Part shown: piece after piece, positions 1 to 64,000 of the stretch
How positions within the stretch are numbered: position 1 is the stretch's first letter
Layout of the letters: every line of letters begins with the position of its first letter
Virus record (IMG/VR): IMGVR_UViG_3300043411_000921
Location: 62,001-126,000 of that record
Length of the DNA: 64,000 nt
Strand: one strand, 5' to 3'
Position numbers and translations under genes: made by a program
The notes under the pieces: model-generated
Told to the model about the DNA's origin: nothing
The model's input: only the letters and a program-made list of their open reading frames with translations
Databases searched by the model: none

Positions 1-2
1 GG

Positions 3-83
3 GATGCGGTCAACACTCCAACCTGGAAACAACTCATCGAATCAAGAACTCTCGTCCGAGCATATCCAGCCAACAAACCATGA
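3..83 (+). CDS. 3' end of a gene running in from the left edge (hypothetical)
   Basis: Open frame DAVNTPTWKQLIESRTLVRAYPANKP* whose TGA overlaps the ATG at 80 (ATGA). Confidence 0.4.
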   Translation, partial: DAVNTPTWKQLIESRTLVRAYPANKP

Positions 84-661
84 AACTCTCTGAAATCCTC
101 TTTCCCAACGAAATCACATCAGCACTCAGAGACTTCTTTGAAAACAACAACAAGGAATCGCTCAGGAAGGTGTTTTCCAGGCTTCCAAAATCCCCAGACG
201 GACTCAGGGTCTATCGGGGAATGAAAGTCACAGATAAGGCGTATAGAGCCCTTAGCGACGATGTGACATTTTCAAGGGAAGAAACAGACCGAAATGGAAC
301 CGAATATAAACTCTTCAAAGGAAGGGGAATGGTTCCTGGTCCTGGAGATATTCAAAGCTGGACTACCAACCCTGGTGTCGCCATTCAATTCGCTGTTGAC
401 CCAGAAAGAAGTGGTGAAGAAGGCGGTGAGATTATCGTCGTCTTTGTTGCTGAGACGGGAAAGGGCGGAAATGATTTTGCTGGAGAACCTGGAAAGCTTG
501 CTCAGGGGACTTCAAGAGAACACGAACGGGAAGTTGTTTCTTATGGTCCTGTGGGGTTTGTTGGCTTTGCTGTGTCTATCCCGGCAGACGATGGTTTCTT
601 CGGAAGGAATCCAACACTTGTCAATGTTTCCGTGCTAAAACAGATGTTGTCACAATCCTAG
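80..661 (+). CDS. Putative mono-ADP-ribosyltransferase (R-S-E clade, Alt/Mod-like)
   Basis: Motifs in canonical order: VYRG, SWTTNPGVAIQFA, EHEREVV (ExE). Confidence 0.65.
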   Translation: MKLSEILFPNEITSALRDFFENNNKESLRKVFSRLPKSPDGLRVYRGMKVTDKAYRALSDDVTFSREETDRNGTEYKLFKGRGMVPGPGDIQSWTTNPGVAIQFAVDPERSGEEGGEIIVVFVAETGKGGNDFAGEPGKLAQGTSREHEREVVSYGPVGFVGFAVSIPADDGFFGRNPTLVNVSVLKQMLSQS

Positions 662-1234
662 TCTCTTCCCACCAACAACAACCACCCAAGCATCAGCAGC
701 ATCCTTCATCTCTGGAACAGGGATTTCTTTCCCCTTCATCTTTCCAGCTTTTGGAATGTAAGTCTTCCAAGGAAACTCAGGATGAAGTGTTTGAACAAAC
801 TCAAACACTTTGTCTTTTACAGGGCGTTTGTCCGCCTTGGTGTTTTTGAAACCAATCGCTCCACGAGCTTTGGTGACATTGACCGAAGAGACGTTTGGAG
901 TGAATTGTTTGTAACAGAGATATGAGATGAGTGCGTTGAACTTTGCAAGAGTCATAAGCACATCTGCACTGCTCAAACCACCAGCAAACATCTTTGCGTT
1001 TTCCTCCACAAACACTTTCTCTGGTTTTTTAATCCCATTCCTCAACAAATAACCACAAACTTCATCAATCACATAATCGGCCTTCTCAAACAAAGAAAGG
1101 TCTGCTGGGACTTTGATGTAGTCCAGCAGAACCAGTTCTTCTGTCTTTGAGTCGATGATGCTGATTCCAGTACAGGAAGTGGAGATGTCAAGACCAATCA
1201 AATAGGACTTTTCGCTTTCAGGAGTGTTTGTCAT
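650..1234 (-). CDS. RuvC-like Holliday junction resolvase
   Basis: LIGLDISTSCTG, VFVEE, C-terminal DAADAWVV acidic residues; ATG at 1234 preferred over the ORF-track start. Confidence 0.75.
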   Translation of the reverse strand: MTNTPESEKSYLIGLDISTSCTGISIIDSKTEELVLLDYIKVPADLSLFEKADYVIDEVCGYLLRNGIKKPEKVFVEENAKMFAGGLSSADVLMTLAKFNALISYLCYKQFTPNVSSVNVTKARGAIGFKNTKADKRPVKDKVFEFVQTLHPEFPWKTYIPKAGKMKGKEIPVPEMKDAADAWVVVVGGKRLGL

Positions 1235-2465
1235 TCTTATGTTGTAACACACTCTTCCAGGTTGATTTCAGAGATTCCTTTACAAAATGCTTGATCGTTC
1301 TTTCATTGACTTGGTTTGATGCCATGTCAAAGATTTTCTCATAGGTGAAGCCTGGATTGGCACGCAGAATTTCATTCTTCTGGTAGTAGTCAAACACACT
1401 CTTGAGACGCTCGTAAATGTCTGCGGGTGGATTTGGAAGGGTGGCGGAATCAACCTGATCCTTCAACACAGCTTCATGACCATTGGTGTAATAACTCTTG
1501 CCATTTGGAAGCTGGAGTAGGAAGTAAGCGTCATAAGCAAAACCGCTTGTTGAGGGTTTCTGAATCCTTTGAAACTTGACAGGATTCAGAAGTGCTTTCA
1601 GCTTCAAAGCTGTTGACTTGTTGTTGTATGCGTCAATCGGAGCATCAAGAACCTTGGAAAGATCAACAACATAGTCGAGGTATTCATCTTTTGGTTCTGT
1701 GCTGCCTTGCCCTTCAATCCCGGAGATTCTTTTCTCTGTTGGGGAATAAGTCGCAACGACATGAGGAGTTCCCTTGGGATCAAACAAGCTGATTATTGTT
1801 CGTTTTGGGTCAGTTCCCATAACGCCCACACTTCCACAATTTTTCATCTTCTTCCCAAGAATCTCGCACTTGTCCCCGGCATCAATCCACTTCCAGCCGT
1901 TTCCGTAAGTTTTGATCGGTGTTTTGTCAGAGAAAAGGAATTTCTCTTCGTATTTGTCACTGGCTTTTTCATAAGCCAACCTGGAATATGGAGCAAGATC
2001 GGTAAGCTTCCCGGAAACAATGTCTCTGACTAGTGGTCTTCCAAAAAACAGTTCCTTGAAAAACTCATCAGCGATGTATCCCTTTATCCTTGTCAGTTGG
2101 ATGCCGGGATCATCCTTCTCATCAAAGGAAGCAAAATCAAGTCGATCCCGAATTTCATTGTATTGCTCCAGCGAAATCCTTCCCTCGGCAAATGATTTGG
2201 TAGCATCATAAAGCCTTGCCAACACAACCGCGTTCGCCTTCTCAAAACCATGAGAAGCATTTCTCCACCAATTCTCATCTTCTGGGTTGTGTGCATTGGT
2301 TTCTTTGTACCATTTCGCAAGCAATGGTGCCTTCTTTCCAAACTTCTCATAGAAGAGCGAAGCGATGACCTCTGGGTATCCCAGCTTCATCAGCATCTGC
2401 TTTGATTCAAAAAGAATGTCTTGGGAAGGAGAAGGGGTGGAGAAAAGGAGGGAGATAAGTTTCAT
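1218..2465 (-). CDS. PcfJ-like domain protein (possible internal virion protein)
   Basis: ILGKKMKNCG...IISLFDPKGTPHVVATY...ISGIEGQGSTEP resembles the PcfJ-like C-terminal domain; start MKLISLLF at 2465 with TATTTA upstream. Confidence 0.5.
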   Translation of the reverse strand: MKLISLLFSTPSPSQDILFESKQMLMKLGYPEVIASLFYEKFGKKAPLLAKWYKETNAHNPEDENWWRNASHGFEKANAVVLARLYDATKSFAEGRISLEQYNEIRDRLDFASFDEKDDPGIQLTRIKGYIADEFFKELFFGRPLVRDIVSGKLTDLAPYSRLAYEKASDKYEEKFLFSDKTPIKTYGNGWKWIDAGDKCEILGKKMKNCGSVGVMGTDPKRTIISLFDPKGTPHVVATYSPTEKRISGIEGQGSTEPKDEYLDYVVDLSKVLDAPIDAYNNKSTALKLKALLNPVKFQRIQKPSTSGFAYDAYFLLQLPNGKSYYTNGHEAVLKDQVDSATLPNPPADIYERLKSVFDYYQKNEILRANPGFTYEKIFDMASNQVNERTIKHFVKESLKSTWKSVLQHKNDKHS

Positions 2466-2507
2466 TGGTGTTGAGCAGTAAATAACCACATAACAAGCCT
2501 TTGATCT

Positions 2508-2813
2508 TTATTCGTCTTCTGTTGAAGTTTCGACTTTCAAGAAGATTGCAGGATTCCCAGCAAAGTTAACAAAATCACCTTCTGGACCAAGTGCTGATAC
2601 CTTCACCCGTGTTGTCACTGGGCCAGTGCGGACAATGTGAGATTCTCCAGTAAGAGAGTAAAGCATCCTTGCGTCTTGTTCCGACTGAAAGGTTGAACTC
2701 AACAGAAGGAAAGATACTTTCTTTTCCCAATATTTGGAAGGACCAGAACAAAGATCGGGAAATCCATAGTCAATCTGGAAAAGAGTTCCAGGAACAAATT
2801 CATCGTGCTTCAT
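2508..2813 (-). CDS. Hypothetical protein
   Basis: 101-aa ORF, ATGA-coupled to the upstream minus-strand gene. Confidence 0.5.
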   Translation of the reverse strand: MKHDEFVPGTLFQIDYGFPDLCSGPSKYWEKKVSFLLLSSTFQSEQDARMLYSLTGESHIVRTGPVTTRVKVSALGPEGDFVNFAGNPAIFLKVETSTEDE

Positions 2814-3145
2814 TTTTGATCTCCCTGTTCCGTGTCACACACTTTAAGGCACACAACCAAGTCCATACAAGTGAAAACCTTTCCTCTGGCATTTAACCCT
2901 TTGAACCACACCAAAGGATTTGATTGATGATCCAACCCATCATCACTGACTCTGTATTCAATCAAAGACAGAAACAGGAAAGGTTCTTCGTAAGCTGGGA
3001 AGTCTCCTCTTCCCGCTGACAAAACGTTGTAGGAAGTCAAACCACCAGAAAACTTTTGGAGATATACAAGGGCACCTGGAACCAGGGTTTTGATGTTTGC
3101 TGTCTTGGCCGCAAACGCGGGGGATTTTTTTGATGTGGTTCTCAC
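2810..3145 (-). CDS. Hypothetical protein
   Basis: 111-aa ORF in the tightly packed minus-strand run. Confidence 0.5.
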   Translation of the reverse strand: MRTTSKKSPAFAAKTANIKTLVPGALVYLQKFSGGLTSYNVLSAGRGDFPAYEEPFLFLSLIEYRVSDDGLDHQSNPLVWFKGLNARGKVFTCMDLVVCLKVCDTEQGDQK

Positions 3146-3159
3146 ACCACGTTATTGTT

Positions 3160-3786
3160 TCAACTCAACTCTCGGAAATGACAGCCGTAATACTTCTCCA
3201 ACTTCCTCTTCGTTTCTGGAAGAAGGTTGGAAATCTTGTAGTCCAACATGCCAGTTTTCACAAGTGTGTCTTTGCTCAAGACAGCTTCCTCTGGATTCCA
3301 GAACTCAACACCAAACTGGTTCCTGAAAATCTCTTGAATCCTATCCGAGACATTGCAAGCAAGCAGCATTTTGTTGTTGTTTTTCTTCGTGTCCTTGGTT
3401 TTGGGCTTTCCAAACGGAACAGTCATTCGATGAGTTGGCTTTGTGACAACGAACTTGTTTTGGAAAGCCTTGAGATCGTTTTCGGTCCACTTTGCCAATG
3501 TCGATTCCAGCCAACTTGTTCCATCGGTTGTGTAGAAAACCATTGCGTCCGTACCAAAGCCCATTTGAATATACCAGGGAGAACCACGAGAAACACTCCC
3601 AAGCTCAAACATGTTTTCAATCCGATTCTTTTCAATCAACCTCTTACTGAGAAGATCAAGAGCGGATTGGTGAGAAGTGATTTGGTGGATTTCCTTGTTG
3701 GTTCCAACGACGAGGGGAATTGATTTTGCAACTGTTGTGGCTGTGCTCATGAGAGCAGGTCTAGCACCCGGCTTTTTTGGCTTCAA
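3160..3786 (-). CDS. Hypothetical protein
   Basis: 208-aa ORF tiling between neighbours; start uncertain (internal MSTATT alternative). Confidence 0.5.
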   Translation of the reverse strand: MKPKKPGARPALMSTATTVAKSIPLVVGTNKEIHQITSHQSALDLLSKRLIEKNRIENMFELGSVSRGSPWYIQMGFGTDAMVFYTTDGTSWLESTLAKWTENDLKAFQNKFVVTKPTHRMTVPFGKPKTKDTKKNNNKMLLACNVSDRIQEIFRNQFGVEFWNPEEAVLSKDTLVKTGMLDYKISNLLPETKRKLEKYYGCHFRELS

Positions 3787-4207
3787 CCAGTTTCCTAAAA
3801 CCCATCACAACGGCATCAGTCCAAACCTCAAACTCCCATCCTTTTCCTTCTTTGATGATCCAGGAACGGACAGCAGCATTTTTCAGCATGACCTTTTTGG
3901 TTGCGAGCTTGTCTTGTCTTTTGACTTCAACAATAACGGTTCTACCTGACTTATAGCGGACCAGAAAGTCTGGGTAGTAGGTGTGACCCTTACCTGCCAT
4001 CACATAAGGCACCATAAGGCTCTCATATTCATACGAGACCACTTCTGGATTATTGTCCAGAAACTCAGCGACCGTCTTCTCCCAGCCCGAACGATAATGA
4101 ATCGGCGCAGCACACTTCGGAGAGTGATGGATTCCTGTTTTGTAGTGCTTCCGTTTCCGTCTCTTCTTTGATAAAGTCGTGATTTTCTTTGTTCTCAATT
4201 TCAACAA
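3761..4207 (-). CDS. T4 gp4-like head-completion / TnsA N-terminal PD-(D/E)XK nuclease
   Basis: YRSGWE...EVVSYEYESLMVPY...YYPDFLV...IVEVK. Confidence 0.7.
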   Translation of the reverse strand: MLKLRTKKITTLSKKRRKRKHYKTGIHHSPKCAAPIHYRSGWEKTVAEFLDNNPEVVSYEYESLMVPYVMAGKGHTYYPDFLVRYKSGRTVIVEVKRQDKLATKKVMLKNAAVRSWIIKEGKGWEFEVWTDAVVMGFRKLVEAKKAGC

Positions 4208-4686
4208 TTTTTCCCCGAAAGCCGTCTGTTGGCTTTTTCGTGAATTCCTGGTGGAGAATCAACAAACTCGAACCCTTCGTCTTCATCAACCACAAATTCT
4301 CCTTCGTAGTCACCATTGTCGGTTGCATAGCGGAAGTGGAGATTTACAAACCCATTGATCACCTCCACGGAAACTCCAAGGAAGTTCACATCAACTCCTT
4401 CAATCTTCAACAACGCTCCAGCAAGACTGTTGATCTGTCCGAATAGTATTTTCAGATTTTTGACAGCTTTGAAGCGGTTTTTGGAAACTTCTCTGGAGTT
4501 TGATGCAGTGCGATCCTCGAAGTTTTCTTGGGTGGAGTTTGCTCTATCTACTGCATTCTGCAAGTTAACAAACTTTTGAAGTATCTCCGAATGTTTCGAC
4601 TGCAACAACGGTTGATTCATCCTTTTCCATGCAGCGGAAAGGAACTCTTCGCGTATAGTATCTCCGATGAACTCTCGCAGATTCAT
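4201..4686 (-). CDS. Hypothetical protein
   Basis: Probable start MNLREFIG at 4686; helical N-terminus, acidic C-terminus. Confidence 0.5.
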   Translation of the reverse strand: MNLREFIGDTIREEFLSAAWKRMNQPLLQSKHSEILQKFVNLQNAVDRANSTQENFEDRTASNSREVSKNRFKAVKNLKILFGQINSLAGALLKIEGVDVNFLGVSVEVINGFVNLHFRYATDNGDYEGEFVVDEDEGFEFVDSPPGIHEKANRRLSGKNC

Positions 4687-4793
4687 GGTTTTTGTTACTT
4701 CCAAGCGCGACACGACCACTTTTTAACAATGTCGTAATTTAGTGACATTAAACTCTTGAGATGACTCAAACAACATGTCTTCAATTTTCATGT

Positions 4794-5258
4794 TCACAAC
4801 GGCAACCTTTCGTTCCCATATCCAGATGTGAGAACAGCGTCTTTTGAAACAACAACGGGAACAATCCTGTGCTTCTCTTTGTATTGAGTCAGAATCCTTG
4901 GGTTGGGATCGGCTTGAAACCACCAAACCATTTTCCCATCGACCATCAACTTTTGAATTGGTTCACGATTGCTGATCCGAACAGACCAACCCTCTTCCTC
5001 ACATTCCCGCAAAACCGCTTCCAAAGGATCTTCACCCGGATCCAACTTTCCCCCAGGCAACCCTATTTTCCCAGCTTGTCCTCGGTCTGCTGGACGTGTT
5101 GTGGCTGCATATCCACCTGACCCCACCCTCGCTAACGCAAAAACAGCAAAGGGACTTTCTGACCCAGACTCGGGAGGTGCATCCTCCACGACTTGCTCAC
5201 CAAGATACAAAAAACGCTTTAGATTAGGCACTTGAACTCCTTCAGTAAGTATTGGCAT
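4794..5258 (-). CDS. Nudix hydrolase
   Basis: Nudix box GLPGGKLDPGEDPLEAVLRECEEEG; ATG 5258 (MPILTE) preferred because the longer ORF starts inside repeat copy 1. Confidence 0.85.
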   Translation of the reverse strand: MPILTEGVQVPNLKRFLYLGEQVVEDAPPESGSESPFAVFALARVGSGGYAATTRPADRGQAGKIGLPGGKLDPGEDPLEAVLRECEEEGWSVRISNREPIQKLMVDGKMVWWFQADPNPRILTQYKEKHRIVPVVVSKDAVLTSGYGNERLPL

Positions 5259-5278
5259 GACCCTTGTCTCATCCCTCG

Positions 5279-5317
5279 TTAGTGGAAGATAACCAGAAGA
5301 GGGATCCAAGAGAGGGA
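5279..5317 (+). repeat. Dispersed repeat, copy 1 (intergenic)
   Basis: TTAGTGGAAGATAACCAGAAGAGGGATCCAAGAGAGGGA; 31 bp identical to 20716-20746 and 36/37 to 27850-27886. Confidence 0.9.
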
Positions 5318-5393
5318 ACCCTATAAGAGAAGATGTTTTGGAACTTCAGGGGGGCCTCCCCCGGCCCGGCCAGGATAAGGTCAAAGAAAATCC

Positions 5394-5422
5394 TTGACAC
5401 AACCTTCATCTCATTGTAGGAT
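5394..5422 (+). promoter_or_regulatory. Sigma70-type promoter for the RNA ligase gene
   Basis: TTGACA (5394-5399), 17-nt spacer, TAGGAT (5417-5422), 36 nt before ATG 5459. Confidence 0.55.
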
Positions 5423-5458
5423 CCCAACACAACATCAAGGCAGCGAGATAACAAAAAC

Positions 5459-6535
5459 ATGAGTACGCACGAAGTAAAAGTGATTCGAGTTGAAGAGGTA
5501 AGGGTGCATCCGAATGCAGATGCACTTGAAATCATTCCTGTTTGGGGATACCAAGCGGTTGTTCGCAAGGGACAGTTCCAAGTTGGTGATTTGGCTGCGT
5601 TCATTGAACCAGACAACACCGTGAAGCTCTCTCGTCCCGAGTTCCAACACTTGGATAAGGGAAAGGGTCGTGAACGTCATCGTCTTACGGTCGTTCGTCT
5701 CCGTGGTGAACCCTCTTATGGACTTTTGATCAAAGCTCCAGATGGTGCCAACGAAGGAGATGATGTCATGGAACAACTGGAAGTGGAGCATTACGATCCT
5801 CCAACTTTCTTCAGTGGAACCAAGGCTGGAGTTGCAACCCAAGGCCCAGAGTATGTCGAAGCCCCAGTTTACAAACTGGAGAATTTCAGGAAGTATCATC
5901 GTCTTTTCAACCCAGAAGATGAAGTGAATGTTTCCGTGAAGATTCATGGAACCAACGCACGATTTGTTTTTGATGGTGAGAAGATGCACGCTGGGAGTCA
6001 CAAAACTTGGAAGAGGAATCCAAGTGGAGTTGAGCCTCGTCAAATCACTTACACCAACAAGGAAGGTGAAGAAGTTACAAAGGTTATTGGACCCGAGTCT
6101 TGTCTTTGGTGGGAAGCTATTCGACAGAATCCTTGGATTGAGGATTGGTGTCGAGCGCATCCCAAGGCTGTTCTTTACGGAGAGATTTATGGTCCCAATG
6201 TCCAGGGAAGCCAATTTGCCTACGGAAAGAAAAATGGCGAATATGGTTTTGCTGCCTTTGATGTGATGGAGAATGGCCGTTGGGTTTCCAATGGAGAAAT
6301 GCTGGATAATCCAGTTTACTCAGAGGGGATGAAGGAAGTTGTTCCAGTGTTGTTTCGCGGGAAGCTTTCCGAAGTGAACCTTTCGGAACTGGCAGAGGCG
6401 AAGGAGACTATGTTCCCTGGACAGGTTGTTCGTGAGGGTGTTGTCGTGAAGTTGAATCAAGCTGAGAGGTTTGATTCCAAGCACGGAAGGGTAGCCCTCA
6501 AATATGTTTCTGATGTTTACCTCTCCATGAAGTGA
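5459..6535 (+). CDS. RNA ligase, DRB0094/Rnl2-like family
   Basis: N-terminal HPNADALE...GYQAVVRKGQFQVGD; motif I KIHGTN, YGEIYG, FAAFD, EGVVVK, LKYVS. Confidence 0.9.
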   Translation: MSTHEVKVIRVEEVRVHPNADALEIIPVWGYQAVVRKGQFQVGDLAAFIEPDNTVKLSRPEFQHLDKGKGRERHRLTVVRLRGEPSYGLLIKAPDGANEGDDVMEQLEVEHYDPPTFFSGTKAGVATQGPEYVEAPVYKLENFRKYHRLFNPEDEVNVSVKIHGTNARFVFDGEKMHAGSHKTWKRNPSGVEPRQITYTNKEGEEVTKVIGPESCLWWEAIRQNPWIEDWCRAHPKAVLYGEIYGPNVQGSQFAYGKKNGEYGFAAFDVMENGRWVSNGEMLDNPVYSEGMKEVVPVLFRGKLSEVNLSELAEAKETMFPGQVVREGVVVKLNQAERFDSKHGRVALKYVSDVYLSMK

Positions 6536-6545
6536 AACAGGCAAC

Positions 6546-6881
6546 ATGAAAGAAGGAATCGGCCTGAATTTCTCCGGTAAAGTCATCAAGAATAGAGATT
6601 TTTCTACTTGTTTCCTCGTTAGAGCAAACTTCCGAAAAACCGACCTCGTTCAGGTGATTTTCAATCACGCTGATCTTCGCTTTGCTGATTTTCGAGGATC
6701 GTTTATAGGTTATGCTGACTTTAGCGATGCTGATCTTCGTGGTGCGGCCTTAGATGGCGTGTATTTGAAATATGCAATCATTCGAGATGCGAACCTCATT
6801 GGTGCATGGTATGACAAGTTCACAGATTTTCCAGAAGGATTTGATCCAAAAAAGCCGGGATGTTTTGCGCAGATTAGCTAG
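6546..6881 (+). CDS. Pentapeptide-repeat protein
   Basis: ANFRK/TDLVQ/ADLRF/ADFRG/ADFSD/ADLRG/AALDG/ANLIG repeats. Confidence 0.85.
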   Translation: MKEGIGLNFSGKVIKNRDFSTCFLVRANFRKTDLVQVIFNHADLRFADFRGSFIGYADFSDADLRGAALDGVYLKYAIIRDANLIGAWYDKFTDFPEGFDPKKPGCFAQIS

Positions 6882-7248
6882 ATTTCAGATCCTCATAGAT
6901 CACTCTGTTCTCACGTCCCCAGAACCTAACCAATTGGCCAGATTTTACATTTGCTGCGTCTTCGTATGGTTGCAAACCTTCATCATCATTTGGGAACACA
7001 ACGCCCGCTTGACCTTGTTTGCAATGAGTCAACTCATGAGCCAAGGTTCTCAAGCAATCGGCCATTGCCCTGTTCTTGATAGCAACGAAAACTGTCATCC
7101 CATAAGGATCACAATATCCAGCGGTTGGCATTCCAGTTGTTTGTCTCTCAGATAGAGTGATGGTTATTTTTCCACGCAGCCCAAGTTCTTTGGCACAATG
7201 TTGAATGAACCGTTTGATGATTTCCAGGTTTTCTTTGGTGAGTTTCAT
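6874..7248 (-). CDS. HExxH zinc-metallopeptidase-like protein
   Basis: LRTLAHELTH...YEDAAN; start MKLTKENLE at 7248 with TAGTTA upstream. Confidence 0.6.
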   Translation of the reverse strand: MKLTKENLEIIKRFIQHCAKELGLRGKITITLSERQTTGMPTAGYCDPYGMTVFVAIKNRAMADCLRTLAHELTHCKQGQAGVVFPNDDEGLQPYEDAANVKSGQLVRFWGRENRVIYEDLKSS

Positions 7249-7302
7249 GGAGCAAGTGGAAATAACTAGAACAAGGGATTCTGCTGGGGTAGGCTTGAAC
7301 TC

Positions 7303-8313
7303 ATGGCATATATTCATCCGACCCCTTCATACGAATATTCTGACGTTTTCATCGTCCCCAACCATTCCACTGTAACCTCCAGGAAACAAGTCAACACTGA
7401 GGTTCAACTGGCAAGTCCAAACAGTGATCTCTCCCTTTCCATTATGGTTCCAGTTGTTTCGGCAAACATGGACACTGTGACAGGATCAAAGATGGCAATT
7501 GCTTTGTGGGAAGCCGGAGCAATTGGCGCACTTCACCGATTCAATTCAATTCCAGAAGCCGTTGAAGACTTCTTAGAAGTCCAGCGTGCTCAAGCAAACT
7601 GTTTTGTTTCTTTGGGTGTGAATTCAAACTGGCAAGAGAGAGCTTCTGCACTTTATGAAGCAGGAGCAAGGTTTTTCATTGTGGACATTGCTCATGGGCA
7701 TAGTTCAATGATGGAAAACACTGTCAAGTGGGTTAGAAACCGCTTTGGGCGAGATATTTTCATTGTTGCTGGGAACATTGGGACTTCTTGGGCTGTTGAC
7801 TCTATGAAAGATTGGAAGGTTGATGCGGTTAAGGTTGGGATTGGAGGCGGGAAGGTTTGCTTGACAAAGAATGTGACTGGAGTTGTTACTCCAATGTTTA
7901 CAACAGTGTTGGAGTGTTCTCAACGTGCTAGTAAATGGGGAATCCCAGTGATTGCAGATGGTGGAGCAAGGGAATATGGAGATGTTGCAAAAGCAATTGG
8001 TGCTGGAGCAACTGCTGTGATGTCTGGATACTTTTTTGCTGGATGTCCAGAATCTCCTTGTGTTGGTGGAACAACTGAGAAAGGCGAAGTGATTTATCGT
8101 GGTATGGCAAGCAGTGAAGCGGCAGTCAAAGTTCGGAGTGTTGACACACTTCCAACACCGGAAGGCGAGAGTATTTTCGTTCCCAAAAAGCCTTCAGCAA
8201 AAGAAGTTGTGGAGCTTCTCAAGGGTGGTTTGCAATCAGCGTACTCCTACGTCGGCGCAACATCCACTCATGAATTCCGAGAAAACATCTCGTTTGGTAT
8301 CCGTGGAAGGTAA
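7303..8313 (+). CDS. IMP dehydrogenase / GMP reductase family, no CBS domains
   Basis: [31 protein letters not shown] (catalytic Cys), IADGG, YRGMAS, PEG. Confidence 0.9.
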
Positions 8314-8317
8314 CACT

Positions 8318-9055
8318 ATGACAAAACAACCAAAAACAAATCATCCCCTGAAAGCACGTCTTTTCATTGGTGGACTCAAATCCCTCTTCGGAGACATGCA
8401 CGACATGCTTGAAGAAGTCGAAAAGACTGGGCAAATGTCGAGAGATATGATTACCAGCCTTACCGATGTTCACGAAGCAATTGATCTTGCTGTTGATGAA
8501 CTCAAGAAGGTTATGTCTCCTTGTTGCGATCATAGTCCAGACGCACATCAGTGTGATGACACTTGCAACGACGAAACAACAACTGTTCCGTACACGGGGA
8601 AAGTGGTTGGGGTGGAAGGTTCGCCAACACAGTCGCCAGGAGGCCCAGAAGCTTTTGTAATCGACGAGGATGAAGAGGATGACCAGGAACCCGTCGAAGA
8701 AATTCAAGGGCAAGGAAAAGCCTCCTGGAGCGTTTGTGATGTGTGTGGATGTGACGGTTGTTGCGAACCGGACGAGCAACGTGGATGCGACGTTTGCGGG
8801 TGCGGCTGTTTTGTGGAAGAAGATGCCACATTCACACCTTCTCTGAAAGGACCATCCCCAAGCGATTTCTCTTCAATAGTAATGGATCCAGAAGATATTC
8901 CTTATGATTCTAAGAGACACTTGAGAGTTATTCGTCACAACACTCCGAGTGGAACCTTTCCCACCGAAGAAGACCTTGATTGCAAGCAAGATGTTTCCGA
9001 AGTTCCTACAACTGACAAGAAACAGCCGAAGAAAAAGTCGAAGACAAAGAAGTAG
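8318..9055 (+). CDS. Acidic, Cys-rich hypothetical protein
   Basis: Start MTKQPK at 8318 just after the IMPDH stop; CDVCGC twice, D/E tract, basic tail. Confidence 0.55.
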   Translation: MTKQPKTNHPLKARLFIGGLKSLFGDMHDMLEEVEKTGQMSRDMITSLTDVHEAIDLAVDELKKVMSPCCDHSPDAHQCDDTCNDETTTVPYTGKVVGVEGSPTQSPGGPEAFVIDEDEEDDQEPVEEIQGQGKASWSVCDVCGCDGCCEPDEQRGCDVCGCGCFVEEDATFTPSLKGPSPSDFSSIVMDPEDIPYDSKRHLRVIRHNTPSGTFPTEEDLDCKQDVSEVPTTDKKQPKKKSKTKK

Positions 9056-9078
9056 TGTTGGTGTATGGTGCTCTTAGC

Positions 9079-10059
9079 ATGAGCACTTTACCAAAAAAAC
9101 CAAGATCAACAACCTCAGATTCCCCTCCCAACTTCACAAAGAAGCATCTCAAAATCATTCAGACAAGCACGGAAAACATTCGTACTTCTGATTCGATTGA
9201 TTCTCTCCTTGAAGGAACAACAAAGATTGAACCTGTTGGATTGGACTTCTCTGCTCCAACCAACATGGATTATCTTTCAATCCGTGGCAACATCTCTTTC
9301 TCCGAGCTTTCTACCTGGAGAACGTGTGCTTTTCGTCACAAGCTGAAATACCTGGACAAGATCAATGGTGGAGCACTTGATGGTCCATCTGAACACACAG
9401 AGTTTGGTCATGTGATTCACACGGCCCTCGAAGTGTTTCTGGAAACTCGAAAGATGCCATCCTATGATGATGTCAAGGTCGGCCTTTCCTACGCATTCAG
9501 CGAACTTCCAAACGTTGCTTCTCTGAAAGAAGAAGAATGGCATGGTGTCGTTGAACCAATCCTTTCGGAAGTCCCAGCGTTTATGGACGAAATGTTTGGA
9601 AAAGACTGGAAGTATGTTGCCAGTGAATATCCATTGATGGAGCCAATTGAAGGACACAATCATCTCTTCAAAGGTTTCATTGACGGCGTGATCACTGCAA
9701 TGAACAAAAGAGGTGAGGAAATCACCTATTTGGTAGACTGGAAAACGGCCAGTTATTCTTGGCCTGTTTCCAAGAAAACAGATCCAAACAAGACAATGCA
9801 GTTGGTTCTTTACAAACACTTCTACTCCCAGAAAACGGGTATTCCTCTGGATAAAATCCGTTGTGCCTTTGTTGTTCTCCGCAGGTCTAAAAAACCTGGG
9901 AACTGTGAGTATGTTTCAGTATCTGTTGGACCCAAGGCACTCAGCAACGCTCTGGAATCCGTTGACTCGATGTTGGGTCATGTGAAAAGGAAGATTTTCC
10001 CCAAAAACAGGCAAAACTGTCGGTTCTGCCCCTATGCCAACACTCCTCATTGCCCTTGA
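9079..10059 (+). CDS. PD-(D/E)XK exonuclease, Cas4/AddB-like with Fe-S cysteines
   Basis: ISFSELSTWRTC, FGHVIH, GFIDGV, VDWKT, QLVLY, CRFCPYANTPHC. Confidence 0.85.
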   Translation: MSTLPKKPRSTTSDSPPNFTKKHLKIIQTSTENIRTSDSIDSLLEGTTKIEPVGLDFSAPTNMDYLSIRGNISFSELSTWRTCAFRHKLKYLDKINGGALDGPSEHTEFGHVIHTALEVFLETRKMPSYDDVKVGLSYAFSELPNVASLKEEEWHGVVEPILSEVPAFMDEMFGKDWKYVASEYPLMEPIEGHNHLFKGFIDGVITAMNKRGEEITYLVDWKTASYSWPVSKKTDPNKTMQLVLYKHFYSQKTGIPLDKIRCAFVVLRRSKKPGNCEYVSVSVGPKALSNALESVDSMLGHVKRKIFPKNRQNCRFCPYANTPHCP

Positions 10060-10076
10060 AAGAAAAAACACAAGAC

Positions 10077-10841
10077 ATGGAAACAGAATTTCTTGACGAA
10101 TTGATCCCACTTCTTCCAGAAGAACCTATCATCATTTATCAGTCACCTCTTGGTCACAGAGAGAAGAGAGATTATTCAGGAAGCAAAAAGGAGCTTGTGA
10201 TTCTCCTATCGGATGAATCACATCAGCCTGTTGATTTCAAAAACTGTTTGGTGTTTAGGAATTACATTCCCTCAAAACCAGCAGCCAACGAAAGACCAAT
10301 TCCTCTTCCATTTGCCTCTGGATTCAAGAGTGATTTAACGGAGCACTTGTCATTCAATGACAGGAAATACATGATGGCCTTTGCTGGTTTTGTGGGCGAT
10401 ATGCGGAGGCAACAAGCTGTCAATGCCATGTCCACCATTGGGAAGCAATTAAATCGTGTCTATATTCGTCCTAGTGAGGGTTTCTCAAAAGGATTGACGC
10501 GACAGGAATATAGTGAAGTGATGTGCAATACCATGTTGGCAATCTGTCCACCTGGAGGAAGTCACGAATCATTCAGGATGACAGAGGCTTTGAAAGCTGG
10601 ATGTATTCCTGTGTTGTTGAACAAAAAAGATCGTCAGTGGTATGACCCGGACTTCAAGACAGCTTTTTGGTTGCAATCGTGGGATGAACTTCCAGGGCTT
10701 GCTTCCTGGGTCATTAATACCGATCCAATGATTTTGAAGGAACGCTCCAAGGCTTGTAGAGAATTTTACAAGACTCATCTTTCACCAGAAGCAGTCGCAG
10801 GATATATCACAAGAGAATGGTACAAGGATCAAACCAAATGA
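10077..10841 (+). CDS. Exostosin-like (GT47) glycosyltransferase
   Basis: YSEVMCNTMLAICPPGGSHESFRMTEALKAGCIPVLL. Confidence 0.7.
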   Translation: METEFLDELIPLLPEEPIIIYQSPLGHREKRDYSGSKKELVILLSDESHQPVDFKNCLVFRNYIPSKPAANERPIPLPFASGFKSDLTEHLSFNDRKYMMAFAGFVGDMRRQQAVNAMSTIGKQLNRVYIRPSEGFSKGLTRQEYSEVMCNTMLAICPPGGSHESFRMTEALKAGCIPVLLNKKDRQWYDPDFKTAFWLQSWDELPGLASWVINTDPMILKERSKACREFYKTHLSPEAVAGYITREWYKDQTK

Positions 10842-11800
10842 AAAAAAACAGAGCGGCGATTGTCACAGGTGGAGCAGGCTTCATTGGAAGCAATCTCGTC
10901 GATACCCTCATTGCCAAAGACTTTCAAGTTATCTGCATCGACAATGAATCAGCAGAAAGCAATTCACAGTTTTACTGGAATCCAGCAGCACACAACATCA
11001 AAGGAAATGTCTGTCACCAAGACAGCATTCTTTCAGATGTTCGTTGGATTGCCAATGAACACAACTTGAATATTGAGACGGTTTATCACCTTGCAGCAGA
11101 AGCAAGGATCCAGCCTTCCTTCAAGAAAAAGGATCTGGTGTTCAGAACCAATGTGATGGGAACGGTTTCGATGTTGGAAGTGGCAAGGGAGTTGAAGGCA
11201 AGCAGGTTTGTTTATTCTTCCACTTCTTCGGCATACGGGAACGCTTCTATTCCTTTCGATCAATACACTCCAACGAAGTGTTCCACGCCTTATGCGGCTG
11301 GGAAGGTGGGTGGTGAGCTTGCTTGCTTTGCTTATGATACAACAGGTGCAGAAGATGAACTCCAAACGACTGTGTTGAGGTACTTCAACGTTTATGGACC
11401 AAGACAGCCAATCAAAGGGCAATATGCCCCAGTGGTTGGGTTGTTCTTGCGCCAAAAAGCAGAAGGAAAACCTCTGACGGTTGTTGGTGATGGAAAGCAA
11501 ACCAGGGATTTTACCCACGTCGATGACATTGTTGCTGGAACAATTGCCGCTGGTGATGTTTCCAACTTTATTCCAGAGAGCATTAGGAAGAATCCAATCA
11601 ACCTTGGGACAATGGAGAGATATAGCATCCTCTATCTGGCAGAAATGATCGGTGGAGAAATCGTTCATGTGCCCGAGAGAAGGAATGAAGCTCGGCATAC
11701 CCAAGCTGACATTTCTGTCGCCCATGTTTGGTTGAACTATCAACCAACTGTTAAACTAACCGATTGGATCAAAGAGGAATTGAAGAAGGTGAAGAAATGA
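10838..11800 (+). CDS. NAD-dependent nucleotide-sugar epimerase/dehydratase (extended SDR)
   Basis: VTGGAGFIGS, HLAA, YSSTSSAYG, YAAGK, LRYFNVYGP, RDFTHVDD. Confidence 0.9.
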   Translation: MKKNRAAIVTGGAGFIGSNLVDTLIAKDFQVICIDNESAESNSQFYWNPAAHNIKGNVCHQDSILSDVRWIANEHNLNIETVYHLAAEARIQPSFKKKDLVFRTNVMGTVSMLEVARELKASRFVYSSTSSAYGNASIPFDQYTPTKCSTPYAAGKVGGELACFAYDTTGAEDELQTTVLRYFNVYGPRQPIKGQYAPVVGLFLRQKAEGKPLTVVGDGKQTRDFTHVDDIVAGTIAAGDVSNFIPESIRKNPINLGTMERYSILYLAEMIGGEIVHVPERRNEARHTQADISVAHVWLNYQPTVKLTDWIKEELKKVKK

Positions 11801-12519
11801 CAATGACTGTTTTGGTAAAGTTTCCGACAAGAGGAAGGCCGGACAGGTTTTTCCCTGTGTTGGACAGGTATTACTACGGATCCAAGAAAAAGAATGCAAC
11901 CAAGTTTCTTGTGTCGTGTGACCTGGATGATCCCAGCATGAACAATGATACTGTAAGACAGAAGTTCTCTCAGTATCAGAATCTTGAAGTGTGCTATGGT
12001 AACTCCAAAACCAAAATTGAAGCTGTGAATGCTGACATGGATAAAGCTGGGGAATACGATATTCTCCTGCTCGCCTCAGATGACATGATCCCAGAGGAAA
12101 GAGGATACGATGAGATCATCAGAGGAAAGATGGAGGAGTTGTATCCAGACACCGATGGTGTTCTTTGGTTTTTTGATGGGTACCGAAAAGACTTCAACAC
12201 TCTCTGTATTCTCGGAAGGAAATATTACGAGCGGTTTGGGTACATCTATCATCCAGATTACAAGTCCTTCTGGTCTGACAACGAGTTTACCGAGGTTGCG
12301 AACTCTCTTGGCAAGCAGACTTTCATTGACAAGGTAATCATTAGACACGTTCACCCCGACTGGATTCAAAGAGATCCAGCAACGAAAACGCTGTTCCAAC
12401 AGATTCATCCAACCACAACGAATATCGGGCTTGATGAAACCTTCATGAAGAATCTGCCCTACGAAAGACAGGATGCTGCTGTGTATCTCCAGAGAAAGGC
12501 AGCAGGGTTTCCTAGATGA
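11797..12519 (+). CDS. GT-A (GT2-like) glycosyltransferase
   Basis: VKFPTRGRP, ASDD, YHPDYKSFWSDNEFT, IRHVH. Confidence 0.75.
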   Translation: MTMTVLVKFPTRGRPDRFFPVLDRYYYGSKKKNATKFLVSCDLDDPSMNNDTVRQKFSQYQNLEVCYGNSKTKIEAVNADMDKAGEYDILLLASDDMIPEERGYDEIIRGKMEELYPDTDGVLWFFDGYRKDFNTLCILGRKYYERFGYIYHPDYKSFWSDNEFTEVANSLGKQTFIDKVIIRHVHPDWIQRDPATKTLFQQIHPTTTNIGLDETFMKNLPYERQDAAVYLQRKAAGFPR

Positions 12520-13169
12520 AAAAGATCATCTCGTTCTGTCTCTGGGGAAATGATCCAAAGTACACGATTGGAGCTTTGAGAAACGCAGAGCTTGCCAAGA
12601 CAGTTTATCCTGGGTGGACTCCAAGGTTTTACGTTGGTTCTTCCACTTCCCCAGCCGTAACAAAACAACTTCTTCGTGCAGGCGCAGAGGTTGTCAACAT
12701 GACCGAACCTGGAGATTGGAGAGGAATGTTCTGGAGGTTTTATCCTGCTGGGGAGCCTGATGTCGAAGTAATGTTGTCCAGAGACACAGACTCAAGACTT
12801 TCCATGAGAGAAAGGGCTGCCGTTGATGAATGGCTCTCAGACCCAGAGAAAGTGTTCCATATCATGAGAGATCATCCAGCACACAAAACAGAAATTCTTG
12901 GTGGGATGTGGGGTGCAAGAGGAGGATTCCTTTCAGAGATGAAACAGTTGATCGACGAATATCCAGCAGGAGACTTCTGGCAGGTTGATCAAAACTTCCT
13001 CAGAGAGAAGATTTATCCACTCGTCAAACATCGTGCAAAAGTTCATGATCCCTTCTTTGAGAACAAACCTTTCCCAACACCAAGAATTGGAACAGAGTTT
13101 GTTGGTGACGTGTTTGATTCGACCGATGTAAGACACCCAGAATATTGGAAAGCAATTCCCCAACAATGA
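12516..13169 (+). CDS. Putative GT-A glycosyltransferase-like protein
   Basis: IISFCLWG, MFWRF, SRDTDSR (DxD), MRDHPAH, ILGGMWG; sits inside the glycan cluster. Confidence 0.6.
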   Translation: MKKIISFCLWGNDPKYTIGALRNAELAKTVYPGWTPRFYVGSSTSPAVTKQLLRAGAEVVNMTEPGDWRGMFWRFYPAGEPDVEVMLSRDTDSRLSMRERAAVDEWLSDPEKVFHIMRDHPAHKTEILGGMWGARGGFLSEMKQLIDEYPAGDFWQVDQNFLREKIYPLVKHRAKVHDPFFENKPFPTPRIGTEFVGDVFDSTDVRHPEYWKAIPQQ

Positions 13170-14044
13170 AAATCCTCATGATTCAAGAGCGTGGCAGGCA
13201 CGAAGCAAACAGAGAGTTTCGTGAAAGTGAAAACTTCCGACGTTCCTTCGAGCGAATTGGTGTTGAGTCTGAGGTCTGGGGAATCAACCAACCAACCTTT
13301 TCAATCCCATTCCATGAAATGATCAAGGACTATGATGTGATCTTTGCGATGGAGAACTACGACGAATCTGGTTGGCTCCCAGACCTTTCTCAAATCACAA
13401 ACAAATTCAAGGTGTTCTGGAGTATTGACTCTCACCTCGCTTTGGGTCAGCACGTTTTCTTTTCCAAGCGAGCCAAGTTTGACTTGCATCTCAACAGCAC
13501 GGAAGGATACCTCAAACACTTCCTCCGTCATTCTCCGACTTGTCTCTGGTTTCCCAATGCTTATCCCGATGATCTGATTGATCATATTCCACATGCCTCT
13601 AAATCGCACGACGTTGGCTTTTGCGGGTCACTGATTGGTGGAAGGGGTCAGTGGTTGGAAAATATTTCCTCTGCCTCTAATAAGGCGATTAGACGGGATG
13701 CTGGGGTTCTGGGAAGAGGGATGGTGGAAGCCATCAACTCCTACAAGGTTGCCTTGAACCAAAGTCTTCTGGATGACATCAACTACCGAGTGTTTGAAAC
13801 TCTTGGAGCAAAAACATGTTTGCTCACCAACACCGTTCCTGGGTTGGATAAGCTTTTCATCCCAGGCAAACACTTGATGACTTACAGTAATCAGCAAGAG
13901 CTTGTTGAAAAACTGCATTATCTTCTGGGGAAGCCAGAAGTTGTTGAAGAAGTTGCTGCTGCTGGGTATGATCACGTTAGAGCAAATCACACTTATGATG
14001 TGAGAGCCAAACAACTGATGGAGATTTTGAAGGAGAAGGTATGA
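13166..14044 (+). CDS. GT-B glycosyltransferase, CgeB/Glyco_trans_1_2-like
   Basis: YKVALN...NYRVFETLG...ELVEKLHYLL...GYDHVRANHTYDVRA. Confidence 0.8.
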   Translation: MKILMIQERGRHEANREFRESENFRRSFERIGVESEVWGINQPTFSIPFHEMIKDYDVIFAMENYDESGWLPDLSQITNKFKVFWSIDSHLALGQHVFFSKRAKFDLHLNSTEGYLKHFLRHSPTCLWFPNAYPDDLIDHIPHASKSHDVGFCGSLIGGRGQWLENISSASNKAIRRDAGVLGRGMVEAINSYKVALNQSLLDDINYRVFETLGAKTCLLTNTVPGLDKLFIPGKHLMTYSNQQELVEKLHYLLGKPEVVEEVAAAGYDHVRANHTYDVRAKQLMEILKEKV

Positions 14045-14862
14045 AGATTTTGAAACCAGTGGTAGGTGGACACGATGGAAGTTCTTTCAGAGAACTTCTT
14101 GATATTTGGGAAGAAATGGGGCTGTGTGAGGTTGTTCCAGGACCAACGCCAACACAAACATATCCAGGGTTGGATCATATTTCACAATATCCAGAGTCAA
14201 GACCTTGGGTTGATCGGGTTGGAGGAATCCTTCTCTATGACAACCCAATCCTCGACAAACTATCTCAGCACTTGACTTGGGAAATGGCTTTGTGGGCCAA
14301 TCAAGTTCACAAGGGAGAAAATTGTTTTCCTTGGACCTTCTGGGCAAAGCATCCAAAGGTCATGGAAAAGATCAGGAAAGAAGGTATCCCGGATTATTCC
14401 GGTCGTGCCTTTGAAAGCATTTTCATTGGAACATTCACAACAGGACTTCGTGGCGGACATGATTGGTCAAAAGCCATTCAGAAATACTGGATGGGGCAGC
14501 ATAGCCAACGAATTGTATCCAATGACCAGTATCTCAATTTGTTGAAAAACAGCAAGTTTGGCTTGTGTCTCCCTGGTGTTGGACCAAAGTGTTTGAGAGA
14601 TATTGAGTTGATTGGAATGGGAACAGTTCCAGTGTTTACCCCTGGAGTTTCTACTGATTACTACAACCCTCCACAAAAGAACGTTCACTACCTCTACGCC
14701 GAATCCCCTGAAGAAGTGCGAGAAGTTATTTCCAAATGTTCTCCTGCTCAATGGACAGAGATGAGTGAAGCTTGTCTGGAATGGTATGAAGCTAACTGCT
14801 CTCCTCAAGGTTCCTTCAACCTCACCCAAAAAATCATTGAAGACAACAGGAGGAAGAAGTGA
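14041..14862 (+). CDS. Putative GT-B glycosyltransferase (GT47/CgeB-like C-terminus)
   Basis: YLNLLKNSKFGLCLPGVGPKCLRDIELIGMGTVPV. Confidence 0.6.
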   Translation: MKILKPVVGGHDGSSFRELLDIWEEMGLCEVVPGPTPTQTYPGLDHISQYPESRPWVDRVGGILLYDNPILDKLSQHLTWEMALWANQVHKGENCFPWTFWAKHPKVMEKIRKEGIPDYSGRAFESIFIGTFTTGLRGGHDWSKAIQKYWMGQHSQRIVSNDQYLNLLKNSKFGLCLPGVGPKCLRDIELIGMGTVPVFTPGVSTDYYNPPQKNVHYLYAESPEEVREVISKCSPAQWTEMSEACLEWYEANCSPQGSFNLTQKIIEDNRRKK

Positions 14863-15644
14863 GCAAGAGCGACAACCTTGTTTTTATTCCTCACATGGGG
14901 CTTGGTGACGTTATTCTGGTAAATGGTTTGCTGCGTTATCTTGCCAAATCTTACAAAACCGTAGTGATGCCATGCAAGGAGAACAACCTTCTCACCGTAA
15001 GACGAATGTTTGAGGATATGGAGAATCTGTTCCTCCTTCCAGTTGTTGGTGGTTTGAAATACACTTCTGCACAAGAAGATGTCAAGCAAGCTCAAATGCT
15101 GGGGAAGACCTACAAACTCTATGGATATGATCACATCGGGCTTGGTTTTTTTGGAAATAGGTTCCGTGAGTTCGAACAAACCATTCACAACAAAACAATG
15201 ACTTATGAGGAATTCTTCTATCTGGAGGCTGGGGTTCCTTTTGAAGAGAAGTGGAATTCATTCAAACTAAACAGGAACCCGTGGAGGGAATTAGATTTGT
15301 TTGATAGGTTTGGCGTGTCTCCTGGGGAATATGTTTTTTTGCATGATGACCCGGATAGAGGAAGAGTTATTGACAGAAGCATTTTTCCTCCTGGGTTGCC
15401 TGTGATCACTCCGAAGGAGATGTTCTATCGTGGAGACATTCTGGATTACGGGTATGTCATGGAGAACGCCAAAGAACTTCACATGACAAACAGCTCATTT
15501 GCTGACTTGGCTGATTTCTTCAACCTCCCAGCAGACCAGAAGAAGTGCATTCACCTCTACGCTTTGACAGAAGGACACTTTCATTGTCCTGTAAAATACA
15601 AGCATAACTTCCAGACGATTTACAACTCTCCGTCCAATCCTTAG
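14859..15644 (+). CDS. Putative glycosyltransferase (GT9-like N-terminal motif)
   Basis: HMGLGDVILVNGLLRYL and AKELHMTNSSF; cluster context. Confidence 0.5.
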   Translation: MSKSDNLVFIPHMGLGDVILVNGLLRYLAKSYKTVVMPCKENNLLTVRRMFEDMENLFLLPVVGGLKYTSAQEDVKQAQMLGKTYKLYGYDHIGLGFFGNRFREFEQTIHNKTMTYEEFFYLEAGVPFEEKWNSFKLNRNPWRELDLFDRFGVSPGEYVFLHDDPDRGRVIDRSIFPPGLPVITPKEMFYRGDILDYGYVMENAKELHMTNSSFADLADFFNLPADQKKCIHLYALTEGHFHCPVKYKHNFQTIYNSPSNP

Positions 15645-15667
15645 ACGCGCTCGCAACATTATCGGGC

Positions 15668-16069
15668 ATGACTGAAATTCTCATTCCCGTCTCCGCTGGT
15701 GAGCTTTTTGACAAAATCACCATCCTCAAAATCAAACTCCAAAAGATTCAAGACCAAGCCAAACTCAGGAATGTTCATTCGGAACTCTTGAAGCTGGAGA
15801 AGGTTGTTTCGGATAATGGACTTTCCATCCCAACAGAGCTTTTTGATAGGCTAATGGGAGTCAACAACCGTCTGTGGGAAACCGAAGACCTTATTCGTGA
15901 AAAAGAGTCCAAAGGTCTTTATGATGATGACTTCATCAGGTTTGCTCTGCTTGATGCACAACTCAACGATTTGAGATTTGTTGTCAAGCGAGAGATCAAC
16001 AACCTGTTTGATTCTTCTGTAAAGGAAGAGAAGTCATACAGTGAAGAAGTTCTCAACAGAAAGAAGTGA
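15668..16069 (+). CDS. DUF6165-like protein
   Basis: IPVSAGELFDKITILKIK...VNNRLWETED...NDLRFVVKREIN. Confidence 0.7.
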   Translation: MTEILIPVSAGELFDKITILKIKLQKIQDQAKLRNVHSELLKLEKVVSDNGLSIPTELFDRLMGVNNRLWETEDLIREKESKGLYDDDFIRFALLDAQLNDLRFVVKREINNLFDSSVKEEKSYSEEVLNRKK

Positions 16070-17204
16070 GCTTGTGGCAACACCAATCATTCAAATTGAA
16101 CCTTGGATTGATGAGATTGAGGAAGGTCTCCTAGTTGATTCAATTCGTACGAAGTATGTCACAGAGCACGAATTTACCAGCCGCTTTGAAAGACAAATAG
16201 AAAACCTTACAGGTGCCAAACACGCTGTTGCTATGACAAATGGAACAGCAGCCCTGTTTTGTGCCTTCAAAGCCTTGGGACTCCAGCCGGGAGATGAGGT
16301 CATCGTTCCCAATATCACCTTTGTTGCAACAGCCAACGCGGCGATTATGGCGGGCTTGAAACCCGTCTTGTGTGAGATAGAACAAGACTACTTCTGCATT
16401 GACACAGAAAAAGCTTCTGGGCTTATTACGGAGCGAACCAAGGCCATCGTCCCTGTTCACCTCTATGGCCAAAGCGCCAACATGGGCAAGGTGATGGCAT
16501 TTGCCAAAAAACACAACCTCTTTGTTGTTGAAGATGCTGCTCAGGGCGTTGGAGTGATGCACAAAGGCCAGCACGTTGGAACGATTGGAGACATTGGAAT
16601 TCTCTCCTTCTATGGAAATAAGACAATCACTTGTGGGGAAGGTGGAGTTGTCATCACCAACAGCAAAGAACTCAGAGACGCTTGCTACCGTCTGAAAAAC
16701 CACGGCAGAGACAAAAAGGGAATATTCATTCACCAAGAGATTGGTTTTAACTTCGCTTTCACCGAGATGCAAGCCGCAGTCGGCTTGGCTCAAATGACAA
16801 AACTGAACAATGTCATCAATCAAAAGCGAAAAATTCACGAGAAGTATGTCCGTGAATTGGCTGGGATACCGGGGTTCCAGTTTTGCAAGATCAACCACGA
16901 AGTTACAACTCATCCAGTTTTTTGGTTCACTTCTGCGCTGGCTGAGAAAAGACAGGAGTTGCAGGATTTTCTCTCCGAAAGAGGGATTGGAAGCAGGTTG
17001 TTTTTCTATCCCATGCACCAACAACCATGTTATGCTGGAATGAAGAGGGAGATGGGGATTCGAGAGGATGACCCAGGACAGTTTCATTACAGTGAGTTTG
17101 TGTACTCCAGGGGAATATCCTTGCCATCCTCTTACAACCTGACAGACGAGCAGCAAGACAGAATTATCGGGGCTGTAAAAGCCTTCTACGAGGGAAACAA
17201 ATGA
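16041..17204 (+). CDS. DegT/DnrJ PLP sugar aminotransferase, perosamine-synthase-like
   Basis: TNGTAAL, PVHLYGQ, VEDAAQ, SFYGNKTITCGEGG (Schiff-base Lys); exact start uncertain. Confidence 0.85.
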   Translation: MKKFSTERSELVATPIIQIEPWIDEIEEGLLVDSIRTKYVTEHEFTSRFERQIENLTGAKHAVAMTNGTAALFCAFKALGLQPGDEVIVPNITFVATANAAIMAGLKPVLCEIEQDYFCIDTEKASGLITERTKAIVPVHLYGQSANMGKVMAFAKKHNLFVVEDAAQGVGVMHKGQHVGTIGDIGILSFYGNKTITCGEGGVVITNSKELRDACYRLKNHGRDKKGIFIHQEIGFNFAFTEMQAAVGLAQMTKLNNVINQKRKIHEKYVRELAGIPGFQFCKINHEVTTHPVFWFTSALAEKRQELQDFLSERGIGSRLFFYPMHQQPCYAGMKREMGIREDDPGQFHYSEFVYSRGISLPSSYNLTDEQQDRIIGAVKAFYEGNK

Positions 17205-18355
17205 TCGAGCTTGTGAAAGATACCATCGACAAGAAAGACATCAACCAACTCATCAAGTGGTTGAAAACATATCCAAGACTCACCAAGGGTGAATTGACAA
17301 CCAAATTTGAGGAGAAGTGGTCGAAAATGCTGGGAGTTGAACACAGTGTTTTTGTGAACTCTGGTTCGTCTGCAATTCTCATGATGCTCCAAGCTCTTTT
17401 GGAATCTGGAAGAGTTCAACGAGGAAGTAAGGTCGTTGTCCCAGCTTTATCCTGGGCAACTGACTTTTCTTCTCCTGTTCAACTTGGCTTTGAACCAATT
17501 GTTTGTGATTGCAACCTGGAGGATCTCTCTGTTGACTTGAATCAGTTGAAAGAAATCTTTGAAGTTGAAAAGCCCGCAGCCTTGATTCTTGTTTCTGTTC
17601 TGGGATTGGTTCCAGACATGGACGCTGTTGTCCAACTCTGTCAAGAACACAATGTTATTCTGCTGGAAGATGTGTGTGAGTCTTTGGGCTCAACCTACAA
17701 AGGCAGGCAACTCGGAACCTTCGGTGCCATGAGCATCTTTTCCACTTACTTCGGTCATCACATCAGCACGATTGAAGGCGGAATGGTTTGCACCAATGAC
17801 CCAGAACTTAACATGGTTTTGAAAGCAATCAGAAACCACGGGTGGGATAGAGACCTCACAACAGAACAAAAAACAGAACTCAGGACCGCGTTCGGCGTTG
17901 ATGACTTCAGTGCTCTCTACACGTTTTACTTCCTTGGGTTCAACTTCCGTTCAACCGATCTCCAGGCGTTCCTTGGAATGGGACAACTAGACAAGCTTCC
18001 TTCGATTGTAAAGAAGCGCAACAAAAACTTCTTGCAGTATAAGAAGGAGATTTACAATCTCTGGTCTCCGCAAAGCTCTGAGGGTGGGTTTGTTTCCAAC
18101 TTTGCCTATCCAGTGCTTCTCCAGAACAAGGAAGAGGCATTGGTGAGATTAAACGCTGCTGGGGTTCAAGTGCGTCCTTTGATTTGTGGGAGTATGACTT
18201 CCCAGCCGTTCTACACGAAGAACTTTCCAACACCAAAATATGACACGCCAAATGCAAGGCTTGTTGACAAGCACGGCTTCTACCTTCCAAATCATCCAAA
18301 GCTGACACGAAAAGAAATTTCTGTTGTGTGTGCAGCTATCAAAGACCTCTGGTAA
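17201..18355 (+). CDS. ColD/E1-like PLP-dependent 3-dehydratase
   Basis: VNSGSSA, LEDVCESLG, STYFGHHISTIEGG (His in place of Lys), RNHGWDR, GFNFRSTDLQA. Confidence 0.8.
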   Translation: MIELVKDTIDKKDINQLIKWLKTYPRLTKGELTTKFEEKWSKMLGVEHSVFVNSGSSAILMMLQALLESGRVQRGSKVVVPALSWATDFSSPVQLGFEPIVCDCNLEDLSVDLNQLKEIFEVEKPAALILVSVLGLVPDMDAVVQLCQEHNVILLEDVCESLGSTYKGRQLGTFGAMSIFSTYFGHHISTIEGGMVCTNDPELNMVLKAIRNHGWDRDLTTEQKTELRTAFGVDDFSALYTFYFLGFNFRSTDLQAFLGMGQLDKLPSIVKKRNKNFLQYKKEIYNLWSPQSSEGGFVSNFAYPVLLQNKEEALVRLNAAGVQVRPLICGSMTSQPFYTKNFPTPKYDTPNARLVDKHGFYLPNHPKLTRKEISVVCAAIKDLW

Positions 18356-18360
18356 ACCAA

Positions 18361-19269
18361 ATGGCAATCAACATTTCACTGGAAACTCATAGACCTCTCT
18401 ATGAGGACTTCTACGCTTGCCTTGATTTTCTTCATGGTGTGAAAGACGAGGATTACTCCTACCCAGACAGGATTGTCCCTTTTCACATTTACTCTGAGTT
18501 TAAGACCGACAAAGAGATCGTCAGCTTGATGTCTTACTTCGCCACACAAAACCTTGAGAAAACCAAGGTGATTGTTTGGTCTGACTATGACATCACCAAC
18601 GAACCAAGAGTTCAGAGGTTCAAACACTTGGTTGATTTCAGAGTTTGGAATGCTGAGAAGGAAGCGGTTGGAAGTCCGATTGAAGGAGACACGAGAATGT
18701 TTCGGGCTGCTGATCAGAAACATTATCTCCAGAGTGATCTTTTGAGACTGCTTGCTTTGTGGAAGTACGGAGGCGTCTGGATCGACATGGATATTATCCT
18801 CCTCAGAGATTTCAAACCTCTTTTGGATCAAGAATGGATGTATATGTGGGGAAGTGAAACAGACTTCAAAGCCCAAGGAGCCTGTGCCTCTGTTCTCAGT
18901 CTCCAGCCAAAGTCGTACCTTGCAACAGAGCTTCTTGTTGAAGCACAGAAGATGCCAATTGTTCCCAACTCTACATGCTGGGGCAAGGATATGTTTGCTC
19001 AACTTTACCGCAGATTACCTTTCCAGGTGATGCCAGCAACGTTTTTCAACATTGAATGGTGTATGAACAAGCGTATTCCCGGAGCTGGCGACGCTGCTGA
19101 GTCCGGTTGGTTCAAGAGCCTTCCCAGCAACCACAAACACTTGTTCCCAGAAACGTTTGCTTGGCATTGGCATAACAGCAGCAAGAAGGATTTGATTGTT
19201 GAGCCAGGATCCAAGTTTGATCTTTTGACCAAGTTGACAGAACAGAAACTGGTTGATCGAGGTCTTTGA
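18361..19269 (+). CDS. GT32-like glycosyltransferase (DXD sugar-binding)
   Basis: SDLLRLLALWKYGGVWIDMDIILL, FAWHWHN. Confidence 0.8.
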   Translation: MAINISLETHRPLYEDFYACLDFLHGVKDEDYSYPDRIVPFHIYSEFKTDKEIVSLMSYFATQNLEKTKVIVWSDYDITNEPRVQRFKHLVDFRVWNAEKEAVGSPIEGDTRMFRAADQKHYLQSDLLRLLALWKYGGVWIDMDIILLRDFKPLLDQEWMYMWGSETDFKAQGACASVLSLQPKSYLATELLVEAQKMPIVPNSTCWGKDMFAQLYRRLPFQVMPATFFNIEWCMNKRIPGAGDAAESGWFKSLPSNHKHLFPETFAWHWHNSSKKDLIVEPGSKFDLLTKLTEQKLVDRGL

Positions 19270-19313
19270 GAGTCAATACATAAACAACCCACAGAATCAA
19301 TCCTTGTGGGTAA

Positions 19314-19958
19314 ATGCCAGAAAACAAACAATGGGCAACAAAAGAGGTAGCAGTTCAACACGGTTATCTCTCCCCACCTTCCCAACCCCTTCCCAGCCAT
19401 CTAGCAGCAATCCAAGCAATCAAACCATTCCTTCTTCAACTTCGCAAGTCTGATAAAGATAAACTCTACGTCAGTGACTTGGGCTGTGGAAATGGAAGAA
19501 TGATCCTTGCTCTCGAACAAGTGCTTGGTCCTTCTGTTCCATTTGGTTATGTCGGATACGATTTCAACGAATCTTGCTTGGAGGAAGCGAGAAGGAATTT
19601 CCCAGATCGCTTTTTCATGACAATGGATTTGGATGCTTATGATGGTATGGCCCCAACCCATTCAGATTTGGTTATCCTTGACAGCACCTTGTCGATGGTA
19701 GAAAGACCCAAAGAACTCCTCCTCGGGCTTCTAAAAGCCAACAGAGCGGTTCTGGTGGAGCGTATCAGAACCGGAGAAAAAACAGTCAGAGAAGAATATG
19801 TTTGGGGAGGAATGACTCAGCCATCAGTCAACTGGGCATTCCACCCTTCCTTCTTCTTTGAAGTTGCCAATGAATCAGGTTGCATGATCGCTCACAGAAG
19901 CGACACACGAATCCTTTTTGTGAAAGATGAAGACGAAGAAAACAGCAATGATGAATAA
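19314..19958 (+). CDS. Class I SAM-dependent methyltransferase
   Basis: VSDLGCGNGRM, YVGYDFN. Confidence 0.8.
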   Translation: MPENKQWATKEVAVQHGYLSPPSQPLPSHLAAIQAIKPFLLQLRKSDKDKLYVSDLGCGNGRMILALEQVLGPSVPFGYVGYDFNESCLEEARRNFPDRFFMTMDLDAYDGMAPTHSDLVILDSTLSMVERPKELLLGLLKANRAVLVERIRTGEKTVREEYVWGGMTQPSVNWAFHPSFFFEVANESGCMIAHRSDTRILFVKDEDEENSNDE

Positions 19959-20871
19959 CAATCAGACAACAACAATCAGTGTGATCGGGAATGGATTTGT
20001 GGGTGGCGCAGTTGCCAATGGCTTCTCAAGGCTCAATCCAAAGGTTTACGACATTGATCCGAAAAGATCAACGTGCTCCCTAACAGAAGCTCTTGAATCA
20101 AAATTCATCTTTGTCTGTCTTCCAACCCCAATGGTAAGTGCAGAAGGTGGAGAAGCAAATCTCTCCATCATCGAATCCTTCTTTCAACAAGCATTCCAAC
20201 ATTCCATCAATCCCTCTTCTGTCTTTGTCATCAAATCAACAGTTCCAGTAGGAACAACCAAAAGACTTCAGAAACAATTCCCTGGTTTGAGGTTGGTTCA
20301 CAATCCAGAGTTCCTGACAGCAGCAAGGGCCAACCTGGATTTCATCAATGCAGACAGAACTGTTTTGGGTGGTGATGACCAGGATGCCCTTCAATCGCTC
20401 CAGGAGCTTTATGCGGGCGAGTTCCCTCATGTTCCTACCCTTACCATGTCCAGCACCGACAGCGAGCTTGTAAAATACTCTGCGAACTGTTTCCTGGCAA
20501 CCAAGACCATGTTCTTCAACGAGATCAAATTCCTCGCTGAGAAAATGGGTGCAACCTATGAGAACGTTGTCGCGGGAGTTGTCTCCGACAAAAGAATTGG
20601 TCCGAGTCACACAAAAGTTCCCGGACCTGATGGAGACTACGGGTTTGGTGGTACCTGTTTCCCCAAAGACATCAATGCCCTTGTTTCAACGATTGAAAGT
20701 TGTCAAGAAGATTGCTTAGTGGAAGATAACCAGAAGAGGGATCCAAAAGGGACTCATATAGTTCCTTCACCTTCGTCTAAGATTTTCAAAGCTGTCTGGG
20801 AGAGGAACAAGGAAGTTAGGAAGAACTGGGATTGGGCATCCAGTCCATCTGCCGTGAAAGGTCTGTCGTGA
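19948..20871 (+). CDS. ugd: UDP-glucose/GDP-mannose 6-dehydrogenase, short form lacking the C-terminal domain
   Basis: VIGNGFVG, VCLPTP, IKSTV, NPEFL, ELVKYSANCFLA, GFGGTCFPKD; carries repeat copy 2 near the C-terminus. Confidence 0.85.
   Translation: MMNNNQTTTISVIGNGFVGGAVANGFSRLNPKVYDIDPKRSTCSLTEALESKFIFVCLPTPMVSAEGGEANLSIIESFFQQAFQHSINPSSVFVIKSTVPVGTTKRLQKQFPGLRLVHNPEFLTAARANLDFINADRTVLGGDDQDALQSLQELYAGEFPHVPTLTMSSTDSELVKYSANCFLATKTMFFNEIKFLAEKMGATYENVVAGVVSDKRIGPSHTKVPGPDGDYGFGGTCFPKDINALVSTIESCQEDCLVEDNQKRDPKGTHIVPSPSSKIFKAVWERNKEVRKNWDWASSPSAVKGLS
20716..20746 (+). repeat. Dispersed repeat, copy 2 (in frame in the dehydrogenase)
   Basis: TTAGTGGAAGATAACCAGAAGAGGGATCCAA, encoding LVEDNQKRDP. 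Confidence 0.9.
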
Positions 20872-21117
20872 AAGTCAAGACGGCACTGCAATCCAAAACC
20901 GTACTCGAAAGACTACTATCATAAAGTCAAAGGCATTCCCGCCAAAGAAGTCTGGAAAAGGGACAAACAAAGAGTCAAAGCCTTGAAAGCTCTTGGTTAT
21001 TCAGTCTTCGTTGTTTGGGAAAATGATTTCAAAGATGAGCGAACTAAGACACTGGAAGGTGTCAAAGAATTTCTAGGGAAAGAGAATGAATCAACAACAA
21101 CTTCAACAGCCTGTTAG
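20872..21117 (+). pseudogene. 5'-truncated Vsr/EDxHD-like endonuclease remnant
   Basis: HCNPKPYSKDYYHKVKGIPAKEVWKRDKQRVKALKALGYSVFVVWENDFK; no in-frame start before the motif; the frame is closed upstream by the ugd TGA. Confidence 0.7.
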
Positions 21118-22649
21118 GAAAAACAAGATCCTGGTATTGAGCGACCATCCATTAAACTGACTTGTGACAGTGGATGTAAAATTGGGTGAATTGCTGGAAA
21201 CTCCTGAGAGCAGCACACGCAACAGCAAAACTGGAAACGGTATGTGCGATTGCAAAAAAGATGTGTTGATTGGACAATCAGCAGCCAAGCTCCTGTCTGG
21301 AAACAGTGGAGAAGGTTCAACGACTACGGTTAGCCTAAAAGCTCTTGCTCATGGCGATGATCCGACAGCGCCCAGCAATTCGACAATCGAATTGATGATA
21401 TAGTCTGTTCGTTGGTGAAAATCAGCGAGTAAACGTGTGTACTTCGGGTGTTGGTACCCAAAGCCGCTTTCTTATTCATGGTCTTGTAGCAACGGGAAGA
21501 TATTCGTTCCGTTGTCTTGGAGGAGCGATCAAACACCCGAACTATGATCCAATCGTAGTAAACCCAGATTTCATCATCAAACCTGTTGATGGCTTCGGAG
21601 ACAGGAATATGATCAGGAACCTCCTGATCAATGAAAGACCAGACGCGGTTCTACTGTTCACAGATCCAAGACAGTTTATGTGGCTTTGGGAAATGGAAGA
21701 TGAGATTCATCAGGTTTGCCCTATCGCTTATTGGCACGTCTGGGACAATGATCCATACCCTGCATTCAACGATGTTTGGTATCACTCAACAGACCTGATC
21801 AACTGTCTTTCTCACAAAACCTACGAGCTTGTCAAACCTCATTTTCCAGAGAGAACAAACTACATTCCTCACGCCTTTCCGAAAGAGGTTTATCATCCTC
21901 TTCCAGCAGAGACAGTAAAACAACTGAGGAGTGTGAATTACAAGGAGCGTGCTGACTGGTTCATTGGAGCTTGGATCAACAGGAATGCAACCAGGAAGAT
22001 GCCAAACGATGTCTTGATGTCTTGGAAGATGTTTTTGGATGATCTGGAGAAGAAGGAAGGTCACAGGAAGGCAATGCTCGTGATGCACACTGACCCACAA
22101 GACACAGAAGGACCAAACCTTTTTGCAACCGTCGAGAACCTTGGATTGACCAGTAATGTTGTGTTCTCAACTCAAAAGGTTGATTTCAACGACATGAATG
22201 CGCTTTACAACTCAGTTGATTTTATTGTGAACGTGTCGAAGGCAGAAGGGTTTGGATTGGCAACCTTGTCTGGTTTGATGGTTGGGAAACCGATCATTGC
22301 ACTGAAGACTGGGGGAATGACACGTCAGGTTGTGGATTATCGAGATGGAACAGAGCATGGGGTTGCCATTGATCCAGCTTGCAGAGTTCTTGTTGGCTCT
22401 CAGATGGTTCCTTACATCTTCGACGATCACTTCAAACATGAAGATTTGTCAGCAGCCTTTCTAAAGGTTTATTCCATGTCTCCAGAAGAGAAAGAAGTGC
22501 TTACCAAAAAGAACATTGCTTATGCTGAACACGAGTTCGGTTATGAGAAGATGATCTCTGAGTGGGATAGGACTCTGGATAAAGTGATCAGAGATTTCAA
22601 GAGCAACCCACCAAAACGCTGGACATGCTCCAAACTCAACAACAAGTGA
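21086..22649 (+). CDS. GT4 glycosyltransferase, spliced: join(21086..21152,21436..22649), 426 aa
   Basis: Exon 1 gives MNQQQLQQPVRKNKILVLSDHP; splicing restores SDHPLCTSGVGTQ; later EGFGL, GKPII motifs. Confidence 0.85.
21153..21435 (+). ncRNA. Group I self-splicing intron, no internal ORF (283 nt)
   Basis: P AATTGCTGGAAA 21189, Q AATCAGCAG 21276, R GTTCAACGACTA 21315, S ATGATATAGTCT 21395; P1 CATCCAT/GTGGATG with U-G at the splice site; P9 hairpin 21409-21428; terminal G 21435; frame restored. Confidence 0.92.
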
Positions 22650-22660
22650 ATAACAACACA

Positions 22661-23878
22661 ATGAACACTTCATCCACAAAGAAAACTGTTCTGCTTAGGG
22701 GTCCATTGTTGGTACATGCCGGTTACGGCGTGCATACCCGTCAAATTGCTCGTTGGCTGTTTCGTGTTGCATCCGAACAACACGATCTTGACATTACAAC
22801 CGAACCACTTCCTTGGGGAGACACACACCTTCTCGTAGACCCAGAAGCAGAAGATGGACTCATTGGACAAATCCTTCAAGCTTCGGGAAACAAGAAGTCC
22901 TTCTACGATGTAACAATCCAAGTCCAGCTTCCAAACGAATGGAATCCTTTCTTGGGAAATTTTAACGTTGGTGTGACTGCTGGAGTTGAGACAGATAAGT
23001 GCAATCCAGCTTGGATTGATTGCATCAACAGGATGGACATGGTTGTTGTTCCCAGCACCTTCACCAAAGAAACCTTCATGGCAACAGGTGAAATCAAAGT
23101 TCCTGTTGCTGTGATCCCAGAAGCGTTTCCAGACGCAATGCAAGACCAGAACCAACTTATTCCAGAGGATCCAGACTTGGATTTGGGGTTGACAACAAAG
23201 TTCAATTTGTTGGTTGTTGGTCAGTTGACAGGAACTAATCCTGAGAATGACAGGAAGAACCTTCCTTACACTCTCAAGTGGATTGCTGAAACTTTTGCAG
23301 GCAACAAAGATATTGGTGTGATTGTCAAGACGAATGCTGGAGCACAGACACAACTTGACAAGAAGAACGTTGAAGGAATTTTCAAGAAGCTTGTTACCGA
23401 GATTCAGCCTGCTGGTGTTCCTGGTCCAACCTTTTATCTTCTTCATGGTCACATGACTGATGAAGAGATGAACAGGCTGTATCGGCACAAGGAAATTGCA
23501 GCCCTGATTTCTTTGACACACGGCGAAGGTTATGGACTTCCCATTCTTGAAGCTGCTGCTTGCGGTCTTCCAGTGATTGCAACAAACTGGAGTGGGCATC
23601 TTGAATTCCTGAAGCATGGAAAGTTTATTCCGGTTGACAGGATGTTGGGAGAGGTTCCAGCTTCCAGGGTCGATGGTCAAATCTTCCTTGCTGGAATGAA
23701 GTGGGCCAACCCAGTTGAGATTGACGTGAAGAGAAGGTTGAGGAAGTTTTACGAGTCTTCTTCTATGCCAAAGCAATGGGCGAGGGAATTGGCTCGTGTG
23801 ATTCAGAAGGAATACTCGTTCGACGCGGTATCCAGTATTTACTCAAAAGCCCTTGGTGGCGTTTTGGGGAGTTCCTGA
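22661..23878 (+). CDS. GT4 glycosyltransferase
   Basis: GYGVHTR, GVTAGVETD, VVVPSTFTK, RKNL, THGEGYGLPILEAAACGLPVIATNWSGHLEFL. Confidence 0.85.
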   Translation: MNTSSTKKTVLLRGPLLVHAGYGVHTRQIARWLFRVASEQHDLDITTEPLPWGDTHLLVDPEAEDGLIGQILQASGNKKSFYDVTIQVQLPNEWNPFLGNFNVGVTAGVETDKCNPAWIDCINRMDMVVVPSTFTKETFMATGEIKVPVAVIPEAFPDAMQDQNQLIPEDPDLDLGLTTKFNLLVVGQLTGTNPENDRKNLPYTLKWIAETFAGNKDIGVIVKTNAGAQTQLDKKNVEGIFKKLVTEIQPAGVPGPTFYLLHGHMTDEEMNRLYRHKEIAALISLTHGEGYGLPILEAAACGLPVIATNWSGHLEFLKHGKFIPVDRMLGEVPASRVDGQIFLAGMKWANPVEIDVKRRLRKFYESSSMPKQWARELARVIQKEYSFDAVSSIYSKALGGVLGSS

Positions 23879-24201
23879 TGTTCCTGTATGTTTTTCTTCT
23901 GGCTCTTGTTGTCGCAACGGGGTTTGCGGCCTTCTTTGCTATTCGCTGGGCGAAGATTATCTTTCTTCTTGAGGATGATTTGTCGGAGGCGATTGAGATT
24001 CATGAGAGGACCGCAGCGACGCTAGAAGGCATTTTGAAGACGCCAATGTTCTTCGACTCACCAGAGATCAAGCGAGCTGCAACGGAGGCTCTGGATAATG
24101 TCAAGGTGTGTCAGACAGCCACCCAGAAATTGGTTTACAACTTCACACAACGCAGCAAGCAGCGATATGTCAGGATTGAAGAAAGCGTAGAATCAGAATA
24201 A
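23878..24201 (+). CDS. Small membrane-anchored hypothetical protein
   Basis: ATG overlaps the upstream TGA; N-terminal hydrophobic helix MFLYVFLLALVVATGFAAFFAI. Confidence 0.6.
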   Translation: MFLYVFLLALVVATGFAAFFAIRWAKIIFLLEDDLSEAIEIHERTAATLEGILKTPMFFDSPEIKRAATEALDNVKVCQTATQKLVYNFTQRSKQRYVRIEESVESE

Positions 24202-24202
24202 C

Positions 24203-24997
24203 ATGCCACCAGCCGGAAGAAAAATCATCAAGCGCAAACCAAAAGGTGGCGCGACTCCCCAAGAGTTCTATTTCAACGCAGGAACACAAGACTCCATCGT
24301 CGAGTTCAACAACGAAAAAGATGTCAAGATAAAGACCAAAATCTTTGTCGAAGGAATCCTTCCAGCATTCAACAAACTGGTAGAAAACCTCATCAACGTC
24401 TATGGCTTCCAAATTCAATACGAAAGCAGACACGATCTTCAGGCAGAGACTGTTCAGTTTCTCTATGGAGCACTTGCCAAGTTTGATCCATCCAAAGGAA
24501 CCAAAGCCTTTTCTTACTTCAATGTCGTTGCCAAAAACTTCCTGATTTGCCGTTCCAAGCAAAGTCACAGGATTATCAACACTTTCACTTCCCTCGATGA
24601 TCGAGAGACTCTTTCCGCTCACGATTTGGAAACGATTGAAAACCACAACATCTCTATCTCCCCAGAAGAAGCATTGATCAATGAACACAATGCCAAAAAG
24701 CTTGCTCGTCTCCTTCAACTGATTCAAGACCAAACAACAACAGAAAATGAAGTGGAAGCTTTCAAGGGAATTCGTGTTCTGTTTGACAACTTGGAAGACT
24801 TGGACTTTTTGAACAAGCGAGCGGTGATGCTTTATCTGAGGGAGATAACCACCCTGAAAAGCCCAAAGCAACTCAGCAGTGTTCTTACCGTCTTGAAGAA
24901 GTATTACAAAACAGCAAAGGAACAACTGGAAATTCAGGAAGGTGAAAGGTTGGCCCCTGCTCAACCAGAAGAGGAAGAAGTTGAGTTGCAGTCATGA
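24203..24997 (+). CDS. Phage sigma factor, T4 gp55-like late sigma
   Basis: Region-2-like DLQAETVQFLYGALAKFDPSKGTKAFSYFNVVAKNFLI; precedes the structural module. Confidence 0.7.
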   Translation: MPPAGRKIIKRKPKGGATPQEFYFNAGTQDSIVEFNNEKDVKIKTKIFVEGILPAFNKLVENLINVYGFQIQYESRHDLQAETVQFLYGALAKFDPSKGTKAFSYFNVVAKNFLICRSKQSHRIINTFTSLDDRETLSAHDLETIENHNISISPEEALINEHNAKKLARLLQLIQDQTTTENEVEAFKGIRVLFDNLEDLDFLNKRAVMLYLREITTLKSPKQLSSVLTVLKKYYKTAKEQLEIQEGERLAPAQPEEEEVELQS

Positions 24998-25431
24998 CAG
25001 CAGAAAGCAAAACCATTCTTTCAAACATTGAATTGGTGGGAGAACTCCCTCATCCAAGTTCCAGCATGAAGAAAGCAATCAGAGATACGGACGAAGACCT
25101 GAACGACTTCTCTCTTCTCTTGGATTCAATCACAACGATTGATGAGAAGTTGAAGATGCTCTGGAAGCAGATTTATAGCAACAGCCTAGAAGATCGACGG
25201 AATGCCCATCTTATTTGGCTGGATCTTTATACTATCGTCATGGGTAATCCAGAGCAGCATGTTATTCATGGAGATCACTTGAGCAAGTATCTTGAGCGTA
25301 TGGAAAAAGCAAACACGCAACTGTTGAAGTTGGCTGAGTTGGTTTACAAGGCCAAAGAGAAACAAGAAGCGGATGAGCTTCCTTCAAGTGGAAACTTGTT
25401 TCAGCAACTCAAGAGCAATATGCGGGGATGA
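24994..25431 (+). CDS. Helical hypothetical protein
   Basis: 145-aa ORF ATGA-coupled to the sigma gene. Confidence 0.6.
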   Translation: MTAESKTILSNIELVGELPHPSSSMKKAIRDTDEDLNDFSLLLDSITTIDEKLKMLWKQIYSNSLEDRRNAHLIWLDLYTIVMGNPEQHVIHGDHLSKYLERMEKANTQLLKLAELVYKAKEKQEADELPSSGNLFQQLKSNMRG

Positions 25432-25440
25432 CGTTTTGGC

Positions 25441-25446
25441 TACTTA
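25441..25446 (+). promoter_or_regulatory. Putative late promoter core TACTTA
   Basis: 10 nt before ATG 25457; motif recurs before other late genes. Confidence 0.45.
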
Positions 25447-25456
25447 GGAGCCTTAG

Positions 25457-27232
25457 ATGTCATCTCACACAAACATTAACGTTGGTCGTGTTTTAGCTGG
25501 TGCAACAACACCAGTTCTCGACCTTTCCAAACCAACCGTAGACCTTCTCTCCTCTGGGACTCCTCCAACCTTCCAAAAAGGCGTTGTAGAGGAAATCGTC
25601 TGGAATCCAAAGGCACTTAACTCCCTCGAAAAAGACAGACTTCGTGCTCTGGTTGTCAATCCAGAGTCCGTTGAAAACATTGCTGCAAACAGTGTTGTTG
25701 CTATGATAGTTTCTGATGGTGTCAGTGATGCCACAGCAACAAGGGTTCTTCTTTCCCCCTTCTTCCAAAGTCACTTCATGCTCCCAGTTCAAATTGGAGA
25801 GCAAATAACCGTTGTGTTTGAGGACTTCCACAAGTACGGTTATAGAAGTGGGAAATGGATTACAAGATCTCCAGAAGGTTTCATGGTTGAAGATGCCAAC
25901 TTCACTCACGGAGACAGACGTTTCTTTGTTGAAACAATCAATGGCGTTTTAAGAACAAGTTCTTCTCTCGCAAGACAATCGACACAACCTGGAAGTTTTT
26001 CTCCTGGGTTTCCGAACGGTGGGGGAACAGCAGAAACAGCAACTCTTCCACAAGCAGGATCAACAAACCCTTTTGATCTTCTTTATCAGAAGTCGATTTC
26101 TGGGTCCATGAAGCACACCTACGAGGTTGTTCCAAGGTGGACAAAACATCCTCAAGAATTTGTCATCCAGGGAATGAACAACGCTCTGATTGTTTTGGGC
26201 CAAGACCGACCAGGAGGCTTATTAGAGCCCGCTGAGGTTCGTCCTTATGCTGGGTGCATTGATATGGTTGCAGGGCGCGGAAGGTACCTTCTCGAACCAG
26301 CAACGGCCACATCCACAACCTCCTCTCCACTCACAGCATTCAACTCCAGAAGCCTGCTCGAAACAGACAAGACACCCAAGCTGAATGGCAAACCAGGAGA
26401 GAACCTCAACGAAGGTGAACCTGATTTGGCAAGAGATGCTGTGAGACTTCATCTCTCAATGAGAACTGAAGGCGATAAAAACTTCAGGTTGCAGAGAACA
26501 ACTTCTGGGGCTGCAAACAACGCAATGCAACCAGCAGGATTAAACTTCTCAACCAATAGTCTTTTTCCAATTCAATTCCCCTCTTCCAGCAACGGAACAG
26601 GAAATTCATATCTGGTTGGAAAAGCAGATCATGTGCGCTTGATCGCAAGACGTTCATTGCCTTCGGATAATGCAATTGAACCGATAAGTGGAAGTGTTTT
26701 GATTTTGAAGGAAGGGAAGAACAGAACACCTGACAGTGCAAATGCTGGTGCGCCTCCAAATGACTCGTTGGCTTATTTGTATATGTCTCCAGAAGGAAGA
26801 GTCCAGGTTGATGGGTTGCAGATTTTCCTTGGTGGAGCCTCTCTCAACCCTCTCAACAATGGAAATCAACAACCTCCACCTGATCGACCAAGAAACCCAG
26901 AAGGTTCAACAGCAGAACTCACCATTGGTGAAGAAAATAGGTTTGCTGGGTTGGAGCCTTATATCAAGTGGACAGAGTTCAAAAAGGTTGTGGAAGGCTT
27001 GCAACGGCAAGTTGATGCACTGCAAACAGCTTATTCTGCTCTTGTAGAAGATATGAAGACTGCTGGGCAGTTGAGTGTGTGTTCTCCAGGGGGACCAGAT
27101 ACCGCTTGGGCAACCCTAAACCCAAACATCACTCTCAGAAGAAACAACTTGAGAGCAGCTATCAACCAGCACAGAGTTTCAACCAACCAAGCTGTTTATC
27201 GAAGCCGTAGTTCCAAAATCTTTGGACAATGA
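25457..27232 (+). CDS. Baseplate spike / gp5-gpV-like protein
   Basis: OB-fold-like LPVQIGEQITVVFED, FVIQGMNNALIVLGQDR; immediately upstream of gp25/gp6-like genes. Confidence 0.55.
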   Translation: MSSHTNINVGRVLAGATTPVLDLSKPTVDLLSSGTPPTFQKGVVEEIVWNPKALNSLEKDRLRALVVNPESVENIAANSVVAMIVSDGVSDATATRVLLSPFFQSHFMLPVQIGEQITVVFEDFHKYGYRSGKWITRSPEGFMVEDANFTHGDRRFFVETINGVLRTSSSLARQSTQPGSFSPGFPNGGGTAETATLPQAGSTNPFDLLYQKSISGSMKHTYEVVPRWTKHPQEFVIQGMNNALIVLGQDRPGGLLEPAEVRPYAGCIDMVAGRGRYLLEPATATSTTSSPLTAFNSRSLLETDKTPKLNGKPGENLNEGEPDLARDAVRLHLSMRTEGDKNFRLQRTTSGAANNAMQPAGLNFSTNSLFPIQFPSSSNGTGNSYLVGKADHVRLIARRSLPSDNAIEPISGSVLILKEGKNRTPDSANAGAPPNDSLAYLYMSPEGRVQVDGLQIFLGGASLNPLNNGNQQPPPDRPRNPEGSTAELTIGEENRFAGLEPYIKWTEFKKVVEGLQRQVDALQTAYSALVEDMKTAGQLSVCSPGGPDTAWATLNPNITLRRNNLRAAINQHRVSTNQAVYRSRSSKIFGQ

Positions 27233-27250
27233 AGGAAAAGGAAGTTTTCA

Positions 27251-28012
27251 ATGTCACAAGATGACTTGGCAAGGATCAGAGCAGAATCAACTGCTCAAAC
27301 CTTCAGGGAAACACAAAACACTGCAAATGTTGCTGCGAACACAGCAAAACTTGCCGCTGTTTCCACTGCAATAACAGCACTCCCAGCACCCGTGAATGCA
27401 GCAACAAGGATTTTGGGTGATGGTCTTTACGCAGCTTTCAAATTTCCTGTGACTGGAGTGAGGCAACCCGCTCCAGTTTCAGCAGATCCAATCAAACTGA
27501 TGGCTTACGCAATGGCTTTCTCTATCCTGAAAGCCTTGTGGTGTTTTATCAAGTCGCTCTTGAACCCTTTGCCATTCATTGGATCTTTTTTCCCTCTGTG
27601 CCCAAATGACCCTGACGGGGTTGGGTCTGATAGTTCTGACCCGGACAACATCAAGCTGAACCAAGCGAGCATGGCATTTGCTGGCGCTGTGGGGAATATA
27701 GAGAGCCTCCAAGGGGTCCAAGCACCTCCGGGACCATCCGGGGATTTCGGAGGCTCTATTAATCCTCCTGGAGCGATTCTCGATGCCGGGGAATCTTTTG
27801 AGGAGTACATTTCAAGAACTGCTGGTTTTTCAGGGGTTACATCTTCGGGAGTGGAGGATAACCAGAAGAGGGATCCAAGAGAGGGATTAATACAGATTGT
27901 TCCCACTTCTCAAACTCCGACAATCAATCCACCTGCTGAACCTGAGAGTTCCAGGGGATCTGGGTACGGGGAAGAATTTGCGAATGATTTGCGGAGAGGA
28001 TTTGGTCTATGA
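27251..28012 (+). CDS. Hypothetical baseplate-region protein
   Basis: 253-aa ORF; low-complexity C-terminal half contains repeat copy 3. Confidence 0.55.
   Translation: MSQDDLARIRAESTAQTFRETQNTANVAANTAKLAAVSTAITALPAPVNAATRILGDGLYAAFKFPVTGVRQPAPVSADPIKLMAYAMAFSILKALWCFIKSLLNPLPFIGSFFPLCPNDPDGVGSDSSDPDNIKLNQASMAFAGAVGNIESLQGVQAPPGPSGDFGGSINPPGAILDAGESFEEYISRTAGFSGVTSSGVEDNQKRDPREGLIQIVPTSQTPTINPPAEPESSRGSGYGEEFANDLRRGFGL
27850..27886 (+). repeat. Dispersed repeat, copy 3 (in frame)
   Basis: AGTGGAGGATAACCAGAAGAGGGATCCAAGAGAGGGA, encoding VEDNQKRDPREG. Confidence 0.9.
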
Positions 28013-28491
28013 CAACAAGGAGTTTCAAGAGTTCGGGTATAACTGGAGCTGATCTTACGACACAAAGGCAAGCAGTAGCTCCAGCGCCAAAACCTGTTGG
28101 CATCAAAACACCATTGCGACAAGGAACCAATGGAAGTGGTATCCTTGACATGCACTTCTCTGTTGCAGATCAGATGAAGAACAACCTCAGAGACTTGATT
28201 TTAACAAATTGGGGAGAAAGACTTGGATTGTTTGATTACGGAGCAAACCTTCTTCCGTTGGCTGCTGAGTATGAGAGAGGGAAGGATTGGTTTGATGATG
28301 AAGCGGTTGTGAGGATTAGGGCTGCTGCTGCAAAATACATGCCATTTGTTGAATTGGAGACTTACGAAAGTGTGTTTGTTGAAGGTGGATCAACCGATGG
28401 GTTGGGGATTGTCAGAATCACTGTTTATTACAGTATTCCAAGGGCTTTGGTTCCAACGACGGCTCTCCAAGTAACCTTTGCGGTGTCATAA
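28009..28491 (+). CDS. Baseplate wedge subunit, gp25/GpW-like
   Basis: QMKNNLRDLILTNWGERLGLFDYGANL...KYMPFVEL. Confidence 0.85.
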   Translation: MTTRSFKSSGITGADLTTQRQAVAPAPKPVGIKTPLRQGTNGSGILDMHFSVADQMKNNLRDLILTNWGERLGLFDYGANLLPLAAEYERGKDWFDDEAVVRIRAAAAKYMPFVELETYESVFVEGGSTDGLGIVRITVYYSIPRALVPTTALQVTFAVS

Positions 28492-28499
28492 CTAAACCC

Positions 28500-30359
28500 G
28501 TGGATACACGCAACAACGCTTCTTCTCAGCCCATTCGGGCAAGAAAATACATCAACAAGGACTTTGATTCTTTCAGAGCAGACCTTGAAGAATACGCACG
28601 AACCTTTTTTCCCAACCAAATTCAAGACTTTTCTCCAAACGGCTTTGGTGGTTTGCTCATCGAACTTGCAGCTTATGTTGGTGACGTTCAATCTCTCTAT
28701 CTCGATCATCAGTTCGGTGAACTTAATGCTGAAACAGCAGTCGAGTCAAAAAACCTTGAGAAACTTTTGAGAGAGGCTGGGGTTCCGATTGTCGGAGCCG
28801 CTCCAGCAGTCCTTCCCGTCACCTTTTACGCAAGGATCCCAGCCAATTCACAAGGTTCATACGACACAACAGCCCTGCCAATCTTCAAAGAAGGAACCAT
28901 TGTCAACTCAAATCCAGGCATTCCCTTCCAGCTTCTTTCAGACGTAGAATTACACCTAACAAAGAGCGATGGAACTCCAGCCGCTGGAATTTCTTACTCC
29001 ATTGGTGAAGTTGACAACAATGGGAATCCAGTCAACTACATCTTCTCAGCAAATGGAACATGCCTCTCCAGTACAACAACTTCTGAAACCTTCAGCGTCT
29101 CTGGATTTGAACCGTTCAAGACCTACACACTCACCAACCGAGATGTAAACGAAATCCTTTCCGTTGTTGACAGTGATGGAAACACTTACTACGAAGTTGA
29201 ATTCCTAACACAAGACACCGTTTTCAAATCAATCGCAAATAACATTCCACGAGGAGAATCCAGCCCGACTCAACAATACGTCGAGTCAAACCTGGAAATC
29301 CTTCCTGCGCCTTATCGTTTCTTCAAAACAACATCTCTATCAACAAGGTTGACAACGTTGACATTTGGCGGTGGTTCTGGAGCAACGATGGATGATGATT
29401 TGGTTCCAGACCCAAGCGAGGCTGCTTTGCCATTGTTTGGCAAGACAAGTTTTTCCAGGTTTTCAATTGATCCAAACAATCTTTTGAGGACATCGACGCT
29501 GGGAGCTATTGCACCTGATGTTTCAATCACTGTGACTTATAGACACGGTGGAGGTCTCAATCACAACATCCCACCAAACAACGTTTCTGAAATATCCACA
29601 TTGATCATGGAGTTTCCGAACAATCCTTCCGCTGCTGTTGCTTCTGCTGTCAGAGCTTCTGCCGATGCTAACAACAACACAAGAGGAAAAGGTGGAGATG
29701 ATCCTCCAACTCTGGATGAACTTCGTCTTCAAATTCCTTCCGCCAGGAACTCGCAATCCAGGATCGTTTCGAAAGAGGACTTGCTGGCAAGGGTTTATTC
29801 ACTTCCAGCAACCTTTGGTAGAGTTTACAGGGCAAGTATTAGAACCAATCCAGACAACCCAAACGCTGCGTTGTTGTTCCTGTTGTGTAGAAATGATTTG
29901 GGTCAGTTGACCGTTGCTCCTGACATGTTGAAGGATAACCTCGCAACGTATCTCAACCAATTCAGAATGATCTCAGATGCAATTGATATTCTGGATGGAA
30001 GAGTTGTGAACCTCCAGATCAACTACGATATCACAGTGGATCCCAGCCAAAACAGGCAACAAGTTCTCCAGAACGTTCAAAGTAAGCTGGTTCAATACTT
30101 CAACACGAACAACTTTCAAATGGATCAACCATTGTTCCTGGATGATGTGCGGAATATCATTTACAACAACATCGGTGTGCTCTCGGTGAGAGGAATCACA
30201 GTGAGGAACTTGACTGGGAATATTGGAGGCAGGGAATACAGTTCTGTGAGTTACAACGTTGATACCAACTTGGCAAATGGCTCCATTCTGATCCCTCCAA
30301 TGGGTGGAATGTTTGAGTTGAAGTTCCCAGCGTTTGACTTGATTGGTAGGGTCAGTTAG
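28500..30359 (+). CDS. Baseplate wedge subunit, T4 gp6 / baseplate J-like
   Basis: YINKDFDSFRADL...DFS...LLIELAAYVGD...YLD, QSRIVSKEDL. Confidence 0.85.
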   Translation: MDTRNNASSQPIRARKYINKDFDSFRADLEEYARTFFPNQIQDFSPNGFGGLLIELAAYVGDVQSLYLDHQFGELNAETAVESKNLEKLLREAGVPIVGAAPAVLPVTFYARIPANSQGSYDTTALPIFKEGTIVNSNPGIPFQLLSDVELHLTKSDGTPAAGISYSIGEVDNNGNPVNYIFSANGTCLSSTTTSETFSVSGFEPFKTYTLTNRDVNEILSVVDSDGNTYYEVEFLTQDTVFKSIANNIPRGESSPTQQYVESNLEILPAPYRFFKTTSLSTRLTTLTFGGGSGATMDDDLVPDPSEAALPLFGKTSFSRFSIDPNNLLRTSTLGAIAPDVSITVTYRHGGGLNHNIPPNNVSEISTLIMEFPNNPSAAVASAVRASADANNNTRGKGGDDPPTLDELRLQIPSARNSQSRIVSKEDLLARVYSLPATFGRVYRASIRTNPDNPNAALLFLLCRNDLGQLTVAPDMLKDNLATYLNQFRMISDAIDILDGRVVNLQINYDITVDPSQNRQQVLQNVQSKLVQYFNTNNFQMDQPLFLDDVRNIIYNNIGVLSVRGITVRNLTGNIGGREYSSVSYNVDTNLANGSILIPPMGGMFELKFPAFDLIGRVS

Positions 30360-30369
30360 CAGGGGGTTG

Positions 30370-30375
30370 TATTTA
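30370..30375 (+). promoter_or_regulatory. Putative late promoter core TATTTA
   Basis: 13 nt before ATG 30389; adjacent ATCGG/CCGAT inverted repeat covers the AT of the start codon. Confidence 0.45.
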
Positions 30376-30388
30376 TCGGAATAACCCG

Positions 30389-31993
30389 ATGTACCGAAAA
30401 CTCCGTGCTGACAAAGACTCATACGTCACAAAAAAAATCATCGACAGCAGCAGACCAACACTCTCCAGGTCAACGGATGCCAACGTCGGGCAAGCTGGAA
30501 CCCTTGATCTGTTCAAACTCTACAACGCAACTCCAGTTCCCTCTGGAACTTCAGGGGTGGAACTTACCAGAGCAGTCATTCACTTCAACCTCGATCCGAT
30601 TGCCTCCTTAACAAGTTCAATCATCAACCCCAACCATTCTTCCTTCAAATGTTTCTTGTCGATGAAGGATGTGAATGGTGGTCAAACTGTTCCCTCCAAC
30701 TTCTCTCTTGTCGTCAACCCTTTGGGAAAGGCTTTTTCAGAAGGAAGAGGAAATGACGTTGTTGGATTTAGGGATTTGGATGCAGTGAACTGGTTTACAG
30801 CTTCCATTGATGGTGGAGTTGTTACCCCTTGGACCAGTGGTGGGATTGGCTATGGTGGGGAATCCTCCGATGGAAGTGCTGACTATATTACTCATCTTTC
30901 TTCCCCCTCTCTTGGTTATGTTCCACTAACCTTCTCCCAGAGCTTTGCCAGAGGTGACGAAGACCTTCTCATCGACATTACTTCTTTTGTCAGTGTTTCT
31001 CTTGCTGGAGCAGTTCCAAACTACGGCTTTAGGATTGCTTTTAGCGGCTCCCAGGAAACGGACACGGTAACAAGATTTGTCAAAAGGTTCAGCAGCAGAC
31101 AATCCAGAAACAGTAACCTTCATCCGACTCTTGTGGTGAAATACAACGATACCTTCTTCGACAATCAAGCACACCTTCTTCTGGACAGAAACAATAAGGT
31201 TGGCGTATACAACTCGGTATTCGGATCCCCAGCCAACTTTATTTCTGGAAGCACGCCTGTTTCCGGTTCAGGAAGCATCATGCTCGAACTGGTTGCAAGT
31301 CAAAGTGCTTATGTCACGGCAACAACGTACAGCTTCAGCCACCAGAGAACGATCACCTACACTTCCTCAAGCTGGAACTATTTTTCCCAGAGCTTCACAG
31401 GTTCTCAAATCTCTTTTGCTGGGAATGGGATTTATCAGACCGGAAGTTATTATGCCGACGTGTTTATCCAGAAGGCAGCAGCAGGCTTATCTGGGGTCTT
31501 GAAGCCAGATGGCTCCGTTGATATGATCCCGGTCTGGAAGTCGCCGGATAATGCCGTTACGTTCGACGTAGGCCCATCCCTGACCTTCTTCCCCCAACAA
31601 GGGAAAGCCTCCGTTGCTGGATCGAGGAACTACATCACAAACGTTGTGAATCTACAAGAAGTGTATGGAAATTCTGATGTTGTGGCAATGAGAGTTCTTA
31701 CAGTTGACTTTGATACGACCCTAACAAGCTTTTACAGTCCATACCAAATCAAACCAAAACTGTTTGAGAATATGCAGTGGAGAATTATTGATCCGTTTTC
31801 CAAGGAAGTGATCATTCCCTTTGATGAAGTCGGAACAAAGTTGTCTGCTGATGGTGAAGGCATGTACTTCAAGGTCTACATGGAAGATCTACCAATCAAC
31901 AGAATTTATGAACTTGAGTTCTTGATCAAAGAGAACGGCGAAGCAAACCTCGTTCAAAACAAAGGGTTTACCTTCATGGTGATTCAACAATGA
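30389..31993 (+). CDS. Virion structural protein (DNRLRE-like N-terminus)
   Basis: ADKDSYV...DANVG...RAVIHFNL; Ser/Gly-rich beta composition; baseplate operon. Confidence 0.5.
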   Translation: MYRKLRADKDSYVTKKIIDSSRPTLSRSTDANVGQAGTLDLFKLYNATPVPSGTSGVELTRAVIHFNLDPIASLTSSIINPNHSSFKCFLSMKDVNGGQTVPSNFSLVVNPLGKAFSEGRGNDVVGFRDLDAVNWFTASIDGGVVTPWTSGGIGYGGESSDGSADYITHLSSPSLGYVPLTFSQSFARGDEDLLIDITSFVSVSLAGAVPNYGFRIAFSGSQETDTVTRFVKRFSSRQSRNSNLHPTLVVKYNDTFFDNQAHLLLDRNNKVGVYNSVFGSPANFISGSTPVSGSGSIMLELVASQSAYVTATTYSFSHQRTITYTSSSWNYFSQSFTGSQISFAGNGIYQTGSYYADVFIQKAAAGLSGVLKPDGSVDMIPVWKSPDNAVTFDVGPSLTFFPQQGKASVAGSRNYITNVVNLQEVYGNSDVVAMRVLTVDFDTTLTSFYSPYQIKPKLFENMQWRIIDPFSKEVIIPFDEVGTKLSADGEGMYFKVYMEDLPINRIYELEFLIKENGEANLVQNKGFTFMVIQQ

Positions 31994-34900
31994 CACCAAT
32001 CCAGAGGCTTTTGAAACTCAAGCCAAGCCTTTTCAGCCCTTCTGTTGTTCGTGGAGTAACAAATCCCGATGGTGGTTTGTCCTCCTTCTCTTCTGAGAAC
32101 GGACAATATGTTGTTGATTCCGCAATTGGAGAAACCGGATCATTCAGATATGATCCCATTGGTTCTGGAATCAAGTCAACACAACAACTGAATGTTGACT
32201 GGACTGCGTTCGAGAACCATGTGTTTTTTAACTCTGCTGAAGTGAAGGTGAATGCTGCCTTCAACAAGATTTTCGACAGGTATCCTTTTGATGGAACCAG
32301 GAGAGAAACGGAGTTGTTCTTTGATGGAATGACTGGATATGAAAACTACGTCTACACCAACCTTCCAAAAAACAAAGGATACCTCTTCTTCTCTGGATCA
32401 AACCCTGGAGACGCAAACGGCAGAGGAACTTTTGTCACAGTCAAAGACTCGGCAGGTTCTTCCTTTCCTCTGTTGACAAGAGTTCCGAATGGAGCGTCAA
32501 GGCTGGATCCCACAACAAGCTCAATCAGCTTTGAAATGCAGATTTGTGTTGCAACAGGCTCAAACCTGAATCAAATCGTGTTTCAGAAGTACAACCCAGC
32601 ATTAGAACAGGGATTTGGATGTTTTCTTTCACAGAGTTCTAATCCACTCACAGCGGACCTTACATTTTTCGTTGCTTCCGGTTCTGTTTCAACCATGTCC
32701 ACTTCTTTGCCTTTGGTGAAAGGAGTATGGACACCTGTTTCATTTGTTTGGAATCGTCGAAGCGGCAACAACAGGATTTTTGGTTATGTCAGTGGATCAT
32801 TGGTTGCAAGCAGCAGTCAAGTGACCATCAGAAGCCTCGGAATAACCTCTGCGAGCTTTATCCTGGGCTCTGGAAGCAATATCACCACTCCAGTGTTCGA
32901 GCCACAACAAACATTTTCTGGGGCCATTGACGAGTTCCGATACTGGAAGAAGATTATTGCCCCAGCCGACATGGTTTTGAACCAAAGCGGAAGTGTTTAT
33001 GCGCAGCCGGATTTGGCTCTGTACTTCAAATTCAATGAACCAAGTGGAAGCTCAACCAACCTTGTCTTGGATCACAGCGGGCAAGGAATGCACGGAACGC
33101 TGAATTCGTATGCTCTTTCAACTCTCAGAGTTAGAAACATTGCAACAGGAGCTTACTTTGGTCCAAGTCCAATGATCTATGAAGATGAGAGGAAGTGCCC
33201 AATCCTCTTTCCAGATCAACCAGATGTTGTTTCTTATAGAGAAACTCTGCTGGATGATGCAACCTCTTATGATTCCTACAACCCGAATCTCATCATCAAG
33301 CTTGTTCCAAAACACTTTCTCACAATGGGGCAAGAAGAAGATGCCCTGGAAACAGAAGAAGGTGGAATCAACACCTTGGAGTATGGTTCTGAACCAAACA
33401 CGGCCAGATTGGGTGGAACCCAATCCATTCTATCTCTGCTTTATCTTTGGGCCGGATTCTTCGATGAGTTAAAATTGTTCCTGGATGCTTTTTCAACGTT
33501 GAGACACGTTGACTATGATTCAGAAGACACGGTTCCCGATGCGTTTTTGATGCAGTTGGCAAAGTTCTATGGTTTGGAGCTTCCTCCGTTGTTCAACAAC
33601 TCCTCAATCAACCAATTCATCAATGGTTCAAACATCACCCCAGACATCGTGAATTCCGAGAACACCCTGCAATATCTCCAGAATCAAGTTTGGAGAAGAA
33701 TTCTTGTGAATGCGAATGACATTCTGAAGAGCAAGGGAACGGTTCACGGAATCAAGGCATTGTTGAGGGCTGTTGGTATTGAAGGAGACAACATCTTCAG
33801 ATTTAGAGAGTATGGAGGACCAACACAAAGAACTTTGACAGGACTCCGTGAAACCAGAAATGAAGTTGGAGCGATGTTGAGTTTCTTGAGTGGTGGGTAT
33901 ATCCGCTCCCCCGAACTCTCAGGAAGTAGAATAGAACCAGGAACGCCACTACCCATTGGATCATTTGTTTATGACTCAAATGGAAAGCCAACCGACACAA
34001 CAAGTCGGCACGATGGTTTGTTCACAAGCGGCTCTTGGACCTTTGAAGCAATCTACAATTTTCCTGGATTGCCAACAACTAGTTCCATTCAAAGTTTGGT
34101 TCGTGTTATGTCAACTGGTTCAACTGCTGATGAAAACGTTCTCCTGAATCTTGTTGCCACTTCTGGATCTGGCTTGACATTGGTCGCTAGACCAAACTCA
34201 GCGATGAATGCAACTGTCCTTACAATGTCTCTTGGAGTCCCAACCATCATGGATGGACAGCCCTGGAATATCTCTTTTGGTAGAACCAGAGGAGATTTGA
34301 TCGGTCAAGTGTCCTCTTCTTACTTTCTTAGGGCTGGAAGAAATAGTTTGGGTGTTGTTGCCGAGGTTTACACAACCTCTTCATTGTTCGACGACAATTT
34401 CAATGGAAATCCAGCCAATAACCTTTGGCAAGTTAGAGATGGCACGGGAAGTGTTCCGTTCCTTGCTATTGGCAGTGGAAGCAACGCTATCCCAACCAAC
34501 ACAAACTTCGCCAATGAAAACAATCTCCAGATTTTCACTGGAAGGGTAGGTCAGATTCGTTGGTGGACCAAGGCATTGTCAGTAGACGAATGGAGCGAAC
34601 ACGTCAGAGACTACAAATCCCTGGGTGTTTCTAACCCGAAAGTCAACTTCAACTTTGACACAACAATTTCGGGATCATTTGAAAGACTCAGAGGGGATTG
34701 GTCAACGGATCAACCAACAATCCAGACAACAAACGCCGGAACCTTGGAAGTGTTTGACTTCTCACAAAACAACTTTCACGCAACCGGATCAAGATTTCCA
34801 ACAAGTAGCACTGTTGTGCTTCCTCAAAGGTTTTACTATTCCTTCCTTTCCCCAAGCTTTGACGAAGGTGTCACCGCCGAGAAAGTTAGAGTCAGAAGTT

Positions 34901-35418
34901 ATCAAGATTTGACGAATGTACTGGGGGATGAAGCACAATATTCTTCTCTTGCTCCTGTCTATGAAATCTCTCAAGAACAGATTCCCCAAGACACAGGAAG
35001 GTTCAGCATCGACTTCAGTCTAACGGACGCTTTGGACCAAGACATTATTGGAATGTTTTCCTCTTTGGATGAATTCAACAACTACATTGGGAGTCCAAAC
35101 CAAATGTTCTCTGAGGATTATGTTGACTTGGAGAACCTTCAAGACATCTACTTCCATCGGCTCACAAGCAAATTGAACGTGCGTGGATTCTACGACTTCT
35201 ACAAGTGGTTCAACACCAATCTTGGAAGCCTGATTGAACAACTTATTCCAGGCAAGACTTCGTTTGATGGCATCAACTATGTCGTTACCAGCCACGTTCT
35301 TGAAAGAAACAAGGTGCGTTATCACTCCGAAGACATGTACCTTGGGGAATCAAACAGAAACAAACAAAAAGAACAACTCTATCTCCAGTTGTTCACAGGA
35401 ATGCTGAGGAAATACTGA
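31990..35418 (+). CDS. Large baseplate/tail protein with LamG-like and gpI/gp7-like segments
   Basis: FSGAIDEFRYW, FTGRVGQIRWW (LamG); VPDAFL...FYGLEL...RRILVN...LKSKGT...IKALLRAVG. Confidence 0.65.
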   Translation: MTPIQRLLKLKPSLFSPSVVRGVTNPDGGLSSFSSENGQYVVDSAIGETGSFRYDPIGSGIKSTQQLNVDWTAFENHVFFNSAEVKVNAAFNKIFDRYPFDGTRRETELFFDGMTGYENYVYTNLPKNKGYLFFSGSNPGDANGRGTFVTVKDSAGSSFPLLTRVPNGASRLDPTTSSISFEMQICVATGSNLNQIVFQKYNPALEQGFGCFLSQSSNPLTADLTFFVASGSVSTMSTSLPLVKGVWTPVSFVWNRRSGNNRIFGYVSGSLVASSSQVTIRSLGITSASFILGSGSNITTPVFEPQQTFSGAIDEFRYWKKIIAPADMVLNQSGSVYAQPDLALYFKFNEPSGSSTNLVLDHSGQGMHGTLNSYALSTLRVRNIATGAYFGPSPMIYEDERKCPILFPDQPDVVSYRETLLDDATSYDSYNPNLIIKLVPKHFLTMGQEEDALETEEGGINTLEYGSEPNTARLGGTQSILSLLYLWAGFFDELKLFLDAFSTLRHVDYDSEDTVPDAFLMQLAKFYGLELPPLFNNSSINQFINGSNITPDIVNSENTLQYLQNQVWRRILVNANDILKSKGTVHGIKALLRAVGIEGDNIFRFREYGGPTQRTLTGLRETRNEVGAMLSFLSGGYIRSPELSGSRIEPGTPLPIGSFVYDSNGKPTDTTSRHDGLFTSGSWTFEAIYNFPGLPTTSSIQSLVRVMSTGSTADENVLLNLVATSGSGLTLVARPNSAMNATVLTMSLGVPTIMDGQPWNISFGRTRGDLIGQVSSSYFLRAGRNSLGVVAEVYTTSSLFDDNFNGNPANNLWQVRDGTGSVPFLAIGSGSNAIPTNTNFANENNLQIFTGRVGQIRWWTKALSVDEWSEHVRDYKSLGVSNPKVNFNFDTTISGSFERLRGDWSTDQPTIQTTNAGTLEVFDFSQNNFHATGSRFPTSSTVVLPQRFYYSFLSPSFDEGVTAEKVRVRSYQDLTNVLGDEAQYSSLAPVYEISQEQIPQDTGRFSIDFSLTDALDQDIIGMFSSLDEFNNYIGSPNQMFSEDYVDLENLQDIYFHRLTSKLNVRGFYDFYKWFNTNLGSLIEQLIPGKTSFDGINYVVTSHVLERNKVRYHSEDMYLGESNRNKQKEQLYLQLFTGMLRKY

Positions 35419-35419
35419 C

Positions 35420-36247
35420 ATGACAATCCAGCCGTTTAACGATATTCCTTTTCACTATGGAAAGGTCAACAGGAGGATGGTTGTGTCTGGTGGTATTGAC
35501 ACAACAGCGATTGACAATTTCAGGGAAGGTGTTTCGGTAAGAACAACCCAAGACATTTACGGATCCAATCAAATCAAGATCTTTTTCTGTGATCCGGTAA
35601 CTCAACCCAACGGCCTTGCCACCCACGAAGCGCCTTTCGTCAACAGCTTTGGGCAACCTCCTTTGATCGTTGGCACCCCAACTTTCACCGATTCGACCCT
35701 TCTGATTGAAGGAGAAACCTCAACCAATCAAATCCCAAGGATGGTTGATTACCTCATCTCTTCCGACAAACCAACAACTGGTTCCTATAAGACTTACACC
35801 AACGCAGGGAATGGTTTTAGGGAAGAAGCAATCATTCCCAGCCCAACAACTCATGGAAACCTTGAAAATGGTTCCCTTTCTTCTGTTGGAAACCCGGAGG
35901 TTGAACAGATGGTTTTCAGGCGGAAGAATGGGTATGTCAGACCTTTCCTGGAGCAAGATGCTTGGGTGCTTTCGACCAACAATGTCATCTCAACTGGGCT
36001 GACTGTTTCCGACAAACTGATTCCAGAGATTGTTCCTTGGACTGATGAGGGTGAAGGGAATTATTTCCCGGAACTTCTTGGGGCTTCTGATCTTGTCAAG
36101 GGCAACGAGGCTTACAACCCTTCAGATTCATTTTTGCAGACGAGAGATAAGAAGAGTGCGACTGCTGGGTATTCGTACTACGGAGGCAATGCAGCCGTTT
36201 ATGGAACTGATTCTGTGGCTTTTGGAGGGTTGTTTCGGGGCAGTTGA
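35420..36247 (+). CDS. Putative structural protein
   Basis: 275-aa ORF coupled within the tail operon. Confidence 0.5.
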   Translation: MTIQPFNDIPFHYGKVNRRMVVSGGIDTTAIDNFREGVSVRTTQDIYGSNQIKIFFCDPVTQPNGLATHEAPFVNSFGQPPLIVGTPTFTDSTLLIEGETSTNQIPRMVDYLISSDKPTTGSYKTYTNAGNGFREEAIIPSPTTHGNLENGSLSSVGNPEVEQMVFRRKNGYVRPFLEQDAWVLSTNNVISTGLTVSDKLIPEIVPWTDEGEGNYFPELLGASDLVKGNEAYNPSDSFLQTRDKKSATAGYSYYGGNAAVYGTDSVAFGGLFRGS

Positions 36248-36256
36248 AGGATTTCC

Positions 36257-36262
36257 TACTTA
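36257..36262 (+). promoter_or_regulatory. Putative late promoter core TACTTA
   Basis: TACTTAGG 10 nt before ATG 36273, same spacing as at 25441. Confidence 0.45.
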
Positions 36263-36272
36263 GGGCATCGAC

Positions 36273-38504
36273 ATGGCCAGAACCCAAAAAGGCACGAGAG
36301 CAAGAGGTCTTCCTCCCAAACTCCTCTTGTCCAGAAAACAAGAAACAACTGGAAGCTTCCCAACCGTCTGGAGAACTTCTTCTGACAATCGAACAGGAAG
36401 GTATGGCAGGTTCTTTGATGATGCAAAAACCATGCCATTTGATCAACAAGTCACCTATGACACCAACCTGTTTGCAGCCTATGAAGAAAAAGAAGTCACA
36501 GTAACTTATCCTTCTTCCACAGCTTCGGTTGGATTTGATTATTCCTTTGGCGGCAATCCAATTGTTGTCATTACAGAACTCTCTGCCTCTGATGGAAGTA
36601 CGGTCAACAGCTTTATTTCCTCCCTCTCGGGTTCCAGCTTTACAGCAAGTTTCTCGGCTCCCTTCGCGGGAAGTTTTGTTTATAGAGCACTGTATGATTC
36701 TCCTGTTGGAGAAGTGAGAACCGTCGTCAGGTCGCCAAGGTTTCCATCTTCATATTCCAAGGTGGTTGCCACATTCGCAGCTATGGGTGGAGTAAACACA
36801 GCAGAAGGAACCTTCTCCGACTTCGGTTCAACACCTTCCAGCAGCTTTGTTACCTTCTACGATCAACTTCAAACAGGTCTTGCAAACGTTTCTGCAAGTG
36901 TAACCTACCTCTCAAACACATCCTTCGCCCTGACTTCTAGCGCCAACACAGACGCAGAAGCCTATTTTCTTGGTTCTTCAAACGCAACAACGATTCCTAC
37001 CCCGCAAGGGATTGTGTATCCCCTGGTTATGACACCAGAAGCCATCTCCAAGGGCCTTTCTGGAGAAGATCAAGCCGAGCTTTACAAACAAGCTTACCTT
37101 ATCTCTGGAAGTCTTGTAAACCAACCCATTGTTACTTCTGGAAAAATGGTTCGGAACGTTTCTGATGCGTTCGTGACATTCACCCCAGGACAATATCTGG
37201 AGCCTTGGGAGGTAAGGGAGGGTAGATTCCCTTCAAGTTCTTTTTACCTGACCGGAAGCGCCGTTTCTGTGGCGGGAACGGGGTTCCAACAGCCTCTCTG
37301 GTCGAAGAATATGATTGAGATGGATTTGACTCCTTCAACAGGGCAGACTTTTTCAGCGTTGAAGGGTCCAGGGAATGGGAGTTATCCAATGGCTTACTGG
37401 AATCCCACTTCCAAGCTTTATGAGGGGATTGGATCCGGCAAAGGTATTGACAGTTATTCATCGGGTTTAACGGGTTTGAGAGATGCTTTGGCTGAACAGG
37501 TTTTTGGTTTTGCTCCTTCTGTTGATGATGGAGCAGCCCTGAAAGCGTTTCCACAGGGAGCCTACAACATCATCGGAAGACCTATAAGCAACTACGGTTT
37601 CCCATATCACTCAAAATTCCAACCAACCTCCTCTCAATTGATTCCAGCATCCAACATCATTTCCGAGCCGTTTCTTTTGGAGAAAGTTGTGCTGGAGATA
37701 AGTGGAACGCTCACCGTCCCAGCCGTTTCCTCCACAGCAGTGATGACTTTTTTTCTTTTGAATCGTCGTGCTGCGACCCCGAATCAAATCATTGGGCAAC
37801 AGACGATTGGCTACGTTGCTAGCTCATCAGCAAACGTGCTGACAACTACAACATCCTCAGTTTCCAGCACAACGTTCTTGGACTTGGTGGATCACATGCA
37901 ATTTTCCTTGAGTGCAAGTGCTGACACAAGTGCTTTCCTTCCAAGAAGAGAAGCGTTGCTGATCAAAACAACCCCTTGGGCAGGAATTATCAGTCAACAA
38001 GTGAGAATGGAATCGGTCGTGAAAAATCCAGTTGGCTACGAAGAGAGTTTTCTCATGCCGTTTAACGGGGCCTTGACAGCATACAACGCTGTCAAGTGTC
38101 AGTTGAAGTCTTCTGGTCGTAATCAATATACGGAAACAAATGGACGGGACTGGACCAACTCGTTTGTTAAACCCATTGTGATTGGAACGGCGGCGGAAAA
38201 CCTTGGTGTGACGGATGATCGTTTCCCAATCAGTAGCACATACACAAAACCAAATCCCTACATCCTCCTTCCGGGCGATCAACTTGTATTCGGATTCCAA
38301 CTTCCCGTTAGCAGGGTGAACAACGAAACAACCCACTCTTCTTTTCAGTTTGCAACCACGGGCGTAAACAGAATCACCCTCTACGGATCAACTCTAAGGT
38401 TCAATGAAGAGACAGGACAACTGGAAGAGTATCACGAAGACACACTCAACCAGCTTCTGTGTTCAGACATCATCCATGAAACCGTGATTGGAACAGAGGG
38501 ATAA
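36273..38504 (+). CDS. Putative structural protein (Ser/Thr-rich)
   Basis: 743-aa ORF in the tail operon. Confidence 0.55.
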   Translation: MARTQKGTRARGLPPKLLLSRKQETTGSFPTVWRTSSDNRTGRYGRFFDDAKTMPFDQQVTYDTNLFAAYEEKEVTVTYPSSTASVGFDYSFGGNPIVVITELSASDGSTVNSFISSLSGSSFTASFSAPFAGSFVYRALYDSPVGEVRTVVRSPRFPSSYSKVVATFAAMGGVNTAEGTFSDFGSTPSSSFVTFYDQLQTGLANVSASVTYLSNTSFALTSSANTDAEAYFLGSSNATTIPTPQGIVYPLVMTPEAISKGLSGEDQAELYKQAYLISGSLVNQPIVTSGKMVRNVSDAFVTFTPGQYLEPWEVREGRFPSSSFYLTGSAVSVAGTGFQQPLWSKNMIEMDLTPSTGQTFSALKGPGNGSYPMAYWNPTSKLYEGIGSGKGIDSYSSGLTGLRDALAEQVFGFAPSVDDGAALKAFPQGAYNIIGRPISNYGFPYHSKFQPTSSQLIPASNIISEPFLLEKVVLEISGTLTVPAVSSTAVMTFFLLNRRAATPNQIIGQQTIGYVASSSANVLTTTTSSVSSTTFLDLVDHMQFSLSASADTSAFLPRREALLIKTTPWAGIISQQVRMESVVKNPVGYEESFLMPFNGALTAYNAVKCQLKSSGRNQYTETNGRDWTNSFVKPIVIGTAAENLGVTDDRFPISSTYTKPNPYILLPGDQLVFGFQLPVSRVNNETTHSSFQFATTGVNRITLYGSTLRFNEETGQLEEYHEDTLNQLLCSDIIHETVIGTEG

Positions 38505-38507
38505 CTC

Positions 38508-39692
38508 ATGCCGCAATTCGACAACGAATCCAGACAATCACTGTATGGAACCTACACCGACAATATCATTGCTGGAAGCTCTTCGATCAATCCAGAAAGA
38601 CCTTGGACAAGAGGTGTGTATGGAAGTGTCTCTTCAGGATCCAGTGAGTTTCAGCAAACAACAAAGCTGAGTGAATATCAGCTTCAGACTGTTTACCCTT
38701 TTTACAAGAGTGGAACAGCGAGATTTTTGAGGTTGCAGAGTGTTGGACAAGTGCTGGAGGATTCGATTATGCCCAGTATCCCTTCTTTAGTTTTGACTGG
38801 GACTTATGGTTCGGGGAAAATTGGACTTCCTGGAATCTGGCCAGGTTATACGGATGAACTTGCAATGGCGAACATCATCCTTCTTTCTTCTCCTGGGGAA
38901 ACAAATGCTCTCACGTCCAGCGTTGGTGGTTTGAGAGTAAACAACATTGAATGGTGTTATTCAAGCCCGTTTGAAAAGAAGTTCTACGCCGTTCCAAAAT
39001 TTGATACATGGCCTTATCCAATCACATTTGGGCCTCTGCAAAACTCGCCACCCGTTGATGAACCTCTGTGGAAAGACAGTTCCGGGGTTACTGATGTCAA
39101 AAAATACAATCTCATTTTCATCAGGCAGCCCGAATTGTTGGGCACGAAATATTATGATTCGTTCGTCGAACGCTCTGGGTCTGGTGGAGTTTTTGGAGCA
39201 CCCAACTTTCCAACCGCAGTTACGAGTGACACTCCTCTTCTCGCAGCCAAAGTGTTTTTTGGTGTTGAACCAACAGCTATCTCAGCGGGAACCGTGATTC
39301 TCGGAACGGGTTCGGTTTACACTCAATGCTCGGGTGCAATCATTCGTGGTTGGAAATATGGTGTTGCAAGTGGTGTGCCAACCAAGTTCTCTTGCGTTTT
39401 TCGCAGAGATCGCTACGGACAACCAAGAGACATGCTAGAGGGAAGACCTTACACCAAAACCTATGCCAATCCAGAAATTGGTGGACCTTTTGATGAAGGT
39501 GGAGGAATTCGCTTTGTTTCTGGAAGTGCTCTGGCTGGGGAGAGTGACAACTGGCTGACAGCAAGCATCTATTCCAGCAATGATGTGGCAGCAGCATATC
39601 GAGCTAACCCATACGGCTCTGGGTTGTTCGACAAGGAATACAGGAGTGCCCTGCCGTGGTTCGACAATGACCCTAGAAGGGCCGGAAGGTAA
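38508..39692 (+). CDS. Putative structural protein
   Basis: 394-aa ORF in the tail operon. Confidence 0.5.
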   Translation: MPQFDNESRQSLYGTYTDNIIAGSSSINPERPWTRGVYGSVSSGSSEFQQTTKLSEYQLQTVYPFYKSGTARFLRLQSVGQVLEDSIMPSIPSLVLTGTYGSGKIGLPGIWPGYTDELAMANIILLSSPGETNALTSSVGGLRVNNIEWCYSSPFEKKFYAVPKFDTWPYPITFGPLQNSPPVDEPLWKDSSGVTDVKKYNLIFIRQPELLGTKYYDSFVERSGSGGVFGAPNFPTAVTSDTPLLAAKVFFGVEPTAISAGTVILGTGSVYTQCSGAIIRGWKYGVASGVPTKFSCVFRRDRYGQPRDMLEGRPYTKTYANPEIGGPFDEGGGIRFVSGSALAGESDNWLTASIYSSNDVAAAYRANPYGSGLFDKEYRSALPWFDNDPRRAGR

Positions 39693-39701
39693 AAGAACAC
39701 A

Positions 39702-40760
39702 GTGGGACTACTCAACCAAAAGCAACGCCTTCTTGACACCATTCTGACCGATGAAGGACGTAGGCAACTTGGCACCGGAAAATTCGTGCCAGTGTTTTAT
39801 TCCTTTGGCGACTCAAGTGCTGTTTATTCTCCTGGAGACACCAACGTCACAGGATCGTCTCCAGATCAAACACTTTCAACAATTGTTACTTTTGAAGCGT
39901 TTGCTCTTCCCCAAGACCAAGTGGCTTATGAAGCCGATGACTCTGGTGCCCTAAACGTTGTTGGAAACAACAACATCTTTTCCTCTTCTCAAGGTCCAGT
40001 AAGGGTCATCTCCGGACAACTTGTCAAAGGTTGGGAAACAGGAACGCCTCAGATCCTGTCGTCTTCAGCAGAGTTCGCATCAACAGCAGAAGGAATTGTT
40101 GCAGATGCAGCAAACAACTTCAGAAAGTTGATGATTTTGAAGAGCCCAGACCTTCTCCACTCCAACAGAGATGAATTCATTCTCAATAAGAACAGGATTG
40201 ATTTCAGGGTTGATGACAACACGACTCTTCCAGGCTGGGTTACTGTTGGAAACCTGGAAGCAACAGAGAACCTTTTTTTTGATAGGAGGTTGAGTCATGT
40301 GGACAACTTCAAATTCCTTCCACCTGTCAACAAAGAAACAAATATACCTGTCGGAAACTATGCGGGATCCATCGCTGGAAACAGGCAAATTCTGACTTAT
40401 GAGGATTTGAGAGCAGAATTCCAAAACACAGTTGTGAATGATGGGACCGTTCAGAGACGAGTTCCACTGCAAAGAGACACGATCTACTTCTCGGAAACAT
40501 CAATCACAAACAGGTTGATGGGACAAGTCTTTGAGATTGCTAACGGTAAAATGAGCAAGCTGGATGTTGTTGATTTTGGCGTGTTTACAATCAAGAAAAC
40601 AGATCCACCACTGTTTCCTGATGCTGTTCCTGTTCCATTGAACCCTGACATCATTGCTTCGACAACGAGGATTCATGTTTATTTTGTCGGAAAGGTTATG
40701 CTTGATGCAACTGGAAGTGAGAAGTTCCTCCAGATGTTTACACTCGTCTTTCAGGTGTGA
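39702..40760 (+). CDS. Baseplate/fibre-anchor-like protein (paralog of 48615)
   Basis: MGLL...DTILTDEGRRQLGTGKF...FGDS, matching MGFL...DAVLTDIGRQKLAQGNF...AGDD. Confidence 0.5.
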   Translation: MGLLNQKQRLLDTILTDEGRRQLGTGKFVPVFYSFGDSSAVYSPGDTNVTGSSPDQTLSTIVTFEAFALPQDQVAYEADDSGALNVVGNNNIFSSSQGPVRVISGQLVKGWETGTPQILSSSAEFASTAEGIVADAANNFRKLMILKSPDLLHSNRDEFILNKNRIDFRVDDNTTLPGWVTVGNLEATENLFFDRRLSHVDNFKFLPPVNKETNIPVGNYAGSIAGNRQILTYEDLRAEFQNTVVNDGTVQRRVPLQRDTIYFSETSITNRLMGQVFEIANGKMSKLDVVDFGVFTIKKTDPPLFPDAVPVPLNPDIIASTTRIHVYFVGKVMLDATGSEKFLQMFTLVFQV

Positions 40761-40878
40761 AGAAGAGGAAGATTTGGGTTGGGAAGTAGTCTGTCACATT
40801 CCAGATTCAGTGATACCAGGAGATGCGGATTGGCACTTGGAACCCTGGGAACTCGAATTTTAGCTACATATTGGGATC

Positions 40879-43248
40879 ATGCAGGTCAAACTTGGAACCT
40901 TGCCAGTTCTCTCTCTACCCACAGATTTCCTCACACTAGAAGAGATAAACTCCAAAGGGTTCTCTTATCTTCTCTCGGTCAACATCAACAAAGAGTTGGT
41001 GAAATCTTCTCGTGCTGCTTCTCTTGTTGTCAAAACATACAGATCCAATCCCAAAAACACATTCAGCACAAGTGTCCTTTCTAACACCAACAATTCTTCT
41101 TTCGGCAGTTTGTCTGGTGTGAGCAGCACGAGTCTTGTTAGAAGCATTCAATCCAGAGCAATCTCAACTTCAACAAAGATCAGTCAAACACGAAACGATT
41201 ATCTCACCACAGACTCCTACGGAATTCAGGATCTCATCACCAAGTTTGGAACAGGAATCTCATACTCGAAAGAAGAATCTACTTTTTCTAGTGGTGTGAA
41301 GAACTCCGTGCTTGCTTCCACTTCTGGAGAGTCTGTTGGGGCAAGGCTGGAAGAAGATGTGACCATTCCACAACTGTGTTTGGAAGCGATCTCAAACCAG
41401 AAACAAGACCCAGCCTCTTTGGTGAGTCAAAGAGTTTGGGCAAGACCAACTGCGCTGCAAACCAACAATGGCACACCAAGTCAATTCAGCAGACCAACAA
41501 ACTCCGTTGCTTCTTCCCTGATTGCTTCTTCTGTTGTTGCACAACCTCCAACGAATTCTACTGTGTTGGCAAGAAGTAAGTCGGAGTTGACCGTTGTGGA
41601 AATCGAATTACCACTGTTTTTCTATGAAACAGCGATAGGAACTGATGATTTCTTTCTTCTGGTGAGCCTTTTGGATGGGAATGGAGTCTTGATCCAAGAA
41701 GAGGTTGGCTTCGTCAAGCACAAAACCAACCAAGCCATTCTCACAAGGGTTCAAACCCCACCTTCTTTCCAAATTAGGAGAAGGCAGGATGGAATGCTGG
41801 TTGCAAACGTGAAACAGATGGACAGATATGCAACAACCGTGACCTTGTTCAAAACCGAAATGGACAGCACTCCACGGCAAGAAGTTGTGTCGGTTGTTGG
41901 TGTCCCATTCCCAGAAGAAAGAACAATACTCCTTCCAGACACATCACAAACAACTACGCTTTATCGTGCTGTCGCTTACAATGATCTTGGAATTGGCGGA
42001 GTGTTCTCTGGGCAAGTTCTCGAACCGGCAACCAGTTCCAACACACGATTCAAATTTGTTTCCCTCCGCTCAAAGAACACAGATACGGGACTGAACCTTG
42101 TTGTTTCCTCTCTCCCAGAAAACACTTCTGTGGTCTCTTTGTTCCGAGAAGAGGTCGGGAGAGAGGGAGAAGAAACACGACTGATGGATTTTCTGGTGGC
42201 TGGTGGAGCTTCAACAAGCCAACTGACTTATCTGGATACCAGCCTTATTCCCTGGAAATCATATCGGTATTTCTGTGAACTGACAGACACCAGAGGGAAT
42301 GTCATTCCGGCAAATGCTTCCGTTGAGGTCGTGTATCGGCCAAAGACAAGAGATTACGCCGCCGTCTCTGTAACGCCTCCAGTTGTAACAACTGTTCAAT
42401 TACCTGGAAATAATACTCAGTTCTTTGATGTTTCTTTCCAAGTCTCTTACGCTGTGACAAAGAAGCTGGAGGATGGGGTCAGGGAGTTTCTTCTCGGCCA
42501 AGGGTTGCTGGAGTATTATGGCGGAGACATTCAAAGAGAAAACCTCAAAGACCTTCTGATCACCAAAGTGGAACTTCGTGACTTGGAAACCAACGACGTT
42601 TCCTTCCTTGGTTATGTCGATGGAACATTTGTTCAAAGCACGACAAAATATGGGCTCCTCAGCAAGCCATCGTCGTATCAATACGAACTTACTACTTTCG
42701 TGAGAACTCCAGATACGCTCCTTTCCAGTGTTGAACTTACCAAAGAATCAACACCAAGAAGCAGTGGCGCAGACAAGGAATATTCTCTTGTACCATTCAA
42801 CTCTCTGCACCCTTACGGCCTTCTCACAGGAACCAATCCAAAGAAGTCTGGAAATGAGTTTACCAACCTCATTGGACTCCAGCAGTTTGATTTTGGTGAC
42901 ATAACAGATGTGAGCTATCTCCAGGTTGAGTTGAAACCACCAAGCCCTTCTATTAACAATCAAAGAGCTTCGGTTTTCAACAAGAGATTGGTTGAAGTTT
43001 CATGGTCTGTGAATGGAGAACAGGAACAAATCAGTCACTTTATCGTAAGGCGGCAAAATGTTGTTACTGGTGAAACAGACCTCTCTGGAGTTGTTCATGG
43101 AATCAATCCAAAGAACGCTTATCTGTTTGTGGATGAAATAAGGCCCACGGACACGGGTCTGTTCCGTTATGTCATTACACCCCAGTTCTTTGAGAACATG
43201 ATACTCGGAACAAGTGTCCAGACAAATGACGTGGAAGTGAGTGTTTGA
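40879..43248 (+). CDS. Putative structural protein with Ig/FN3-like beta domains
   Basis: 789 aa; C-terminal VEVSWSVNG...HFIVRR...YLFVD...YVITP is FN3-like. Confidence 0.5.
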   Translation: MQVKLGTLPVLSLPTDFLTLEEINSKGFSYLLSVNINKELVKSSRAASLVVKTYRSNPKNTFSTSVLSNTNNSSFGSLSGVSSTSLVRSIQSRAISTSTKISQTRNDYLTTDSYGIQDLITKFGTGISYSKEESTFSSGVKNSVLASTSGESVGARLEEDVTIPQLCLEAISNQKQDPASLVSQRVWARPTALQTNNGTPSQFSRPTNSVASSLIASSVVAQPPTNSTVLARSKSELTVVEIELPLFFYETAIGTDDFFLLVSLLDGNGVLIQEEVGFVKHKTNQAILTRVQTPPSFQIRRRQDGMLVANVKQMDRYATTVTLFKTEMDSTPRQEVVSVVGVPFPEERTILLPDTSQTTTLYRAVAYNDLGIGGVFSGQVLEPATSSNTRFKFVSLRSKNTDTGLNLVVSSLPENTSVVSLFREEVGREGEETRLMDFLVAGGASTSQLTYLDTSLIPWKSYRYFCELTDTRGNVIPANASVEVVYRPKTRDYAAVSVTPPVVTTVQLPGNNTQFFDVSFQVSYAVTKKLEDGVREFLLGQGLLEYYGGDIQRENLKDLLITKVELRDLETNDVSFLGYVDGTFVQSTTKYGLLSKPSSYQYELTTFVRTPDTLLSSVELTKESTPRSSGADKEYSLVPFNSLHPYGLLTGTNPKKSGNEFTNLIGLQQFDFGDITDVSYLQVELKPPSPSINNQRASVFNKRLVEVSWSVNGEQEQISHFIVRRQNVVTGETDLSGVVHGINPKNAYLFVDEIRPTDTGLFRYVITPQFFENMILGTSVQTNDVEVSV

Positions 43249-43253
43249 AATAA

Positions 43254-46200
43254 ATGGCAAAGACAACATCAAGAGGGACAAAGTTTGGTGGTGTGCAGAT
43301 TCAACCTGCGCCACAAACTTCCGTCGTTACATTCACACCTTCAACAACACCTGGAGGATTGCAGTCACAAACCGAGACACAGAGAGGAACAGTCACAACC
43401 TTCACTCCACAACCAAGACAACCCGCCATTCAACCTTTGACTGAGGCACAGCAGGGAACGGTTGTAACTTTCACTCCACAAGCTCGCCAGAGAATAACCC
43501 TGGTCGATCAAAACGTTCAGCCACTCAATCCCGTTGTGGCAATGCAAGGCGTCAGAAATCCTCCTGTCGCCACTCCCGTATTTTTCCCACCAACAAGATC
43601 AGAACTCTCCCAAGTAGATTTTGAGGAAGAAGCTCTTTCTCTGGAGACATACACCTACCGTAACGGTCAGGTCATTTCAACGATCGCTTCTGTTAGACCA
43701 GAAATTCTCCTCAGTACCAACATCATCCCAGCCTTCTCTCAAACTGGGGACAGTCAAACTCGTTTTGGGGTTTACCTCGATGATCTTTACCAATCCTCAT
43801 TGGTTCGAGACACATATCGTCGTTACCTCATCCTCAACAGAGCAAACAACGACAACAGCTTCCAAGGAACACTCGAAGCCGTTGGAAAAAGATTGAATGA
43901 TGACATTGCAGCAGTTGAAAGAACCATTGCTGGGATGGATTCATTGATCGGGAAGAACAAAGAACTTCAACGTGCCCTTGATTTGAAATCAATCCTGGAA
44001 AACACCAACAGATTTGTCAGACCTTTCACAGATGTGAAGAGTTTTATGACTCAAAGACTGCTGTTTTCTGATAGAGCTTACACCAACTTTTCCGACACAA
44101 AGGTTGCGTACCAACTTCTCTCAGACCTCAGTGGAATGCTCCAGAAATGCTCATTCGGCTTGATTGATGGGTTTACAGACAATGATCGGTCAACAGAAAC
44201 AAACACTCTGAAAAAACAGAATGCTCAAGATCCTATCACACTGGATTTGACTTATGGTGATGGGTTGAGATATTCACCCAGCCTTGTTCGTGGGAGATAT
44301 GTCAACACCTATTCGTCATTCAACACCATCGTCAGCTCTCTTCCATCTGCAACAACAGATCGAATCAAGTTCATCATCAACCTGTTGAGCAGAGAACTCA
44401 AAGTCTCCAAAGGTCTTGGAAAATACAAGCTTCCGCAAGAATCAGAGTTCTTTGGGTTTGGTGACAAAGGAAATCCCTTTGACAACATCATTGGAGCGCC
44501 GCCATCAGACATCTTCCTCCAACCAGGAGGAAGAAACAGTCTTTCTTCCTTGTTCTTTCTGAGAACAGGGCAACAAAACGCTGTTGTTCTGCCCTATGAA
44601 AGCCGACAAGTCAACGGAGATGGTCAAACAGTCTTCATTCCAGGTTCTGTTTACTTCGGAGATGGTGTTCTCAATGGAGATTTCACCATTCTTCAATCCT
44701 ATCGTGAATCTTTTTCAGAAAGGCTTGCACGGGCACAGACTGTTTTTAACAGACTCTTGTTGGAACAATCTAAACTTGATCAAACTTCCAAACTCCTTGA
44801 TCCAGTTGATTTGTTCAAGAGTGTTCTGGAGTCATACCAAGCTGCTCAGGCTCTCGTAAGAAAAAACAACAACGATGCAACCGCAATCCTCTCCTTTGCC
44901 TTGTTCCTTTTAGGAGCAGACAAGCCAAAGGTTAGGTTTGAGGTTTTCAAGTTGTTGTTGCTTGTGCTTCTGTATGACACAAGACCTTCTGTGACGGTTG
45001 ATGCAACCAACACAGACAAATTCCGCGACCTTCTCTTCTCAGAACTATCGCAGGAGCCACTACAAGGCTTTTCTGAGCCCTTGAATGAGTCTGGTATACC
45101 CAAGGCCATAGAGGTCCAAATGGAGGCCGTAAAAAGCCTCCTGGTGGCAAACACAAAAACTCTGACCGACTCCTTCCAAGGAAAGACCAATGTCGCCCAA
45201 ATCCAACTCCAGCAATTCGAGAGTTTGGCTTTTTCCCTGAGAACAACTCCAAACCTGTTCAAAGGTGTTTCGGATGTTGTTAAAGCTGTTTTTTCTGCTT
45301 GCAGTGGAAACGAGGTTGTCTTTCACTTGGTTGAGGGTTCCTCTGTTACAAGATTCAATGGAATCACCACGACCGGCTTGGTTCTCTTTGTGTTTGAACT
45401 CTTCTGTGCTGTTGCACAAAGGTTTGCAAACAAGAACATGTCATTCGGGCTGAGAGATTCCATCGGAGGCAGACAAGAATCCTCCAGGTTCCTCGAAGTT
45501 GACTTCAACCCAGAAGAACTGGCAACCATCAACACCAACATCTCCAACTTTGTTGCTGGGAATAAGACGAATGAGAAGACCCTAACAAATGTTTCCAGTG
45601 CTCTTCTTCAAGAAGAAGCAAACATCGCCAACATTCTTCAGTTCTTCACCCAGTTGAATGAATCCCTTGGAAGAGTGACGGCTCCAAACAACCTTGAGAT
45701 TTCCTTGTTTCGTTCCACAAATCCAGGAGACGCTATCACTGCAAACACAGCAAGGTTGGCAAAGGGAATTTTGAGGAGTGTTGTCGATAAGAGGGCTGGA
45801 TATAATCCGACCAACAACCGAGCACTAGAATTTTACCTTCCGAACACAAAACCAATCTCTTCCAACTCTTGGACGGTTTTGAAGTCCGCTCTTCAGTCAA
45901 ACAACCTCTTCAAGCAAGAAAGAGCAAAAATCCTTTCTGTTGGCGTTCCAAAAAACTTCGTTAACTCCGTCTTGGGAATGCCAATCAAACCAGAGGAAGC
46001 ATTTACAGGAAAGCTCAACACCAACACCAGTAACGATCTCGTTTCCTTCCATGTTCACAGGTTGGATAAGGTTGATGAAGGCATCATATACAAGCCATTG
46101 ACCAGAAAGTTTGATCTTTCTCTTTTCCCCAAGGGATTTGATTCTTACCAGCCCGTCTCCTTGGCTGGGAAACCTTATTCGAACTTGGTTGAGATGTTTC

Positions 46201-46763
46201 AATACTATGACTTTGATGAAGACTTGCCATATTCCTCAGTTGTTGCAGAGTCTCTCAGTGACAGAGTTTCTGGAACCAGTAGAGAAGCAGTGGAAAACCT
46301 GTTTCTTAGTTGGTTGCTTGGTCTTTATCAGAACCTTGCAACGGGGCTGAATCCCTCAGAAGAAGTTTTCATTGAATACACCGAGAAAGAAACGGATGAG
46401 TTCTCAAAGCAGTTGCTGGCTGGGAACCTCTCACTCTCCAGGTTCATGTCTCCAGAGTATGTTCCACTGCTCAATTCCTTTCCAGATGGATCGGATGCTC
46501 AGAAAGTCATCTTGGGACTGACCAACGATATTCCAAAGACGGTGTTGCGTGGGAAGGAATATGACCGTGTGTTTTTCATGGCTGTGAACCCAGACCAATT
46601 TCCAATCGACGTTGTTGCTATGAGACAGAACAAAGACACTCAGAGGATTTTGGAGGGCTTGTATTCATCCAGACGGGTAGTAACCGATCCGATCACTGGA
46701 GAGGTCTACAAAATCCCCGAGGCTTTTTCTATGGATAGCTACTTTGTTTCGGTGGAAGTATGA
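43254..46763 (+). CDS. Large putative structural protein with N-terminal T/Q/P repeats
   Basis: 1169-aa ORF in the tail operon. Confidence 0.55.
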   Translation: MAKTTSRGTKFGGVQIQPAPQTSVVTFTPSTTPGGLQSQTETQRGTVTTFTPQPRQPAIQPLTEAQQGTVVTFTPQARQRITLVDQNVQPLNPVVAMQGVRNPPVATPVFFPPTRSELSQVDFEEEALSLETYTYRNGQVISTIASVRPEILLSTNIIPAFSQTGDSQTRFGVYLDDLYQSSLVRDTYRRYLILNRANNDNSFQGTLEAVGKRLNDDIAAVERTIAGMDSLIGKNKELQRALDLKSILENTNRFVRPFTDVKSFMTQRLLFSDRAYTNFSDTKVAYQLLSDLSGMLQKCSFGLIDGFTDNDRSTETNTLKKQNAQDPITLDLTYGDGLRYSPSLVRGRYVNTYSSFNTIVSSLPSATTDRIKFIINLLSRELKVSKGLGKYKLPQESEFFGFGDKGNPFDNIIGAPPSDIFLQPGGRNSLSSLFFLRTGQQNAVVLPYESRQVNGDGQTVFIPGSVYFGDGVLNGDFTILQSYRESFSERLARAQTVFNRLLLEQSKLDQTSKLLDPVDLFKSVLESYQAAQALVRKNNNDATAILSFALFLLGADKPKVRFEVFKLLLLVLLYDTRPSVTVDATNTDKFRDLLFSELSQEPLQGFSEPLNESGIPKAIEVQMEAVKSLLVANTKTLTDSFQGKTNVAQIQLQQFESLAFSLRTTPNLFKGVSDVVKAVFSACSGNEVVFHLVEGSSVTRFNGITTTGLVLFVFELFCAVAQRFANKNMSFGLRDSIGGRQESSRFLEVDFNPEELATINTNISNFVAGNKTNEKTLTNVSSALLQEEANIANILQFFTQLNESLGRVTAPNNLEISLFRSTNPGDAITANTARLAKGILRSVVDKRAGYNPTNNRALEFYLPNTKPISSNSWTVLKSALQSNNLFKQERAKILSVGVPKNFVNSVLGMPIKPEEAFTGKLNTNTSNDLVSFHVHRLDKVDEGIIYKPLTRKFDLSLFPKGFDSYQPVSLAGKPYSNLVEMFQYYDFDEDLPYSSVVAESLSDRVSGTSREAVENLFLSWLLGLYQNLATGLNPSEEVFIEYTEKETDEFSKQLLAGNLSLSRFMSPEYVPLLNSFPDGSDAQKVILGLTNDIPKTVLRGKEYDRVFFMAVNPDQFPIDVVAMRQNKDTQRILEGLYSSRRVVTDPITGEVYKIPEAFSMDSYFVSVEV

Positions 46764-48562
46764 CCAACAACATTCAATCCTTGCCATCTGTTCCAGTAAC
46801 AGCAGCAGATACCCCAGAAATCACAACCTTCACTGCGGAGTTTGTTTACAACTTCTTCCGTGCTGACGAGTTGACTAACTCATCTCAAACCACAGCAGCA
46901 GCCCAGAACTCTGTTGAGTTCTCCAGAACTGTTCCGAGATACGTTCGGTTGAAATGGAACAAAGTTGCCAACAACCAACAAAAATTCACAACGGTTTCTA
47001 TCTCAGACAACCAAGCCAAAATCATTGACGAACAAGATCTGTGTTCTTCCTTCTTCGGAAGATACAACCAGCAAGAAATGAGCTTTGTCTCTGAAAGAAG
47101 GAAATATCTGAGCCAGTTGTTTGAACAGCTTGGAGTCAATCGTTCTGGAGCGGGATTGGTTGATGCTGTGAGAGACCTTCACAACGCAACACCAGAAGGT
47201 GTAAGTCAAGAATTCCTGCTGCGTTACCTGAACTACGCTCAAAGTGAAAACACATCCACCGAAACAACCCCAGAAGAACTGTCTGACAGCCTGGAGCAAG
47301 TGAAGGTTGGTGTCTCTGTTTCCAAAAAAGTTCTGGGAACATTGATGCACGACAAGACAACAACAGATACCCTAACACCATCAACCAACGGAGTCATTTC
47401 CAGCGTTTCTTCCTTGTTTGATGCTCAAAACAGCATCAAACCACAGATGAATAAGTTGGCTGGAAACCAGTACGATCTAAACCTGCTCACTCCTGTTCGT
47501 CTTACATCGGCAGAACAAACCCAAGAATTTGGCACAGTGTTCGGAACACTTGGATACATCATCGAAAGACACAGAATCTTGGATGATGGAAGTCTTGTGG
47601 AAAAGACAGAGTTTGTCATCGAGGAATCGGACACAACTGAGCACTTTGACACCTTGGTTGCATATAATCAGAAGTATCTCTATCGAATCAAGGTGATCAC
47701 TGGGGTTCAGACACTTGCTTTTGACTCATCCAGCAGAGTAAATGTTCTTGCTCTTTATCTTCTTGGAAGCCAAACGACTTCGGTTGTTGTTTCTTGTGTG
47801 GACAGGAAGCCATCAGAGCCACCAACGGACTTTTTTGTTCGCTGGGATTATGGGCTCAACAAACCAGTTCTCACCTGGAACTTCCCAATCGACACCAGAA
47901 GACATATCAAATACTTCCAAATCTTCAGGCGGGAAAACAATGACAGACTCAGACCTGTTCAGCGTCCATTTGAATTGATCAGGATGTACGAGTTCAACGA
48001 TCTCCAGAATGGGGAGGGAACATTCTTTTCCAGGCCACCACAAGGCTCAGGAGGCGTCTTCAAATTCCTTCAAGGGGAAGACGCCATTGAAGCCGATTTG
48101 GTTGTCAACGAAAACAACCTGAGAGGATTGAACGCATTCACTCCAACCTGTTTCATTGACGAAGACTTCAACAAAGAGAAATACTACATCTACGCTGTTG
48201 CTGCTGTTGATGCTCATGGAATCACAACTGGGTATAGCAACCAAATTGGTGTGAAGTTCGACAAACGCAGGAACACAATTGATCGCGTAGACATCTCTGG
48301 CCCAGGTGCCCCAAAGCCATATCCAAATCTTTATCTGAACAGAGATACCTTTGTGGATACGATCAAGAACGAAGGTTACAGCCAAATGACTGTTGTCTTC
48401 AATCCTGAGTTTTATGAACTTTCAAGACAAGGTTCTTCAACCAACACCAAACTCATTCAGTTTGGACCTGACAACAAGTACAGAATCCAGTTGATCAACA
48501 CTGACTTACAAGAAGATCAATTTGTGGATGTTGTCGTAACTGATGGAAGAACCTCTTCGTGA
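46760..48562 (+). CDS. Putative structural protein (FN3-like segments)
   Basis: 600 aa; PPTDF...LTWNFP...YFQIFRR, YYIYAVAAVDAHG. Confidence 0.5.
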   Translation: MTNNIQSLPSVPVTAADTPEITTFTAEFVYNFFRADELTNSSQTTAAAQNSVEFSRTVPRYVRLKWNKVANNQQKFTTVSISDNQAKIIDEQDLCSSFFGRYNQQEMSFVSERRKYLSQLFEQLGVNRSGAGLVDAVRDLHNATPEGVSQEFLLRYLNYAQSENTSTETTPEELSDSLEQVKVGVSVSKKVLGTLMHDKTTTDTLTPSTNGVISSVSSLFDAQNSIKPQMNKLAGNQYDLNLLTPVRLTSAEQTQEFGTVFGTLGYIIERHRILDDGSLVEKTEFVIEESDTTEHFDTLVAYNQKYLYRIKVITGVQTLAFDSSSRVNVLALYLLGSQTTSVVVSCVDRKPSEPPTDFFVRWDYGLNKPVLTWNFPIDTRRHIKYFQIFRRENNDRLRPVQRPFELIRMYEFNDLQNGEGTFFSRPPQGSGGVFKFLQGEDAIEADLVVNENNLRGLNAFTPTCFIDEDFNKEKYYIYAVAAVDAHGITTGYSNQIGVKFDKRRNTIDRVDISGPGAPKPYPNLYLNRDTFVDTIKNEGYSQMTVVFNPEFYELSRQGSSTNTKLIQFGPDNKYRIQLINTDLQEDQFVDVVVTDGRTSS

Positions 48563-48614
48563 GAAACAGTCGGGTCGGTATTTACAGCTACAAAGAAAGA
48601 ATATAGGAACAAAA

Positions 48615-49316
48615 ATGGGTTTCCTCCAACAGGACCAACAGAACATAGTCGTGGACGCCGTGTTGACAGACATCGGTCGCCAGAAGCTCGCACAAGGAAA
48701 CTTCAACATCATCAAGTTTGCTGCTGGGGATGATGAAGTCGATTACGGAATGATTGTTCGCTATGGCAGAACAGTCGGGCAAGAGAAGATTGAAAAGAAC
48801 ACTCCTGTGTTTGAAGCTGTTACCAACAACAAACTTGCTCTTGTTCGCCCACTGGTCTCCCTCCCAGATCCAAACAGATATACCCTTCCCAAATTCGCCC
48901 TGGCTGCAACACAAGGGTTGACTGGAAATGTTTTGTCTCTTGGAACAGGAGCAACCAACAAACAAACCGTCATCGTCCAGCAAACTTTGACAGGTGGAGA
49001 AACAGTTCCGCAAGAGCTTGTTGACAATCAATTCATGGTTGTGTGTGATGACAGATTTATTCGAATCATCGGCAGCACACCTGTGATTGATAGAAACAGA
49101 ATGGCTTCTTACATCCTCACAAGAGATGGCTCAACTTCCAGCCAAGGTGGTGCAACCGTTTCTATCGCCGTGAATGCCAAAGCTATCACAGATGCTCAGT
49201 TCTTGATCTTTGGTCAGCCGAACGCCAAGACGATTATCAGAACGGTTCTGAGGGTTACTGGAATGAGTTCTGGTGCCAGTGTGGACTTCGTAGCTTCTAT
49301 CACCAAAAACGCATAA
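48615..49316 (+). CDS. Baseplate/fibre-anchor-like protein
   Basis: Start MGFLQQ at 48615 after TATTTA (48579); VDAVLTDIGRQKLAQG..IIKFAAGDDEVDY. Confidence 0.55.
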   Translation: MGFLQQDQQNIVVDAVLTDIGRQKLAQGNFNIIKFAAGDDEVDYGMIVRYGRTVGQEKIEKNTPVFEAVTNNKLALVRPLVSLPDPNRYTLPKFALAATQGLTGNVLSLGTGATNKQTVIVQQTLTGGETVPQELVDNQFMVVCDDRFIRIIGSTPVIDRNRMASYILTRDGSTSSQGGATVSIAVNAKAITDAQFLIFGQPNAKTIIRTVLRVTGMSSGASVDFVASITKNA

Positions 49317-49331
49317 AGGTAACACACCAAC

Positions 49332-50555
49332 ATGGCAACATTTGAATTTTTCAACCCCGCTTCCGACAAGAGAACACAAAGCGATGTTCTTGAGCAACTC
49401 GTTGACGTGATTGGAGATGACGTTTCTTCTTCTCTCACCAGAAGGAAGTATCAGGTTTGGGTTACTGGCTCAGGAGCAAGTGCTGGAGTCACCAGTTCTC
49501 TTTTTCAAACAGTCTATGATCAAGATTTCACTCTTCAAACAGCGAACCCTGTTTTTGATGTGACCATTGGAATCCACACAAGCTCTGTTCTCATCCCAGC
49601 ACTCACAACCTCTTATGACTCTGTGAATGATCAATACTACTTCCCTTCCTCATCCATGATGATGAGAGAAAAGATTGATCTTTACCGAACATTCGCCCAG
49701 CAGCTCCTTGGCAACGACAATCAAGCCTTTGCCTTTGTCTCAGGTGCTTTGGCAGGAACCACTATCAAAGAAGCCGTGTTTCTTTCTTTCAAACGCCTGT
49801 TTGCAAGAGATCAAGTCAAAAGGGAAACCTTCGCTCTTCGCGCATTTCAATCAGCTTCCCTTTCTGGTCTTGTGAACCTGGAGAGACAAGGCATTGGTGA
49901 AGCGATTTATACTGACCTTGGTTCAATAATCAATGTGAACTATTCTTTCCCAGGAGGATCAGTTGGAACTATTGTCAACACTTCCAACACTTCTTCCGTT
50001 GGTTTGGTTTGGCACGATCAAGGAATTGTTGTGCTGGATGCTTCGAGAGTTTTTGATTCCACCGAACAAATCACCGGATCCATCAATAGTATCAACCTAA
50101 CCAACGAACCTTTCACTGGTTCCTTGCTTTATAGTGGAACTGGCCCATGCAACGCACTGTTCGCCAGTGCTTCCGTTGATGATGTTGTCGATCATATCTG
50201 CTCCACAAGGTTCACTGGATCTGATGCAACCGTGATGGCCTTCCAAAACCAAACAAACATCAACAGTTCTGTCTTCTTCTGCAAGTTTGAAGCTGACAGG
50301 TTCAATTATTCTAGCAACCCAACCTACACCGATTCTTCTGGTCGTATCGTCGTCATTGATCCAGGACAAGAAGATGTTCAACGCTCCTTCTCCTTCATCA
50401 CTTCTATTGGCTTGTATGACGCAGACAACAACCTCTTGGCTGTCGCCAAAGCCTCTCGACCTATTTTGAAAAACTATCAACGTAGTTTCACAATTAAAGT
50501 TCGGAACGATTTTGCCAAGAAGCCACGATTTTCAAACTCCAAGATTCGGAAATAG
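49332..50555 (+). CDS. Baseplate/tail structural protein (paralog of 52187)
   Basis: C-terminal FITSIGLYDADNNLLAVAKASRPILK. Confidence 0.55.
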   Translation: MATFEFFNPASDKRTQSDVLEQLVDVIGDDVSSSLTRRKYQVWVTGSGASAGVTSSLFQTVYDQDFTLQTANPVFDVTIGIHTSSVLIPALTTSYDSVNDQYYFPSSSMMMREKIDLYRTFAQQLLGNDNQAFAFVSGALAGTTIKEAVFLSFKRLFARDQVKRETFALRAFQSASLSGLVNLERQGIGEAIYTDLGSIINVNYSFPGGSVGTIVNTSNTSSVGLVWHDQGIVVLDASRVFDSTEQITGSINSINLTNEPFTGSLLYSGTGPCNALFASASVDDVVDHICSTRFTGSDATVMAFQNQTNINSSVFFCKFEADRFNYSSNPTYTDSSGRIVVIDPGQEDVQRSFSFITSIGLYDADNNLLAVAKASRPILKNYQRSFTIKVRNDFAKKPRFSNSKIRK

Positions 50556-50660
50556 CGGTTAGTCGTCGTCGAAACCACATTTCTTCCTCTCCCCAATTCT
50601 TTCCCAAGACCCCAGTCCCAGCTCACTTACAAATTGATACATCTACTTATGTTTTCAACA

Positions 50661-51788
50661 ATGAGACAACAGAAGATGTATGATTATCGGTGTTTTTCTT
50701 GTGGAAAAGAGTTTGCACACAGGAAACGAAACAAGATTTACTGCTCCCGAGATTGTTACTTTGCAGAGAAGGGAAAAACAAAGGAGTGGAGAGCACAAGA
50801 GAGAATTTGTTTGTTGTGCGGTGAGTCTTATTTGCCTTCGCACAAGGAGCAGATGTATTGCGGAATAAAGTGTTTTGCTGAGAAGAAGTTGAAAATTGAC
50901 CTAAGCAAATCTTTGCCAGTTGAGTGTTTCAAATGCGGCAAGGAATTTCTGAGAAGGCCGTCTGCATTTTCGGAAAAGAACTTTTGTTCTAGGGCATGTA
51001 TAAAACTAGATCCCGAGACGAGAAACTGCCCAGCGTGTAAGGAAGATTTTGTTGTTAATTGGCCTGGAAGTAAGAAGAGATTCTGTTCCAAATCTTGTTC
51101 TCGCAGCGGGGAGTTCCATCCAATGTATGGCAAACGTTTTTCCTTACCAGAAGGATATGAACCTTGGACGAAGGGAAAAACGGCAGAAACTGACGAGCGC
51201 ATCGCGGCATTGGGTAGGAAAATTTCGGAAAAAATCAAAATCCAATATGAAAACGGTCTAAGGTGTGTTGATGGCCCAAAAAACCCGAACTATGGAATCA
51301 CACGAGATCAACGAACACCCGAACAGTTGGAAAGATATTCAAAGGCCGCCGCAAAAAGAGTTCAGGAAGGAGTGCTTGATAAGGCACACCCGAGATTTTT
51401 GCGGGGCAAACATCGAAGTGAAAAGATAGGCCGGGAAATCTTTTTCAGGTCTTCTTTGGAGAAACGTGTAATGGTTTGTTTGGACGCGGATCCGACTGTC
51501 TTAACTTACGAGTACGAGCCCGTTCAGATAAAGTACGACAACGGCAAACGATACATCCCAGACTTTATCGTATCCTACTCGAATGGAAGAAAGGTTCTTT
51601 TGGAAGTCAAGGGAGGTCAGTATTTGGAAACCACAGCCACTCAACTCAAGGCACAAGCCGGACAAACTTACTGTCACTTACACAACTTGAGTTATGTGGT
51701 CATGGCAACCAAAGACATCATAGTCCTTGAAAACTCTCTTGGAATCAAGTTTTCTTACCACGATCTAAAGGAATCTCTGAAAAAATGA
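50661..51788 (+). mobile_element. Free-standing homing-endonuclease-like gene: Zn-ribbon repeats, NUMOD3-like segments, TnsA-type PD-(D/E)XK domain
   Basis: Repeated CxxCGKEF...YCSxxC units, HPMYGK and NPNYG, then FRSSLEK...YEYEP...YIPDF...LLEVKG; own TACTTA at 50644; start 50649 or 50661. Confidence 0.75.
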
Positions 51789-52129
51789 ATGTGAAAATAG
51801 GAGCGCGTAGCTACGCTGTTAGCTTTGTTAGTTTGGAAGACGAAGAAAACAAGATTTGTGGTTATACTGACTACCACAAAGGAGAAATCATCTTGAACGA
51901 TTCACTTGTTGATGATGCAAAAATGGAAGTGCTTTTGCATGAGATGCTTCATTGCCTGCTGGACAACGCAGGTATAAACGAGATCGCAGCACAACTCAAA
52001 AACAGCAAAGGCGACGAAGAACAAAATCTGGCTGAGTTAATTTGCAACGTTTTAGCTCCAAGGCTTCATGCTTTCCTGTTGGACAATGATGTCCAACAAT
52101 TGCTGAACTTTTGCAAGTCTGGTACTTAG
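51785..52129 (+). CDS. Small HExxH metallopeptidase-like protein
   Basis: CGYTDY...IILN...EVLLHEMLH; ATGA-coupled to the endonuclease. Confidence 0.65.
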   Translation: MNVKIGARSYAVSFVSLEDEENKICGYTDYHKGEIILNDSLVDDAKMEVLLHEMLHCLLDNAGINEIAAQLKNSKGDEEQNLAELICNVLAPRLHAFLLDNDVQQLLNFCKSGT

Positions 52130-52186
52130 GACTACTTTCCTTTTTTGACGGACAGCAAAGCAGTTTGAGAAAACGAGAAGGGCAGC

Positions 52187-54604
52187 ATGTCCATTCAAAA
52201 GTTCAGACCGGGTGATATTGAGTTCTTCACAGTTCAAACAACACCCGGAACATCTTTCATTTCCAGCAGCATCACTGGCACAACCGGATCGGCTTATGTC
52301 TACCCACGCCGTTCCTCCATTCTCAAAGATCAATTCGCAATCGTAACAACAGCAACAGGAGCTTTCACCAAAACTTCAAACGTTGGTGAAATACTCCAGT
52401 TTGCCAAACTTGCTCAAAACACAACTGAACTGACGGATAGAATCAAAACATATCTCGGCGTTGTTGGAGAGCTTCCAGAAAATCCAAGGAATCAAGCAAA
52501 GCAGGAAGTGGTGAGGTATACACCAGGAGTCAACCTGGATCTCAACATGACCAGGAAGTTCGTAACCACAAATGTTTTGATGCCTTACTGTGCTGCGTAT
52601 GGAACAAACTACAACTTCGGGTTCACCAACTATCATTCCCTGAACTTTTTGACAGCAAGTGGTCTTCCCACAGGATCGGCTTTTCTGTACCCTTCAAGCG
52701 GTTCAGCCACCCTGGGGTCAGGAGCCGTCGTCTCTGCCTCCTATATTCCTTCTGGTGCCTTTACCTTCGACTTCTATATCAACCCGAGATATTCCATCGA
52801 CCAAGAAAGCTCAGAGTTCAAAGCTGGAACCCTTCTTCACATGTCTGGAGCTTACGCTCTTTCACTTGTGACAGGCTCCAGTAGAGATCCAAATGGTTTG
52901 TCTGACGGTTACAGAATTATGCTGCAACTCAGCAGTTCTGCCACCAGACTTCCATCGACCATTGATCCAACAAGTCCTCCAGCACTTACTTTCCTCTCCG
53001 ATGATAACTCTCTTTCAAGAGGAGCATGGCAGCATGTTTCTATTCGCTGGGGAACAGAGTCTTACAACTTTGGCTCAGGCTCCTTCCTCGTCGATGGAAC
53101 AGAAAAAGGAACGTTCTATATTCCTTCTGCCTCAGTTGCCCCCAAAGAACAAACAGGAATCCTGAATCCTTGTGTCTTGACAGTTGGAAACTTCTTGGAG
53201 TGTGCTCAAACAGGACAAGCGGCGCTGTTTTTCTCTGACAGAGCACAAACACGTTATGGAATTCCTGTCAATGGTTCTCCGCTGACAACAGATCCATTGT
53301 TAGATGCTCCCAGCGTTTATTCTCTCAATCATCCTCTGAATGCAGAAGTGCATGAGTTGAAGATTTACAACCGTTACCTCTCTCAAGAAGAAATTCATTC
53401 AAGAAGTCTGACTGGCCCTTCCCTTCCAGACCCTTCTCTCCTGTTTTACCTTCCTCCATTCTTCTGTGAAGAATCTCCAACGAGGTCTGTTGATTCCATT
53501 GGAGGAGTTGGCGGTGTTCTTGTTCATCCTTTCCAGGCTGTTGATGGAACCACACGTCATCCTTTCAATGTTGATTTGTCTTTCGACACTGGTGGTCATT
53601 ACATCAACCTTGAAAACTTCTCCAGAGACTTTGCAACTGGGAACTATCCAAGGCTTATCAACCTTTCAGGTCAAGCACTCAATGGAAACACAGAACAGTT
53701 GACCTGCAATGGTTTTCTATATGCCTCTGGATCGAACAGAAAGGCGTCATTAAGCGTCTTGCCGAATGATAACGGGGTCTTTATGCCAAATTGGTTTGCG
53801 GCCCTAGAAAAGCTTTCTACGGGCTCCTACGTTACCGATAATGGCGACAAGGCACTCAACCATGTCTCCCTCAGAAATCTTTATTCCCTTGACAGCATCT
53901 ACGACCTCGTTCCACCATCTTCTGGTTCGGCAACCCTAAACACAGACACAACCTCCAGAAGTTCAATCATTGCCTCCATCTCTGGATTCGATGTGACAAG
54001 CTCTTTCGGAACCTTGAGTCCACAAAGAACCCCGACAATCCTTCAGAGAACTCAAGAAAACAGTTCTCTTCAAGTTGTGATGTTTGATGTCAGCAACCTG
54101 TTTTATGGCAACAGGATTTTGCCAGGAACATTTGTGCTGAGGGACACAAACCTCTCAAACAGTTATGGCAAGGTTGCAATCACGCTGAAAGATGATGGTT
54201 TCGGGAGTTTGTATCGTGCTGATTGCACTGGTTCTCAAGCTGCTTACAACCATGTTGGCAATGTGTTCTATGATAACGGAGTTGTTTTGATCAGCAATCC
54301 CAGCCTTTATTGGTTCGGGGAGAATGGGTTTGAATGTTCGTTCAAGGGAGAAAGAGGTGTGCATGTCATGAAAGCACGTCTCAGGGCAAATCCTTTGGAG
54401 CTTGTCTCTTCTTCTAATCCTGGTTGGTCTGCTTCGCTGCAAGCCACGGATAATGCCTCTCAGTTCGATCAACGATATGTTTATATCACCGATCTCTACC
54501 TCCACGATGACAACCTGAATGTGATCGCAAAAACCAAACTAGCTCAACCCGTTCTGAAAAGATCGGGTGAGAAGTTGGTGTTTGATGTTACGCTGGATTG
54601 GTGA
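52187..54604 (+). CDS. Baseplate/tail structural protein with LamG-like domain
   Basis: FTFDFYINP, WQHVSIRW, EVHELKIYNRYLS; C-terminal YITDLYLHDDNLNVIAKTKLAQP. Confidence 0.6.
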   Translation: MSIQKFRPGDIEFFTVQTTPGTSFISSSITGTTGSAYVYPRRSSILKDQFAIVTTATGAFTKTSNVGEILQFAKLAQNTTELTDRIKTYLGVVGELPENPRNQAKQEVVRYTPGVNLDLNMTRKFVTTNVLMPYCAAYGTNYNFGFTNYHSLNFLTASGLPTGSAFLYPSSGSATLGSGAVVSASYIPSGAFTFDFYINPRYSIDQESSEFKAGTLLHMSGAYALSLVTGSSRDPNGLSDGYRIMLQLSSSATRLPSTIDPTSPPALTFLSDDNSLSRGAWQHVSIRWGTESYNFGSGSFLVDGTEKGTFYIPSASVAPKEQTGILNPCVLTVGNFLECAQTGQAALFFSDRAQTRYGIPVNGSPLTTDPLLDAPSVYSLNHPLNAEVHELKIYNRYLSQEEIHSRSLTGPSLPDPSLLFYLPPFFCEESPTRSVDSIGGVGGVLVHPFQAVDGTTRHPFNVDLSFDTGGHYINLENFSRDFATGNYPRLINLSGQALNGNTEQLTCNGFLYASGSNRKASLSVLPNDNGVFMPNWFAALEKLSTGSYVTDNGDKALNHVSLRNLYSLDSIYDLVPPSSGSATLNTDTTSRSSIIASISGFDVTSSFGTLSPQRTPTILQRTQENSSLQVVMFDVSNLFYGNRILPGTFVLRDTNLSNSYGKVAITLKDDGFGSLYRADCTGSQAAYNHVGNVFYDNGVVLISNPSLYWFGENGFECSFKGERGVHVMKARLRANPLELVSSSNPGWSASLQATDNASQFDQRYVYITDLYLHDDNLNVIAKTKLAQPVLKRSGEKLVFDVTLDW

Positions 54605-54646
54605 ATTATAGTTTTCGGAGGAAGGCTTTGAGGAGGGAATGTGATG

Positions 54647-54670
54647 TTGCCAGCATAGATTTACTGGCAA
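54647..54670. terminator. Hairpin between convergent transcription units
   Basis: TTGCCAG / CTGGCAA inverted repeat; no clear U-tract. Confidence 0.3.
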
Positions 54671-54685
54671 ATAACTAGAAAAGAA

Positions 54686-55984
54686 TCAGTCGTGGAGGAT
54701 TTCTCTAGCGCCCTGCTCCATCCTCAACGCTTCCATTTCAGCGGCAGAAGATGTATCAACAGAGGCAATGGTATGATGCTCTTCATGGTTTGACTTCATG
54801 ATAAAGGCAGCATCCATCAAGTGCATCACATAAGGCAAAAGGTTCGGATCGTTCAAAACCTTTGACTGGAAATCAGACTTGTAGAACTTCACGTCTTGAA
54901 AGATTTCTCCTGTTTCGTGATCTGTTACCAGAAGGTTTTTCCAGGCTCCTGTTCCTGCGATTTCAACTTTCTTTCCATCCATGAGGACTGGATCGGAAAC
55001 CTTGTCACAGTATTGCCGAAGTTCATCGAAGAGTTGTTCAGATTCCATGATACCTCTTCCAAAGTGAATTTCGAAGGAGACTTCACGCCAAGGACGAGCG
55101 ACTTTGTTTTTGATGGTTTTGGCTGTGACTTCGATTCCGATGACAGCTTCTTTCCCATTGATGGTTTTTTTGAGTTGTTGTCCTCCAGTGAGTTTGATAC
55201 GGACGGAGGAGTGATATGGGATTGCCATACCCCCAGGGGTTGTGTGCGGGTCTCCGTATAAAACGCCTATTTTCTGGCGCTGCTGATTTACCAAGAGCAA
55301 GCAAACGTTTTTGTCACCAATCACATGAGTGATTTTTCTGAAGCCCTTAGAAAGCACCCTGGCGGCAAGACCAATGGTGTTTTGATCGTACTCACCATCA
55401 ATCTCAGCCTTGGGAGCACTCGCAGCAACAGAATCCCAAATCACAGTAACTGGAACGTCTGCTTTGAGGTTCCTTGCCTTCTCAATCGTGCTCTCAATAA
55501 CCTTGAAAATCTCTTCAATACAAGTCTCTTGAATGAACACGAAACGCTTGCGAACATCAACACCAACAGACTCAAGGTTTTCAACAGATGTAGCGTTCTC
55601 TGTGTCGATGTAGACAACAATCCCACCCATGCGCTGTGTTGCCTTTGCAACCTCATAAGTCAAGTGAGACTTGCCGATAGAGGTTGGACCTTGAATTTCG
55701 ATAATGCGACCTTCTGGGAGACCACCGTTCCTTCTGTTGGAAATGATGTAGTCAAGCTGTCTGGAACCCGTACTGATCCAGCGTTTCACGGTCGTTGGCG
55801 CTTCATCCGTTCCAAGGTTGAAGGCTTTTCTCATTCCAGCTTCTTTGTTGACTTGCTTGATAAGGTCAGCAGAGAAGTCATCATCTTGAATATTAGATGA
55901 TTGAGTTTGTGAAGAGGCAAAAATCGTTTGTGTTTGTTTGTTGGATGCTGCTTGTTGTGGTTGTTGTTTTTTTGGAGGAGCCAT
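54686..55984 (-). CDS. recA: RecA/UvsX recombinase
   Basis: ISTGSRQLD, GGLPEGRIIEIQGPTSIGKS, YIDTE, VIWDSVAA, NQQR, TPGGMA, KNKVARP. Confidence 0.95.
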   Translation of the reverse strand: MAPPKKQQPQQAASNKQTQTIFASSQTQSSNIQDDDFSADLIKQVNKEAGMRKAFNLGTDEAPTTVKRWISTGSRQLDYIISNRRNGGLPEGRIIEIQGPTSIGKSHLTYEVAKATQRMGGIVVYIDTENATSVENLESVGVDVRKRFVFIQETCIEEIFKVIESTIEKARNLKADVPVTVIWDSVAASAPKAEIDGEYDQNTIGLAARVLSKGFRKITHVIGDKNVCLLLVNQQRQKIGVLYGDPHTTPGGMAIPYHSSVRIKLTGGQQLKKTINGKEAVIGIEVTAKTIKNKVARPWREVSFEIHFGRGIMESEQLFDELRQYCDKVSDPVLMDGKKVEIAGTGAWKNLLVTDHETGEIFQDVKFYKSDFQSKVLNDPNLLPYVMHLMDAAFIMKSNHEEHHTIASVDTSSAAEMEALRMEQGAREILHD

Positions 55985-56055
55985 TGTATTTCGCTTTCCT
56001 ATTCTTCAAACTAACAGAACTGTTTTCTGGAATCAATGTGATTGCAGAAACGGAA

Positions 56056-56099
56056 AGAACCCTCCAGAGGGACAGGGTTGTCGTTCTCTGGAGGGTTCT
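56056..56099. terminator. Long hairpin between ssb and recA
   Basis: Perfect 14-bp arms AGAACCCTCCAGAG / CTCTGGAGGGTTCT with inner GACA/TGTC pairing. Confidence 0.55.
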
Positions 56100-56117
56100 C
56101 TTAGTTTTGGTTTTGTA

Positions 56118-56957
56118 TCAGGTCAAATCGCTGAAAGCATCATCAAGTTGATCTTCTGCTTCGGAAGTGCTTGCTGGATTTGCACCTCTTGTTGAGTTAT
56201 GGTCTGTTCCTTCTGCGGAAGGTTTGGCAGAACCACCAGAGAGACCGGCGACAAAGTTTTCCAGGATCTCTGTCAATTCTTCGTTGGTCTTGCATTGCCG
56301 ACCAAACATCTCTTCAAACTTCGGAGTTGCAGCGAGCCATTTGGCAGCCAGAGCCTTGTCTTTGGAAAGAGGACTTGGCTTTTTCCGAGGTTGAACGTTG
56401 ATGTTCTTCACTGGAGAACCATTCCAGAGCTTTGGCTTTCCACCTTCCATTGCTGGAGTGACAGTCAGAGTAAAATCATAACCGTCAGTGGTTGAGAGCA
56501 TGTCTTCATCAACGTTGTCCTTGTGGGTGAGAATGCCGTAAATGGCATCTCGAATTTCCTTGCTGAACTCCCAGACTTGTGGACCCTTGTCTTCCTCACC
56601 ACGAACGATGATTGCAGCGTAAAAACGATCCTTGCTGCGGAGATGCTTTGCGATTGCCCAGCCGTCTGGATGTTTCTTGGATTGACGAAGTTCTTCGTAT
56701 TGCTCCTTGATAAAGTCAGGCTTGCCCATGCAGAAGGGAGCAACGATTCGCTTCTCAACGAGAGGCTTGTCATAATAAGCGACCGTCATAAACGGCTCAC
56801 CCGTTGAAGACTCGATTGGGAGAAAACGAATATCGTGTTCGCCCATTGTAGCCTTCCAGTAAACAGTCTTGGTGAATCCTGCACCAGAGTTGGAGTTGGA
56901 ACCTTTTTCGCCTTTTGTGAGAGCCGCTTTGATTGCACTGAGATCGTATGTTGCCAT
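56118..56957 (-). CDS. Single-stranded DNA-binding protein, T4 gp32-like
   Basis: YWK...HDIRFLP, RFYAAIIVRGEEDKGPQVWEF, GYDFTLT, acidic tail EDQLDDAFSDL. Confidence 0.85.
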   Translation of the reverse strand: MATYDLSAIKAALTKGEKGSNSNSGAGFTKTVYWKATMGEHDIRFLPIESSTGEPFMTVAYYDKPLVEKRIVAPFCMGKPDFIKEQYEELRQSKKHPDGWAIAKHLRSKDRFYAAIIVRGEEDKGPQVWEFSKEIRDAIYGILTHKDNVDEDMLSTTDGYDFTLTVTPAMEGGKPKLWNGSPVKNINVQPRKKPSPLSKDKALAAKWLAATPKFEEMFGRQCKTNEELTEILENFVAGLSGGSAKPSAEGTDHNSTRGANPASTSEAEDQLDDAFSDLT

Positions 56958-57082
56958 GATGTGTTTCTCTTTATTCTTTCTTGGTTTTCTTGTGACCACT
57001 ATTGTCTTTGTTGGTTTGATGCTGGGACCGAGTGTGGTCTATCCTCATTACCAGCATTTTCGGGTTACTGATTTGATTGATG

Positions 57083-57718
57083 TTATTGAACCGGAATTGT
57101 TCCTTCTTTGTTTTTCCCTTGCATACAAGCGGCTTTTACTGCTTGTGAAAGCACAACTGAAAGCCAAGTTGCTCCTGGTGTTGGAAGATCCTCTTGAATG
57201 TTTTTTGCTCCGATTGAAGAGATGGCGTACCACTCGTCCATTTCGAGTTGAACTCCAGCATTGTTCAGCAGCATCAAACTCATTTGTGATACTGGCATGT
57301 GCTGGAATCTCTCTTGGATGTTGTAATAAACACCGAGTTTCTCTCTATGCCAATCAGACTCATTGTGGACGTAATAGTCCTTTGTCTGTGTTCCCATCTT
57401 TCCAATGTCGTGGAAGAGGGAGACAAGGATCAGACTAGGGATTGAAATTACCTCAGTCAACGAATAAGCCTGACGGAGTTTTGCTCCGTTTTGAAGAACA
57501 CGAAGAGAATGCTCAACCAAGCCGCCTGGATGGCAGCAGGTATATTCTCTCCGCGTCGAAGCTGGAGCAACCATGATCCTCTCAGCATTCTCATCAATCA
57601 CAGAGAGAAGGTTGCCGAGTTTTGGATTGCCAATTTTGGCTGCTTGAGTCTTGAAAAGCTCAAAGTTCTTGATGATGGTTTTTTCGAGGTCGTCTTGTTT
57701 GGTTTTGTTTGGTGTCAT
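57083..57718 (-). CDS. HD-domain phosphohydrolase/nuclease
   Basis: HPGGLVEHSLRV...LFHDIGK. Confidence 0.8.
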   Translation of the reverse strand: MTPNKTKQDDLEKTIIKNFELFKTQAAKIGNPKLGNLLSVIDENAERIMVAPASTRREYTCCHPGGLVEHSLRVLQNGAKLRQAYSLTEVISIPSLILVSLFHDIGKMGTQTKDYYVHNESDWHREKLGVYYNIQERFQHMPVSQMSLMLLNNAGVQLEMDEWYAISSIGAKNIQEDLPTPGATWLSVVLSQAVKAACMQGKNKEGTIPVQ

Positions 57719-58893
57719 TTATGGTTTGGGATGGTAAAGTTTTCGTCGATGGCCATAAAGAAACGAGTTTCTGGGAAGCCTTCAATCTCAACGCTTCCAA
57801 CTTTAGCCAAGGCAAAAAGACCATTCAATGAGTTTGGGTGACAGTCCAGGACCACCGCATCGTGGTTGAAAAACAATGGAAAAACTGTGTTGTGGAGCCT
57901 TCCTTGTTCTTCTAAGTATCTGATAACATTAGTAAATCCGAGAAAAGAGATGTCAGCAGCGGTGCTTTGGATGTAGTGGTTGACGAGAGTATGCCTAGTC
58001 TCCGTTGCAATCCTCCGACCATAGAAATTCGTAATAAACTTTCTATTGCTGGTTTCCCATTCGATCTTTAGTTTTTCTTGAAGAAGATCCAGCCCGAAAA
58101 ATTCTCTTGCGCTGGAGATGAGATCTTCAATTTCTGATTGAGAGAGGCCGAATGGGAGGAGTTGCTGATTGAGTGCATCTAGTCCGATCCCATAAAGCTG
58201 GGAGATGACTGCCTTCTTCACGACCTCTCTGGGAAGGTCTGAGTTGAAATCGCTGTATATGTCTGGATTGCATCCCTTGGATCCCTCTTCTGGTAATCCT
58301 CCACAAAGCAACTCTCGTGCCACCCTCGCAACCCTTGGTTCCAAGCACTTATAGTCCAGTGCCACAACCAAACCACCCTCATCCTTCCACCTGGACTCCA
58401 GCAAACCCCTATAAACCTTTGGGAGATGAAGCAAGGCAGGCCCAGCAACCGTGTGAAGCCTTCCAGTGACTGTGGTCACACGATCATATTCCACAACCCT
58501 TGCAAACCCATTCGAATCAGGCTTGAAAGTCCCAGTGTGCCCCGTCTTATCCAACCCAGAAAACCTTTCAAAAGCATCCAGGTTGATTTTGGCAGGACGC
58601 AGTTGATCAAAAACCCAAGAGGTCGGTTCCCAGACTTTTTGAAGGTAACTCGTGTCGAGGGATGCAACCTCCCGATGGTAGTCTTGGACATGCCCCGTAA
58701 TCGCTCTATACGCCTTATCTGGGCAGGCAAATTGCCAGGGCACCCTGGACCCTTGGAGAGATGGTGCAAGCCCCCTATAAGCCTTCTGGATGGCTTCTGG
58801 TGCAAGGGGGGGTTCGGGGATGAGAAAGAGTTTACTGATGAGAAATGGATCCATATACTGGCGAGGGGTAACACTCAGAAAATCAAGTGGCAA
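57715..58893 (-). CDS. polA: Family A DNA polymerase, polymerase domain only
   Basis: TVTGRL, motif A LDYKCLEPR, motif B REVVKKAVISQLYG, NHYIQSTAAD, motif C NHDAVVL. Confidence 0.85.
   Translation of the reverse strand: MPLDFLSVTPRQYMDPFLISKLFLIPEPPLAPEAIQKAYRGLAPSLQGSRVPWQFACPDKAYRAITGHVQDYHREVASLDTSYLQKVWEPTSWVFDQLRPAKINLDAFERFSGLDKTGHTGTFKPDSNGFARVVEYDRVTTVTGRLHTVAGPALLHLPKVYRGLLESRWKDEGGLVVALDYKCLEPRVARVARELLCGGLPEEGSKGCNPDIYSDFNSDLPREVVKKAVISQLYGIGLDALNQQLLPFGLSQSEIEDLISSAREFFGLDLLQEKLKIEWETSNRKFITNFYGRRIATETRHTLVNHYIQSTAADISFLGFTNVIRYLEEQGRLHNTVFPLFFNHDAVVLDCHPNSLNGLFALAKVGSVEIEGFPETRFFMAIDENFTIPNHK
58273..58304 (-). repeat. Dispersed repeat, copy 4 (in polA, different frame)
   Basis: Minus strand GTGGAGGATTACCAGAAGAGGGATCCAAGGGA; 28/29 match to copy 3; read as CGGLPEEGSKG. 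Confidence 0.9.
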
Positions 58894-58904
58894 GCGAAAA
58901 GATA

Positions 58905-61900
58905 TTACCGTCTTGGTGGATTCTCTGCTGCTCTTGGAATATGAGCAATGGTTCTTGCACCAACATTCAACTGACCAATCAGGTTTCTGTATTGGCCGAA
59001 AGCATCATTGGCTGTGAGTTTGATTGTGGAGTCAAAAGAACCTCCCTCAAACTTGTGTGTGAGCCCAGTGATGTAATAAATGTTGTCAGCAGTTGTGTTG
59101 GTGTTGAAGTCAATGAAAAGTTCCTGGCCGTAGCGAAGCATAGGACAACCAAGGGAAGTCATTGAGAGTTCAACTGGATAAATGGAAAGAGGAACACCTC
59201 CGGGTTGTTCGCCATTTGGAAGAACAGGGTTAGCGTTCAAACTTCTTTGCATGTTGATTGTGTTCAGTGCGGGGTCAGACATCGTACTCAACTCAGAAGA
59301 TTTAATCGTTGTTCCCATGCAACCATAGATGATATGAGGAACATTCTTCATCACAAGCTCTTTCAAGCGTTGTGGACCTCCAACAAATCTCCATTGCTCA
59401 ACAGTAGCTTCTCTTCTTGCTTCTGGTGAAGCATCTTGACTCATGGATAGAGGATTCACAAGAGCAATCAAACCCCTGGAAGATGCTTCTCGAACGACAC
59501 CCTCATGCAACTCTCTCCAGTTGTTTCTCAACTCATCCCTAATCTCATTTTGTCTTTGAGCACTACGAACACCTTCAACAGCAGAACTTTCATTTGCTGC
59601 TCGCTGCGTATCGTCCCCAGGAAATGTGGAAAGAGTTGCCATCAGGTTGTTTGTTGACAAAGACAAGAGTTCTCTGAAAGAACTGTTAGGAGAGCAAGCC
59701 TTGTCATAAATGTGGATTTTGAGGATTGTTTTTCCTCTTCCATTCTCAATGCTTCCTTGTAAATCACCTTTTCCTGAGCCAATAACGGCTGGGACAGCTT
59801 CAAGATCGAAGGTGAGTTGAGGCATCATGAAGTCTGTGTGCCTTCCGATGTTATTTGCCCGCATTCTAGCAAGCATTTGTTGATCGAAGTTTCTTGGGTT
59901 TGCAGCCGTGAGTTCGTTTTGATTCCTTCTATAAAGGTCTGAAATCTTGTAGGCTGGATTCATCACATCATCAACAATCCTTGTCGAAAGGAAGTTCATG
60001 AATTCCGCAACGCTGAGGTTGATTGTCCTCCCAGCGTTTTCCATACGGAGTCTGGAGTATTCTCTAATGAAATACTTCACGTTTACTGGGAATTGGGAGA
60101 TGTTGCAGCGACTCATCAGGCTTGCTTTGTTGTTGAAGTTGTAAAACCAAAGCTGAACCTCATCAAATCTTGGTTCTGTGGGCCCAGCAGTCATTTCCGC
60201 AAGAGGTTTTGCAACAAAGGCAGAAATCAAAGTTCCAAGAGAAACAACCTTTTTCCCAGACCATTGCTCGACTGTTCTGTTTAGAGCACCAGCGGCGTTG
60301 TTTCCACCCGAAGGAGCATTTGGTGATGCAAGCTGTCCGACGACAGCATCTTCGACTCTAACTCCATCAAAGTGTTCATTGTCGATTGGTTGTCCTTGTT
60401 GGCTGGAAACAAGTTTGGACCAAACATCACTTGGAATTGATTTGAGAAAGGCATCGCCATAACGACTCTCTCTCAATTGCGATTGGTTCGTATTAGTTTC
60501 AGCACTGTTGATTCGGTTAAGAGTGTTTCTGATTTCGTGGTTGATAGAACGTTGCAAAGAACCAACAGCAGAATTTCCAGAAGGTGCTCGATTGGTTCCA
60601 GTGTTTCCAATAAGATCGGTGATCCGGTTTTGGAGTTGAGTTGCTGCTGTTTGAATATCTCTTCCCAAACCACGATCTCTTGCTCTCGCTTGGAGAGTTG
60701 AACGAAGATCTCTCATTTGAGTCAAGAGTTCTCTGGTGAGAATAAGGTTGTTGGTTGCATCACTTGCAGCACTCAATCCTTGTTGCCCCCTGATTTCTCT
60801 TCTGTTGGCTTGTGCTTGAGCATTGCCGACTGTTTCTGGTGGTCGTGGAAAAGCTCGTGCTGCCAAATCGTTGATCGTTCTGGAAATCTTTGAAAGCTCA
60901 CTGATTTGGTTTTGAATTCTTCCTGCTGCACCTGGACCAACGATTGAAAGCTCACTGATTTCAGAAGCACCTCTTCCCATGCAAGACAGAGTGATATTCA
61001 CTTGTCCAACATCATCGAATTTGAAGTTGCTGGAGACGATGTTGAAGTGTTCTCTGGAACGAGTGAGGTTTAGAAGATCAGCAAAGGGGTTGTTGTCGTC
61101 TAATGTGTCTGGATGACTCCAGCCATACTCAATTTCCAAGAAGGCAGTTCCATATCTGTCTGGTTTCACGAAGTCAACGAAGTCACCGAGGCGAGAACGA
61201 TCATGTAGGACCAATTCAAGAGTTGCTGTTCTTGTTCCTTGAAGACCATAAGCACTTCTCACATCAATCGTAAAAGACTTCAGAGATGCAAGAGGTCTTG
61301 TTGGATCAATGATTGGAGCCAGATGGAGAGAGGAATCTTTCGCCGCTTCGTAGTTGATAAGAGTTTGAGGAGAGCGGAACAATTCAATTCCGGTGACAGT
61401 GTAGTTCTCAAAAGCCTGATCGGTTTGTCCAAACAGAGAAGCAGAGACCTGACTCCCCAGCGCAATAACATTCTGTGTTGGATCAGCAGAAACTTCAGAA
61501 GTTCCTTCAATGAATTTTTGGAGGGTGATTGCAGCCAGTTTTCCTCCTTCGATTGCTGGTCTGGCGGAATAAATGGTGACATTCATCACCGGAGTTGCCC
61601 TTGTCATCTCCAGTGTTGGCATTGAGTTGAAAAACACTGAGAGAAGTTCTGCATTTTTCTCTCCCGGTGCAAGGACGGGATGTTCCAACCTCAAGGCAAC
61701 AACATTTTTCTTGGCAAATGAGTTTGGATCTTCGACTTCGACGGGGAGAGCACCACCAAGATCGTTCAAAAAGATCCCATTGCTTCCTGGTTCAATGGAC
61801 ACTCCTGCTTCTGGATGAAAGTGAATCTTCACACACCTTTCAACCTGTCTTGCTCTTGTTTCAATCGTTGTTCCCAGGTTGGTTCCACGGAGAAGAGATT

Positions 61901-62288
61901 GAAGTGCTTCCTTAATGGTTGCTTCTCTTCCTTCACCAACATCAAGAACCTTTTTTGCTCCATCTCCAGGATCCAGAAGCTTTACAAACACAAGAGACAA
62001 GCCAGTGTCAGCACGAACACCTAGAAACCTTCTGTTTCTTGCAACGTCACCGGGAACAGTGGAAGCCCCAGCTTCTGGTGTTCTTGCGGTTTCTTCTTGT
62101 CTGTTGTTGAAGTCTCCAGTTGCCTGTTGAAGAGCAATGGCGGAAGCAACATCTTGACCAGATGTGAAACCGTAATAGTCTCCCAGAGTCCTTTTTAGCT
62201 CGGAGAGTCTTTGGTTGCGGAGTGCTCTTAGAGCAGAAGGGCTTTCAACTCCTGTGGAGATTGGTGGTCTTTGACCAAGTGTCAGCAT
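58905..62288 (-). CDS. Baseplate hub-like protein (gp27/gpD-like)
   Basis: LKSFTIDV...ATLELVLHD...LEIEYGW; C-terminal LGCPMLRYGQELFIDF...YYITGLTHKF...FDSTIKL; follows a LysM gene. Confidence 0.55.
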   Translation of the reverse strand: MLTLGQRPPISTGVESPSALRALRNQRLSELKRTLGDYYGFTSGQDVASAIALQQATGDFNNRQEETARTPEAGASTVPGDVARNRRFLGVRADTGLSLVFVKLLDPGDGAKKVLDVGEGREATIKEALQSLLRGTNLGTTIETRARQVERCVKIHFHPEAGVSIEPGSNGIFLNDLGGALPVEVEDPNSFAKKNVVALRLEHPVLAPGEKNAELLSVFFNSMPTLEMTRATPVMNVTIYSARPAIEGGKLAAITLQKFIEGTSEVSADPTQNVIALGSQVSASLFGQTDQAFENYTVTGIELFRSPQTLINYEAAKDSSLHLAPIIDPTRPLASLKSFTIDVRSAYGLQGTRTATLELVLHDRSRLGDFVDFVKPDRYGTAFLEIEYGWSHPDTLDDNNPFADLLNLTRSREHFNIVSSNFKFDDVGQVNITLSCMGRGASEISELSIVGPGAAGRIQNQISELSKISRTINDLAARAFPRPPETVGNAQAQANRREIRGQQGLSAASDATNNLILTRELLTQMRDLRSTLQARARDRGLGRDIQTAATQLQNRITDLIGNTGTNRAPSGNSAVGSLQRSINHEIRNTLNRINSAETNTNQSQLRESRYGDAFLKSIPSDVWSKLVSSQQGQPIDNEHFDGVRVEDAVVGQLASPNAPSGGNNAAGALNRTVEQWSGKKVVSLGTLISAFVAKPLAEMTAGPTEPRFDEVQLWFYNFNNKASLMSRCNISQFPVNVKYFIREYSRLRMENAGRTINLSVAEFMNFLSTRIVDDVMNPAYKISDLYRRNQNELTAANPRNFDQQMLARMRANNIGRHTDFMMPQLTFDLEAVPAVIGSGKGDLQGSIENGRGKTILKIHIYDKACSPNSSFRELLSLSTNNLMATLSTFPGDDTQRAANESSAVEGVRSAQRQNEIRDELRNNWRELHEGVVREASSRGLIALVNPLSMSQDASPEARREATVEQWRFVGGPQRLKELVMKNVPHIIYGCMGTTIKSSELSTMSDPALNTINMQRSLNANPVLPNGEQPGGVPLSIYPVELSMTSLGCPMLRYGQELFIDFNTNTTADNIYYITGLTHKFEGGSFDSTIKLTANDAFGQYRNLIGQLNVGARTIAHIPRAAENPPRR

Positions 62289-62306
62289 GTTCTGTAAATA
62301 CAGAAC
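62289..62306 (-). promoter_or_regulatory. TATTTA core embedded in a perfect 8-bp inverted repeat
   Basis: GTTCTGTA-AA-TACAGAAC directly before the ATG at 62288. Confidence 0.45.
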
Positions 62307-62312
62307 CTTGGA

Positions 62313-62609
62313 TTAGCCCAAATAAGCAAGAGCTTGCTGGAGATTTGGAATCACAATTCTTGTGTTTGGTTTCAGTTGAAGTCCCCAGCCAATGTCACTT
62401 GCCGCTGCAATGAGCCAGTAATACCTTCCATCTCCGTAATACTGACCCGCAAGCACATCCAGCCGAATAACTTCTTGAAGGAATATGACTGTGGTTTGGA
62501 TTCTTCCAGCTTTGACAGCAGCACGGATTTTCTGAACAGTGTCAGAGGTTCCATACCTGAATCCAAACTCAAGTCTTGGTGTTTGTGAATATCTGCTGAT
62601 TGCTGGCAT
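62313..62609 (-). CDS. LysM-like baseplate protein (gpX/gp53-like)
   Basis: RLDVLAGQYYGDGRYYWLIAAAS...IVIP. Confidence 0.8.
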   Translation of the reverse strand: MPAISRYSQTPRLEFGFRYGTSDTVQKIRAAVKAGRIQTTVIFLQEVIRLDVLAGQYYGDGRYYWLIAAASDIGWGLQLKPNTRIVIPNLQQALAYLG

Positions 62610-62614
62610 GACCC

Positions 62615-64000
62615 TTATCCTTTCCTGTTTACGAAGAGTGTCTTGCGTCCAGGATCGTAGTAGTCAACAGGGCTTGGATTGCCAGCAGTGGGCCTAGAAG
62701 GATTATCCTGGCCGTTGTTGGCAAAGAAGGTAGAACGATGACCAACGGGCCAAATGGGCGCCCACATAATCCCTTTAGCGTCAAGACCAGGAGTGATGTC
62801 GTGGATAACTGCCATTGCCATTGTGACTGTGACAAACTTTGGAGCACGAAGATAGTCACCGCCATCAGTTCCCCATTGTCCCTTGGCTTCTGAATAATCA
62901 ACCTTGAAACTCGTCACAACCCCGGCAAGACCTTTTCCTCCCGAAGATTTGAAAGCACGAACGATTGGGTTTTTGCTTTCATCGTAGAACATTGCCGGAT
63001 TCATGTCCGCTGCTCTGACTTCTGAGACAGCTTCGGGATTGTTTTCATTCGTTTGCTGTGTTTCTGTGCTTTGAGAAGCTCGGAACAACTCGACTGCTGT
63101 CATTGTTCTGTTCAAACACGCCTGGGCGCCGTTTAGCTTCCCTATTGGAACTATGATTTCGTCACTTCCTCCATTTGATGGAGTGATGGGTATTGGTGTT
63201 GAGTTTTCGGAAGCAAGATATTGAAACGGTTTCAAAACGACGGTGGCTGTGGTGTTGGAATTCCCCAACGTTCTTCGACTTCTCACTCTCTCACGACCGA
63301 CTCTTGTTCCAACCCACCTTGCTTTAATACGAACTCCTCTACCGCCCCGAACAGGGACGGAACGCCCGTTTATTGTAACTCGAAAACGATTTATTCCAGG
63401 TGTGTGCGCTGGATCCAATACAACAATGTCGTCAGGTCTGAAAACGTCGGAAGGGTTTAGTGTTCTATCGTTTGAAACCCCGGCAGTGAACGGTTTCCCT
63501 GAACGAAGAAGAGCGATGCTCTGAGTTCTTGGTGCCGCATCAAGGAATTCTCTCTCTGCTGTGGAGGTTTGAGAATTTGTTGTTGGCTGAGAAACATTTC
63601 CTGCCGTCCTGGTTCTTTGGTATTGACCATTGACATTGTATTCTTCGTCCGTAGTGATACCAAACAACCTAGCAACAGCCATCTTGCTGTAATTTGACTT
63701 GAACAAGTCTCCAAGTCTCAAGCGAATAACGGGTGTTGCTCCTGGAATCTGTGAGAACGGCTGGATGAAGTGAAGGTTGCCAACTTCAATCTTTCTTCCT
63801 TGAGTCCATTGAGGGTAAATGAACATGGCGAGTCTGTTCAGCTTGTACCACATCAAATCATGGTCTTCTGGGTTGGTTGCAACCATTTTGAACGAAACGT
63901 TGATGTTCCTGGTTGCACCCTTGTAGATCTGGACCTTATCCATGCGTCCATAACCTTCTTGAGCACTGTATTCCACACTGAAATCATCAGCAACATCCTC
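62615..64000 (-). CDS. Tail-tube initiator-like baseplate protein, 5'-partial
   Basis: YGRMDKVQIYKGATRNINVSF, IYPQW, PVIRLRLGDLF, GVVTSFKVDY; frame stays open to the window edge. Confidence 0.6.
   Translation of the reverse strand, partial: EDVADDFSVEYSAQEGYGRMDKVQIYKGATRNINVSFKMVATNPEDHDLMWYKLNRLAMFIYPQWTQGRKIEVGNLHFIQPFSQIPGATPVIRLRLGDLFKSNYSKMAVARLFGITTDEEYNVNGQYQRTRTAGNVSQPTTNSQTSTAEREFLDAAPRTQSIALLRSGKPFTAGVSNDRTLNPSDVFRPDDIVVLDPAHTPGINRFRVTINGRSVPVRGGRGVRIKARWVGTRVGRERVRSRRTLGNSNTTATVVLKPFQYLASENSTPIPITPSNGGSDEIIVPIGKLNGAQACLNRTMTAVELFRASQSTETQQTNENNPEAVSEVRAADMNPAMFYDESKNPIVRAFKSSGGKGLAGVVTSFKVDYSEAKGQWGTDGGDYLRAPKFVTVTMAMAVIHDITPGLDAKGIMWAPIWPVGHRSTFFANNGQDNPSRPTAGNPSPVDYYDPGRKTLFVNRKG

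What the first reader, a model, noticed from the sequence alone, without database searches (positions are those of the whole stretch)
5279..58304. Dispersed ~29-37 bp element placed in genes in different reading frames
Core GTGGA(A/G)GAT(A/T)ACCAGAAGAGGGATCCAA, followed by a short variable purine spacer and GGGA, occurs at 5279-5317(+), 20716-20746(+), 27850-27886(+) and 58273-58304(-). Host loci are unrelated: intergenic, ugd, a baseplate-region gene and polA. It reads VEDNQKRDP twice and GGLPEEGSK once, so conservation is at nucleotide level, not protein level. All three coding copies are in sense orientation. It is purine-rich, non-palindromic apart from GGATCC, and has no evident terminal inverted repeats or transposase. 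Inference: an undescribed short selfish insertion element (compare Rickettsia palindromic elements, which also add peptides to proteins) or a long protein-binding/RNA signal tolerated inside ORFs.
Basis: partly seen in the sequence, partly recalled or inferred. Interest (0 to 1): 0.85.

Follow-up and report, generated by a model that had tools for sequence, protein, structure and literature searches.

The report
Conserved dispersed signal in phage genes
A 20-30 base sequence is kept nearly letter-perfect at about 13 places in a large uncultured T4-like phage genome, inside genes as well as between them, and a sister lineage keeps its own version at some of the same places, so it is a working signal (most likely for transcription control) and not junk DNA.

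Summary
The core GTGGARGATWACCAGAAGAGGGATCCAA occurs four times in the window, with 0 expected by chance. A fifth, diverged copy lies antisense at 30906-30930.

The window is part of a 241-kb uncultured T4-like myovirus contig that carries at least 13 copies. Relatives from several independent assemblies carry them at the same loci, so this is not an assembly artefact.

- **ugd:** the copy is a clean 21-codon insertion compared with about 77 homologues.
- **polA:** the copy is not a simple insertion. It sits where homologues have a (S/C)GT(Q/L)P loop.
- **Selection:** in orthologues fetched by protein, positions 1-21 of the core differ at 4 of 126 sites, against 459 of 1809 in the flanks. Selection therefore acts on the nucleotides.
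- **Sister clade:** this clade (polA 45% identical) has its own version, GTGGAACATTACCAGAGAGG. It occurs in that clade's polA, downstream of its portal gene and at about six other loci. The set co-evolves, which implies one common trans-acting reader.

About 18 of 24 independent loci point the same way as the local genes, and many lie 50-180 nt upstream of a start codon.

My best reading is a mobile regulatory cassette, probably a phage-specific promoter or transcription-control site (confidence 0.4). The main rivals are a nickase or endonuclease site, RNA sense/antisense tags, and a purely selfish element. No known family fits.

The parts
5282..5327 (+). Copy 1, intergenic. Core 5282-5310, purine spacer, TA-rich box TATAAG at 5322-5327. 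It lies 23 nt from the start codon of the divergent NUDIX gene (5258, -) and 177 nt upstream of the RNA-ligase ATG (5459, +).
   Evidence: orthologous copies in L006, L007 and L134
20713..20775 (+). Copy 2. A 63-nt (21-codon) in-frame insertion in the UDP-glucose dehydrogenase gene. Core 20719-20746, frame VEDNQKRDP, about 125 nt before the stop codon.
   Evidence: alignment A2: 8 homologues show a 21-column gap; all more distant loci are 15-22 codons shorter
27851..27895 (+). Copy 3, in the hypervariable C-terminal part of the 253-aa ORF 27251-28012. Same frame as copy 2, and 158 nt upstream of the next gene's start (28009).
58260..58304 (-). Copy 4, in the polymerase-domain ORF of polA (57715-58893), between motif A (DYKCLEP) and the DIY motif. 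Frame GGLPEEGSK. It has T where every other copy has A, because TAA would be a stop in this frame.
30906..30930 (-). Copy 5, diverged (GTGGAACATAACCA variant). It is antisense inside the + ORF 30389-31993, where its complement is read as LSSPSLGYVPLT.
   Evidence: weak nhmmer hit; same 14-mer variant in L126; exact 22-mer in L125, L144 and L145

Best explanation
**What is shown.** The element is a clade-specific cis-acting sequence signal of an uncultured 241-kb T4-like myovirus.

- It has an essentially invariant 20-nt core, GTGGARGATAACCAGAAGAG.
- A semi-conserved purine-rich tail (GGGATCCAAG...) follows.
- A TA-rich box (TATAAG, TATAG or TNTAAG) lies about 38-46 nt from the start.
- At least 13 copies per genome sit between genes and, in frame, inside genes.
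- Each locus keeps the core under purifying selection.
- The whole set has changed together between two sister clades.

**What is inferred.**

- All copies are read by one trans-acting factor that co-evolves with them.
- New copies arise by pasting cassettes of about 45-65 nt, as seen in ugd. They survive inside ORFs because the sequence has no stop codon in five of the six frames (one sense frame reads TAA) and encodes a hydrophilic loop.
- The most likely role is a phage-specific promoter or promoter-proximal transcription-control site, that is, a mobile regulatory cassette. On this reading the factor is a phage RNA polymerase, sigma factor or activator.
For: 1. **Non-random and multi-copy.** Four exact copies against 0 expected. 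Thirteen copies in the 241-kb contig and about 16 ortholog groups in the clade.
2. **Selection on nucleotides.** In orthologues fetched by protein similarity, so not selected on the motif, core positions 1-21 differ at 0/63 sites (ugd) and 4/63 sites (copy 3). The flanks differ at 9-42%. Synonymous positions are frozen. Only position 6 (A/G) varies freely.
3. **Co-evolution.** The clade of polA homologue P0016 (45% identical to the window's polA) has its own core, GTGGAACATTACCAGAGAGG. It occurs in that clade's polA at the homologous site and at 7 other loci. One of these lies just upstream of the orthologue (57% identical) of the gene that follows the portal gene. Our clade has its own version in that same place.
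4. **Promoter-like anatomy.** The element is asymmetric, with a sharp 5' edge. The 20-nt invariant block is followed by GGG and a decaying purine-rich stretch.
5. **Promoter-like placement.** About 18 of 24 independent loci are co-oriented with the local genes. At least 14 of them lie 50-180 nt upstream of the next co-oriented start codon. In one locus (G9) a G/C hairpin precedes the element.
6. **Room for an unknown promoter class.** The window has no T4-type late promoter TATAAATA, so some promoter classes of this phage are unknown.
7. **New copies are insertions.** ugd has 21 extra codons compared with about 77 homologues.
8. **Not a host sequence.** There were 0 matches in 185,579 bacterial and archaeal genomes.
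Against: - Five or six loci are antisense to co-directional operons or genes. These are G5 (L010), G6 (L014, whose flanking ORFs were verified as coding by third-position periodicity), G7, G13, L165, and window copy 30906-30930. A promoter at these sites could only make antisense RNA.
- Among intergenic loci alone the orientation bias is 11:5, which is not significant.
- Copy 1 is followed within 66 nt by a G/C hairpin and then by a separate sigma-70-like promoter.
- The polA copy and the chaperonin-like ORF copy (L122) are more than 500 nt from the next gene.
- I identified no phage RNA polymerase, sigma factor or activator gene.
- The TA-rich box is not a general upstream motif in the window.
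- No transcription data were available.
Confidence: 0.4

Rival explanations
1. The core is the recognition site of a phage-encoded sequence-specific DNA enzyme, such as a nickase, a homing-type endonuclease, or a replication or recombination initiator. Repair from other copies (gene conversion) keeps the copies identical, spreads variable lengths of flank, and occasionally seeds new copies.
For: - The length (20-30 bp) and the asymmetry fit such sites. Orientation relative to genes need not matter, and 6 of 24 loci are antisense.
- Pairs of copies share flanks of different lengths. Examples are ugd and copy 3 (about 65 nt), L013 and L111 (about 85 nt), and L165 and L166 (about 80 nt). This looks like co-conversion tracts.
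- The set is homogenised within each clade and includes a copy inside the essential polA gene, a classic endonuclease target.
- The genome has other mobile DNA: a group I intron with an empty site in a relative, and gene-content indels nearby.
Against: - No nuclease gene is linked to the copies. The TnsA/endonuclease-I-like ORFs are not adjacent to them.
- Cutting one's own genome at 13 sites is costly.
- Variants specific to one copy (A/G at position 6, T in polA) persist, which argues against frequent homogenisation.
- The 18:6 orientation bias is not predicted by this model.
Confidence: 0.25
2. The element acts in RNA. Transcripts that carry it in sense (polA, ugd, portal, and several 5' leaders) pair with transcripts that carry its complement (intercistronic spacers of small-gene, primase and phosphoesterase operons). 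The resulting duplexes of 20-30 bp time RNA decay or translation. Alternatively, one RNA-binding protein reads the element.
For: - Both orientations occur in transcribed spacers.
- A long, nearly mismatch-free core that co-varies across all copies between clades is what base pairing predicts.
- The only freely variable position is a purine transition.
Against: - There is no stable or conserved secondary structure. Fold z-scores range from -1.5 to +0.5, and there is no Rfam match.
- The sister clade has only 1 antisense copy among 8.
- The temporal classes of the genes are unknown.
- No expression data were available.
Confidence: 0.12
3. It is a purely selfish short insertion element (RPE- or MITE-like) with no function for the phage. 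Its similarity reflects recent spread or passive gene conversion.
For: - The ugd copy is an insertion with empty sites in homologues.
- Copy 3 is absent from homologues at 36-40% identity.
- Copies occur in three reading frames and in both orientations.
- There is no obvious structure.
Against: - Every copy examined is fixed at the same locus in relatives that differ by 5-18% in DNA.
- The core stays invariant while the inserted tail and the flanks diverge.
- At least two positions (polA and downstream of portal) are shared with a clade whose core differs.
- There are no terminal inverted repeats, target duplications or transposase.
Confidence: 0.12
4. It is a solitary CRISPR-repeat mimic (an RNA anti-CRISPR) or another copy of a host sequence.
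For: The length (28-36 nt) and the lack of a palindrome resemble some CRISPR repeats.
Against: - Exact scans with the 24-mer and the 20-mer cores found nothing in 185,579 species-representative bacterial and archaeal genomes.
- Copies sit in frame inside essential genes.
Confidence: 0.02

Closest known systems
PeSLs (promoter-early stem-loops), the mobile regulatory cassettes of T4-type phages (PMC2839356, PMC4122927)
   Same: Both are short conserved regulatory repeats scattered through T4-like genomes. Both are associated with gene-content change and are proposed to spread by recombination. A PeSL-like unit (poly-G/poly-C hairpin at 5349-5362 plus a sigma-70-like promoter at 5394-5422) sits next to copy 1, and the same hairpin sequence lies near copy G13.
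   Different: The element itself has no sigma-70 hexamers and no stem-loop. It also occurs in frame inside conserved genes (polA, ugd, portal), and its core is much longer and more invariant.
Promoters of single-subunit phage RNA polymerases (T7, T3, SP6 type) - from my own knowledge
   Same: Both have an asymmetric, nearly invariant block of about 20 nt followed by GGG and a purine-rich initially transcribed region. Both have many copies per genome, some inside the 3' ends of upstream genes. Both have a clade-specific sequence that co-evolves with its reader.
   Different: No such polymerase was found here. A quarter of the copies are antisense to the local genes. The host phage is a T4-like myovirus, a group not known to use such promoters.
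Consensus sequences at localized single-strand nicks of T5 and phiKMV-like phages - from my own knowledge
   Same: Both are conserved asymmetric sequences of about 20 nt, present a few to a dozen times per genome, in coding and non-coding DNA alike.
   Different: Nicking could not be tested here. In those phages the sites are all on one strand, whereas here both strands carry copies.
   Same: Both add short peptides in frame to unrelated proteins and also occur between genes.
   Different: RPEs are 100-150 bp, palindromic and decaying. This element is 30-65 nt, non-palindromic, and has a core frozen by selection.

Membership tests
MITE / classical insertion element | Terminal inverted repeats and target-site duplication | tested here: not met
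   Alignment of the copies with their flanks and the repeat search show neither. A candidate AAGATT duplication in ugd would give a 71-nt addition, which does not fit the in-frame 63-nt insertion.
Rickettsia palindromic element-like selfish peptide-adding repeat | Palindromic (hairpin-forming) sequence | tested here: not met
   Fold z-scores are -1.5 to +0.5 for nine copies. The only palindrome in the core is GGATCC.
Rickettsia palindromic element-like selfish peptide-adding repeat | In-frame insertion into otherwise conserved proteins, with empty sites in homologues | tested here: met
   This is met for ugd only: 21 extra codons compared with all more distant homologues. It is not met for polA.
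Rickettsia palindromic element-like selfish peptide-adding repeat | Neutral decay of old copies | tested here: not met
   The core differs at 4/126 sites against 459/1809 in the flanks of unbiased orthologues.
PeSL (T4-type promoter-early stem-loop) | Sigma-70 consensus promoter plus an adjacent G/C stem-loop within the repeat | tested here: not met
   No promoter-like hexamers or stem-loop lie within the element. The one sigma-70-like site (5394-5422) and the hairpin (5349-5362) are outside it.
Phage-specific (T7-type) promoter | Asymmetric block of about 20 nt, invariant among copies and specific to a clade | tested here: met
   Information profile and two clade-specific versions.
Phage-specific (T7-type) promoter | All copies point at downstream genes | tested here: inconclusive
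   About 18 loci are co-oriented and 6 are antisense.
Phage-specific (T7-type) promoter | Cognate polymerase or sigma factor encoded by the phage; transcripts start at the site | not testable with these tools
   Only parts of the 241-kb genome could be read, and no RNA data were available. The large unannotated ORFs gave no hits.
Nick or homing-endonuclease recognition site | Strand breaks at the site; a linked nuclease gene | not testable with these tools
   No read-level data were available. No nuclease gene is adjacent to the copies.
Solitary CRISPR repeat (RNA anti-CRISPR) | Matches the CRISPR repeat of a host | tested here: not met
   There were 0 matches in genome contigs for two core patterns. 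The host itself is unknown.
Translational bypass ('hop') or byp element | A coding gap that cannot be read through (stop codon or frame break) with matching take-off and landing codons | tested here: not met
   All host ORFs are open through the element.
Known structured RNA (Rfam) | Match to a covariance model | tested here: not met
   The only hit in the window is a group I intron elsewhere. There were no hits at the copies with permissive thresholds.

The most novel reading that the evidence does not exclude
The repeats are copies of a segment of the phage's own DNA-polymerase gene that evolve in concert with it. In two clades the dispersed copies carry that clade's polA sequence. The core encodes the (S/C)G(T/G)LP loop that element-free homologues also have. 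This would be a self-templated system that couples polA to a dozen other loci. It could work through sense/antisense RNA tags that time early and late expression, or through endonuclease-driven gene conversion in which polA is both source and target.
Probability: 0.2. Interest if true: 0.85.

Novelty: new variant of a known kind. Interest (0 to 1): 0.62.

Why it matters
Large uncultured phages are mostly annotated gene by gene, and their regulatory code is unknown. Here a single short sequence marks about 13 sites per genome. It survives inside essential genes as translated loops and changes in step across all sites between sister lineages.

If it is a promoter or control site, it gives a direct handle on the transcription programme of a whole uncultured T4-like lineage. 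It would also show that regulatory cassettes can be pasted into ORFs. If instead it is a nick, endonuclease or RNA-pairing site tied to polA, it would be a new way of linking the replication gene to the rest of the genome.

Either way it is a cautionary case: an 'insertion in a protein' that is selected as DNA and not as peptide.

Tried and rejected
- **RNA structure.** Nine copies folded no better than shuffles. An 8-bp inverted repeat in the sister-clade version is present in only 4 of 8 copies and shows no compensatory change.
- **Rfam.** No family matches at the copies.
- **Host CRISPR repeat or host sequence.** Nothing was found in 185,579 genomes.
- **MITE, target duplication, translational bypass.** All rejected (the ORFs are open).
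- **Sigma-70 promoter within the element.** None in either orientation (and inspection).
- **T4 late promoter TATAAATA.** Absent from the window. TATARG is enriched 2-fold but is not placed upstream of genes, so the TA-rich box is not a general promoter motif.
- **Sigma-54-like site.** A perfect TGGCAC-N5-TTGC lies just upstream of the polA copy. It is not shared by the other copies, so I treat it as chance.
- **'Core derived from native polA DNA'.** The motif-level match is good. However, the DNA similarity of the consensus to short-loop polA genes of distant relatives (L169, L106) is no better than the best chance matches in those loci. I keep this as an inference only.
- **Positional orthology of the copies near the phosphoesterase and primase genes.** Rejected, because the neighbouring proteins are unrelated between clades.
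- **Third and fourth clades (P0013, P0002).** Their polA cores gave no hits in the viral collection, and there was no second copy in the 14-21 kb I could read. This is uninformative.
- **Genome-wide map of copy positions.** Coordinates were recovered only for the portal copy.
- **Search for a phage RNA polymerase among the large unannotated ORFs.** No result.
- **DnaA-box and iteron-like readings of the core.** Considered by eye and judged too weak.

Full report
**1. Observation**

All four have 0 mismatches, and there were 0 matches in 100 shuffles. A 15-mer sub-core with 2 mismatches finds the same four sites.

The alignment shows a sharp 5' edge at GTGGA. Identity runs through about 29-36 nt and then decays.

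- Copy 1 lies between a NUDIX gene on the - strand and an RNA-ligase gene on the + strand.
- Copy 2 is in a UDP-glucose dehydrogenase gene.
- Copy 3 is in a 253-aa ORF of unknown function, two genes upstream of a baseplate-wedge gene.
- Copy 4 is in the polymerase-domain ORF of a family-A DNA polymerase.

A fifth, diverged copy (GTTAGTGGAACATAACCAAGAGAGGGGG, 30906-30930, - strand) lies antisense inside the + ORF 30389-31993. It is kept exactly in three relatives.

**2. What genome this is**

The window is positions 62001-126000 of IMG/VR contig 3300043411_000921, which is 241,399 nt long. The contig encodes a T4-like portal followed by a prohead protease (in a locus outside the window), and within the window gp32-like and RecA/UvsX-like proteins and a baseplate wedge. 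Its DNA polymerase is family A.

No GenBank phage is close. The best portal match is Microcystis phage Mel-JY01 at 39% identity.

Relatives at 81-96% DNA identity exist in several independent assemblies and carry the copies at the same loci. This excludes an adapter or assembly artefact.

**3. Copy number and anatomy**

Scans with the full core and with its 5' 18-20 nt give 13 copies in the 241-kb genome and about 16 ortholog groups in the clade.

An information profile of one copy per group shows three things:
- Positions 1-20 (GTGGARGATAACCAGAAGAG) are essentially invariant. Only position 6 (A/G) is free.
- GGGATCCAAG is semi-conserved.
- A purine run follows.

By inspection of the aligned copies, a TA-rich patch (TATAAG, TATAG or TNTAAG) lies at about +38 to +46. 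The genome is poor in TA, so this patch stands out.

The element has no stop codon in five of its six frames; the polA-type sense frame reads TAA in the A-form. The polA copy reads GGA-TTA, whereas all other copies have GATAACC, which would be a stop codon in the polA frame.

**4. Insertion or native sequence?**

- **ugd.** Eight aligned homologues lack exactly 21 codons at the site (alignment A2). All 77 more distant viral loci are 15-22 codons shorter over the same span. This copy is an insertion of about 63 nt. Its 3' half (...IVPSPS) also resembles the sequence after copy 3 (...IVPTSQ), so the pasted unit was about 65 nt.
- **Copy 3.** It lies in a hypervariable region. Homologues at 36-40% identity lack it.
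- **Portal.** The copy lies in the portal's variable C-terminal tail.
- **L122.** Another copy lies in a chaperonin-like ORF.
- **polA.** This one is different. Nine homologues at 43-50% identity have (S/C/N)GT(Q/L)P followed by a short acidic stretch at the aligned position, between motif A and DIY. The window's CGGLPEEGSKG is only a few residues longer. From my own knowledge, canonical family-A polymerases have SGD at this position. The DNA similarity to those native loops is, however, not above chance.

**5. Selection**

Copies found by pattern search are biased, because they were selected for having the core. I therefore used orthologues fetched by protein similarity. In ugd (3 genomes), core positions 1-21 differ at 0/63 sites, against 8.7% upstream and 26% downstream. 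In copy 3 (3 genomes), they differ at 4/63 sites, against 24% and 42%. Pattern-found groups show the same picture.

Synonymous positions inside the core are frozen, while the rest of the inserted peptide evolves fast. Selection therefore acts on the nucleotides and not on the peptide. Every copy I could check is present at the same locus in every close relative, so I see no sign of recent transposition.

**6. Co-evolution between clades (the key result)**

The polA of a 288-kb relative (P0016, 45% identical) carries GTGGAACATTACCAGAGAGG at the homologous site. That exact 20-mer occurs at seven other loci in contigs of that clade. Those copies share a longer consensus...CTAGCCA, the core, GGG, a G-rich run (GGGGTTGG), and a TA-rich box at about +47.

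One of these copies lies just after the portal gene, 171 nt upstream of a 302-aa gene. That gene is 57% identical to the 297-aa gene that follows our portal. Our clade has its own version 134 nt upstream of that gene.

At least two positions are therefore shared between clades, and each is 'spelled' in its clade's dialect. Intermediate spellings (GTGGAACATAACCA) exist in our genome. This is what one expects if one trans-acting reader co-evolves with all its sites, or if the copies are homogenised by gene conversion. It is not expected for dead insertions.

**7. Orientation and placement**

I counted independent loci in both clades. About 18 are co-oriented with the local genes and 6 are antisense.

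The antisense loci are:
- G5 (L010)
- G6 (L014)
- G7 (L013)
- G13 (L120)
- L165
- window copy 30906-30930

For G6, the flanking ORFs were confirmed as coding by third-position periodicity.

At least 14 co-oriented copies lie 50-180 nt upstream of the next start codon. These include three coding copies near 3' ends of genes (ugd about 160 nt in the intron-free relative, copy 3 at 158 nt, portal at 134 nt). One intergenic locus (G9) has a G/C hairpin ahead of the element.

The overall bias has a one-sided binomial p of about 0.01. Among intergenic loci alone the ratio is 11:5, which is not significant.

**8. Mechanism**

*Shown:* a multi-copy sequence that is selected at the nucleotide level, is specific to a clade, and co-evolves as a set.

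*Inferred:* a single reader.

I rank a phage-specific promoter or transcription-control site first, at 0.4. The reasons are the T7-like anatomy (invariant 20-mer, then GGG and purines), the placement upstream of genes, the orientation bias, and the absence of the T4 late promoter motif in the window.

The antisense copies, the hairpin directly after copy 1 and the lack of an identified polymerase or sigma factor are real problems for this view.

The rivals are:
- **A nickase, endonuclease or replication site with gene conversion (0.25).** It explains the shared flanks of variable length and the indifference to orientation.
- **RNA sense/antisense tags (0.12).**
- **A purely selfish element (0.12).**
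- **A CRISPR-repeat mimic (0.02).**

**9. Comparison with known families**

The nearest described things are the PeSL mobile regulatory cassettes of T4-type phages (PMC2839356, PMC4122927). Promoters of single-subunit phage polymerases and the nick-site consensus sequences of T5 and phiKMV-like phages are also close; I know those from memory. The element fails the defining features of PeSLs, MITEs, RPEs, bypass elements and every Rfam family (see the membership table).

I rate it a new variant of a known kind, namely dispersed cis-acting cassettes in phage genomes. Two features are unusual: in-frame residence in conserved genes, and a copy that overlies a native-looking loop of polA and changes with it.

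Noticed in passing
window 21086-22649 (intron 21153-21435): A group I intron (Rfam RF00028, 84 bits) splits a glycosyltransferase gene into exon 1 (21086-21152) and exon 2 (21436-22649). The relative L012 has the uninterrupted gene (...CCA TTG TGT ACT...), which is an empty site. The boundaries are inferred from that comparison: U before the 5' splice site and G at the intron's end.
   Followed up: partly
window 20873-21085: About 215 nt between ugd and the glycosyltransferase gene are absent from relative L012. They hold an ORF fragment (20983-21117) that by eye looks like the C-terminus of a Vsr/DUF559-type endonuclease. Pfam gave no hit, so this is unconfirmed.
   Followed up: partly
window 57715-62288 (-): The polymerase is in two ORFs in different frames: 58905-62288 (1127 aa, no Pfam or PDB sequence hit) and 57715-58893 (392 aa, motifs A-C). 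Relatives split the upstream part differently (1075 aa, or 664 + 476 aa).
   Followed up: partly
window 58305-58340 (-): A 9-nt tandem duplication (giving RVARVAR) lies just upstream of the polA copy. It is present in the window and in L004 but not in L001. The same stretch contains a perfect sigma-54-type consensus TGGCAC-N5-TTGC (58308-58322), which is probably chance.
   Followed up: no
window 5349-5422: A PeSL-like unit lies upstream of the RNA-ligase gene: a poly-G/poly-C hairpin (GGGGGGCCTCCCCC), then an A-rich stretch, then TTGACA-17-TAGGAT. The same hairpin sequence recurs next to another copy of the element in L120.
   Followed up: partly
whole window: The genome is poor in TA dinucleotides. 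TATAAATA is absent (0.14 expected), and TATARG occurs 18 times against 9 expected.
   Followed up: partly
window 54604-54618 versus L001 2946-4089: Relative L001 has an extra 394-aa ORF with pentapeptide repeats between the convergent 805-aa gene and the RecA-like gene. The window lacks it.
   Followed up: partly
window 4168-4780 versus L006 and L007: The 172-aa ORF 4201-4719 (-) is missing in L007 and is replaced by about 390 nt of other sequence in L006. This gene-content polymorphism lies about 500 nt from copy 1.
   Followed up: no
L106 12737-15384; L108 13754-16442; L169 6416-8230: In distant relatives the RecA/UvsX-like gene is split into two RecA_N-bearing ORFs. In L106 and L108 a 301-302-aa ORF lies between them, and the downstream piece carries a faint intein-splicing hit. 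In the window the gene is intact (54686-55984).
   Followed up: no
window 3761-4207 (-) and 50634-51788 (+): Two proteins carry TnsA-like / phage endonuclease-I-like nuclease domains. Neither is adjacent to a copy of the element.
   Followed up: no
L117/L127, L115/L124, L129 (other viral contigs): Unrelated phage genes begin ATG GTG GAR GAT AAC CAG AAR (MVEDNQK...). They match the first 18 nt of the core. This is probably chance at the expected background rate, but I did not examine it.
   Followed up: no

What the first reader, a model, noticed from the sequence alone, without database searches (positions are those of the whole stretch)
10077..23878. 14-kb phage glycan-building locus abutting the baseplate module
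About nine glycosyltransferase-like genes of different folds (GT47-, GT2-, CgeB-, GT9-, GT32-, GT4-like) cluster with an epimerase, two PLP sugar enzymes, UGDH, a methyltransferase and DUF6165. No flippase, polymerase or export gene is visible. That, and the position beside the late sigma and tail genes, favours a complex cytoplasmic glycan added to virion proteins over host LPS conversion or simple DNA glucosylation (inference).
Basis: partly seen in the sequence, partly recalled or inferred. Interest (0 to 1): 0.65.

Follow-up and report, generated by a model that had tools for sequence, protein, structure and literature searches.

The report
Swappable sugar-gene island in jumbo phage
A large freshwater and wastewater phage carries a real 14-kb block of sugar-building genes: two conserved glycosyltransferases next to a cassette that differs between close relatives, which most likely puts a strain-specific glycan on a phage-made target such as the virion, though the target is unproven.

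Summary
From 10077 to 23878, 16 of 17 consecutive + strand genes are sugar-related. Nine are glycosyltransferase-like: seven by HMM and two by predicted fold.

Four corrections:
- One "PLP enzyme" is a ColD-type 3-dehydratase.
- The UGDH lacks its C-terminal domain but is under purifying selection.
- The first GT4 gene is split by a 283-nt group I intron, with an endonuclease remnant beside it.
- The "late sigma" call rests on a sub-threshold hit.

Comparative data change the picture. The two GT4 genes are a core pair of an abundant jumbo-phage lineage, with homologues in Flavobacterium phage immuto, Microcystis phage Mel-JY01 and Rhodothermus phage RM378. The genes between a conserved PD-(D/E)XK nuclease and this pair are swapped wholesale, even between relatives with 93-100% identical flanks.

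Adjacency to the baseplate holds only within this lineage. In the isolated relatives the pair sits among DNA and nucleotide genes.

The 241 kb held contain no lipid-carrier initiating transferase, flippase or polymerase. They also contain no DNA hydroxymethylase, only a canonical ThyA. Published LC-MS of immuto DNA shows no glycosylated base.

Virion or other phage-protein glycosylation is the best reading (about 0.4). Remodelling of host envelope glycans is not excluded. This is a new member of a known but unexplained kind, the phage "LPS" clusters.

The parts
9055..10059 (+). PD-(D/E)XK nuclease. Conserved upstream flank of the island.
   Evidence: Pfam PDDEXK_1, 70 bits. Homologues flank the island or the GT4 pair in L002, L003, L006, L007, L010, immuto and Mel-JY01.
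10077..10841 (+). GT47/Exostosin-like glycosyltransferase
   Evidence: Pfam PF03016, 50 bits against a cut-off of 33. dN/dS 0.08 against L003.
10817..11800 (+). SDR nucleotide-sugar 4-epimerase-type enzyme. It has the STSSxYG motif, not the Asp-Glu pair of 4,6-dehydratases.
   Evidence: Pfam Epimerase, 171 bits. Best PDB match is Bacillus cereus UDP-GlcA 4-epimerase 6zl6, followed by GalE and UXS. No NCBIfam equivalog reaches its cut-off.
11764..12519 (+). GT-A type glycosyltransferase. Probable start near 11797.
   Evidence: phrog_14945 glycosyltransferase, E 5.7e-16. No Pfam hit. Conserved in L002, L003, L007 and L010.
12516..13169 (+). 217-aa GT-A fold glycosyltransferase of a very large, mostly viral family
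   Evidence: More than 4000 clusters at 58-98% identity among those listed, with no Pfam domain. AF2 pLDDT 93.8. Best PDB fold match is the PBCV-1 A64R capsid-glycosylating GT 2p6w (E 1.6e-7, TM 0.55-0.58), then glycogenin. A homologue lies inside the GT/GMD cluster of cyanophage S-SRM01.
13145..14044 (+). CgeB-type (Glyco_trans_1_2) glycosyltransferase
   Evidence: Pfam PF13524, 97 bits.
14041..14862 (+). Probable GT-B glycosyltransferase (weak). First gene of the cassette that is missing from the closest relatives.
   Evidence: Sub-threshold hits to GT47, Glyco_trans_1_2 and RXYLT1_C. Present in L004, absent from L002 and L003.
14859..15644 (+). GT9-like (heptosyltransferase-fold) GT-B protein
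   Evidence: No HMM hit. AF2 pLDDT 86.8. Foldseek best matches are GT9 3tov (E 7.8e-7), WaaF, WaaC and TibC. The Atlas neighbours are viral 'GT9' clusters, one of which carries DUF6165.
15668..16069 (+). DUF6165 protein of unknown role. It travels with the GT9-like gene and the two DegT-family genes.
   Evidence: Pfam PF19662, 35.6 bits. The same block is kept in L004.
16041..17204 (+). PLP sugar 4-aminotransferase, perosamine-synthase-like, with the catalytic Lys present
   Evidence: DegT, 368 bits. Best PDB match is GDP-perosamine synthase 3dr7/3bn1 at 235 bits, with Lys aligned to the PLP lysine. LegC and PseC models score below their cut-offs.
17201..18355 (+). ColD-type PMP-dependent nucleotide-sugar 3-dehydratase. 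His replaces the Schiff-base Lys.
   Evidence: Best PDB match is ColD/WbdK 2gms at 200 bits, ahead of E1 3bcx at 146 bits. The His-His aligns with ColD His188, the site changed in mutant entry 3b8x.
18328..19269 (+). GT32-type (DXD) glycosyltransferase. Last gene of the cassette missing from L002 and L003.
   Evidence: Pfam Gly_transf_sug, 43 bits, and Caps_synth. No homologue in any related locus.
19314..19958 (+). SAM-dependent methyltransferase
   Evidence: Pfam Methyltransf_31, _25, _12 and _11.
19927..20871 (+). Short UGDH-like dehydrogenase. It has the N-terminal and central domains and the catalytic Cys motif, but no C-terminal UDP-binding domain.
   Evidence: Pfam UDPG_MGDP_dh_N and UDPG_MGDP_dh only. 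TIGR03026 positions 69-279 of 413 are matched. No C-terminal domain in any frame downstream. dN/dS 0.088 against L003, so it is not a decaying pseudogene.
20719..20753 (+). Copy of a dispersed ~32-nt repeat, lying close to the point where UGDH homology ends
   Evidence: Ten copies in the 241-kb genome. A tighter 20-nt core gives 9 copies against 0 in each of 5 shuffles. Metagenome contigs break here.
20875..21117 (+). C-terminal remnant of a free-standing restriction-endonuclease-fold homing endonuclease gene
   Evidence: Sub-threshold hits to REase_MTES_1575 (23.6 bits) and DUF559. L002 has about 650 bp more here, including a Cys-rich 231-aa ORF.
21086..21152 (+). Exon 1 of core glycosyltransferase GT4-1 (22 codons plus 1 base)
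   Evidence: tblastn with the N-terminus of the intron-less orthologue in L003. Read from the sequence.
21153..21435 (+). Group I intron, 283 nt, with no ORF
   Evidence: Rfam RF00028, 84 bits against a gathering score of 50, at 21123-21427. The 5' exon ends in U21152, which pairs with G21170 in a 7-bp P1. The last intron base is G21435. The intron is absent from L003 and all more distant orthologues, whose reading frames run straight through the site.
21436..22649 (+). Exon 2 of GT4-1, the first gene of the conserved core pair
   Evidence: Pfam Glyco_trans_1_4 and Glycos_transf_1. 59-99% identity in L002-L011, 61-64% in L103-L105, 31% in immuto and Mel-JY01, 23.5% in RM378.
22625..23878 (+). 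GT4-2, the second core glycosyltransferase, with an intact E-x7-E motif. Probable start near residue 23.
   Evidence: Pfam Glycos_transf_1, 46 bits. More than 3300 related clusters on contigs up to 364 kb. Homologues in immuto gp90 and the Mel-JY01 'hypothetical' protein. Motif alignment.
24203..24997 (+). Conserved 264-aa protein, possibly a gp55-like sigma factor (weak)
   Evidence: Sigma70_r2, 15.7 bits against a cut-off of 24. Conserved in all relatives and in immuto, upstream of its baseplate genes.
28500..30359 (+). Baseplate wedge (gp6/Baseplate_J-like) protein, the anchor of the downstream structural block
   Evidence: 31% identity over 98% of its length to the immuto 'baseplate wedge protein'. 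Weak Baseplate_J hit. Conserved in all relatives.

Best explanation
The locus is a two-layer glycan-building system of a jumbo myovirus.

**Core layer.** Two soluble GT4 glycosyltransferases (21086-22649, interrupted by a group I intron, and 22625-23878) are inherited vertically across a deep phage lineage. I infer that they attach the first sugars to an acceptor the phage itself supplies, most likely one or more virion proteins.

**Variable layer.** A swappable cassette sits between a conserved nuclease and the pair. In this phage it holds seven more GT-like genes, a 4-epimerase-type SDR with a UGDH-like dehydrogenase (a uronic-acid branch), a perosamine-synthase-like aminotransferase with a ColD-like 3-dehydratase (a branch for 4-amino and/or 3,6-dideoxy sugars, probably from host GDP-4-keto-6-deoxymannose), a methyltransferase and DUF6165. 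I infer that this layer builds a strain-specific outer glycan from host nucleotide sugars in the cytoplasm.

**Shown:** gene identities, catalytic residues, the core/variable architecture, purifying selection, and the absence of lipid-carrier, export and DNA-hydroxymethylation genes in the DNA held.

**Inferred:** the acceptor, the division of labour between core and cassette, and the sugar products.
For: (1) All nine GT-like proteins are soluble, with pI 5.3-7.1. No ORF in the 241 kb is polytopic; the maximum is 4 hydrophobic segments, in a 1667-aa protein.

(2) Bac_transf, Glycos_transf_4 (WecA type), NTP_transferase and GT2 are absent from the whole record. The controls for these searches were positive.

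(3) The GT4 pair is conserved from 99% down to about 30% identity. It occurs in phages of Flavobacterium, Microcystis and (for GT4-1) Rhodothermus, which are hosts of three phyla. This fits an acceptor that travels with the phage.

(4) The island content is replaced wholesale:
- L002 and L003 have 93-100% identical flanks but lack 14041-19269.
- Other relatives carry GMD, RmlD-like enzymes, UDP-GlcNAc 2-epimerase, WbqC, FkbM, a sulfotransferase, GT2, PfkB, an aldolase, a transaldolase and a cytidylyltransferase.
- Genes that are kept are under strong purifying selection, dN/dS 0.01-0.09.
This is the pattern of exposed, diversifying glycans.

(5) DNA as acceptor is disfavoured. The genome has a canonical ThyA only (396 bits to PDB ThyA). 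Immuto virion DNA has normal dA, dC and dT plus fdPreQ1.

(6) Weak fold hints toward protein acceptors. The best PDB match of the 217-aa GT-A is the PBCV-1 capsid-glycosylating A64R, followed by glycogenin. TibC appears among the GT9-like matches. A CgeB-type domain is present.

(7) Within this lineage the pair is fixed directly upstream of the baseplate and fibre block.
Against: - There is no direct evidence for any acceptor.
- Fold matches to GT-A and GT-B enzymes do not predict acceptors, and the margins over other hits are small.
- The deepest conserved neighbours of the GT4 pair are a nuclease and nucleotide or replication genes, not structural genes.
- The gp23-like major capsid protein has no Ser/Thr-rich C-terminal extension of the mycobacteriophage type. 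It has only an internal S/G/T-rich insertion.
- Soluble GTs can decorate host undecaprenyl-linked intermediates and rely on host flippases.
- The record is only about 66% complete, so absences are provisional.
- Virion glycosylation by phage enzymes is so far documented only for mycobacteriophages (cited in PMC12619734).
Confidence: 0.4

Rival explanations
1. Host envelope remodelling. The phage GTs act in the cytoplasm on host lipid-linked intermediates (O-antigen, capsule or general O-glycosylation precursors), and host flippases and ligases export the altered glycan. This would change the infected cell surface, for example to block superinfection or stop progeny sticking to debris. It is the usual reading of cyanophage 'LPS' clusters.
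For: - The enzyme repertoire (perosamine-synthase-like, ColD-like, UGDH, epimerase, GT4, GT9-like, GT32) is that of O-antigen and capsule loci.
- Similar multi-GT clusters occur in P-SSM2, S-SSM7, S-SRM01 and S-SCSM2R and are annotated as cell-wall or LPS genes.
- Lipid-linked primers such as Und-PP-sugars are shared across Gram-negative phyla, so a conserved GT4 pair does not strictly require a phage acceptor.
Against: - The 241 kb contain no initiating transferase, flippase, polymerase or ligase.
- The function of the cyanophage clusters has never been shown: 'not known whether these LPS genes are functional'.
- A core pair kept across hosts of three phyla, together with strain-level cassette swapping between 93-100% identical phages, is harder to tie to one host pathway.
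Confidence: 0.27
2. DNA hypermodification. The GTs glycosylate a hydroxylated base in phage DNA to evade restriction, as in T4, RB69 and the MT/5mYOX-GT clusters.
For: - GT-B/GT4-like enzymes do build mono- to tri-saccharides on DNA.
- The GT4 pair's deepest conserved neighbours are a nuclease and nucleotide or replication genes.
- Both GT4s give weak hits to GT4-conflict PF20706.
Against: - The only TS-family gene is a canonical ThyA, 89 kb away.
- No Tet_JBP was found, though that control was silent.
- In immuto, which has the homologous pair and a sugar island, LC-UV-MS found canonical dA, dC and dT plus fdPreQ1.
- Nine GTs plus amino- and dideoxy-sugar enzymes exceed any known DNA glycan.
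- The GTs are neutral to acidic.
Confidence: 0.07
3. Another product. The system makes a soluble or lipid-bound glycoconjugate, or glycosylates non-virion proteins (host or phage) in the infected cell.
For: - GT4 enzymes include sucrose-phosphate, MshA/BshA and glycolipid synthases.
- RM378 keeps GT4-1, with an uncertain second GT, and no other sugar genes, inside a nucleotide-metabolism block.
Against: Extensive cassette diversification with O-antigen-like rare sugars is not expected for a housekeeping metabolite. There is no supporting precedent in phages.
Confidence: 0.15

Closest known systems
'LPS' or cell-wall glycan gene clusters of large aquatic myoviruses (P-SSM2, S-SSM7, S-SM2, S-SRM01, S-SCSM2R; the sugar island of Flavobacterium phage immuto)
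   Same: Many GTs of mixed families together with nucleotide-sugar enzymes (GMD, epimerases, aminotransferases, methyltransferases). No export genes. Variable between related phages. Function unknown. The 217-aa GT-A has a 42% homologue inside the S-SRM01 cluster.
   Different: Here the cassette occupies a fixed slot next to a vertically inherited GT4 pair, and in this lineage next to the baseplate block. The cyanophage clusters sit among photosynthesis AMGs and tRNAs. The gene sets are otherwise unrelated.
Mycobacteriophage virion glycosylation (Freeman et al. 2023, as cited in PMC12619734)
   Same: Phage-encoded cytoplasmic GTs acting on phage structural proteins. This is the proposed mode of action here.
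   Different: Those phages have only a few GTs and no sugar-nucleotide pathways, and they infect actinobacteria. Their acceptors are C-terminal extensions of the capsid and tail-tube proteins, which the gp23-like capsid protein here lacks. No homology was tested.
Giant-virus glycosylation machinery (PBCV-1 A64R and others; Mimivirus fibril clusters; review PMC9614988)
   Same: Virus-encoded GTs plus pathways for rare bacterial-type amino and deoxy sugars, working in the cytoplasm without export machinery (recalled from the literature; the review PMC9614988 appeared in the search but was not read). The best PDB fold match of 12516-13169 is A64R. Atlas neighbours of two island proteins include Nucleocytoviricota clusters.
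   Different: Eukaryotic hosts. Only 17-19% identity. Fold similarity is shared with many GT-A enzymes.
Phage DNA sugar hypermodification clusters (T4, RB69/DLP3 arabinosyl-5hoC, MT/5mYOX-GT clusters)
   Same: GT-B/GT4-like enzymes, sometimes with sugar-activation genes, and variable between phages.
   Different: Those clusters sit beside a TS-homologue hydroxylase or hydroxymethylase, or a 5mYOX, with dCTPase and kinase genes. Here only a canonical ThyA exists, far away. Immuto DNA is not glycosylated.
Bacterial O-antigen loci with colitose or perosamine (ColD, Per) and uronic acids (Ugd, UGA epimerase)
   Same: The same enzyme families and catalytic residues. A tandem ColD-like plus Per-like pair also occurs in a few cellular genomes: L028, L093, and more weakly L029 and L030.
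   Different: No WbaP/WecA, Wzx, Wzy/Wzm-Wzt or WaaL. No GMD in this phage; L004 has one.
ORF-less group I intron with an adjacent free-standing homing endonuclease ('collaborative homing', cyanophage psbA with F-CphI; from my own knowledge)
   Same: A 283-nt intron without an ORF, in a highly conserved site of a core gene. An endonuclease-like gene lies immediately upstream. Presence and absence vary between near-identical phages.
   Different: The host gene is a glycosyltransferase. The endonuclease here is only a remnant. Neither cleavage nor splicing has been shown.

Membership tests
Wzy- or ABC-dependent surface polysaccharide (O-antigen/capsule) locus | Polyprenyl-phosphate initiating transferase (WbaP/PglC or WecA type) | tested here: not met
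   PF02397 and PF00953 are absent from all 241 kb, with positive controls. The record is about 66% complete.
Wzy- or ABC-dependent surface polysaccharide (O-antigen/capsule) locus | Flippase, polymerase, ligase or ABC exporter (polytopic membrane proteins) | tested here: not met
   A hydropathy scan of 319 ORFs found none with more than 4 hydrophobic segments, and none in the locus.
Wzy- or ABC-dependent surface polysaccharide (O-antigen/capsule) locus | Nucleotide-sugar modifying enzymes plus several GTs | tested here: met
Phage DNA sugar-hypermodification cluster | TS-homologue hydroxymethylase or hydroxylase, or MT plus 5mYOX, supplying a hydroxylated base | tested here: not met
   There is a single TS-family gene, at 398 bits to Pfam and 396 bits to solved ThyA, so it is canonical. 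It lies 89 kb from the locus. The Tet_JBP search was empty, but its control was silent.
Phage DNA sugar-hypermodification cluster | Sugar-bearing nucleosides in virion DNA | not testable with these tools
   For the relative immuto_2-6A, published LC-UV-MS shows dA, dC, dT and fdPreQ1 only.
Phage virion glycosylation (mycobacteriophage type) | Phage-encoded soluble glycosyltransferases | tested here: met
Phage virion glycosylation (mycobacteriophage type) | Glycans on capsid or tail proteins | not testable with these tools
   Needs virion glycoproteomics.
Phage virion glycosylation (mycobacteriophage type) | Ser/Thr-rich C-terminal acceptor extension on the capsid protein | tested here: not met
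   The gp23-like protein (G000:205138-207105, 655 aa) ends like gp23. It has only an internal S/G/T-rich insertion. The tail tube was not identified.
Group I intron (RF00028) | Covariance-model score above the gathering score | tested here: met
   84 bits against 50, with the full model matched.
Group I intron (RF00028) | 5' exon ends in U paired with G in P1; intron ends in G; exons restore the reading frame of intron-less orthologues | tested here: met
   U21152 pairs with G21170 in a 7-bp P1, and G21435 is the last intron base. Exons 21086-21152 and 21436-22649 correspond to the continuous frame in L003 and seven other loci.
Group I intron (RF00028) | Splicing observed in RNA | tested here: inconclusive
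   No 21152>21436 joint appeared in four runs. All were contigs, and the RNA labels are doubtful.
ColD-type PMP-dependent 3-dehydratase | His in place of the PLP-binding Lys; closer to ColD than to aminotransferases | tested here: met
   The His-His aligns with ColD His188. 200 bits to 2gms, against 125 bits to perosamine synthase.
DegT-family sugar aminotransferase (perosamine-synthase-like) | Conserved PLP-binding Lys | tested here: met
   Lys aligns with the PLP lysine of 3dr7. No NCBIfam equivalog cut-off was reached, so the substrate is inferred.
UDP-glucose 6-dehydrogenase | NAD-binding domain and central domain with the catalytic Cys | tested here: met
   The Cys motif is visible in the translation.
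UDP-glucose 6-dehydrogenase | C-terminal UDP-sugar binding domain | tested here: not met
   The profile is matched only to position 279 of 413. No C-terminal domain lies downstream in any frame. I therefore do not file it as a canonical UGDH.
T4 gp55-like late sigma factor (24203-24997) | Sigma-70 region 2 similarity | tested here: inconclusive
   Sigma70_r2, 15.7 bits against a cut-off of 24. No PHROG hit.

The most novel reading that the evidence does not exclude
An abundant lineage of freshwater and wastewater jumbo phages coats its virions with strain-specific glycans. A vertically inherited GT4 pair would prime phage structural proteins, and horizontally swapped sugar cassettes would write a variable outer glycan. 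This would amount to a phage 'serotype' system, the first outside actinobacteriophages, and an explanation for the long-unexplained 'LPS' clusters of large aquatic phages.
Probability: 0.33. Interest if true: 0.8.

Novelty: new member of a known kind. Interest (0 to 1): 0.58.

Why it matters
Large aquatic phages often carry big sugar-gene clusters. Since 2010 these have been labelled "LPS genes" or even "stuffer DNA", and nobody has shown what they do.

This locus adds three things:
- **A clear architecture.** A conserved GT4 pair sits next to a cassette that is exchanged between near-identical phages and kept under purifying selection. That pattern argues for a functional, diversifying glycan.
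- **A link to cultivable relatives.** Immuto and Mel-JY01 carry the same core pair. For immuto, DNA glycosylation is already made unlikely by published mass spectrometry.
- **A direct test.** Whether the glycan goes on the virion or on the host surface can now be settled with ordinary virion glycoproteomics.

If virions are glycosylated, this bears on phage-host recognition, on grazing and particle stickiness in water, and on how phage particles evade recognition. The group I intron inside a glycosyltransferase gene is a small new example of intron homing into a core phage gene.

Tried and rejected
- **Near-identical phage records:** none.
- **PHROGs on ten structural-region proteins and on the small conserved ORFs:** no hits. 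The structural block is therefore defined only by homology to immuto and by synteny.
- **Promoter and terminator consensus scan of 8500-28400:** no more sites than in shuffles. The T4 late-promoter octamer is absent. There is no timing information.
- **7-deazaguanine route, as in immuto:** no TGT/DpdA, and only a sub-threshold QueC hit.
- **GtfA/GtfB-like idea (one catalytic and one inactive GT4):** rejected. The second Glu of E-x7-E is missing from GT4-1 only in this sub-lineage and is present in immuto, Mel-JY01, RM378 and L012. GT4-2 is intact.
- **Host clue from the aminotransferase:** the nearest cellular homologues (51-57%) are scattered across Acidobacteriota, cyanobacteria, DPANN and CPR. 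DUF6165 and the GT9-like gene are not found beside them.
- **Splicing evidence from public runs:** all four runs were contigs. No exon-exon joint was seen. One RNA-labelled contig covers the unspliced 5' junction. This is inconclusive.
- **UGDH as a decaying pseudogene:** rejected, dN/dS 0.088.
- **Is the phage a 'moraphage' (PMC12619734)?** I could not tell from the paper's text.
- **Complex prediction:** not used. No specific pair was likely enough to justify a job.
- **Spliced GT4-1 model:** it was never joined. Only exon 2 (by reference, as 21435-22649) and exon 1 (located by tblastn) were used.

Full report
**Where the window lies.** The window is bases 62001-126000 of a 241,399-bp linear IMG/VR virus record that CheckV estimates at 66% complete. 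It has no close match among 50,697 deposited phages.
- Its baseplate wedge protein (28500-30359) is 31% identical to that of Flavobacterium phage immuto and 28% identical to that of Microcystis phage Mel-JY01.
- The same or closely related DNA occurs in freshwater and wastewater metagenomes of 11 studies.
- The host is unknown.

**The observation.** From 7303 to 35418 the + strand is one tight array of overlapping or abutting genes. Within 10077-23878, family scans give:
- a GT47/Exostosin-like GT;
- an SDR epimerase;
- a CgeB-type GT;
- a weak GT47/GT1_2-like protein;
- DUF6165;
- two DegT-family enzymes;
- a GT32-type GT;
- a SAM methyltransferase;
- a UGDH-like protein;
- two GT4 proteins;
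- a PHROG glycosyltransferase at 11764-12519.

Two genes had no family. I collected homologues, modelled both and searched the PDB.
- 12516-13169 (pLDDT 93.8) is a GT-A fold. Its best match is the PBCV-1 capsid-glycosylating enzyme A64R, followed by glycogenin and GpgS.
- 14859-15644 (pLDDT 86.8) is a GT9-like GT-B. It matches 3tov, WaaF, WaaC and TibC.

**Enzyme details.**
- 16041-17204 resembles GDP-perosamine synthase (235 bits) and keeps the PLP lysine.
- 17201-18355 is closest to ColD (200 bits). It has His where aminotransferases have Lys, at the position altered in the ColD H188 mutant structure. It is therefore a PMP-dependent 3-dehydratase.
- Both model enzymes use GDP-4-keto-6-deoxymannose. 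The relative L004 carries the same block (DUF6165, aminotransferase, dehydratase, methyltransferases) plus a bona fide GMD at 434 bits. This phage has no GMD anywhere in the DNA held, so the substrate would come from the host. That step is inference.
- The SDR at 10817-11800 is closest to UDP-GlcA 4-epimerase, GalE and UXS. It has the Ser-rich epimerase motif, not the dehydratase Asp-Glu pair. This fits a uronic-acid branch with the UGDH-like gene.
- The UGDH-like protein keeps the catalytic Cys motif but stops where the C-terminal UDP-binding domain should begin. No such domain lies downstream. Even so, its dN/dS against L003 is 0.088, so it is maintained by selection.
- No nucleotidyltransferase is encoded. 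The pathways start from host nucleotide sugars.

**A revised gene model.** The 564-bp gap before the first GT4 gene holds three features.
- A group I intron: Rfam RF00028, 84 bits against a gathering score of 50, at 21123-21427.
- The intron-less orthologues (L003 at 93% identity, and seven others) read straight through a conserved N-terminal segment. In the window that segment is split.
- Exon 1 is 21086-21152, the intron is 21153-21435, and exon 2 is 21436-22649.
- The 5' exon ends in U21152, which pairs with G21170 at the end of a 7-bp P1. The intron ends in G21435.
- The intron is present in the window and L002 only.
- Just upstream, 20875-21117 is the C-terminal remnant of a restriction-endonuclease-fold gene, with sub-threshold REase_MTES_1575 and DUF559 hits. 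L002 has about 650 bp more there.
- The layout recalls ORF-less introns that home with a neighbouring free-standing endonuclease (my own knowledge).
- Public runs gave no exon-exon joint, but all were contigs.

**Comparative genomics.** Twelve IMG/VR loci were found with GT4-2, and three more distant contigs by exact look-up. All three distant contigs and ten of the twelve loci share the following block at 31-100% identity: GT4-1, GT4-2, a ~110-140-aa protein, a ~250-aa protein, a ~145-aa protein, a ~560-590-aa protein, a gp25-sized protein, the baseplate wedge, a ~510-530-aa protein, and a ~1140-aa protein with a Laminin_G_3 domain. The other two loci, L012 and L013, share only the GT4 pair, at 30-32% identity.

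Upstream, a PD-(D/E)XK nuclease is conserved in five of the IMG/VR loci. Between the nuclease and the pair, the content changes completely.
- L002 and L003 (flanks 93-100% identical) lack 14041-19269 and carry two other genes there.
- Other relatives carry GMD, RmlD-like enzymes, UDP-GlcNAc 2-epimerase, WbqC, FkbM and other methyltransferases, a sulfotransferase and GT2s.
- Others carry SDRs, a PfkB kinase, an aldolase, a transaldolase and a cytidylyltransferase, or GT2, radical SAM and a full-length UGDH with a GIY-YIG endonuclease beside it.
- All retained genes show dN/dS of 0.01-0.09.

The locus is therefore a fixed slot holding exchangeable, functional sugar cassettes next to a core GT4 pair. 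The GT4-2 family alone has more than 3300 related clusters, on contigs up to 364 kb.

**Deeper relatives.**
- Immuto has the order nuclease, GT, GT, then about eleven sugar genes downstream. Its baseplate is 30 kb away.
- Mel-JY01 has replication genes, nuclease, GMP reductase, GT (split), GT, then more GTs and a methyltransferase.
- RM378 has GT4-1 between a 'polymerase I-like' gene and ribonucleotide reductase, with no other sugar genes.
The older association is with a nuclease and nucleotide metabolism.

**What is the acceptor?**

Against DNA:
- The only TS-family gene is a canonical ThyA, 89 kb away.
- No Tet_JBP was found, though the control was silent.
- LC-UV-MS of immuto_2-6A virion DNA found canonical dA, dC and dT, with fdPreQ1 replacing dG (PMC10516641).

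Against a self-contained surface-polysaccharide pathway:
- There is no polytopic membrane protein, no Bac_transf and no WecA-type enzyme in 241 kb.

For a phage-borne acceptor:
- The core pair persists in phages of three host phyla.
- The cassettes diversify like exposed glycans.
- The fold hints (A64R, glycogenin, TibC, CgeB-type domain) lean towards protein acceptors, but they are weak.

Against over-reading:
- The gp23-like capsid protein has no C-terminal acceptor tail, only an S/G/T-rich insertion.
- Soluble GTs could decorate host lipid-linked intermediates.

I put virion or phage-protein glycosylation at about 0.4, host envelope remodelling at about 0.27, another product at about 0.15 and DNA at about 0.07.

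**Comparison with what is known.** Multi-GT clusters are well known in large aquatic myoviruses.
- P-SSM2, S-SSM7 and S-SM2 carry 'LPS' clusters of unknown function.
- S-SCSM2R has 13 GTs.
- S-SRM01 has a 13-kb cluster that contains a homologue of the 217-aa GT-A.
- 'Moraphages' have four core GT orthogroups.

This is therefore a new member of a known, unexplained kind. What is new:
- the core-pair-plus-cassette architecture;
- the tie to cultivable relatives, one of which has DNA already shown not to be glycosylated;
- the ColD-like plus perosamine-synthase-like pair;
- the short but selected UGDH-like gene;
- the intron in a GT gene.

**Verdict.** Novelty: new member of a known kind. Interest 0.58, mainly because the question of what phage sugar clusters do becomes directly testable.

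Noticed in passing
window 21153-21435 (exons 21086-21152 and 21436-22649): A group I intron (RF00028, 84 bits) splits the conserved GT4-1 glycosyltransferase gene at a highly conserved N-terminal motif. It is present in the window and L002. It is absent from L003 (93% identical protein) and from all other relatives.
   Followed up: yes
window 20875-21117; L002:7538-8493: A remnant of a restriction-endonuclease-fold (MTES_1575/DUF559-like) homing endonuclease gene lies directly upstream of the intron-bearing gene. L002 keeps about 650 bp more, including a Cys-rich zinc-ribbon ORF. In L105, a GIY-YIG/NUMOD3 endonuclease sits in the equivalent region, just upstream of the UGDH gene.
   Followed up: partly
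window 5285, 20722, 27854 (+) and 58301 (-); six further copies elsewhere in G000: A dispersed ~32-nt repeat (core GATAACCAGAAGAGGGATCC) occurs in ten copies in 241 kb. The 20-nt core gives 9 copies against none in shuffles. Each copy is oriented with the local direction of transcription. The repeat occurs at the two orthologous sites in L002 and L003 only. One copy lies close to the point where UGDH homology ends, and metagenome contigs break at it. It may be a promoter, a recombination site or a homing site; this is unresolved.
   Followed up: partly
window 19927-20871: The UGDH-like protein lacks the whole C-terminal UDP-binding domain yet is under strong purifying selection (dN/dS 0.088). 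It may be a novel short dehydrogenase form, or it may work with a partner.
   Followed up: partly
window 12516-13169: This 217-aa GT-A belongs to a very large family (more than 4000 clusters; those listed are 58-98% identical). The family is highly conserved, almost entirely viral and has no Pfam model. It also occurs in cyanophage S-SRM01, in 735-kb huge phages and in an Acinetobacter phage.
   Followed up: partly
window 14859-16069: The GT9-like gene and DUF6165 are adjacent here and in L004. An ESM Atlas cluster of giant-virus proteins (~290 aa) near the GT9-like protein carries DUF6165 in a quarter of its members. This hints at a functional pair or a fusion.
   Followed up: no
window 5459-10059: Upstream lie an RNA ligase (with a PHA02142 OB domain), a GMP reductase/IMPDH-family gene and a PD-(D/E)XK nuclease. 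The nuclease and GMP reductase accompany the GT4 pair in Mel-JY01, and the nuclease accompanies it in immuto too.
   Followed up: partly
window 27251-28012: This acidic, Ala/Pro/Gly/Ser-rich 253-aa protein has a hydrophobic core segment. It diverges much faster than its neighbours in the conserved structural block (47-66% over partial lengths, against 55-75% for its neighbours). It also carries one copy of the dispersed repeat.
   Followed up: no
G000:205138-207105 (-), outside the window: The gp23-like major capsid protein is 655 aa. It has an insertion of roughly 180-250 residues, rich in Ser, Gly and Thr, relative to the Pfam Gp23 profile. It may be a surface domain.
   Followed up: partly
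window 31990-35418: Orthologues of this 1142-aa protein downstream of the baseplate wedge carry a Laminin_G_3 (concanavalin-like) domain in L103-L105. It is likely a fibre or receptor-binding protein.
   Followed up: no

What the first reader, a model, noticed from the sequence alone, without database searches (positions are those of the whole stretch)
20872..21117. Decayed Vsr/EDxHD-like endonuclease flush against the intron-containing gene
Only the C-terminal part remains (HCNP...VWKRD...LGYSVFVVWENDF). It lacks a start codon and overlaps exon 1 of the GT4 gene. A free-standing endonuclease beside an ORF-less intron is the established collaborative-homing arrangement (e.g. the cyanophage S-PM2 psbA intron). 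Inference: this is the fossil partner that mobilised the intron.
Basis: partly seen in the sequence, partly recalled or inferred. Interest (0 to 1): 0.6.

Follow-up and report, generated by a model that had tools for sequence, protein, structure and literature searches.

The report
Deleted homing endonuclease beside an intron
The stretch is the leftover tail of a selfish DNA-cutting gene: related phages carry it intact, frameshifted or not at all at the same spot, so together they show the life cycle of a nuclease and a self-splicing intron that spread as partners.

Summary
Window 20872-21117 is the C-terminal quarter of a Vsr-like (EDxHD-type) homing endonuclease.

It is not simply missing a start codon. 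A 667-nt internal deletion between two short imperfect repeats removed all the zinc-finger DNA-binding modules and two near-invariant acidic residues of the nuclease core, one of which aligns with Vsr's catalytic Asp51.

Close relatives hold the same gene at the same position, between the UDP-glucose dehydrogenase-like (UGDH-like) gene and the glycosyltransferase (GT4) gene, in four states:
- intact, 304 aa
- carrying a 1-nt frameshift
- internally deleted (this window, and independent metagenome contigs)
- absent, together with the intron

Across about 40 related loci the endonuclease family almost always sits directly 5' of this GT4 gene. The long subtype always comes with the ORF-less group I intron, and loci with neither are common. 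The intron keeps its ribozyme structure: 37 of 77 pairs show compensatory changes.

In several relatives a relic copy of GT4 exon 1 lies upstream of the endonuclease and ends within about 12 nt of the intron insertion site. That fits cleavage at that site.

The "fossil partner / collaborative homing" reading is therefore supported by comparison. Cleavage and splicing remain untested. S-PM2's F-CphI belongs to a different nuclease family.

The parts
19927..20871 (+). UDP-glucose/GDP-mannose dehydrogenase-like (UGDH-like) gene. It is the upstream neighbour, and its TGA stop (20869-20871) overlaps the remnant start codon of the endonuclease.
   Evidence: Pfam PF03721 6e-21 and PF00984 2.5e-19. 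96% aa identity to the L002 orthologue, dN/dS 0.06.
20868..20885 (+). 5' remnant of the endonuclease gene: start codon (GTG here, ATG in L002 and L041) plus five codons (MKVKTA). It is out of frame with the 3' remnant.
   Evidence: Alignment with L002 4318-4335. The same ATGA-type overlap with the UGDH stop occurs in L002, L041 and L044.
20885..20886 (.). Junction of the 667-nt internal deletion (relative to L002 4336-5002). It lies between imperfect direct repeats, GGCAACTTGCAATC and GGCACTGTAATC, which are the Cys-Asn codons of the first zinc finger and of the HCNP motif.
   Evidence: The junction is spanned by independent contigs.
20884..21117 (+). 3' remnant of the endonuclease gene (the finding, 20872-21117, is this frame). 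It covers the HCNP loop, the W..D..R helix, the last beta-strand (VFVVWE) and the C-terminal helices of a Vsr-like nuclease domain. D208, E219 and three of the four core strands are missing (L005 numbering).
   Evidence: 84% aa identity to the L002 C-terminus. dN/dS against L002 is 0.14.
21086..21152 (+). GT4 glycosyltransferase exon 1 (MNQQQLQQPVRKNKILVLSDHP + first base of Leu). It overlaps the endonuclease remnant by 32 nt.
   Evidence: Intron-less relatives read ..KILMLSDHPLCTSGVG.. without interruption.
21153..21435 (+). ORF-less group I intron, 283 nt. P1 pairs 21147-21153 with 21169-21175. The U21152-G21170 wobble marks the 5' splice site, and the terminal G is at 21435.
   Evidence: RF00028 84 bits, E=4e-21. 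P1 appears in the MFE fold. 37 of 77 consensus pairs show compensatory changes across 8 homologous introns, including an exon/guide pair in P1.
21436..22649 (+). GT4 glycosyltransferase exon 2.
   Evidence: Pfam Glyco_trans_1_4 and Glycos_transf_1. 25 related viral loci.

Best explanation
The stretch is the dead remnant of a free-standing homing endonuclease gene (HEG).

The intact protein is about 300 aa. It has two or three CxxC...CxxxC zinc-finger modules, a NUMOD3-like motif and a C-terminal Vsr-like (EDxHD-type) nuclease domain. Its gene sits immediately 5' of a conserved phage GT4 glycosyltransferase gene, and its 3' end contains the GT4 start codon and exon 1.

Inferred mechanism. When intact, the enzyme cuts GT4 alleles that lack the element, at or within a few bases of codon ~23 (..CATCCAT|TGTGTAC..). 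Repair from the donor then copies the endonuclease gene, its attached exon 1 and the ORF-less group I intron inserted at that same site. The intron splits the target in the carrier genome and so protects it. In return the endonuclease gives the intron mobility. This is collaborative (trans) homing.

Once the element was fixed in the window's lineage the endonuclease was no longer needed. A 667-nt microhomology-mediated deletion removed its DNA-binding region and half its active site. The last ~250 nt survive because they carry the translation start and exon 1 of GT4. The intron survives because GT4 needs it to splice.

Shown here: the homology, the deletion, the allelic series, the linkage with GT4 and with the intron, and the conservation of intron structure.

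Inferred only: the cleavage site, protection by the intron, and the direction of mobility.
For: 1. Family. A profile of 25 members matches E. coli Vsr (1CW0, E=0.003) across the whole nuclease domain. An AlphaFold model of the intact L005 protein (pLDDT 82.6) matches Vsr 1cw0 (target-normalised TM 0.60), the I-Bth0305I catalytic domain 3r3p (0.74) and the DUF559 protein 3hrl (0.74). A distant homologue in Aeromonas phage Aes123 lies between split-intein halves of gp43. That is the arrangement in which the EDxHD family was first described (PMC3239194).

2. Allelic series at one position, UGDH | HEG | GT4:
- intact 304-aa gene plus intron: L041-L043
- 1-nt-deletion frameshift allele plus intron: L002 and L044-L047, at least 5 assemblies
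- 667-nt deletion plus intron: the window and independent contigs
- neither element: L004

3. Linkage. In GT4 loci fetched without regard to the endonuclease, the intron is found only in the window, L002, L005, L006, L007 and probably L018, which cannot be assessed because it sits at a contig end. Exactly those loci carry the HEG upstream. Eighteen intron-less loci have none within 4 kb. HEG homologues fetched independently lie 5' of this GT4 in L029-L032, L034-L039, L041-L047 and L049. Every long-type copy has the intron.

4. Patchiness. On the GT4 tree, intron+HEG occurs in at least 4 separate well-supported clades, each with an empty or intron-less sister.

5. Footprint. A relic of the native exon 1 lies upstream of the HEG in L005/L006, L007, L029, L034, L035, L036 and L049. 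It stops being homologous within about 12 nt of the insertion site. It carries stops or frameshifts in L029 and L036. In L034 it matches the exon 1 of the empty sister L019.

6. The intron is maintained: RF00028 at 84-101 bits in all carriers, and 37 of 77 pairs compensated, including the exon/guide pair in P1.

7. No intact copy lies elsewhere in the 241-kb record.
Against: - No biochemical or transcript evidence exists. No spliced junction was seen in the contigs of RNA-type runs, though contigs cannot show absence.
- The short HEG subtype sits at the same place next to uninterrupted GT4 genes. The intron is therefore not required for the endonuclease to persist, and the two could be independent parasites of one conserved site.
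- The relic-exon junctions share a conserved leader motif and may descend from a single old event. They give few independent footprints of the cut site.
- No gradient of co-converted exon sequence is visible between the window and the empty relative L004.
- The counts contain near-duplicate loci. Only about 4 phylogenetically independent contrasts support the intron / long-HEG association.
- One distant homologue (L033, 31% identity) is not next to a GT4 gene.
Confidence: 0.7

Rival explanations
1. The remnant is a decayed homing endonuclease, but it was an independent parasite of the GT4 5' region (intron-less homing of a free-standing HEG). It never mobilised the intron. The intron arrived separately, or is inherited vertically, at a conserved and attractive site.
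For: Short-type HEGs occupy the same position beside uninterrupted GT4 genes. HEG proteins are far more diverged than GT4 or the intron: about 41% aa between L002 and L005, against 76% for GT4.
Against: Every long-type HEG found comes with the intron, and every assessable intron comes with a HEG or its remnant, in at least 4 separate GT4 clades. The relic exon 1 ends at the intron insertion site.
Confidence: 0.2
2. The stretch is still a functional coding piece. It would be either a small 44-aa protein from TTG 20983, or a C-terminal extension of the UGDH-like protein made by read-through of its TGA, since the remnant is in the same frame.
For: The frame is open for 81 codons, lies in frame with UGDH, and shows dN/dS of 0.14 against L002. 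A gene caller called the 44-aa ORF.
Against: The low dN/dS is expected if the deletion is recent and the L002 copy is or was functional. The piece keeps only one of the four core beta-strands and lacks D208 and E219. UGDH ends at the same residue in relatives that have a full HEG or none. Being in frame has a 1-in-3 chance. Nothing in the genome suggests TGA is reassigned.
Confidence: 0.04
3. It is the remnant of a housekeeping Vsr-type mismatch-repair nuclease or a restriction-associated nuclease, not of a homing endonuclease.
For: The Pfam hits are to MTES_1575 (a restriction-endonuclease-like family) and DUF559. Sources name relatives 'very short patch repair endonuclease'.
Against: The intact relatives carry modular zinc-finger and NUMOD3-like DNA-binding regions shared with phage HNH homing endonucleases (phrog_1271). 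Their distribution is patchy, they occupy a fixed position next to one target gene, they occur as tandem copies, and they decay repeatedly.
Confidence: 0.03

Closest known systems
Collaborative (trans) homing: F-CphI plus the psbA intron of cyanophage S-PM2 (Zeng, Bonocora & Shub 2009), the T7-like phage case of Bonocora & Shub 2009, and T4 mobE with the defunct I-TevIII nrdB intron (PMC2790892; reviews PMC3984707, PMC2988022)
   Same: A free-standing HEG lies next to a gene that holds an ORF-less (or defunct-ORF) group I intron. In those systems the endonuclease target coincides with the intron insertion site, the intron protects the carrier, and the endonuclease mobilises the intron. Distribution among relatives is patchy.
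   Different: The nuclease here is Vsr-like/EDxHD-type. F-CphI is Endo VII/DHHRN-type (PMC6083498) and mobE is HNH-type. The host gene is a GT4 glycosyltransferase. The HEG lies upstream and its 3' end contains the target gene's start codon and exon 1. Many relatives keep a relic of the native exon 1. Cleavage is untested, and the window copy is dead.
I-Bth0305I and the EDxHD (Vsr-like) homing endonuclease family, including phage Hef and the HEGs of 'fractured' split-intein genes (PMC3239194)
   Same: A C-terminal Vsr-like nuclease domain (fold match to 3r3p, target-normalised TM 0.74) behind a modular N-terminal DNA-binding region. Phage-borne and associated with a group I intron. A distant homologue (Aes123) lies between split-intein halves.
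   Different: I-Bth0305I is encoded inside its intron and binds DNA through NUMOD/HTH-type motifs. This family is free-standing and uses CxxC...CxxxC zinc fingers. No sequence-level hit to 3R3P was obtained. The first 'E' of the composite motif could not be placed.
E. coli Vsr endonuclease (1CW0/1VSR), with Pfam MTES_1575 and DUF559
   Same: The nuclease domain matches at profile level, with D208 aligned to Vsr D51, W225-H226 to W68-H69, and D252 to the Asp of Vsr ..ERD... The fold also matches.
   Different: Vsr is a stand-alone mismatch-nicking repair enzyme with no zinc-finger array. This family behaves as a mobile element.
The homing cycle of invasion, fixation, degeneration and loss (Goddard & Burt model, as summarised in PMC3984707)
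   Same: Empty, intact, frameshifted and deleted alleles all occur at one locus in closely related genomes.
   Different: Here the nuclease and the intron are separate units. The nuclease decays while the intron, which the host gene needs, is retained.

Membership tests
Vsr-like / EDxHD homing endonucleases | C-terminal nuclease domain with the Vsr fold | tested here: met
   Tested on the intact relatives. Profile against 1CW0 gives E=0.003 over the whole domain. Foldseek, target-normalised TM: 3r3p 0.74, 1cw0 0.60, 3hrl 0.74, probability 1.00. The window copy keeps only profile positions 224-289 of 291.
Vsr-like / EDxHD homing endonucleases | Composite catalytic motif E-D-x-H-D (Vsr D51, H64, H69, D97 equal I-Bth0305I D196, N208, H213, D222; PMC3239194) | tested here: inconclusive
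   D208, H226 and D252 are nearly invariant in the family and align with Vsr D51, H69 and the ERD Asp. The 'x' position varies (N/M/H), as expected. The leading E could not be assigned; E219 is nearly invariant but aligns with Vsr F62. In the window copy only the H and the last D remain, so the motif is not met there, which fits a dead gene.
Vsr-like / EDxHD homing endonucleases | Site-specific double-strand cleavage next to the intron or intein insertion site | not testable with these tools
   Only indirect evidence: the relic exon 1 ends within about 12 nt of the insertion site.
Collaborative-homing pair (free-standing HEG plus ORF-less intron) | ORF-less, splicing-competent group I intron in a conserved gene | tested here: met
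   RF00028 at 84 bits. 283 nt with no HEG inside. P1 forms with a U-G wobble at the splice site. 37 of 77 pairs are compensated. Splicing itself was not observed.
Collaborative-homing pair (free-standing HEG plus ORF-less intron) | Free-standing HEG adjacent to the intron-containing gene, co-distributed with the intron | tested here: met
   The window copy is a remnant.
Collaborative-homing pair (free-standing HEG plus ORF-less intron) | [quoted passage not shown] | not testable with these tools
   Needs a cleavage assay on L004-type (empty) and window-type (intron-bearing) DNA.
Pfam MTES_1575 (PF18741) / DUF559 (PF04480) | Score at or above the curated gathering threshold | tested here: not met
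   Window fragment: 23.6 bits against 38.2, and 17.8 against 20.6. Among the intact relatives only L007 copy 1 passes DUF559, at 23.1 against 20.6. The family lies at the edge of these models.

The most novel reading that the evidence does not exclude
In this phage group the endonuclease may not be merely 'next to' its target gene. It may travel as a cassette made of a leader motif, the HEG, a replacement exon 1 with its own start codon, and (in long-type copies) the intron, landing inside the GT4 coding sequence at the cut site.

The cassette would restore the gene by supplying a new 5' end instead of relying on an intron or intein around the HEG. The displaced native exon 1 stays behind as a relic and then serves as the left homology arm for further homing.

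Two immunity solutions would coexist. Short-type copies would rely on a variant target sequence. Long-type copies would rely on the intron splitting the rebuilt target.

This would be a natural intermediate series for how free-standing nucleases and introns become partners. It would also include a frameshift allele (0-frame A_AAA_AAG followed by TGA) that could still make full-length enzyme by -1 slippage.
Probability: 0.4. Interest if true: 0.75.

Novelty: new member of a known kind. Interest (0 to 1): 0.55.

Why it matters
Only a few collaborative-homing pairs are documented, and each rests on one or two genomes.

This is a candidate case with a different nuclease family (Vsr-like/EDxHD) and a different host gene. 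Public metagenomes already contain the empty, intact, frameshifted and deleted alleles, plus a sister subtype that manages without the intron.

That makes several questions directly testable with a few synthesised genes and target plasmids:
- how a free-standing nuclease and an ORF-less intron come to share one site
- what protects the carrier genome
- in what order the partners decay

For annotation, it explains three things at once: an otherwise puzzling 44-aa ORF call, a GT4 gene that seems to start with GTG inside an intron, and a missing N-terminus.

Tried and rejected
- Megablast of 19900-22700 against cultured phages found nothing. The nearest cultured GT4 is only 31% identical, so the phage is uncultured. 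It occurs in freshwater and wastewater metagenomes.
- phmmer of the intact L005 protein against PDB gave only chance hits. The profile and fold searches were needed.
- The word search with the 81-aa fragment found only the window's own 44-aa ORF. That is uninformative because of the tool's length limits.
- Assembly artefact was rejected: independent contigs span the junction.
- TGA read-through from UGDH, or a reassigned code, was rejected as unsupported. No other code was used in any translation.
- The idea that the L002 frameshift is a homopolymer sequencing error was rejected. The missing base lies about 10 nt upstream of the A-run (AAC becomes GC), and the identical allele occurs in at least 5 assemblies.
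- A conserved hairpin that sequesters the ribosome-binding site ahead of the HEG is not supported. Only L005 and L035 fold convincingly. What is conserved is a sequence motif, ACTCC.ACTCCACTACTTAT.
- No co-conversion gradient around the insertion site was seen between the window and L004.
- The promoter and terminator scan of 20600-21500 found nothing above chance.
- No spliced 21152>21436 joint was reported in RNA-type runs. Only contigs were available, so this says nothing either way.
- The idea that the HEG in L005/L007 lies inside the intron, using the relic exon 1 as the 5' splice site, was rejected. The relics carry stops or frameshifts, mismatch the guide sequence or lack the pairing bases, and a second exon 1 abuts the intron.

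The spliced GT4 protein was never searched as a joined sequence. Exon 1 and exon 2 were searched separately by reference, and the joined step was left out.

Full report
**What is in the window**

A UDP-glucose/GDP-mannose dehydrogenase-like (UGDH-like) ORF ends with TGA at 20869-20871. The next 81 codons in the same frame (20872-21117) are open and read ..RHCNPKPY..VWKRDKQR..LGYSVFVVWENDF...

A glycosyltransferase (GT4) gene follows in two exons:
- Exon 1 runs from ATG 21086 to 21152.
- A 283-nt group I intron occupies 21153-21435 (RF00028, 84 bits).
- Exon 2 runs from 21436 to 22649.

The exons join as ..GAC CAT CCA T|TG TGT ACT.., which reads DHPLCTSG. Intron-less relatives read the same peptide without interruption. 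P1 pairs 21147-21153 with the guide sequence at 21169-21175. The U21152-G21170 wobble marks the 5' splice site.

**Is the fragment an endonuclease tail?**

Yes.
- Pfam MTES_1575 and DUF559 match only their C-terminal ends, and both fall below the gathering score.
- phrog_22677 matches at positions 283-346 of 353.
- tblastn finds phage proteins annotated as Vsr endonucleases.
- A close relative, L002 (UGDH 96% and GT4 98.5% aa identical), carries a full-size gene between the same two neighbours. Its last 75 residues are 84% identical to the fragment.

**How it decayed**

Aligning the window with L002 shows one 667-nt internal deletion (L002 4336-5002). Its junction is at window 20885/20886. It lies between two imperfect direct repeats that happen to encode Cys-Asn in the first zinc finger and in the HCNP motif.

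The original start codon survives as GTG at 20868, overlapping the UGDH stop (ATG in L002 and L041). Five more codons follow, but they are now out of frame with the tail.

What remains starts at the His of the invariant YWHCNP motif. What is lost:
- all zinc-finger modules;
- the NUMOD3-like motif;
- the nearly invariant D208 and E219 (L005 numbering);
- three of the four core beta-strands of the modelled nuclease domain.

The 241-kb record has no second copy. The deletion is real: contigs from independent wastewater and freshwater runs cross the junction without a gap.

dN/dS of the surviving 67 non-overlapping codons against L002 is 0.14, from 15 synonymous and 11 non-synonymous changes. Most of the divergence therefore accumulated under selection, so the deletion is comparatively young.

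**What family**

I aligned 25 relatives as A1.
- The A1 profile matches E. coli Vsr (1CW0, E=0.003) along the whole nuclease domain. D208 aligns with Vsr D51, W225-H226 with W68-H69, and D252 with the Asp of ..ERD...
- An AlphaFold model of the intact L005 protein (pLDDT 82.6) finds Vsr, the I-Bth0305I catalytic domain (3r3p, target-normalised TM 0.74) and a DUF559 protein (3hrl).
- The N-terminal part matches the DNA-binding region of a PHROG of HNH homing endonucleases. It also has a weak NUMOD3 hit.
- A distant homologue in Aeromonas phage Aes123 sits between the split-intein halves of gp43. That is the 'fractured gene' arrangement in which the Vsr-like EDxHD family was discovered (PMC3239194).

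'Vsr/EDxHD-like' is therefore a fair name. I could not place the first E of the composite motif.

**The allelic series**

At the identical position (UGDH stop overlapping the HEG start, and the HEG 3' end containing GT4 exon 1) I found four states.
1. An intact 304-aa gene with the intron: L041-L043.
2. A frameshift allele with the intron: L002 and L044-L047, identical in at least five assemblies. The missing base is about 10 nt upstream of an A-run. It puts A_AAA_AAG followed by TGA in the zero frame, and a -1 slip there restores ..KKVIEYHGDYWHCNP...
3. The 667-nt deletion with the intron: the window.
4. Neither endonuclease nor intron: L004.

**Linkage with the intron**

I fetched 25 GT4 loci using exon 2 alone.
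- The intron occurs in L002, L005, L006 and L007, as in the window, and probably in L018, which sits at a contig end. Exactly these loci have the endonuclease upstream.
- Eighteen loci read ..SDHPLCTSGVG.. without interruption and have no homologue within 4 kb.

Homologues found through the endonuclease itself lie 5' of the same GT4 gene in L029-L032, L034-L039, L041-L047 and L049. One 31%-identical protein, in L033, is elsewhere.

Two subtypes appear.
- The long type is 290-307 aa. It includes the window/L002/L041 lineage and always comes with the intron.
- The short type is about 238 aa and forms a monophyletic group nested among the long ones. It sits beside uninterrupted GT4 genes whose sequence just downstream of the site is unusual (for example GVGVMSR instead of GVGVQAR). 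A separate, deeply divergent 262-aa protein in L032 occupies the same position, and there the difference falls at the site itself (HPLAPSG instead of HPLCTSG).
- L007 has one of each subtype in tandem.

On the GT4 tree, intron+HEG falls in at least four well-supported clades, each with an empty or intron-less sister. That is the patchiness expected of a mobile element. It also means only about four independent contrasts support the association.

**A footprint of the insertion site**

In L005/L006, L007, L029, L034, L035, L036 and L049, a second copy of GT4 exon 1 lies upstream of the endonuclease. It has its own start codon.
- It carries stops or frameshifts in L029 and L036.
- In L034 it is clearly the exon 1 of that lineage, as comparison with the empty sister L019 shows.
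- It stops being homologous within about 12 nt of the intron insertion site. A conserved leader motif (ACTCC.ACTCCACTACTTAT) then precedes the endonuclease.

The working exon 1 is the one embedded in the endonuclease's 3' end.

[quoted passage not shown] This is inference. The junctions share the leader motif and may descend from one old event.

The window/L002/L041 lineage has no relic. There the endonuclease start abuts UGDH.

**The intron is alive**

Eight homologous introns are 71-99% identical. They give a consensus structure in which 37 of 77 pairs show compensatory changes. These include the P1 pair, where the exon's synonymous A/G co-varies with U/C in the guide sequence.

No spliced junction was reported in contigs of RNA-type runs. 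Contigs cannot show absence.

**Conclusion**

- The decay was an internal deletion.
- The endonuclease is tied primarily to the GT4 5' site and has a subtype that does without the intron.
- S-PM2's F-CphI belongs to the Endo VII/DHHRN family (PMC6083498), so it is an analogue, not a relative.

Cleavage specificity, protection by the intron and splicing all remain to be tested.

- Read laying was given 2001 letters.
- No alternative genetic code was used.
- The spliced GT4 model was searched exon by exon by reference, and the joined step was left out.
- In one local tree the L002 gene was read through with X at the frameshift.

Noticed in passing
window 5275-5314 (+), 20712-20751 (+), 27844-27883 (+), 58277-58311 (-): A dispersed ~30-35 nt repeat (AGTGGAAGATAACCAGAAGAGGGATCCAA) occurs four times. 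Three copies lie inside ORFs, not all in the same reading frame (one is inside the UGDH-like gene), and the fourth lies at an ORF boundary. In metagenome contigs this piece has about 3-5 times the depth of its flanks and joins many different flanks. It looks like a DNA- or RNA-level element rather than a protein motif.
   Followed up: partly
L002 4960-4980; also L044-L047: The frameshifted endonuclease allele has the classic -1 slippery heptamer A_AAA_AAG in the zero frame, followed directly by TGA. A -1 slip would restore the full-length enzyme. The identical allele occurs in at least 5 assemblies, so it is not a sequencing error. It could be a leaky, attenuated allele rather than a dead one.
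   Followed up: partly
L005 2625-2715; L007 1853-1945; L029 ~3874-3960; L034 ~1945-2000; L035 ~1752-1830; L036 ~1014-1080; L049 2907-2955: A relic copy of GT4 exon 1 lies upstream of the endonuclease. It ends near the intron insertion site and is followed by a conserved leader motif, ACTCC.ACTCCACTACTTAT. The working exon 1 is a second copy inside the endonuclease's 3' end.
   Followed up: yes
L007 1995-2714 and 2770-3657: Two endonuclease genes of the family stand in tandem, a short type then a long type, ahead of the intron-bearing GT4 gene.
   Followed up: partly
L032 6354-7166: A GIY-YIG protein (270 aa), probably another free-standing homing endonuclease, sits between the GT4 gene and the next glycosyltransferase. 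L029 and L030 have an unannotated 226-aa ORF at the equivalent place, and L013 has about 1 kb extra there.
   Followed up: no
window 21164-21403 (+): A 79-aa GTG-started ORF spans most of the intron. It is also open in L002, L041 and L044, and gene callers call it. It is absent from L005 and L007. It is probably a by-product of the conserved ribozyme sequence, but I did not examine it.
   Followed up: no
window 20869-20872: The endonuclease remnant is in the same reading frame as the UGDH-like gene, separated only by its TGA. I judged this a coincidence (1-in-3 chance). Relatives end UGDH at the same residue.
   Followed up: partly
L048 (Aeromonas phage Aes123, JN377899.1) 2057-3118: A distant homologue annotated 'putative VSR endonuclease' lies between the N- and C-intein halves of a split DNA polymerase gene (gp43B1/gp43B2). 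This ties the family to the 'fractured gene' endonucleases.
   Followed up: partly
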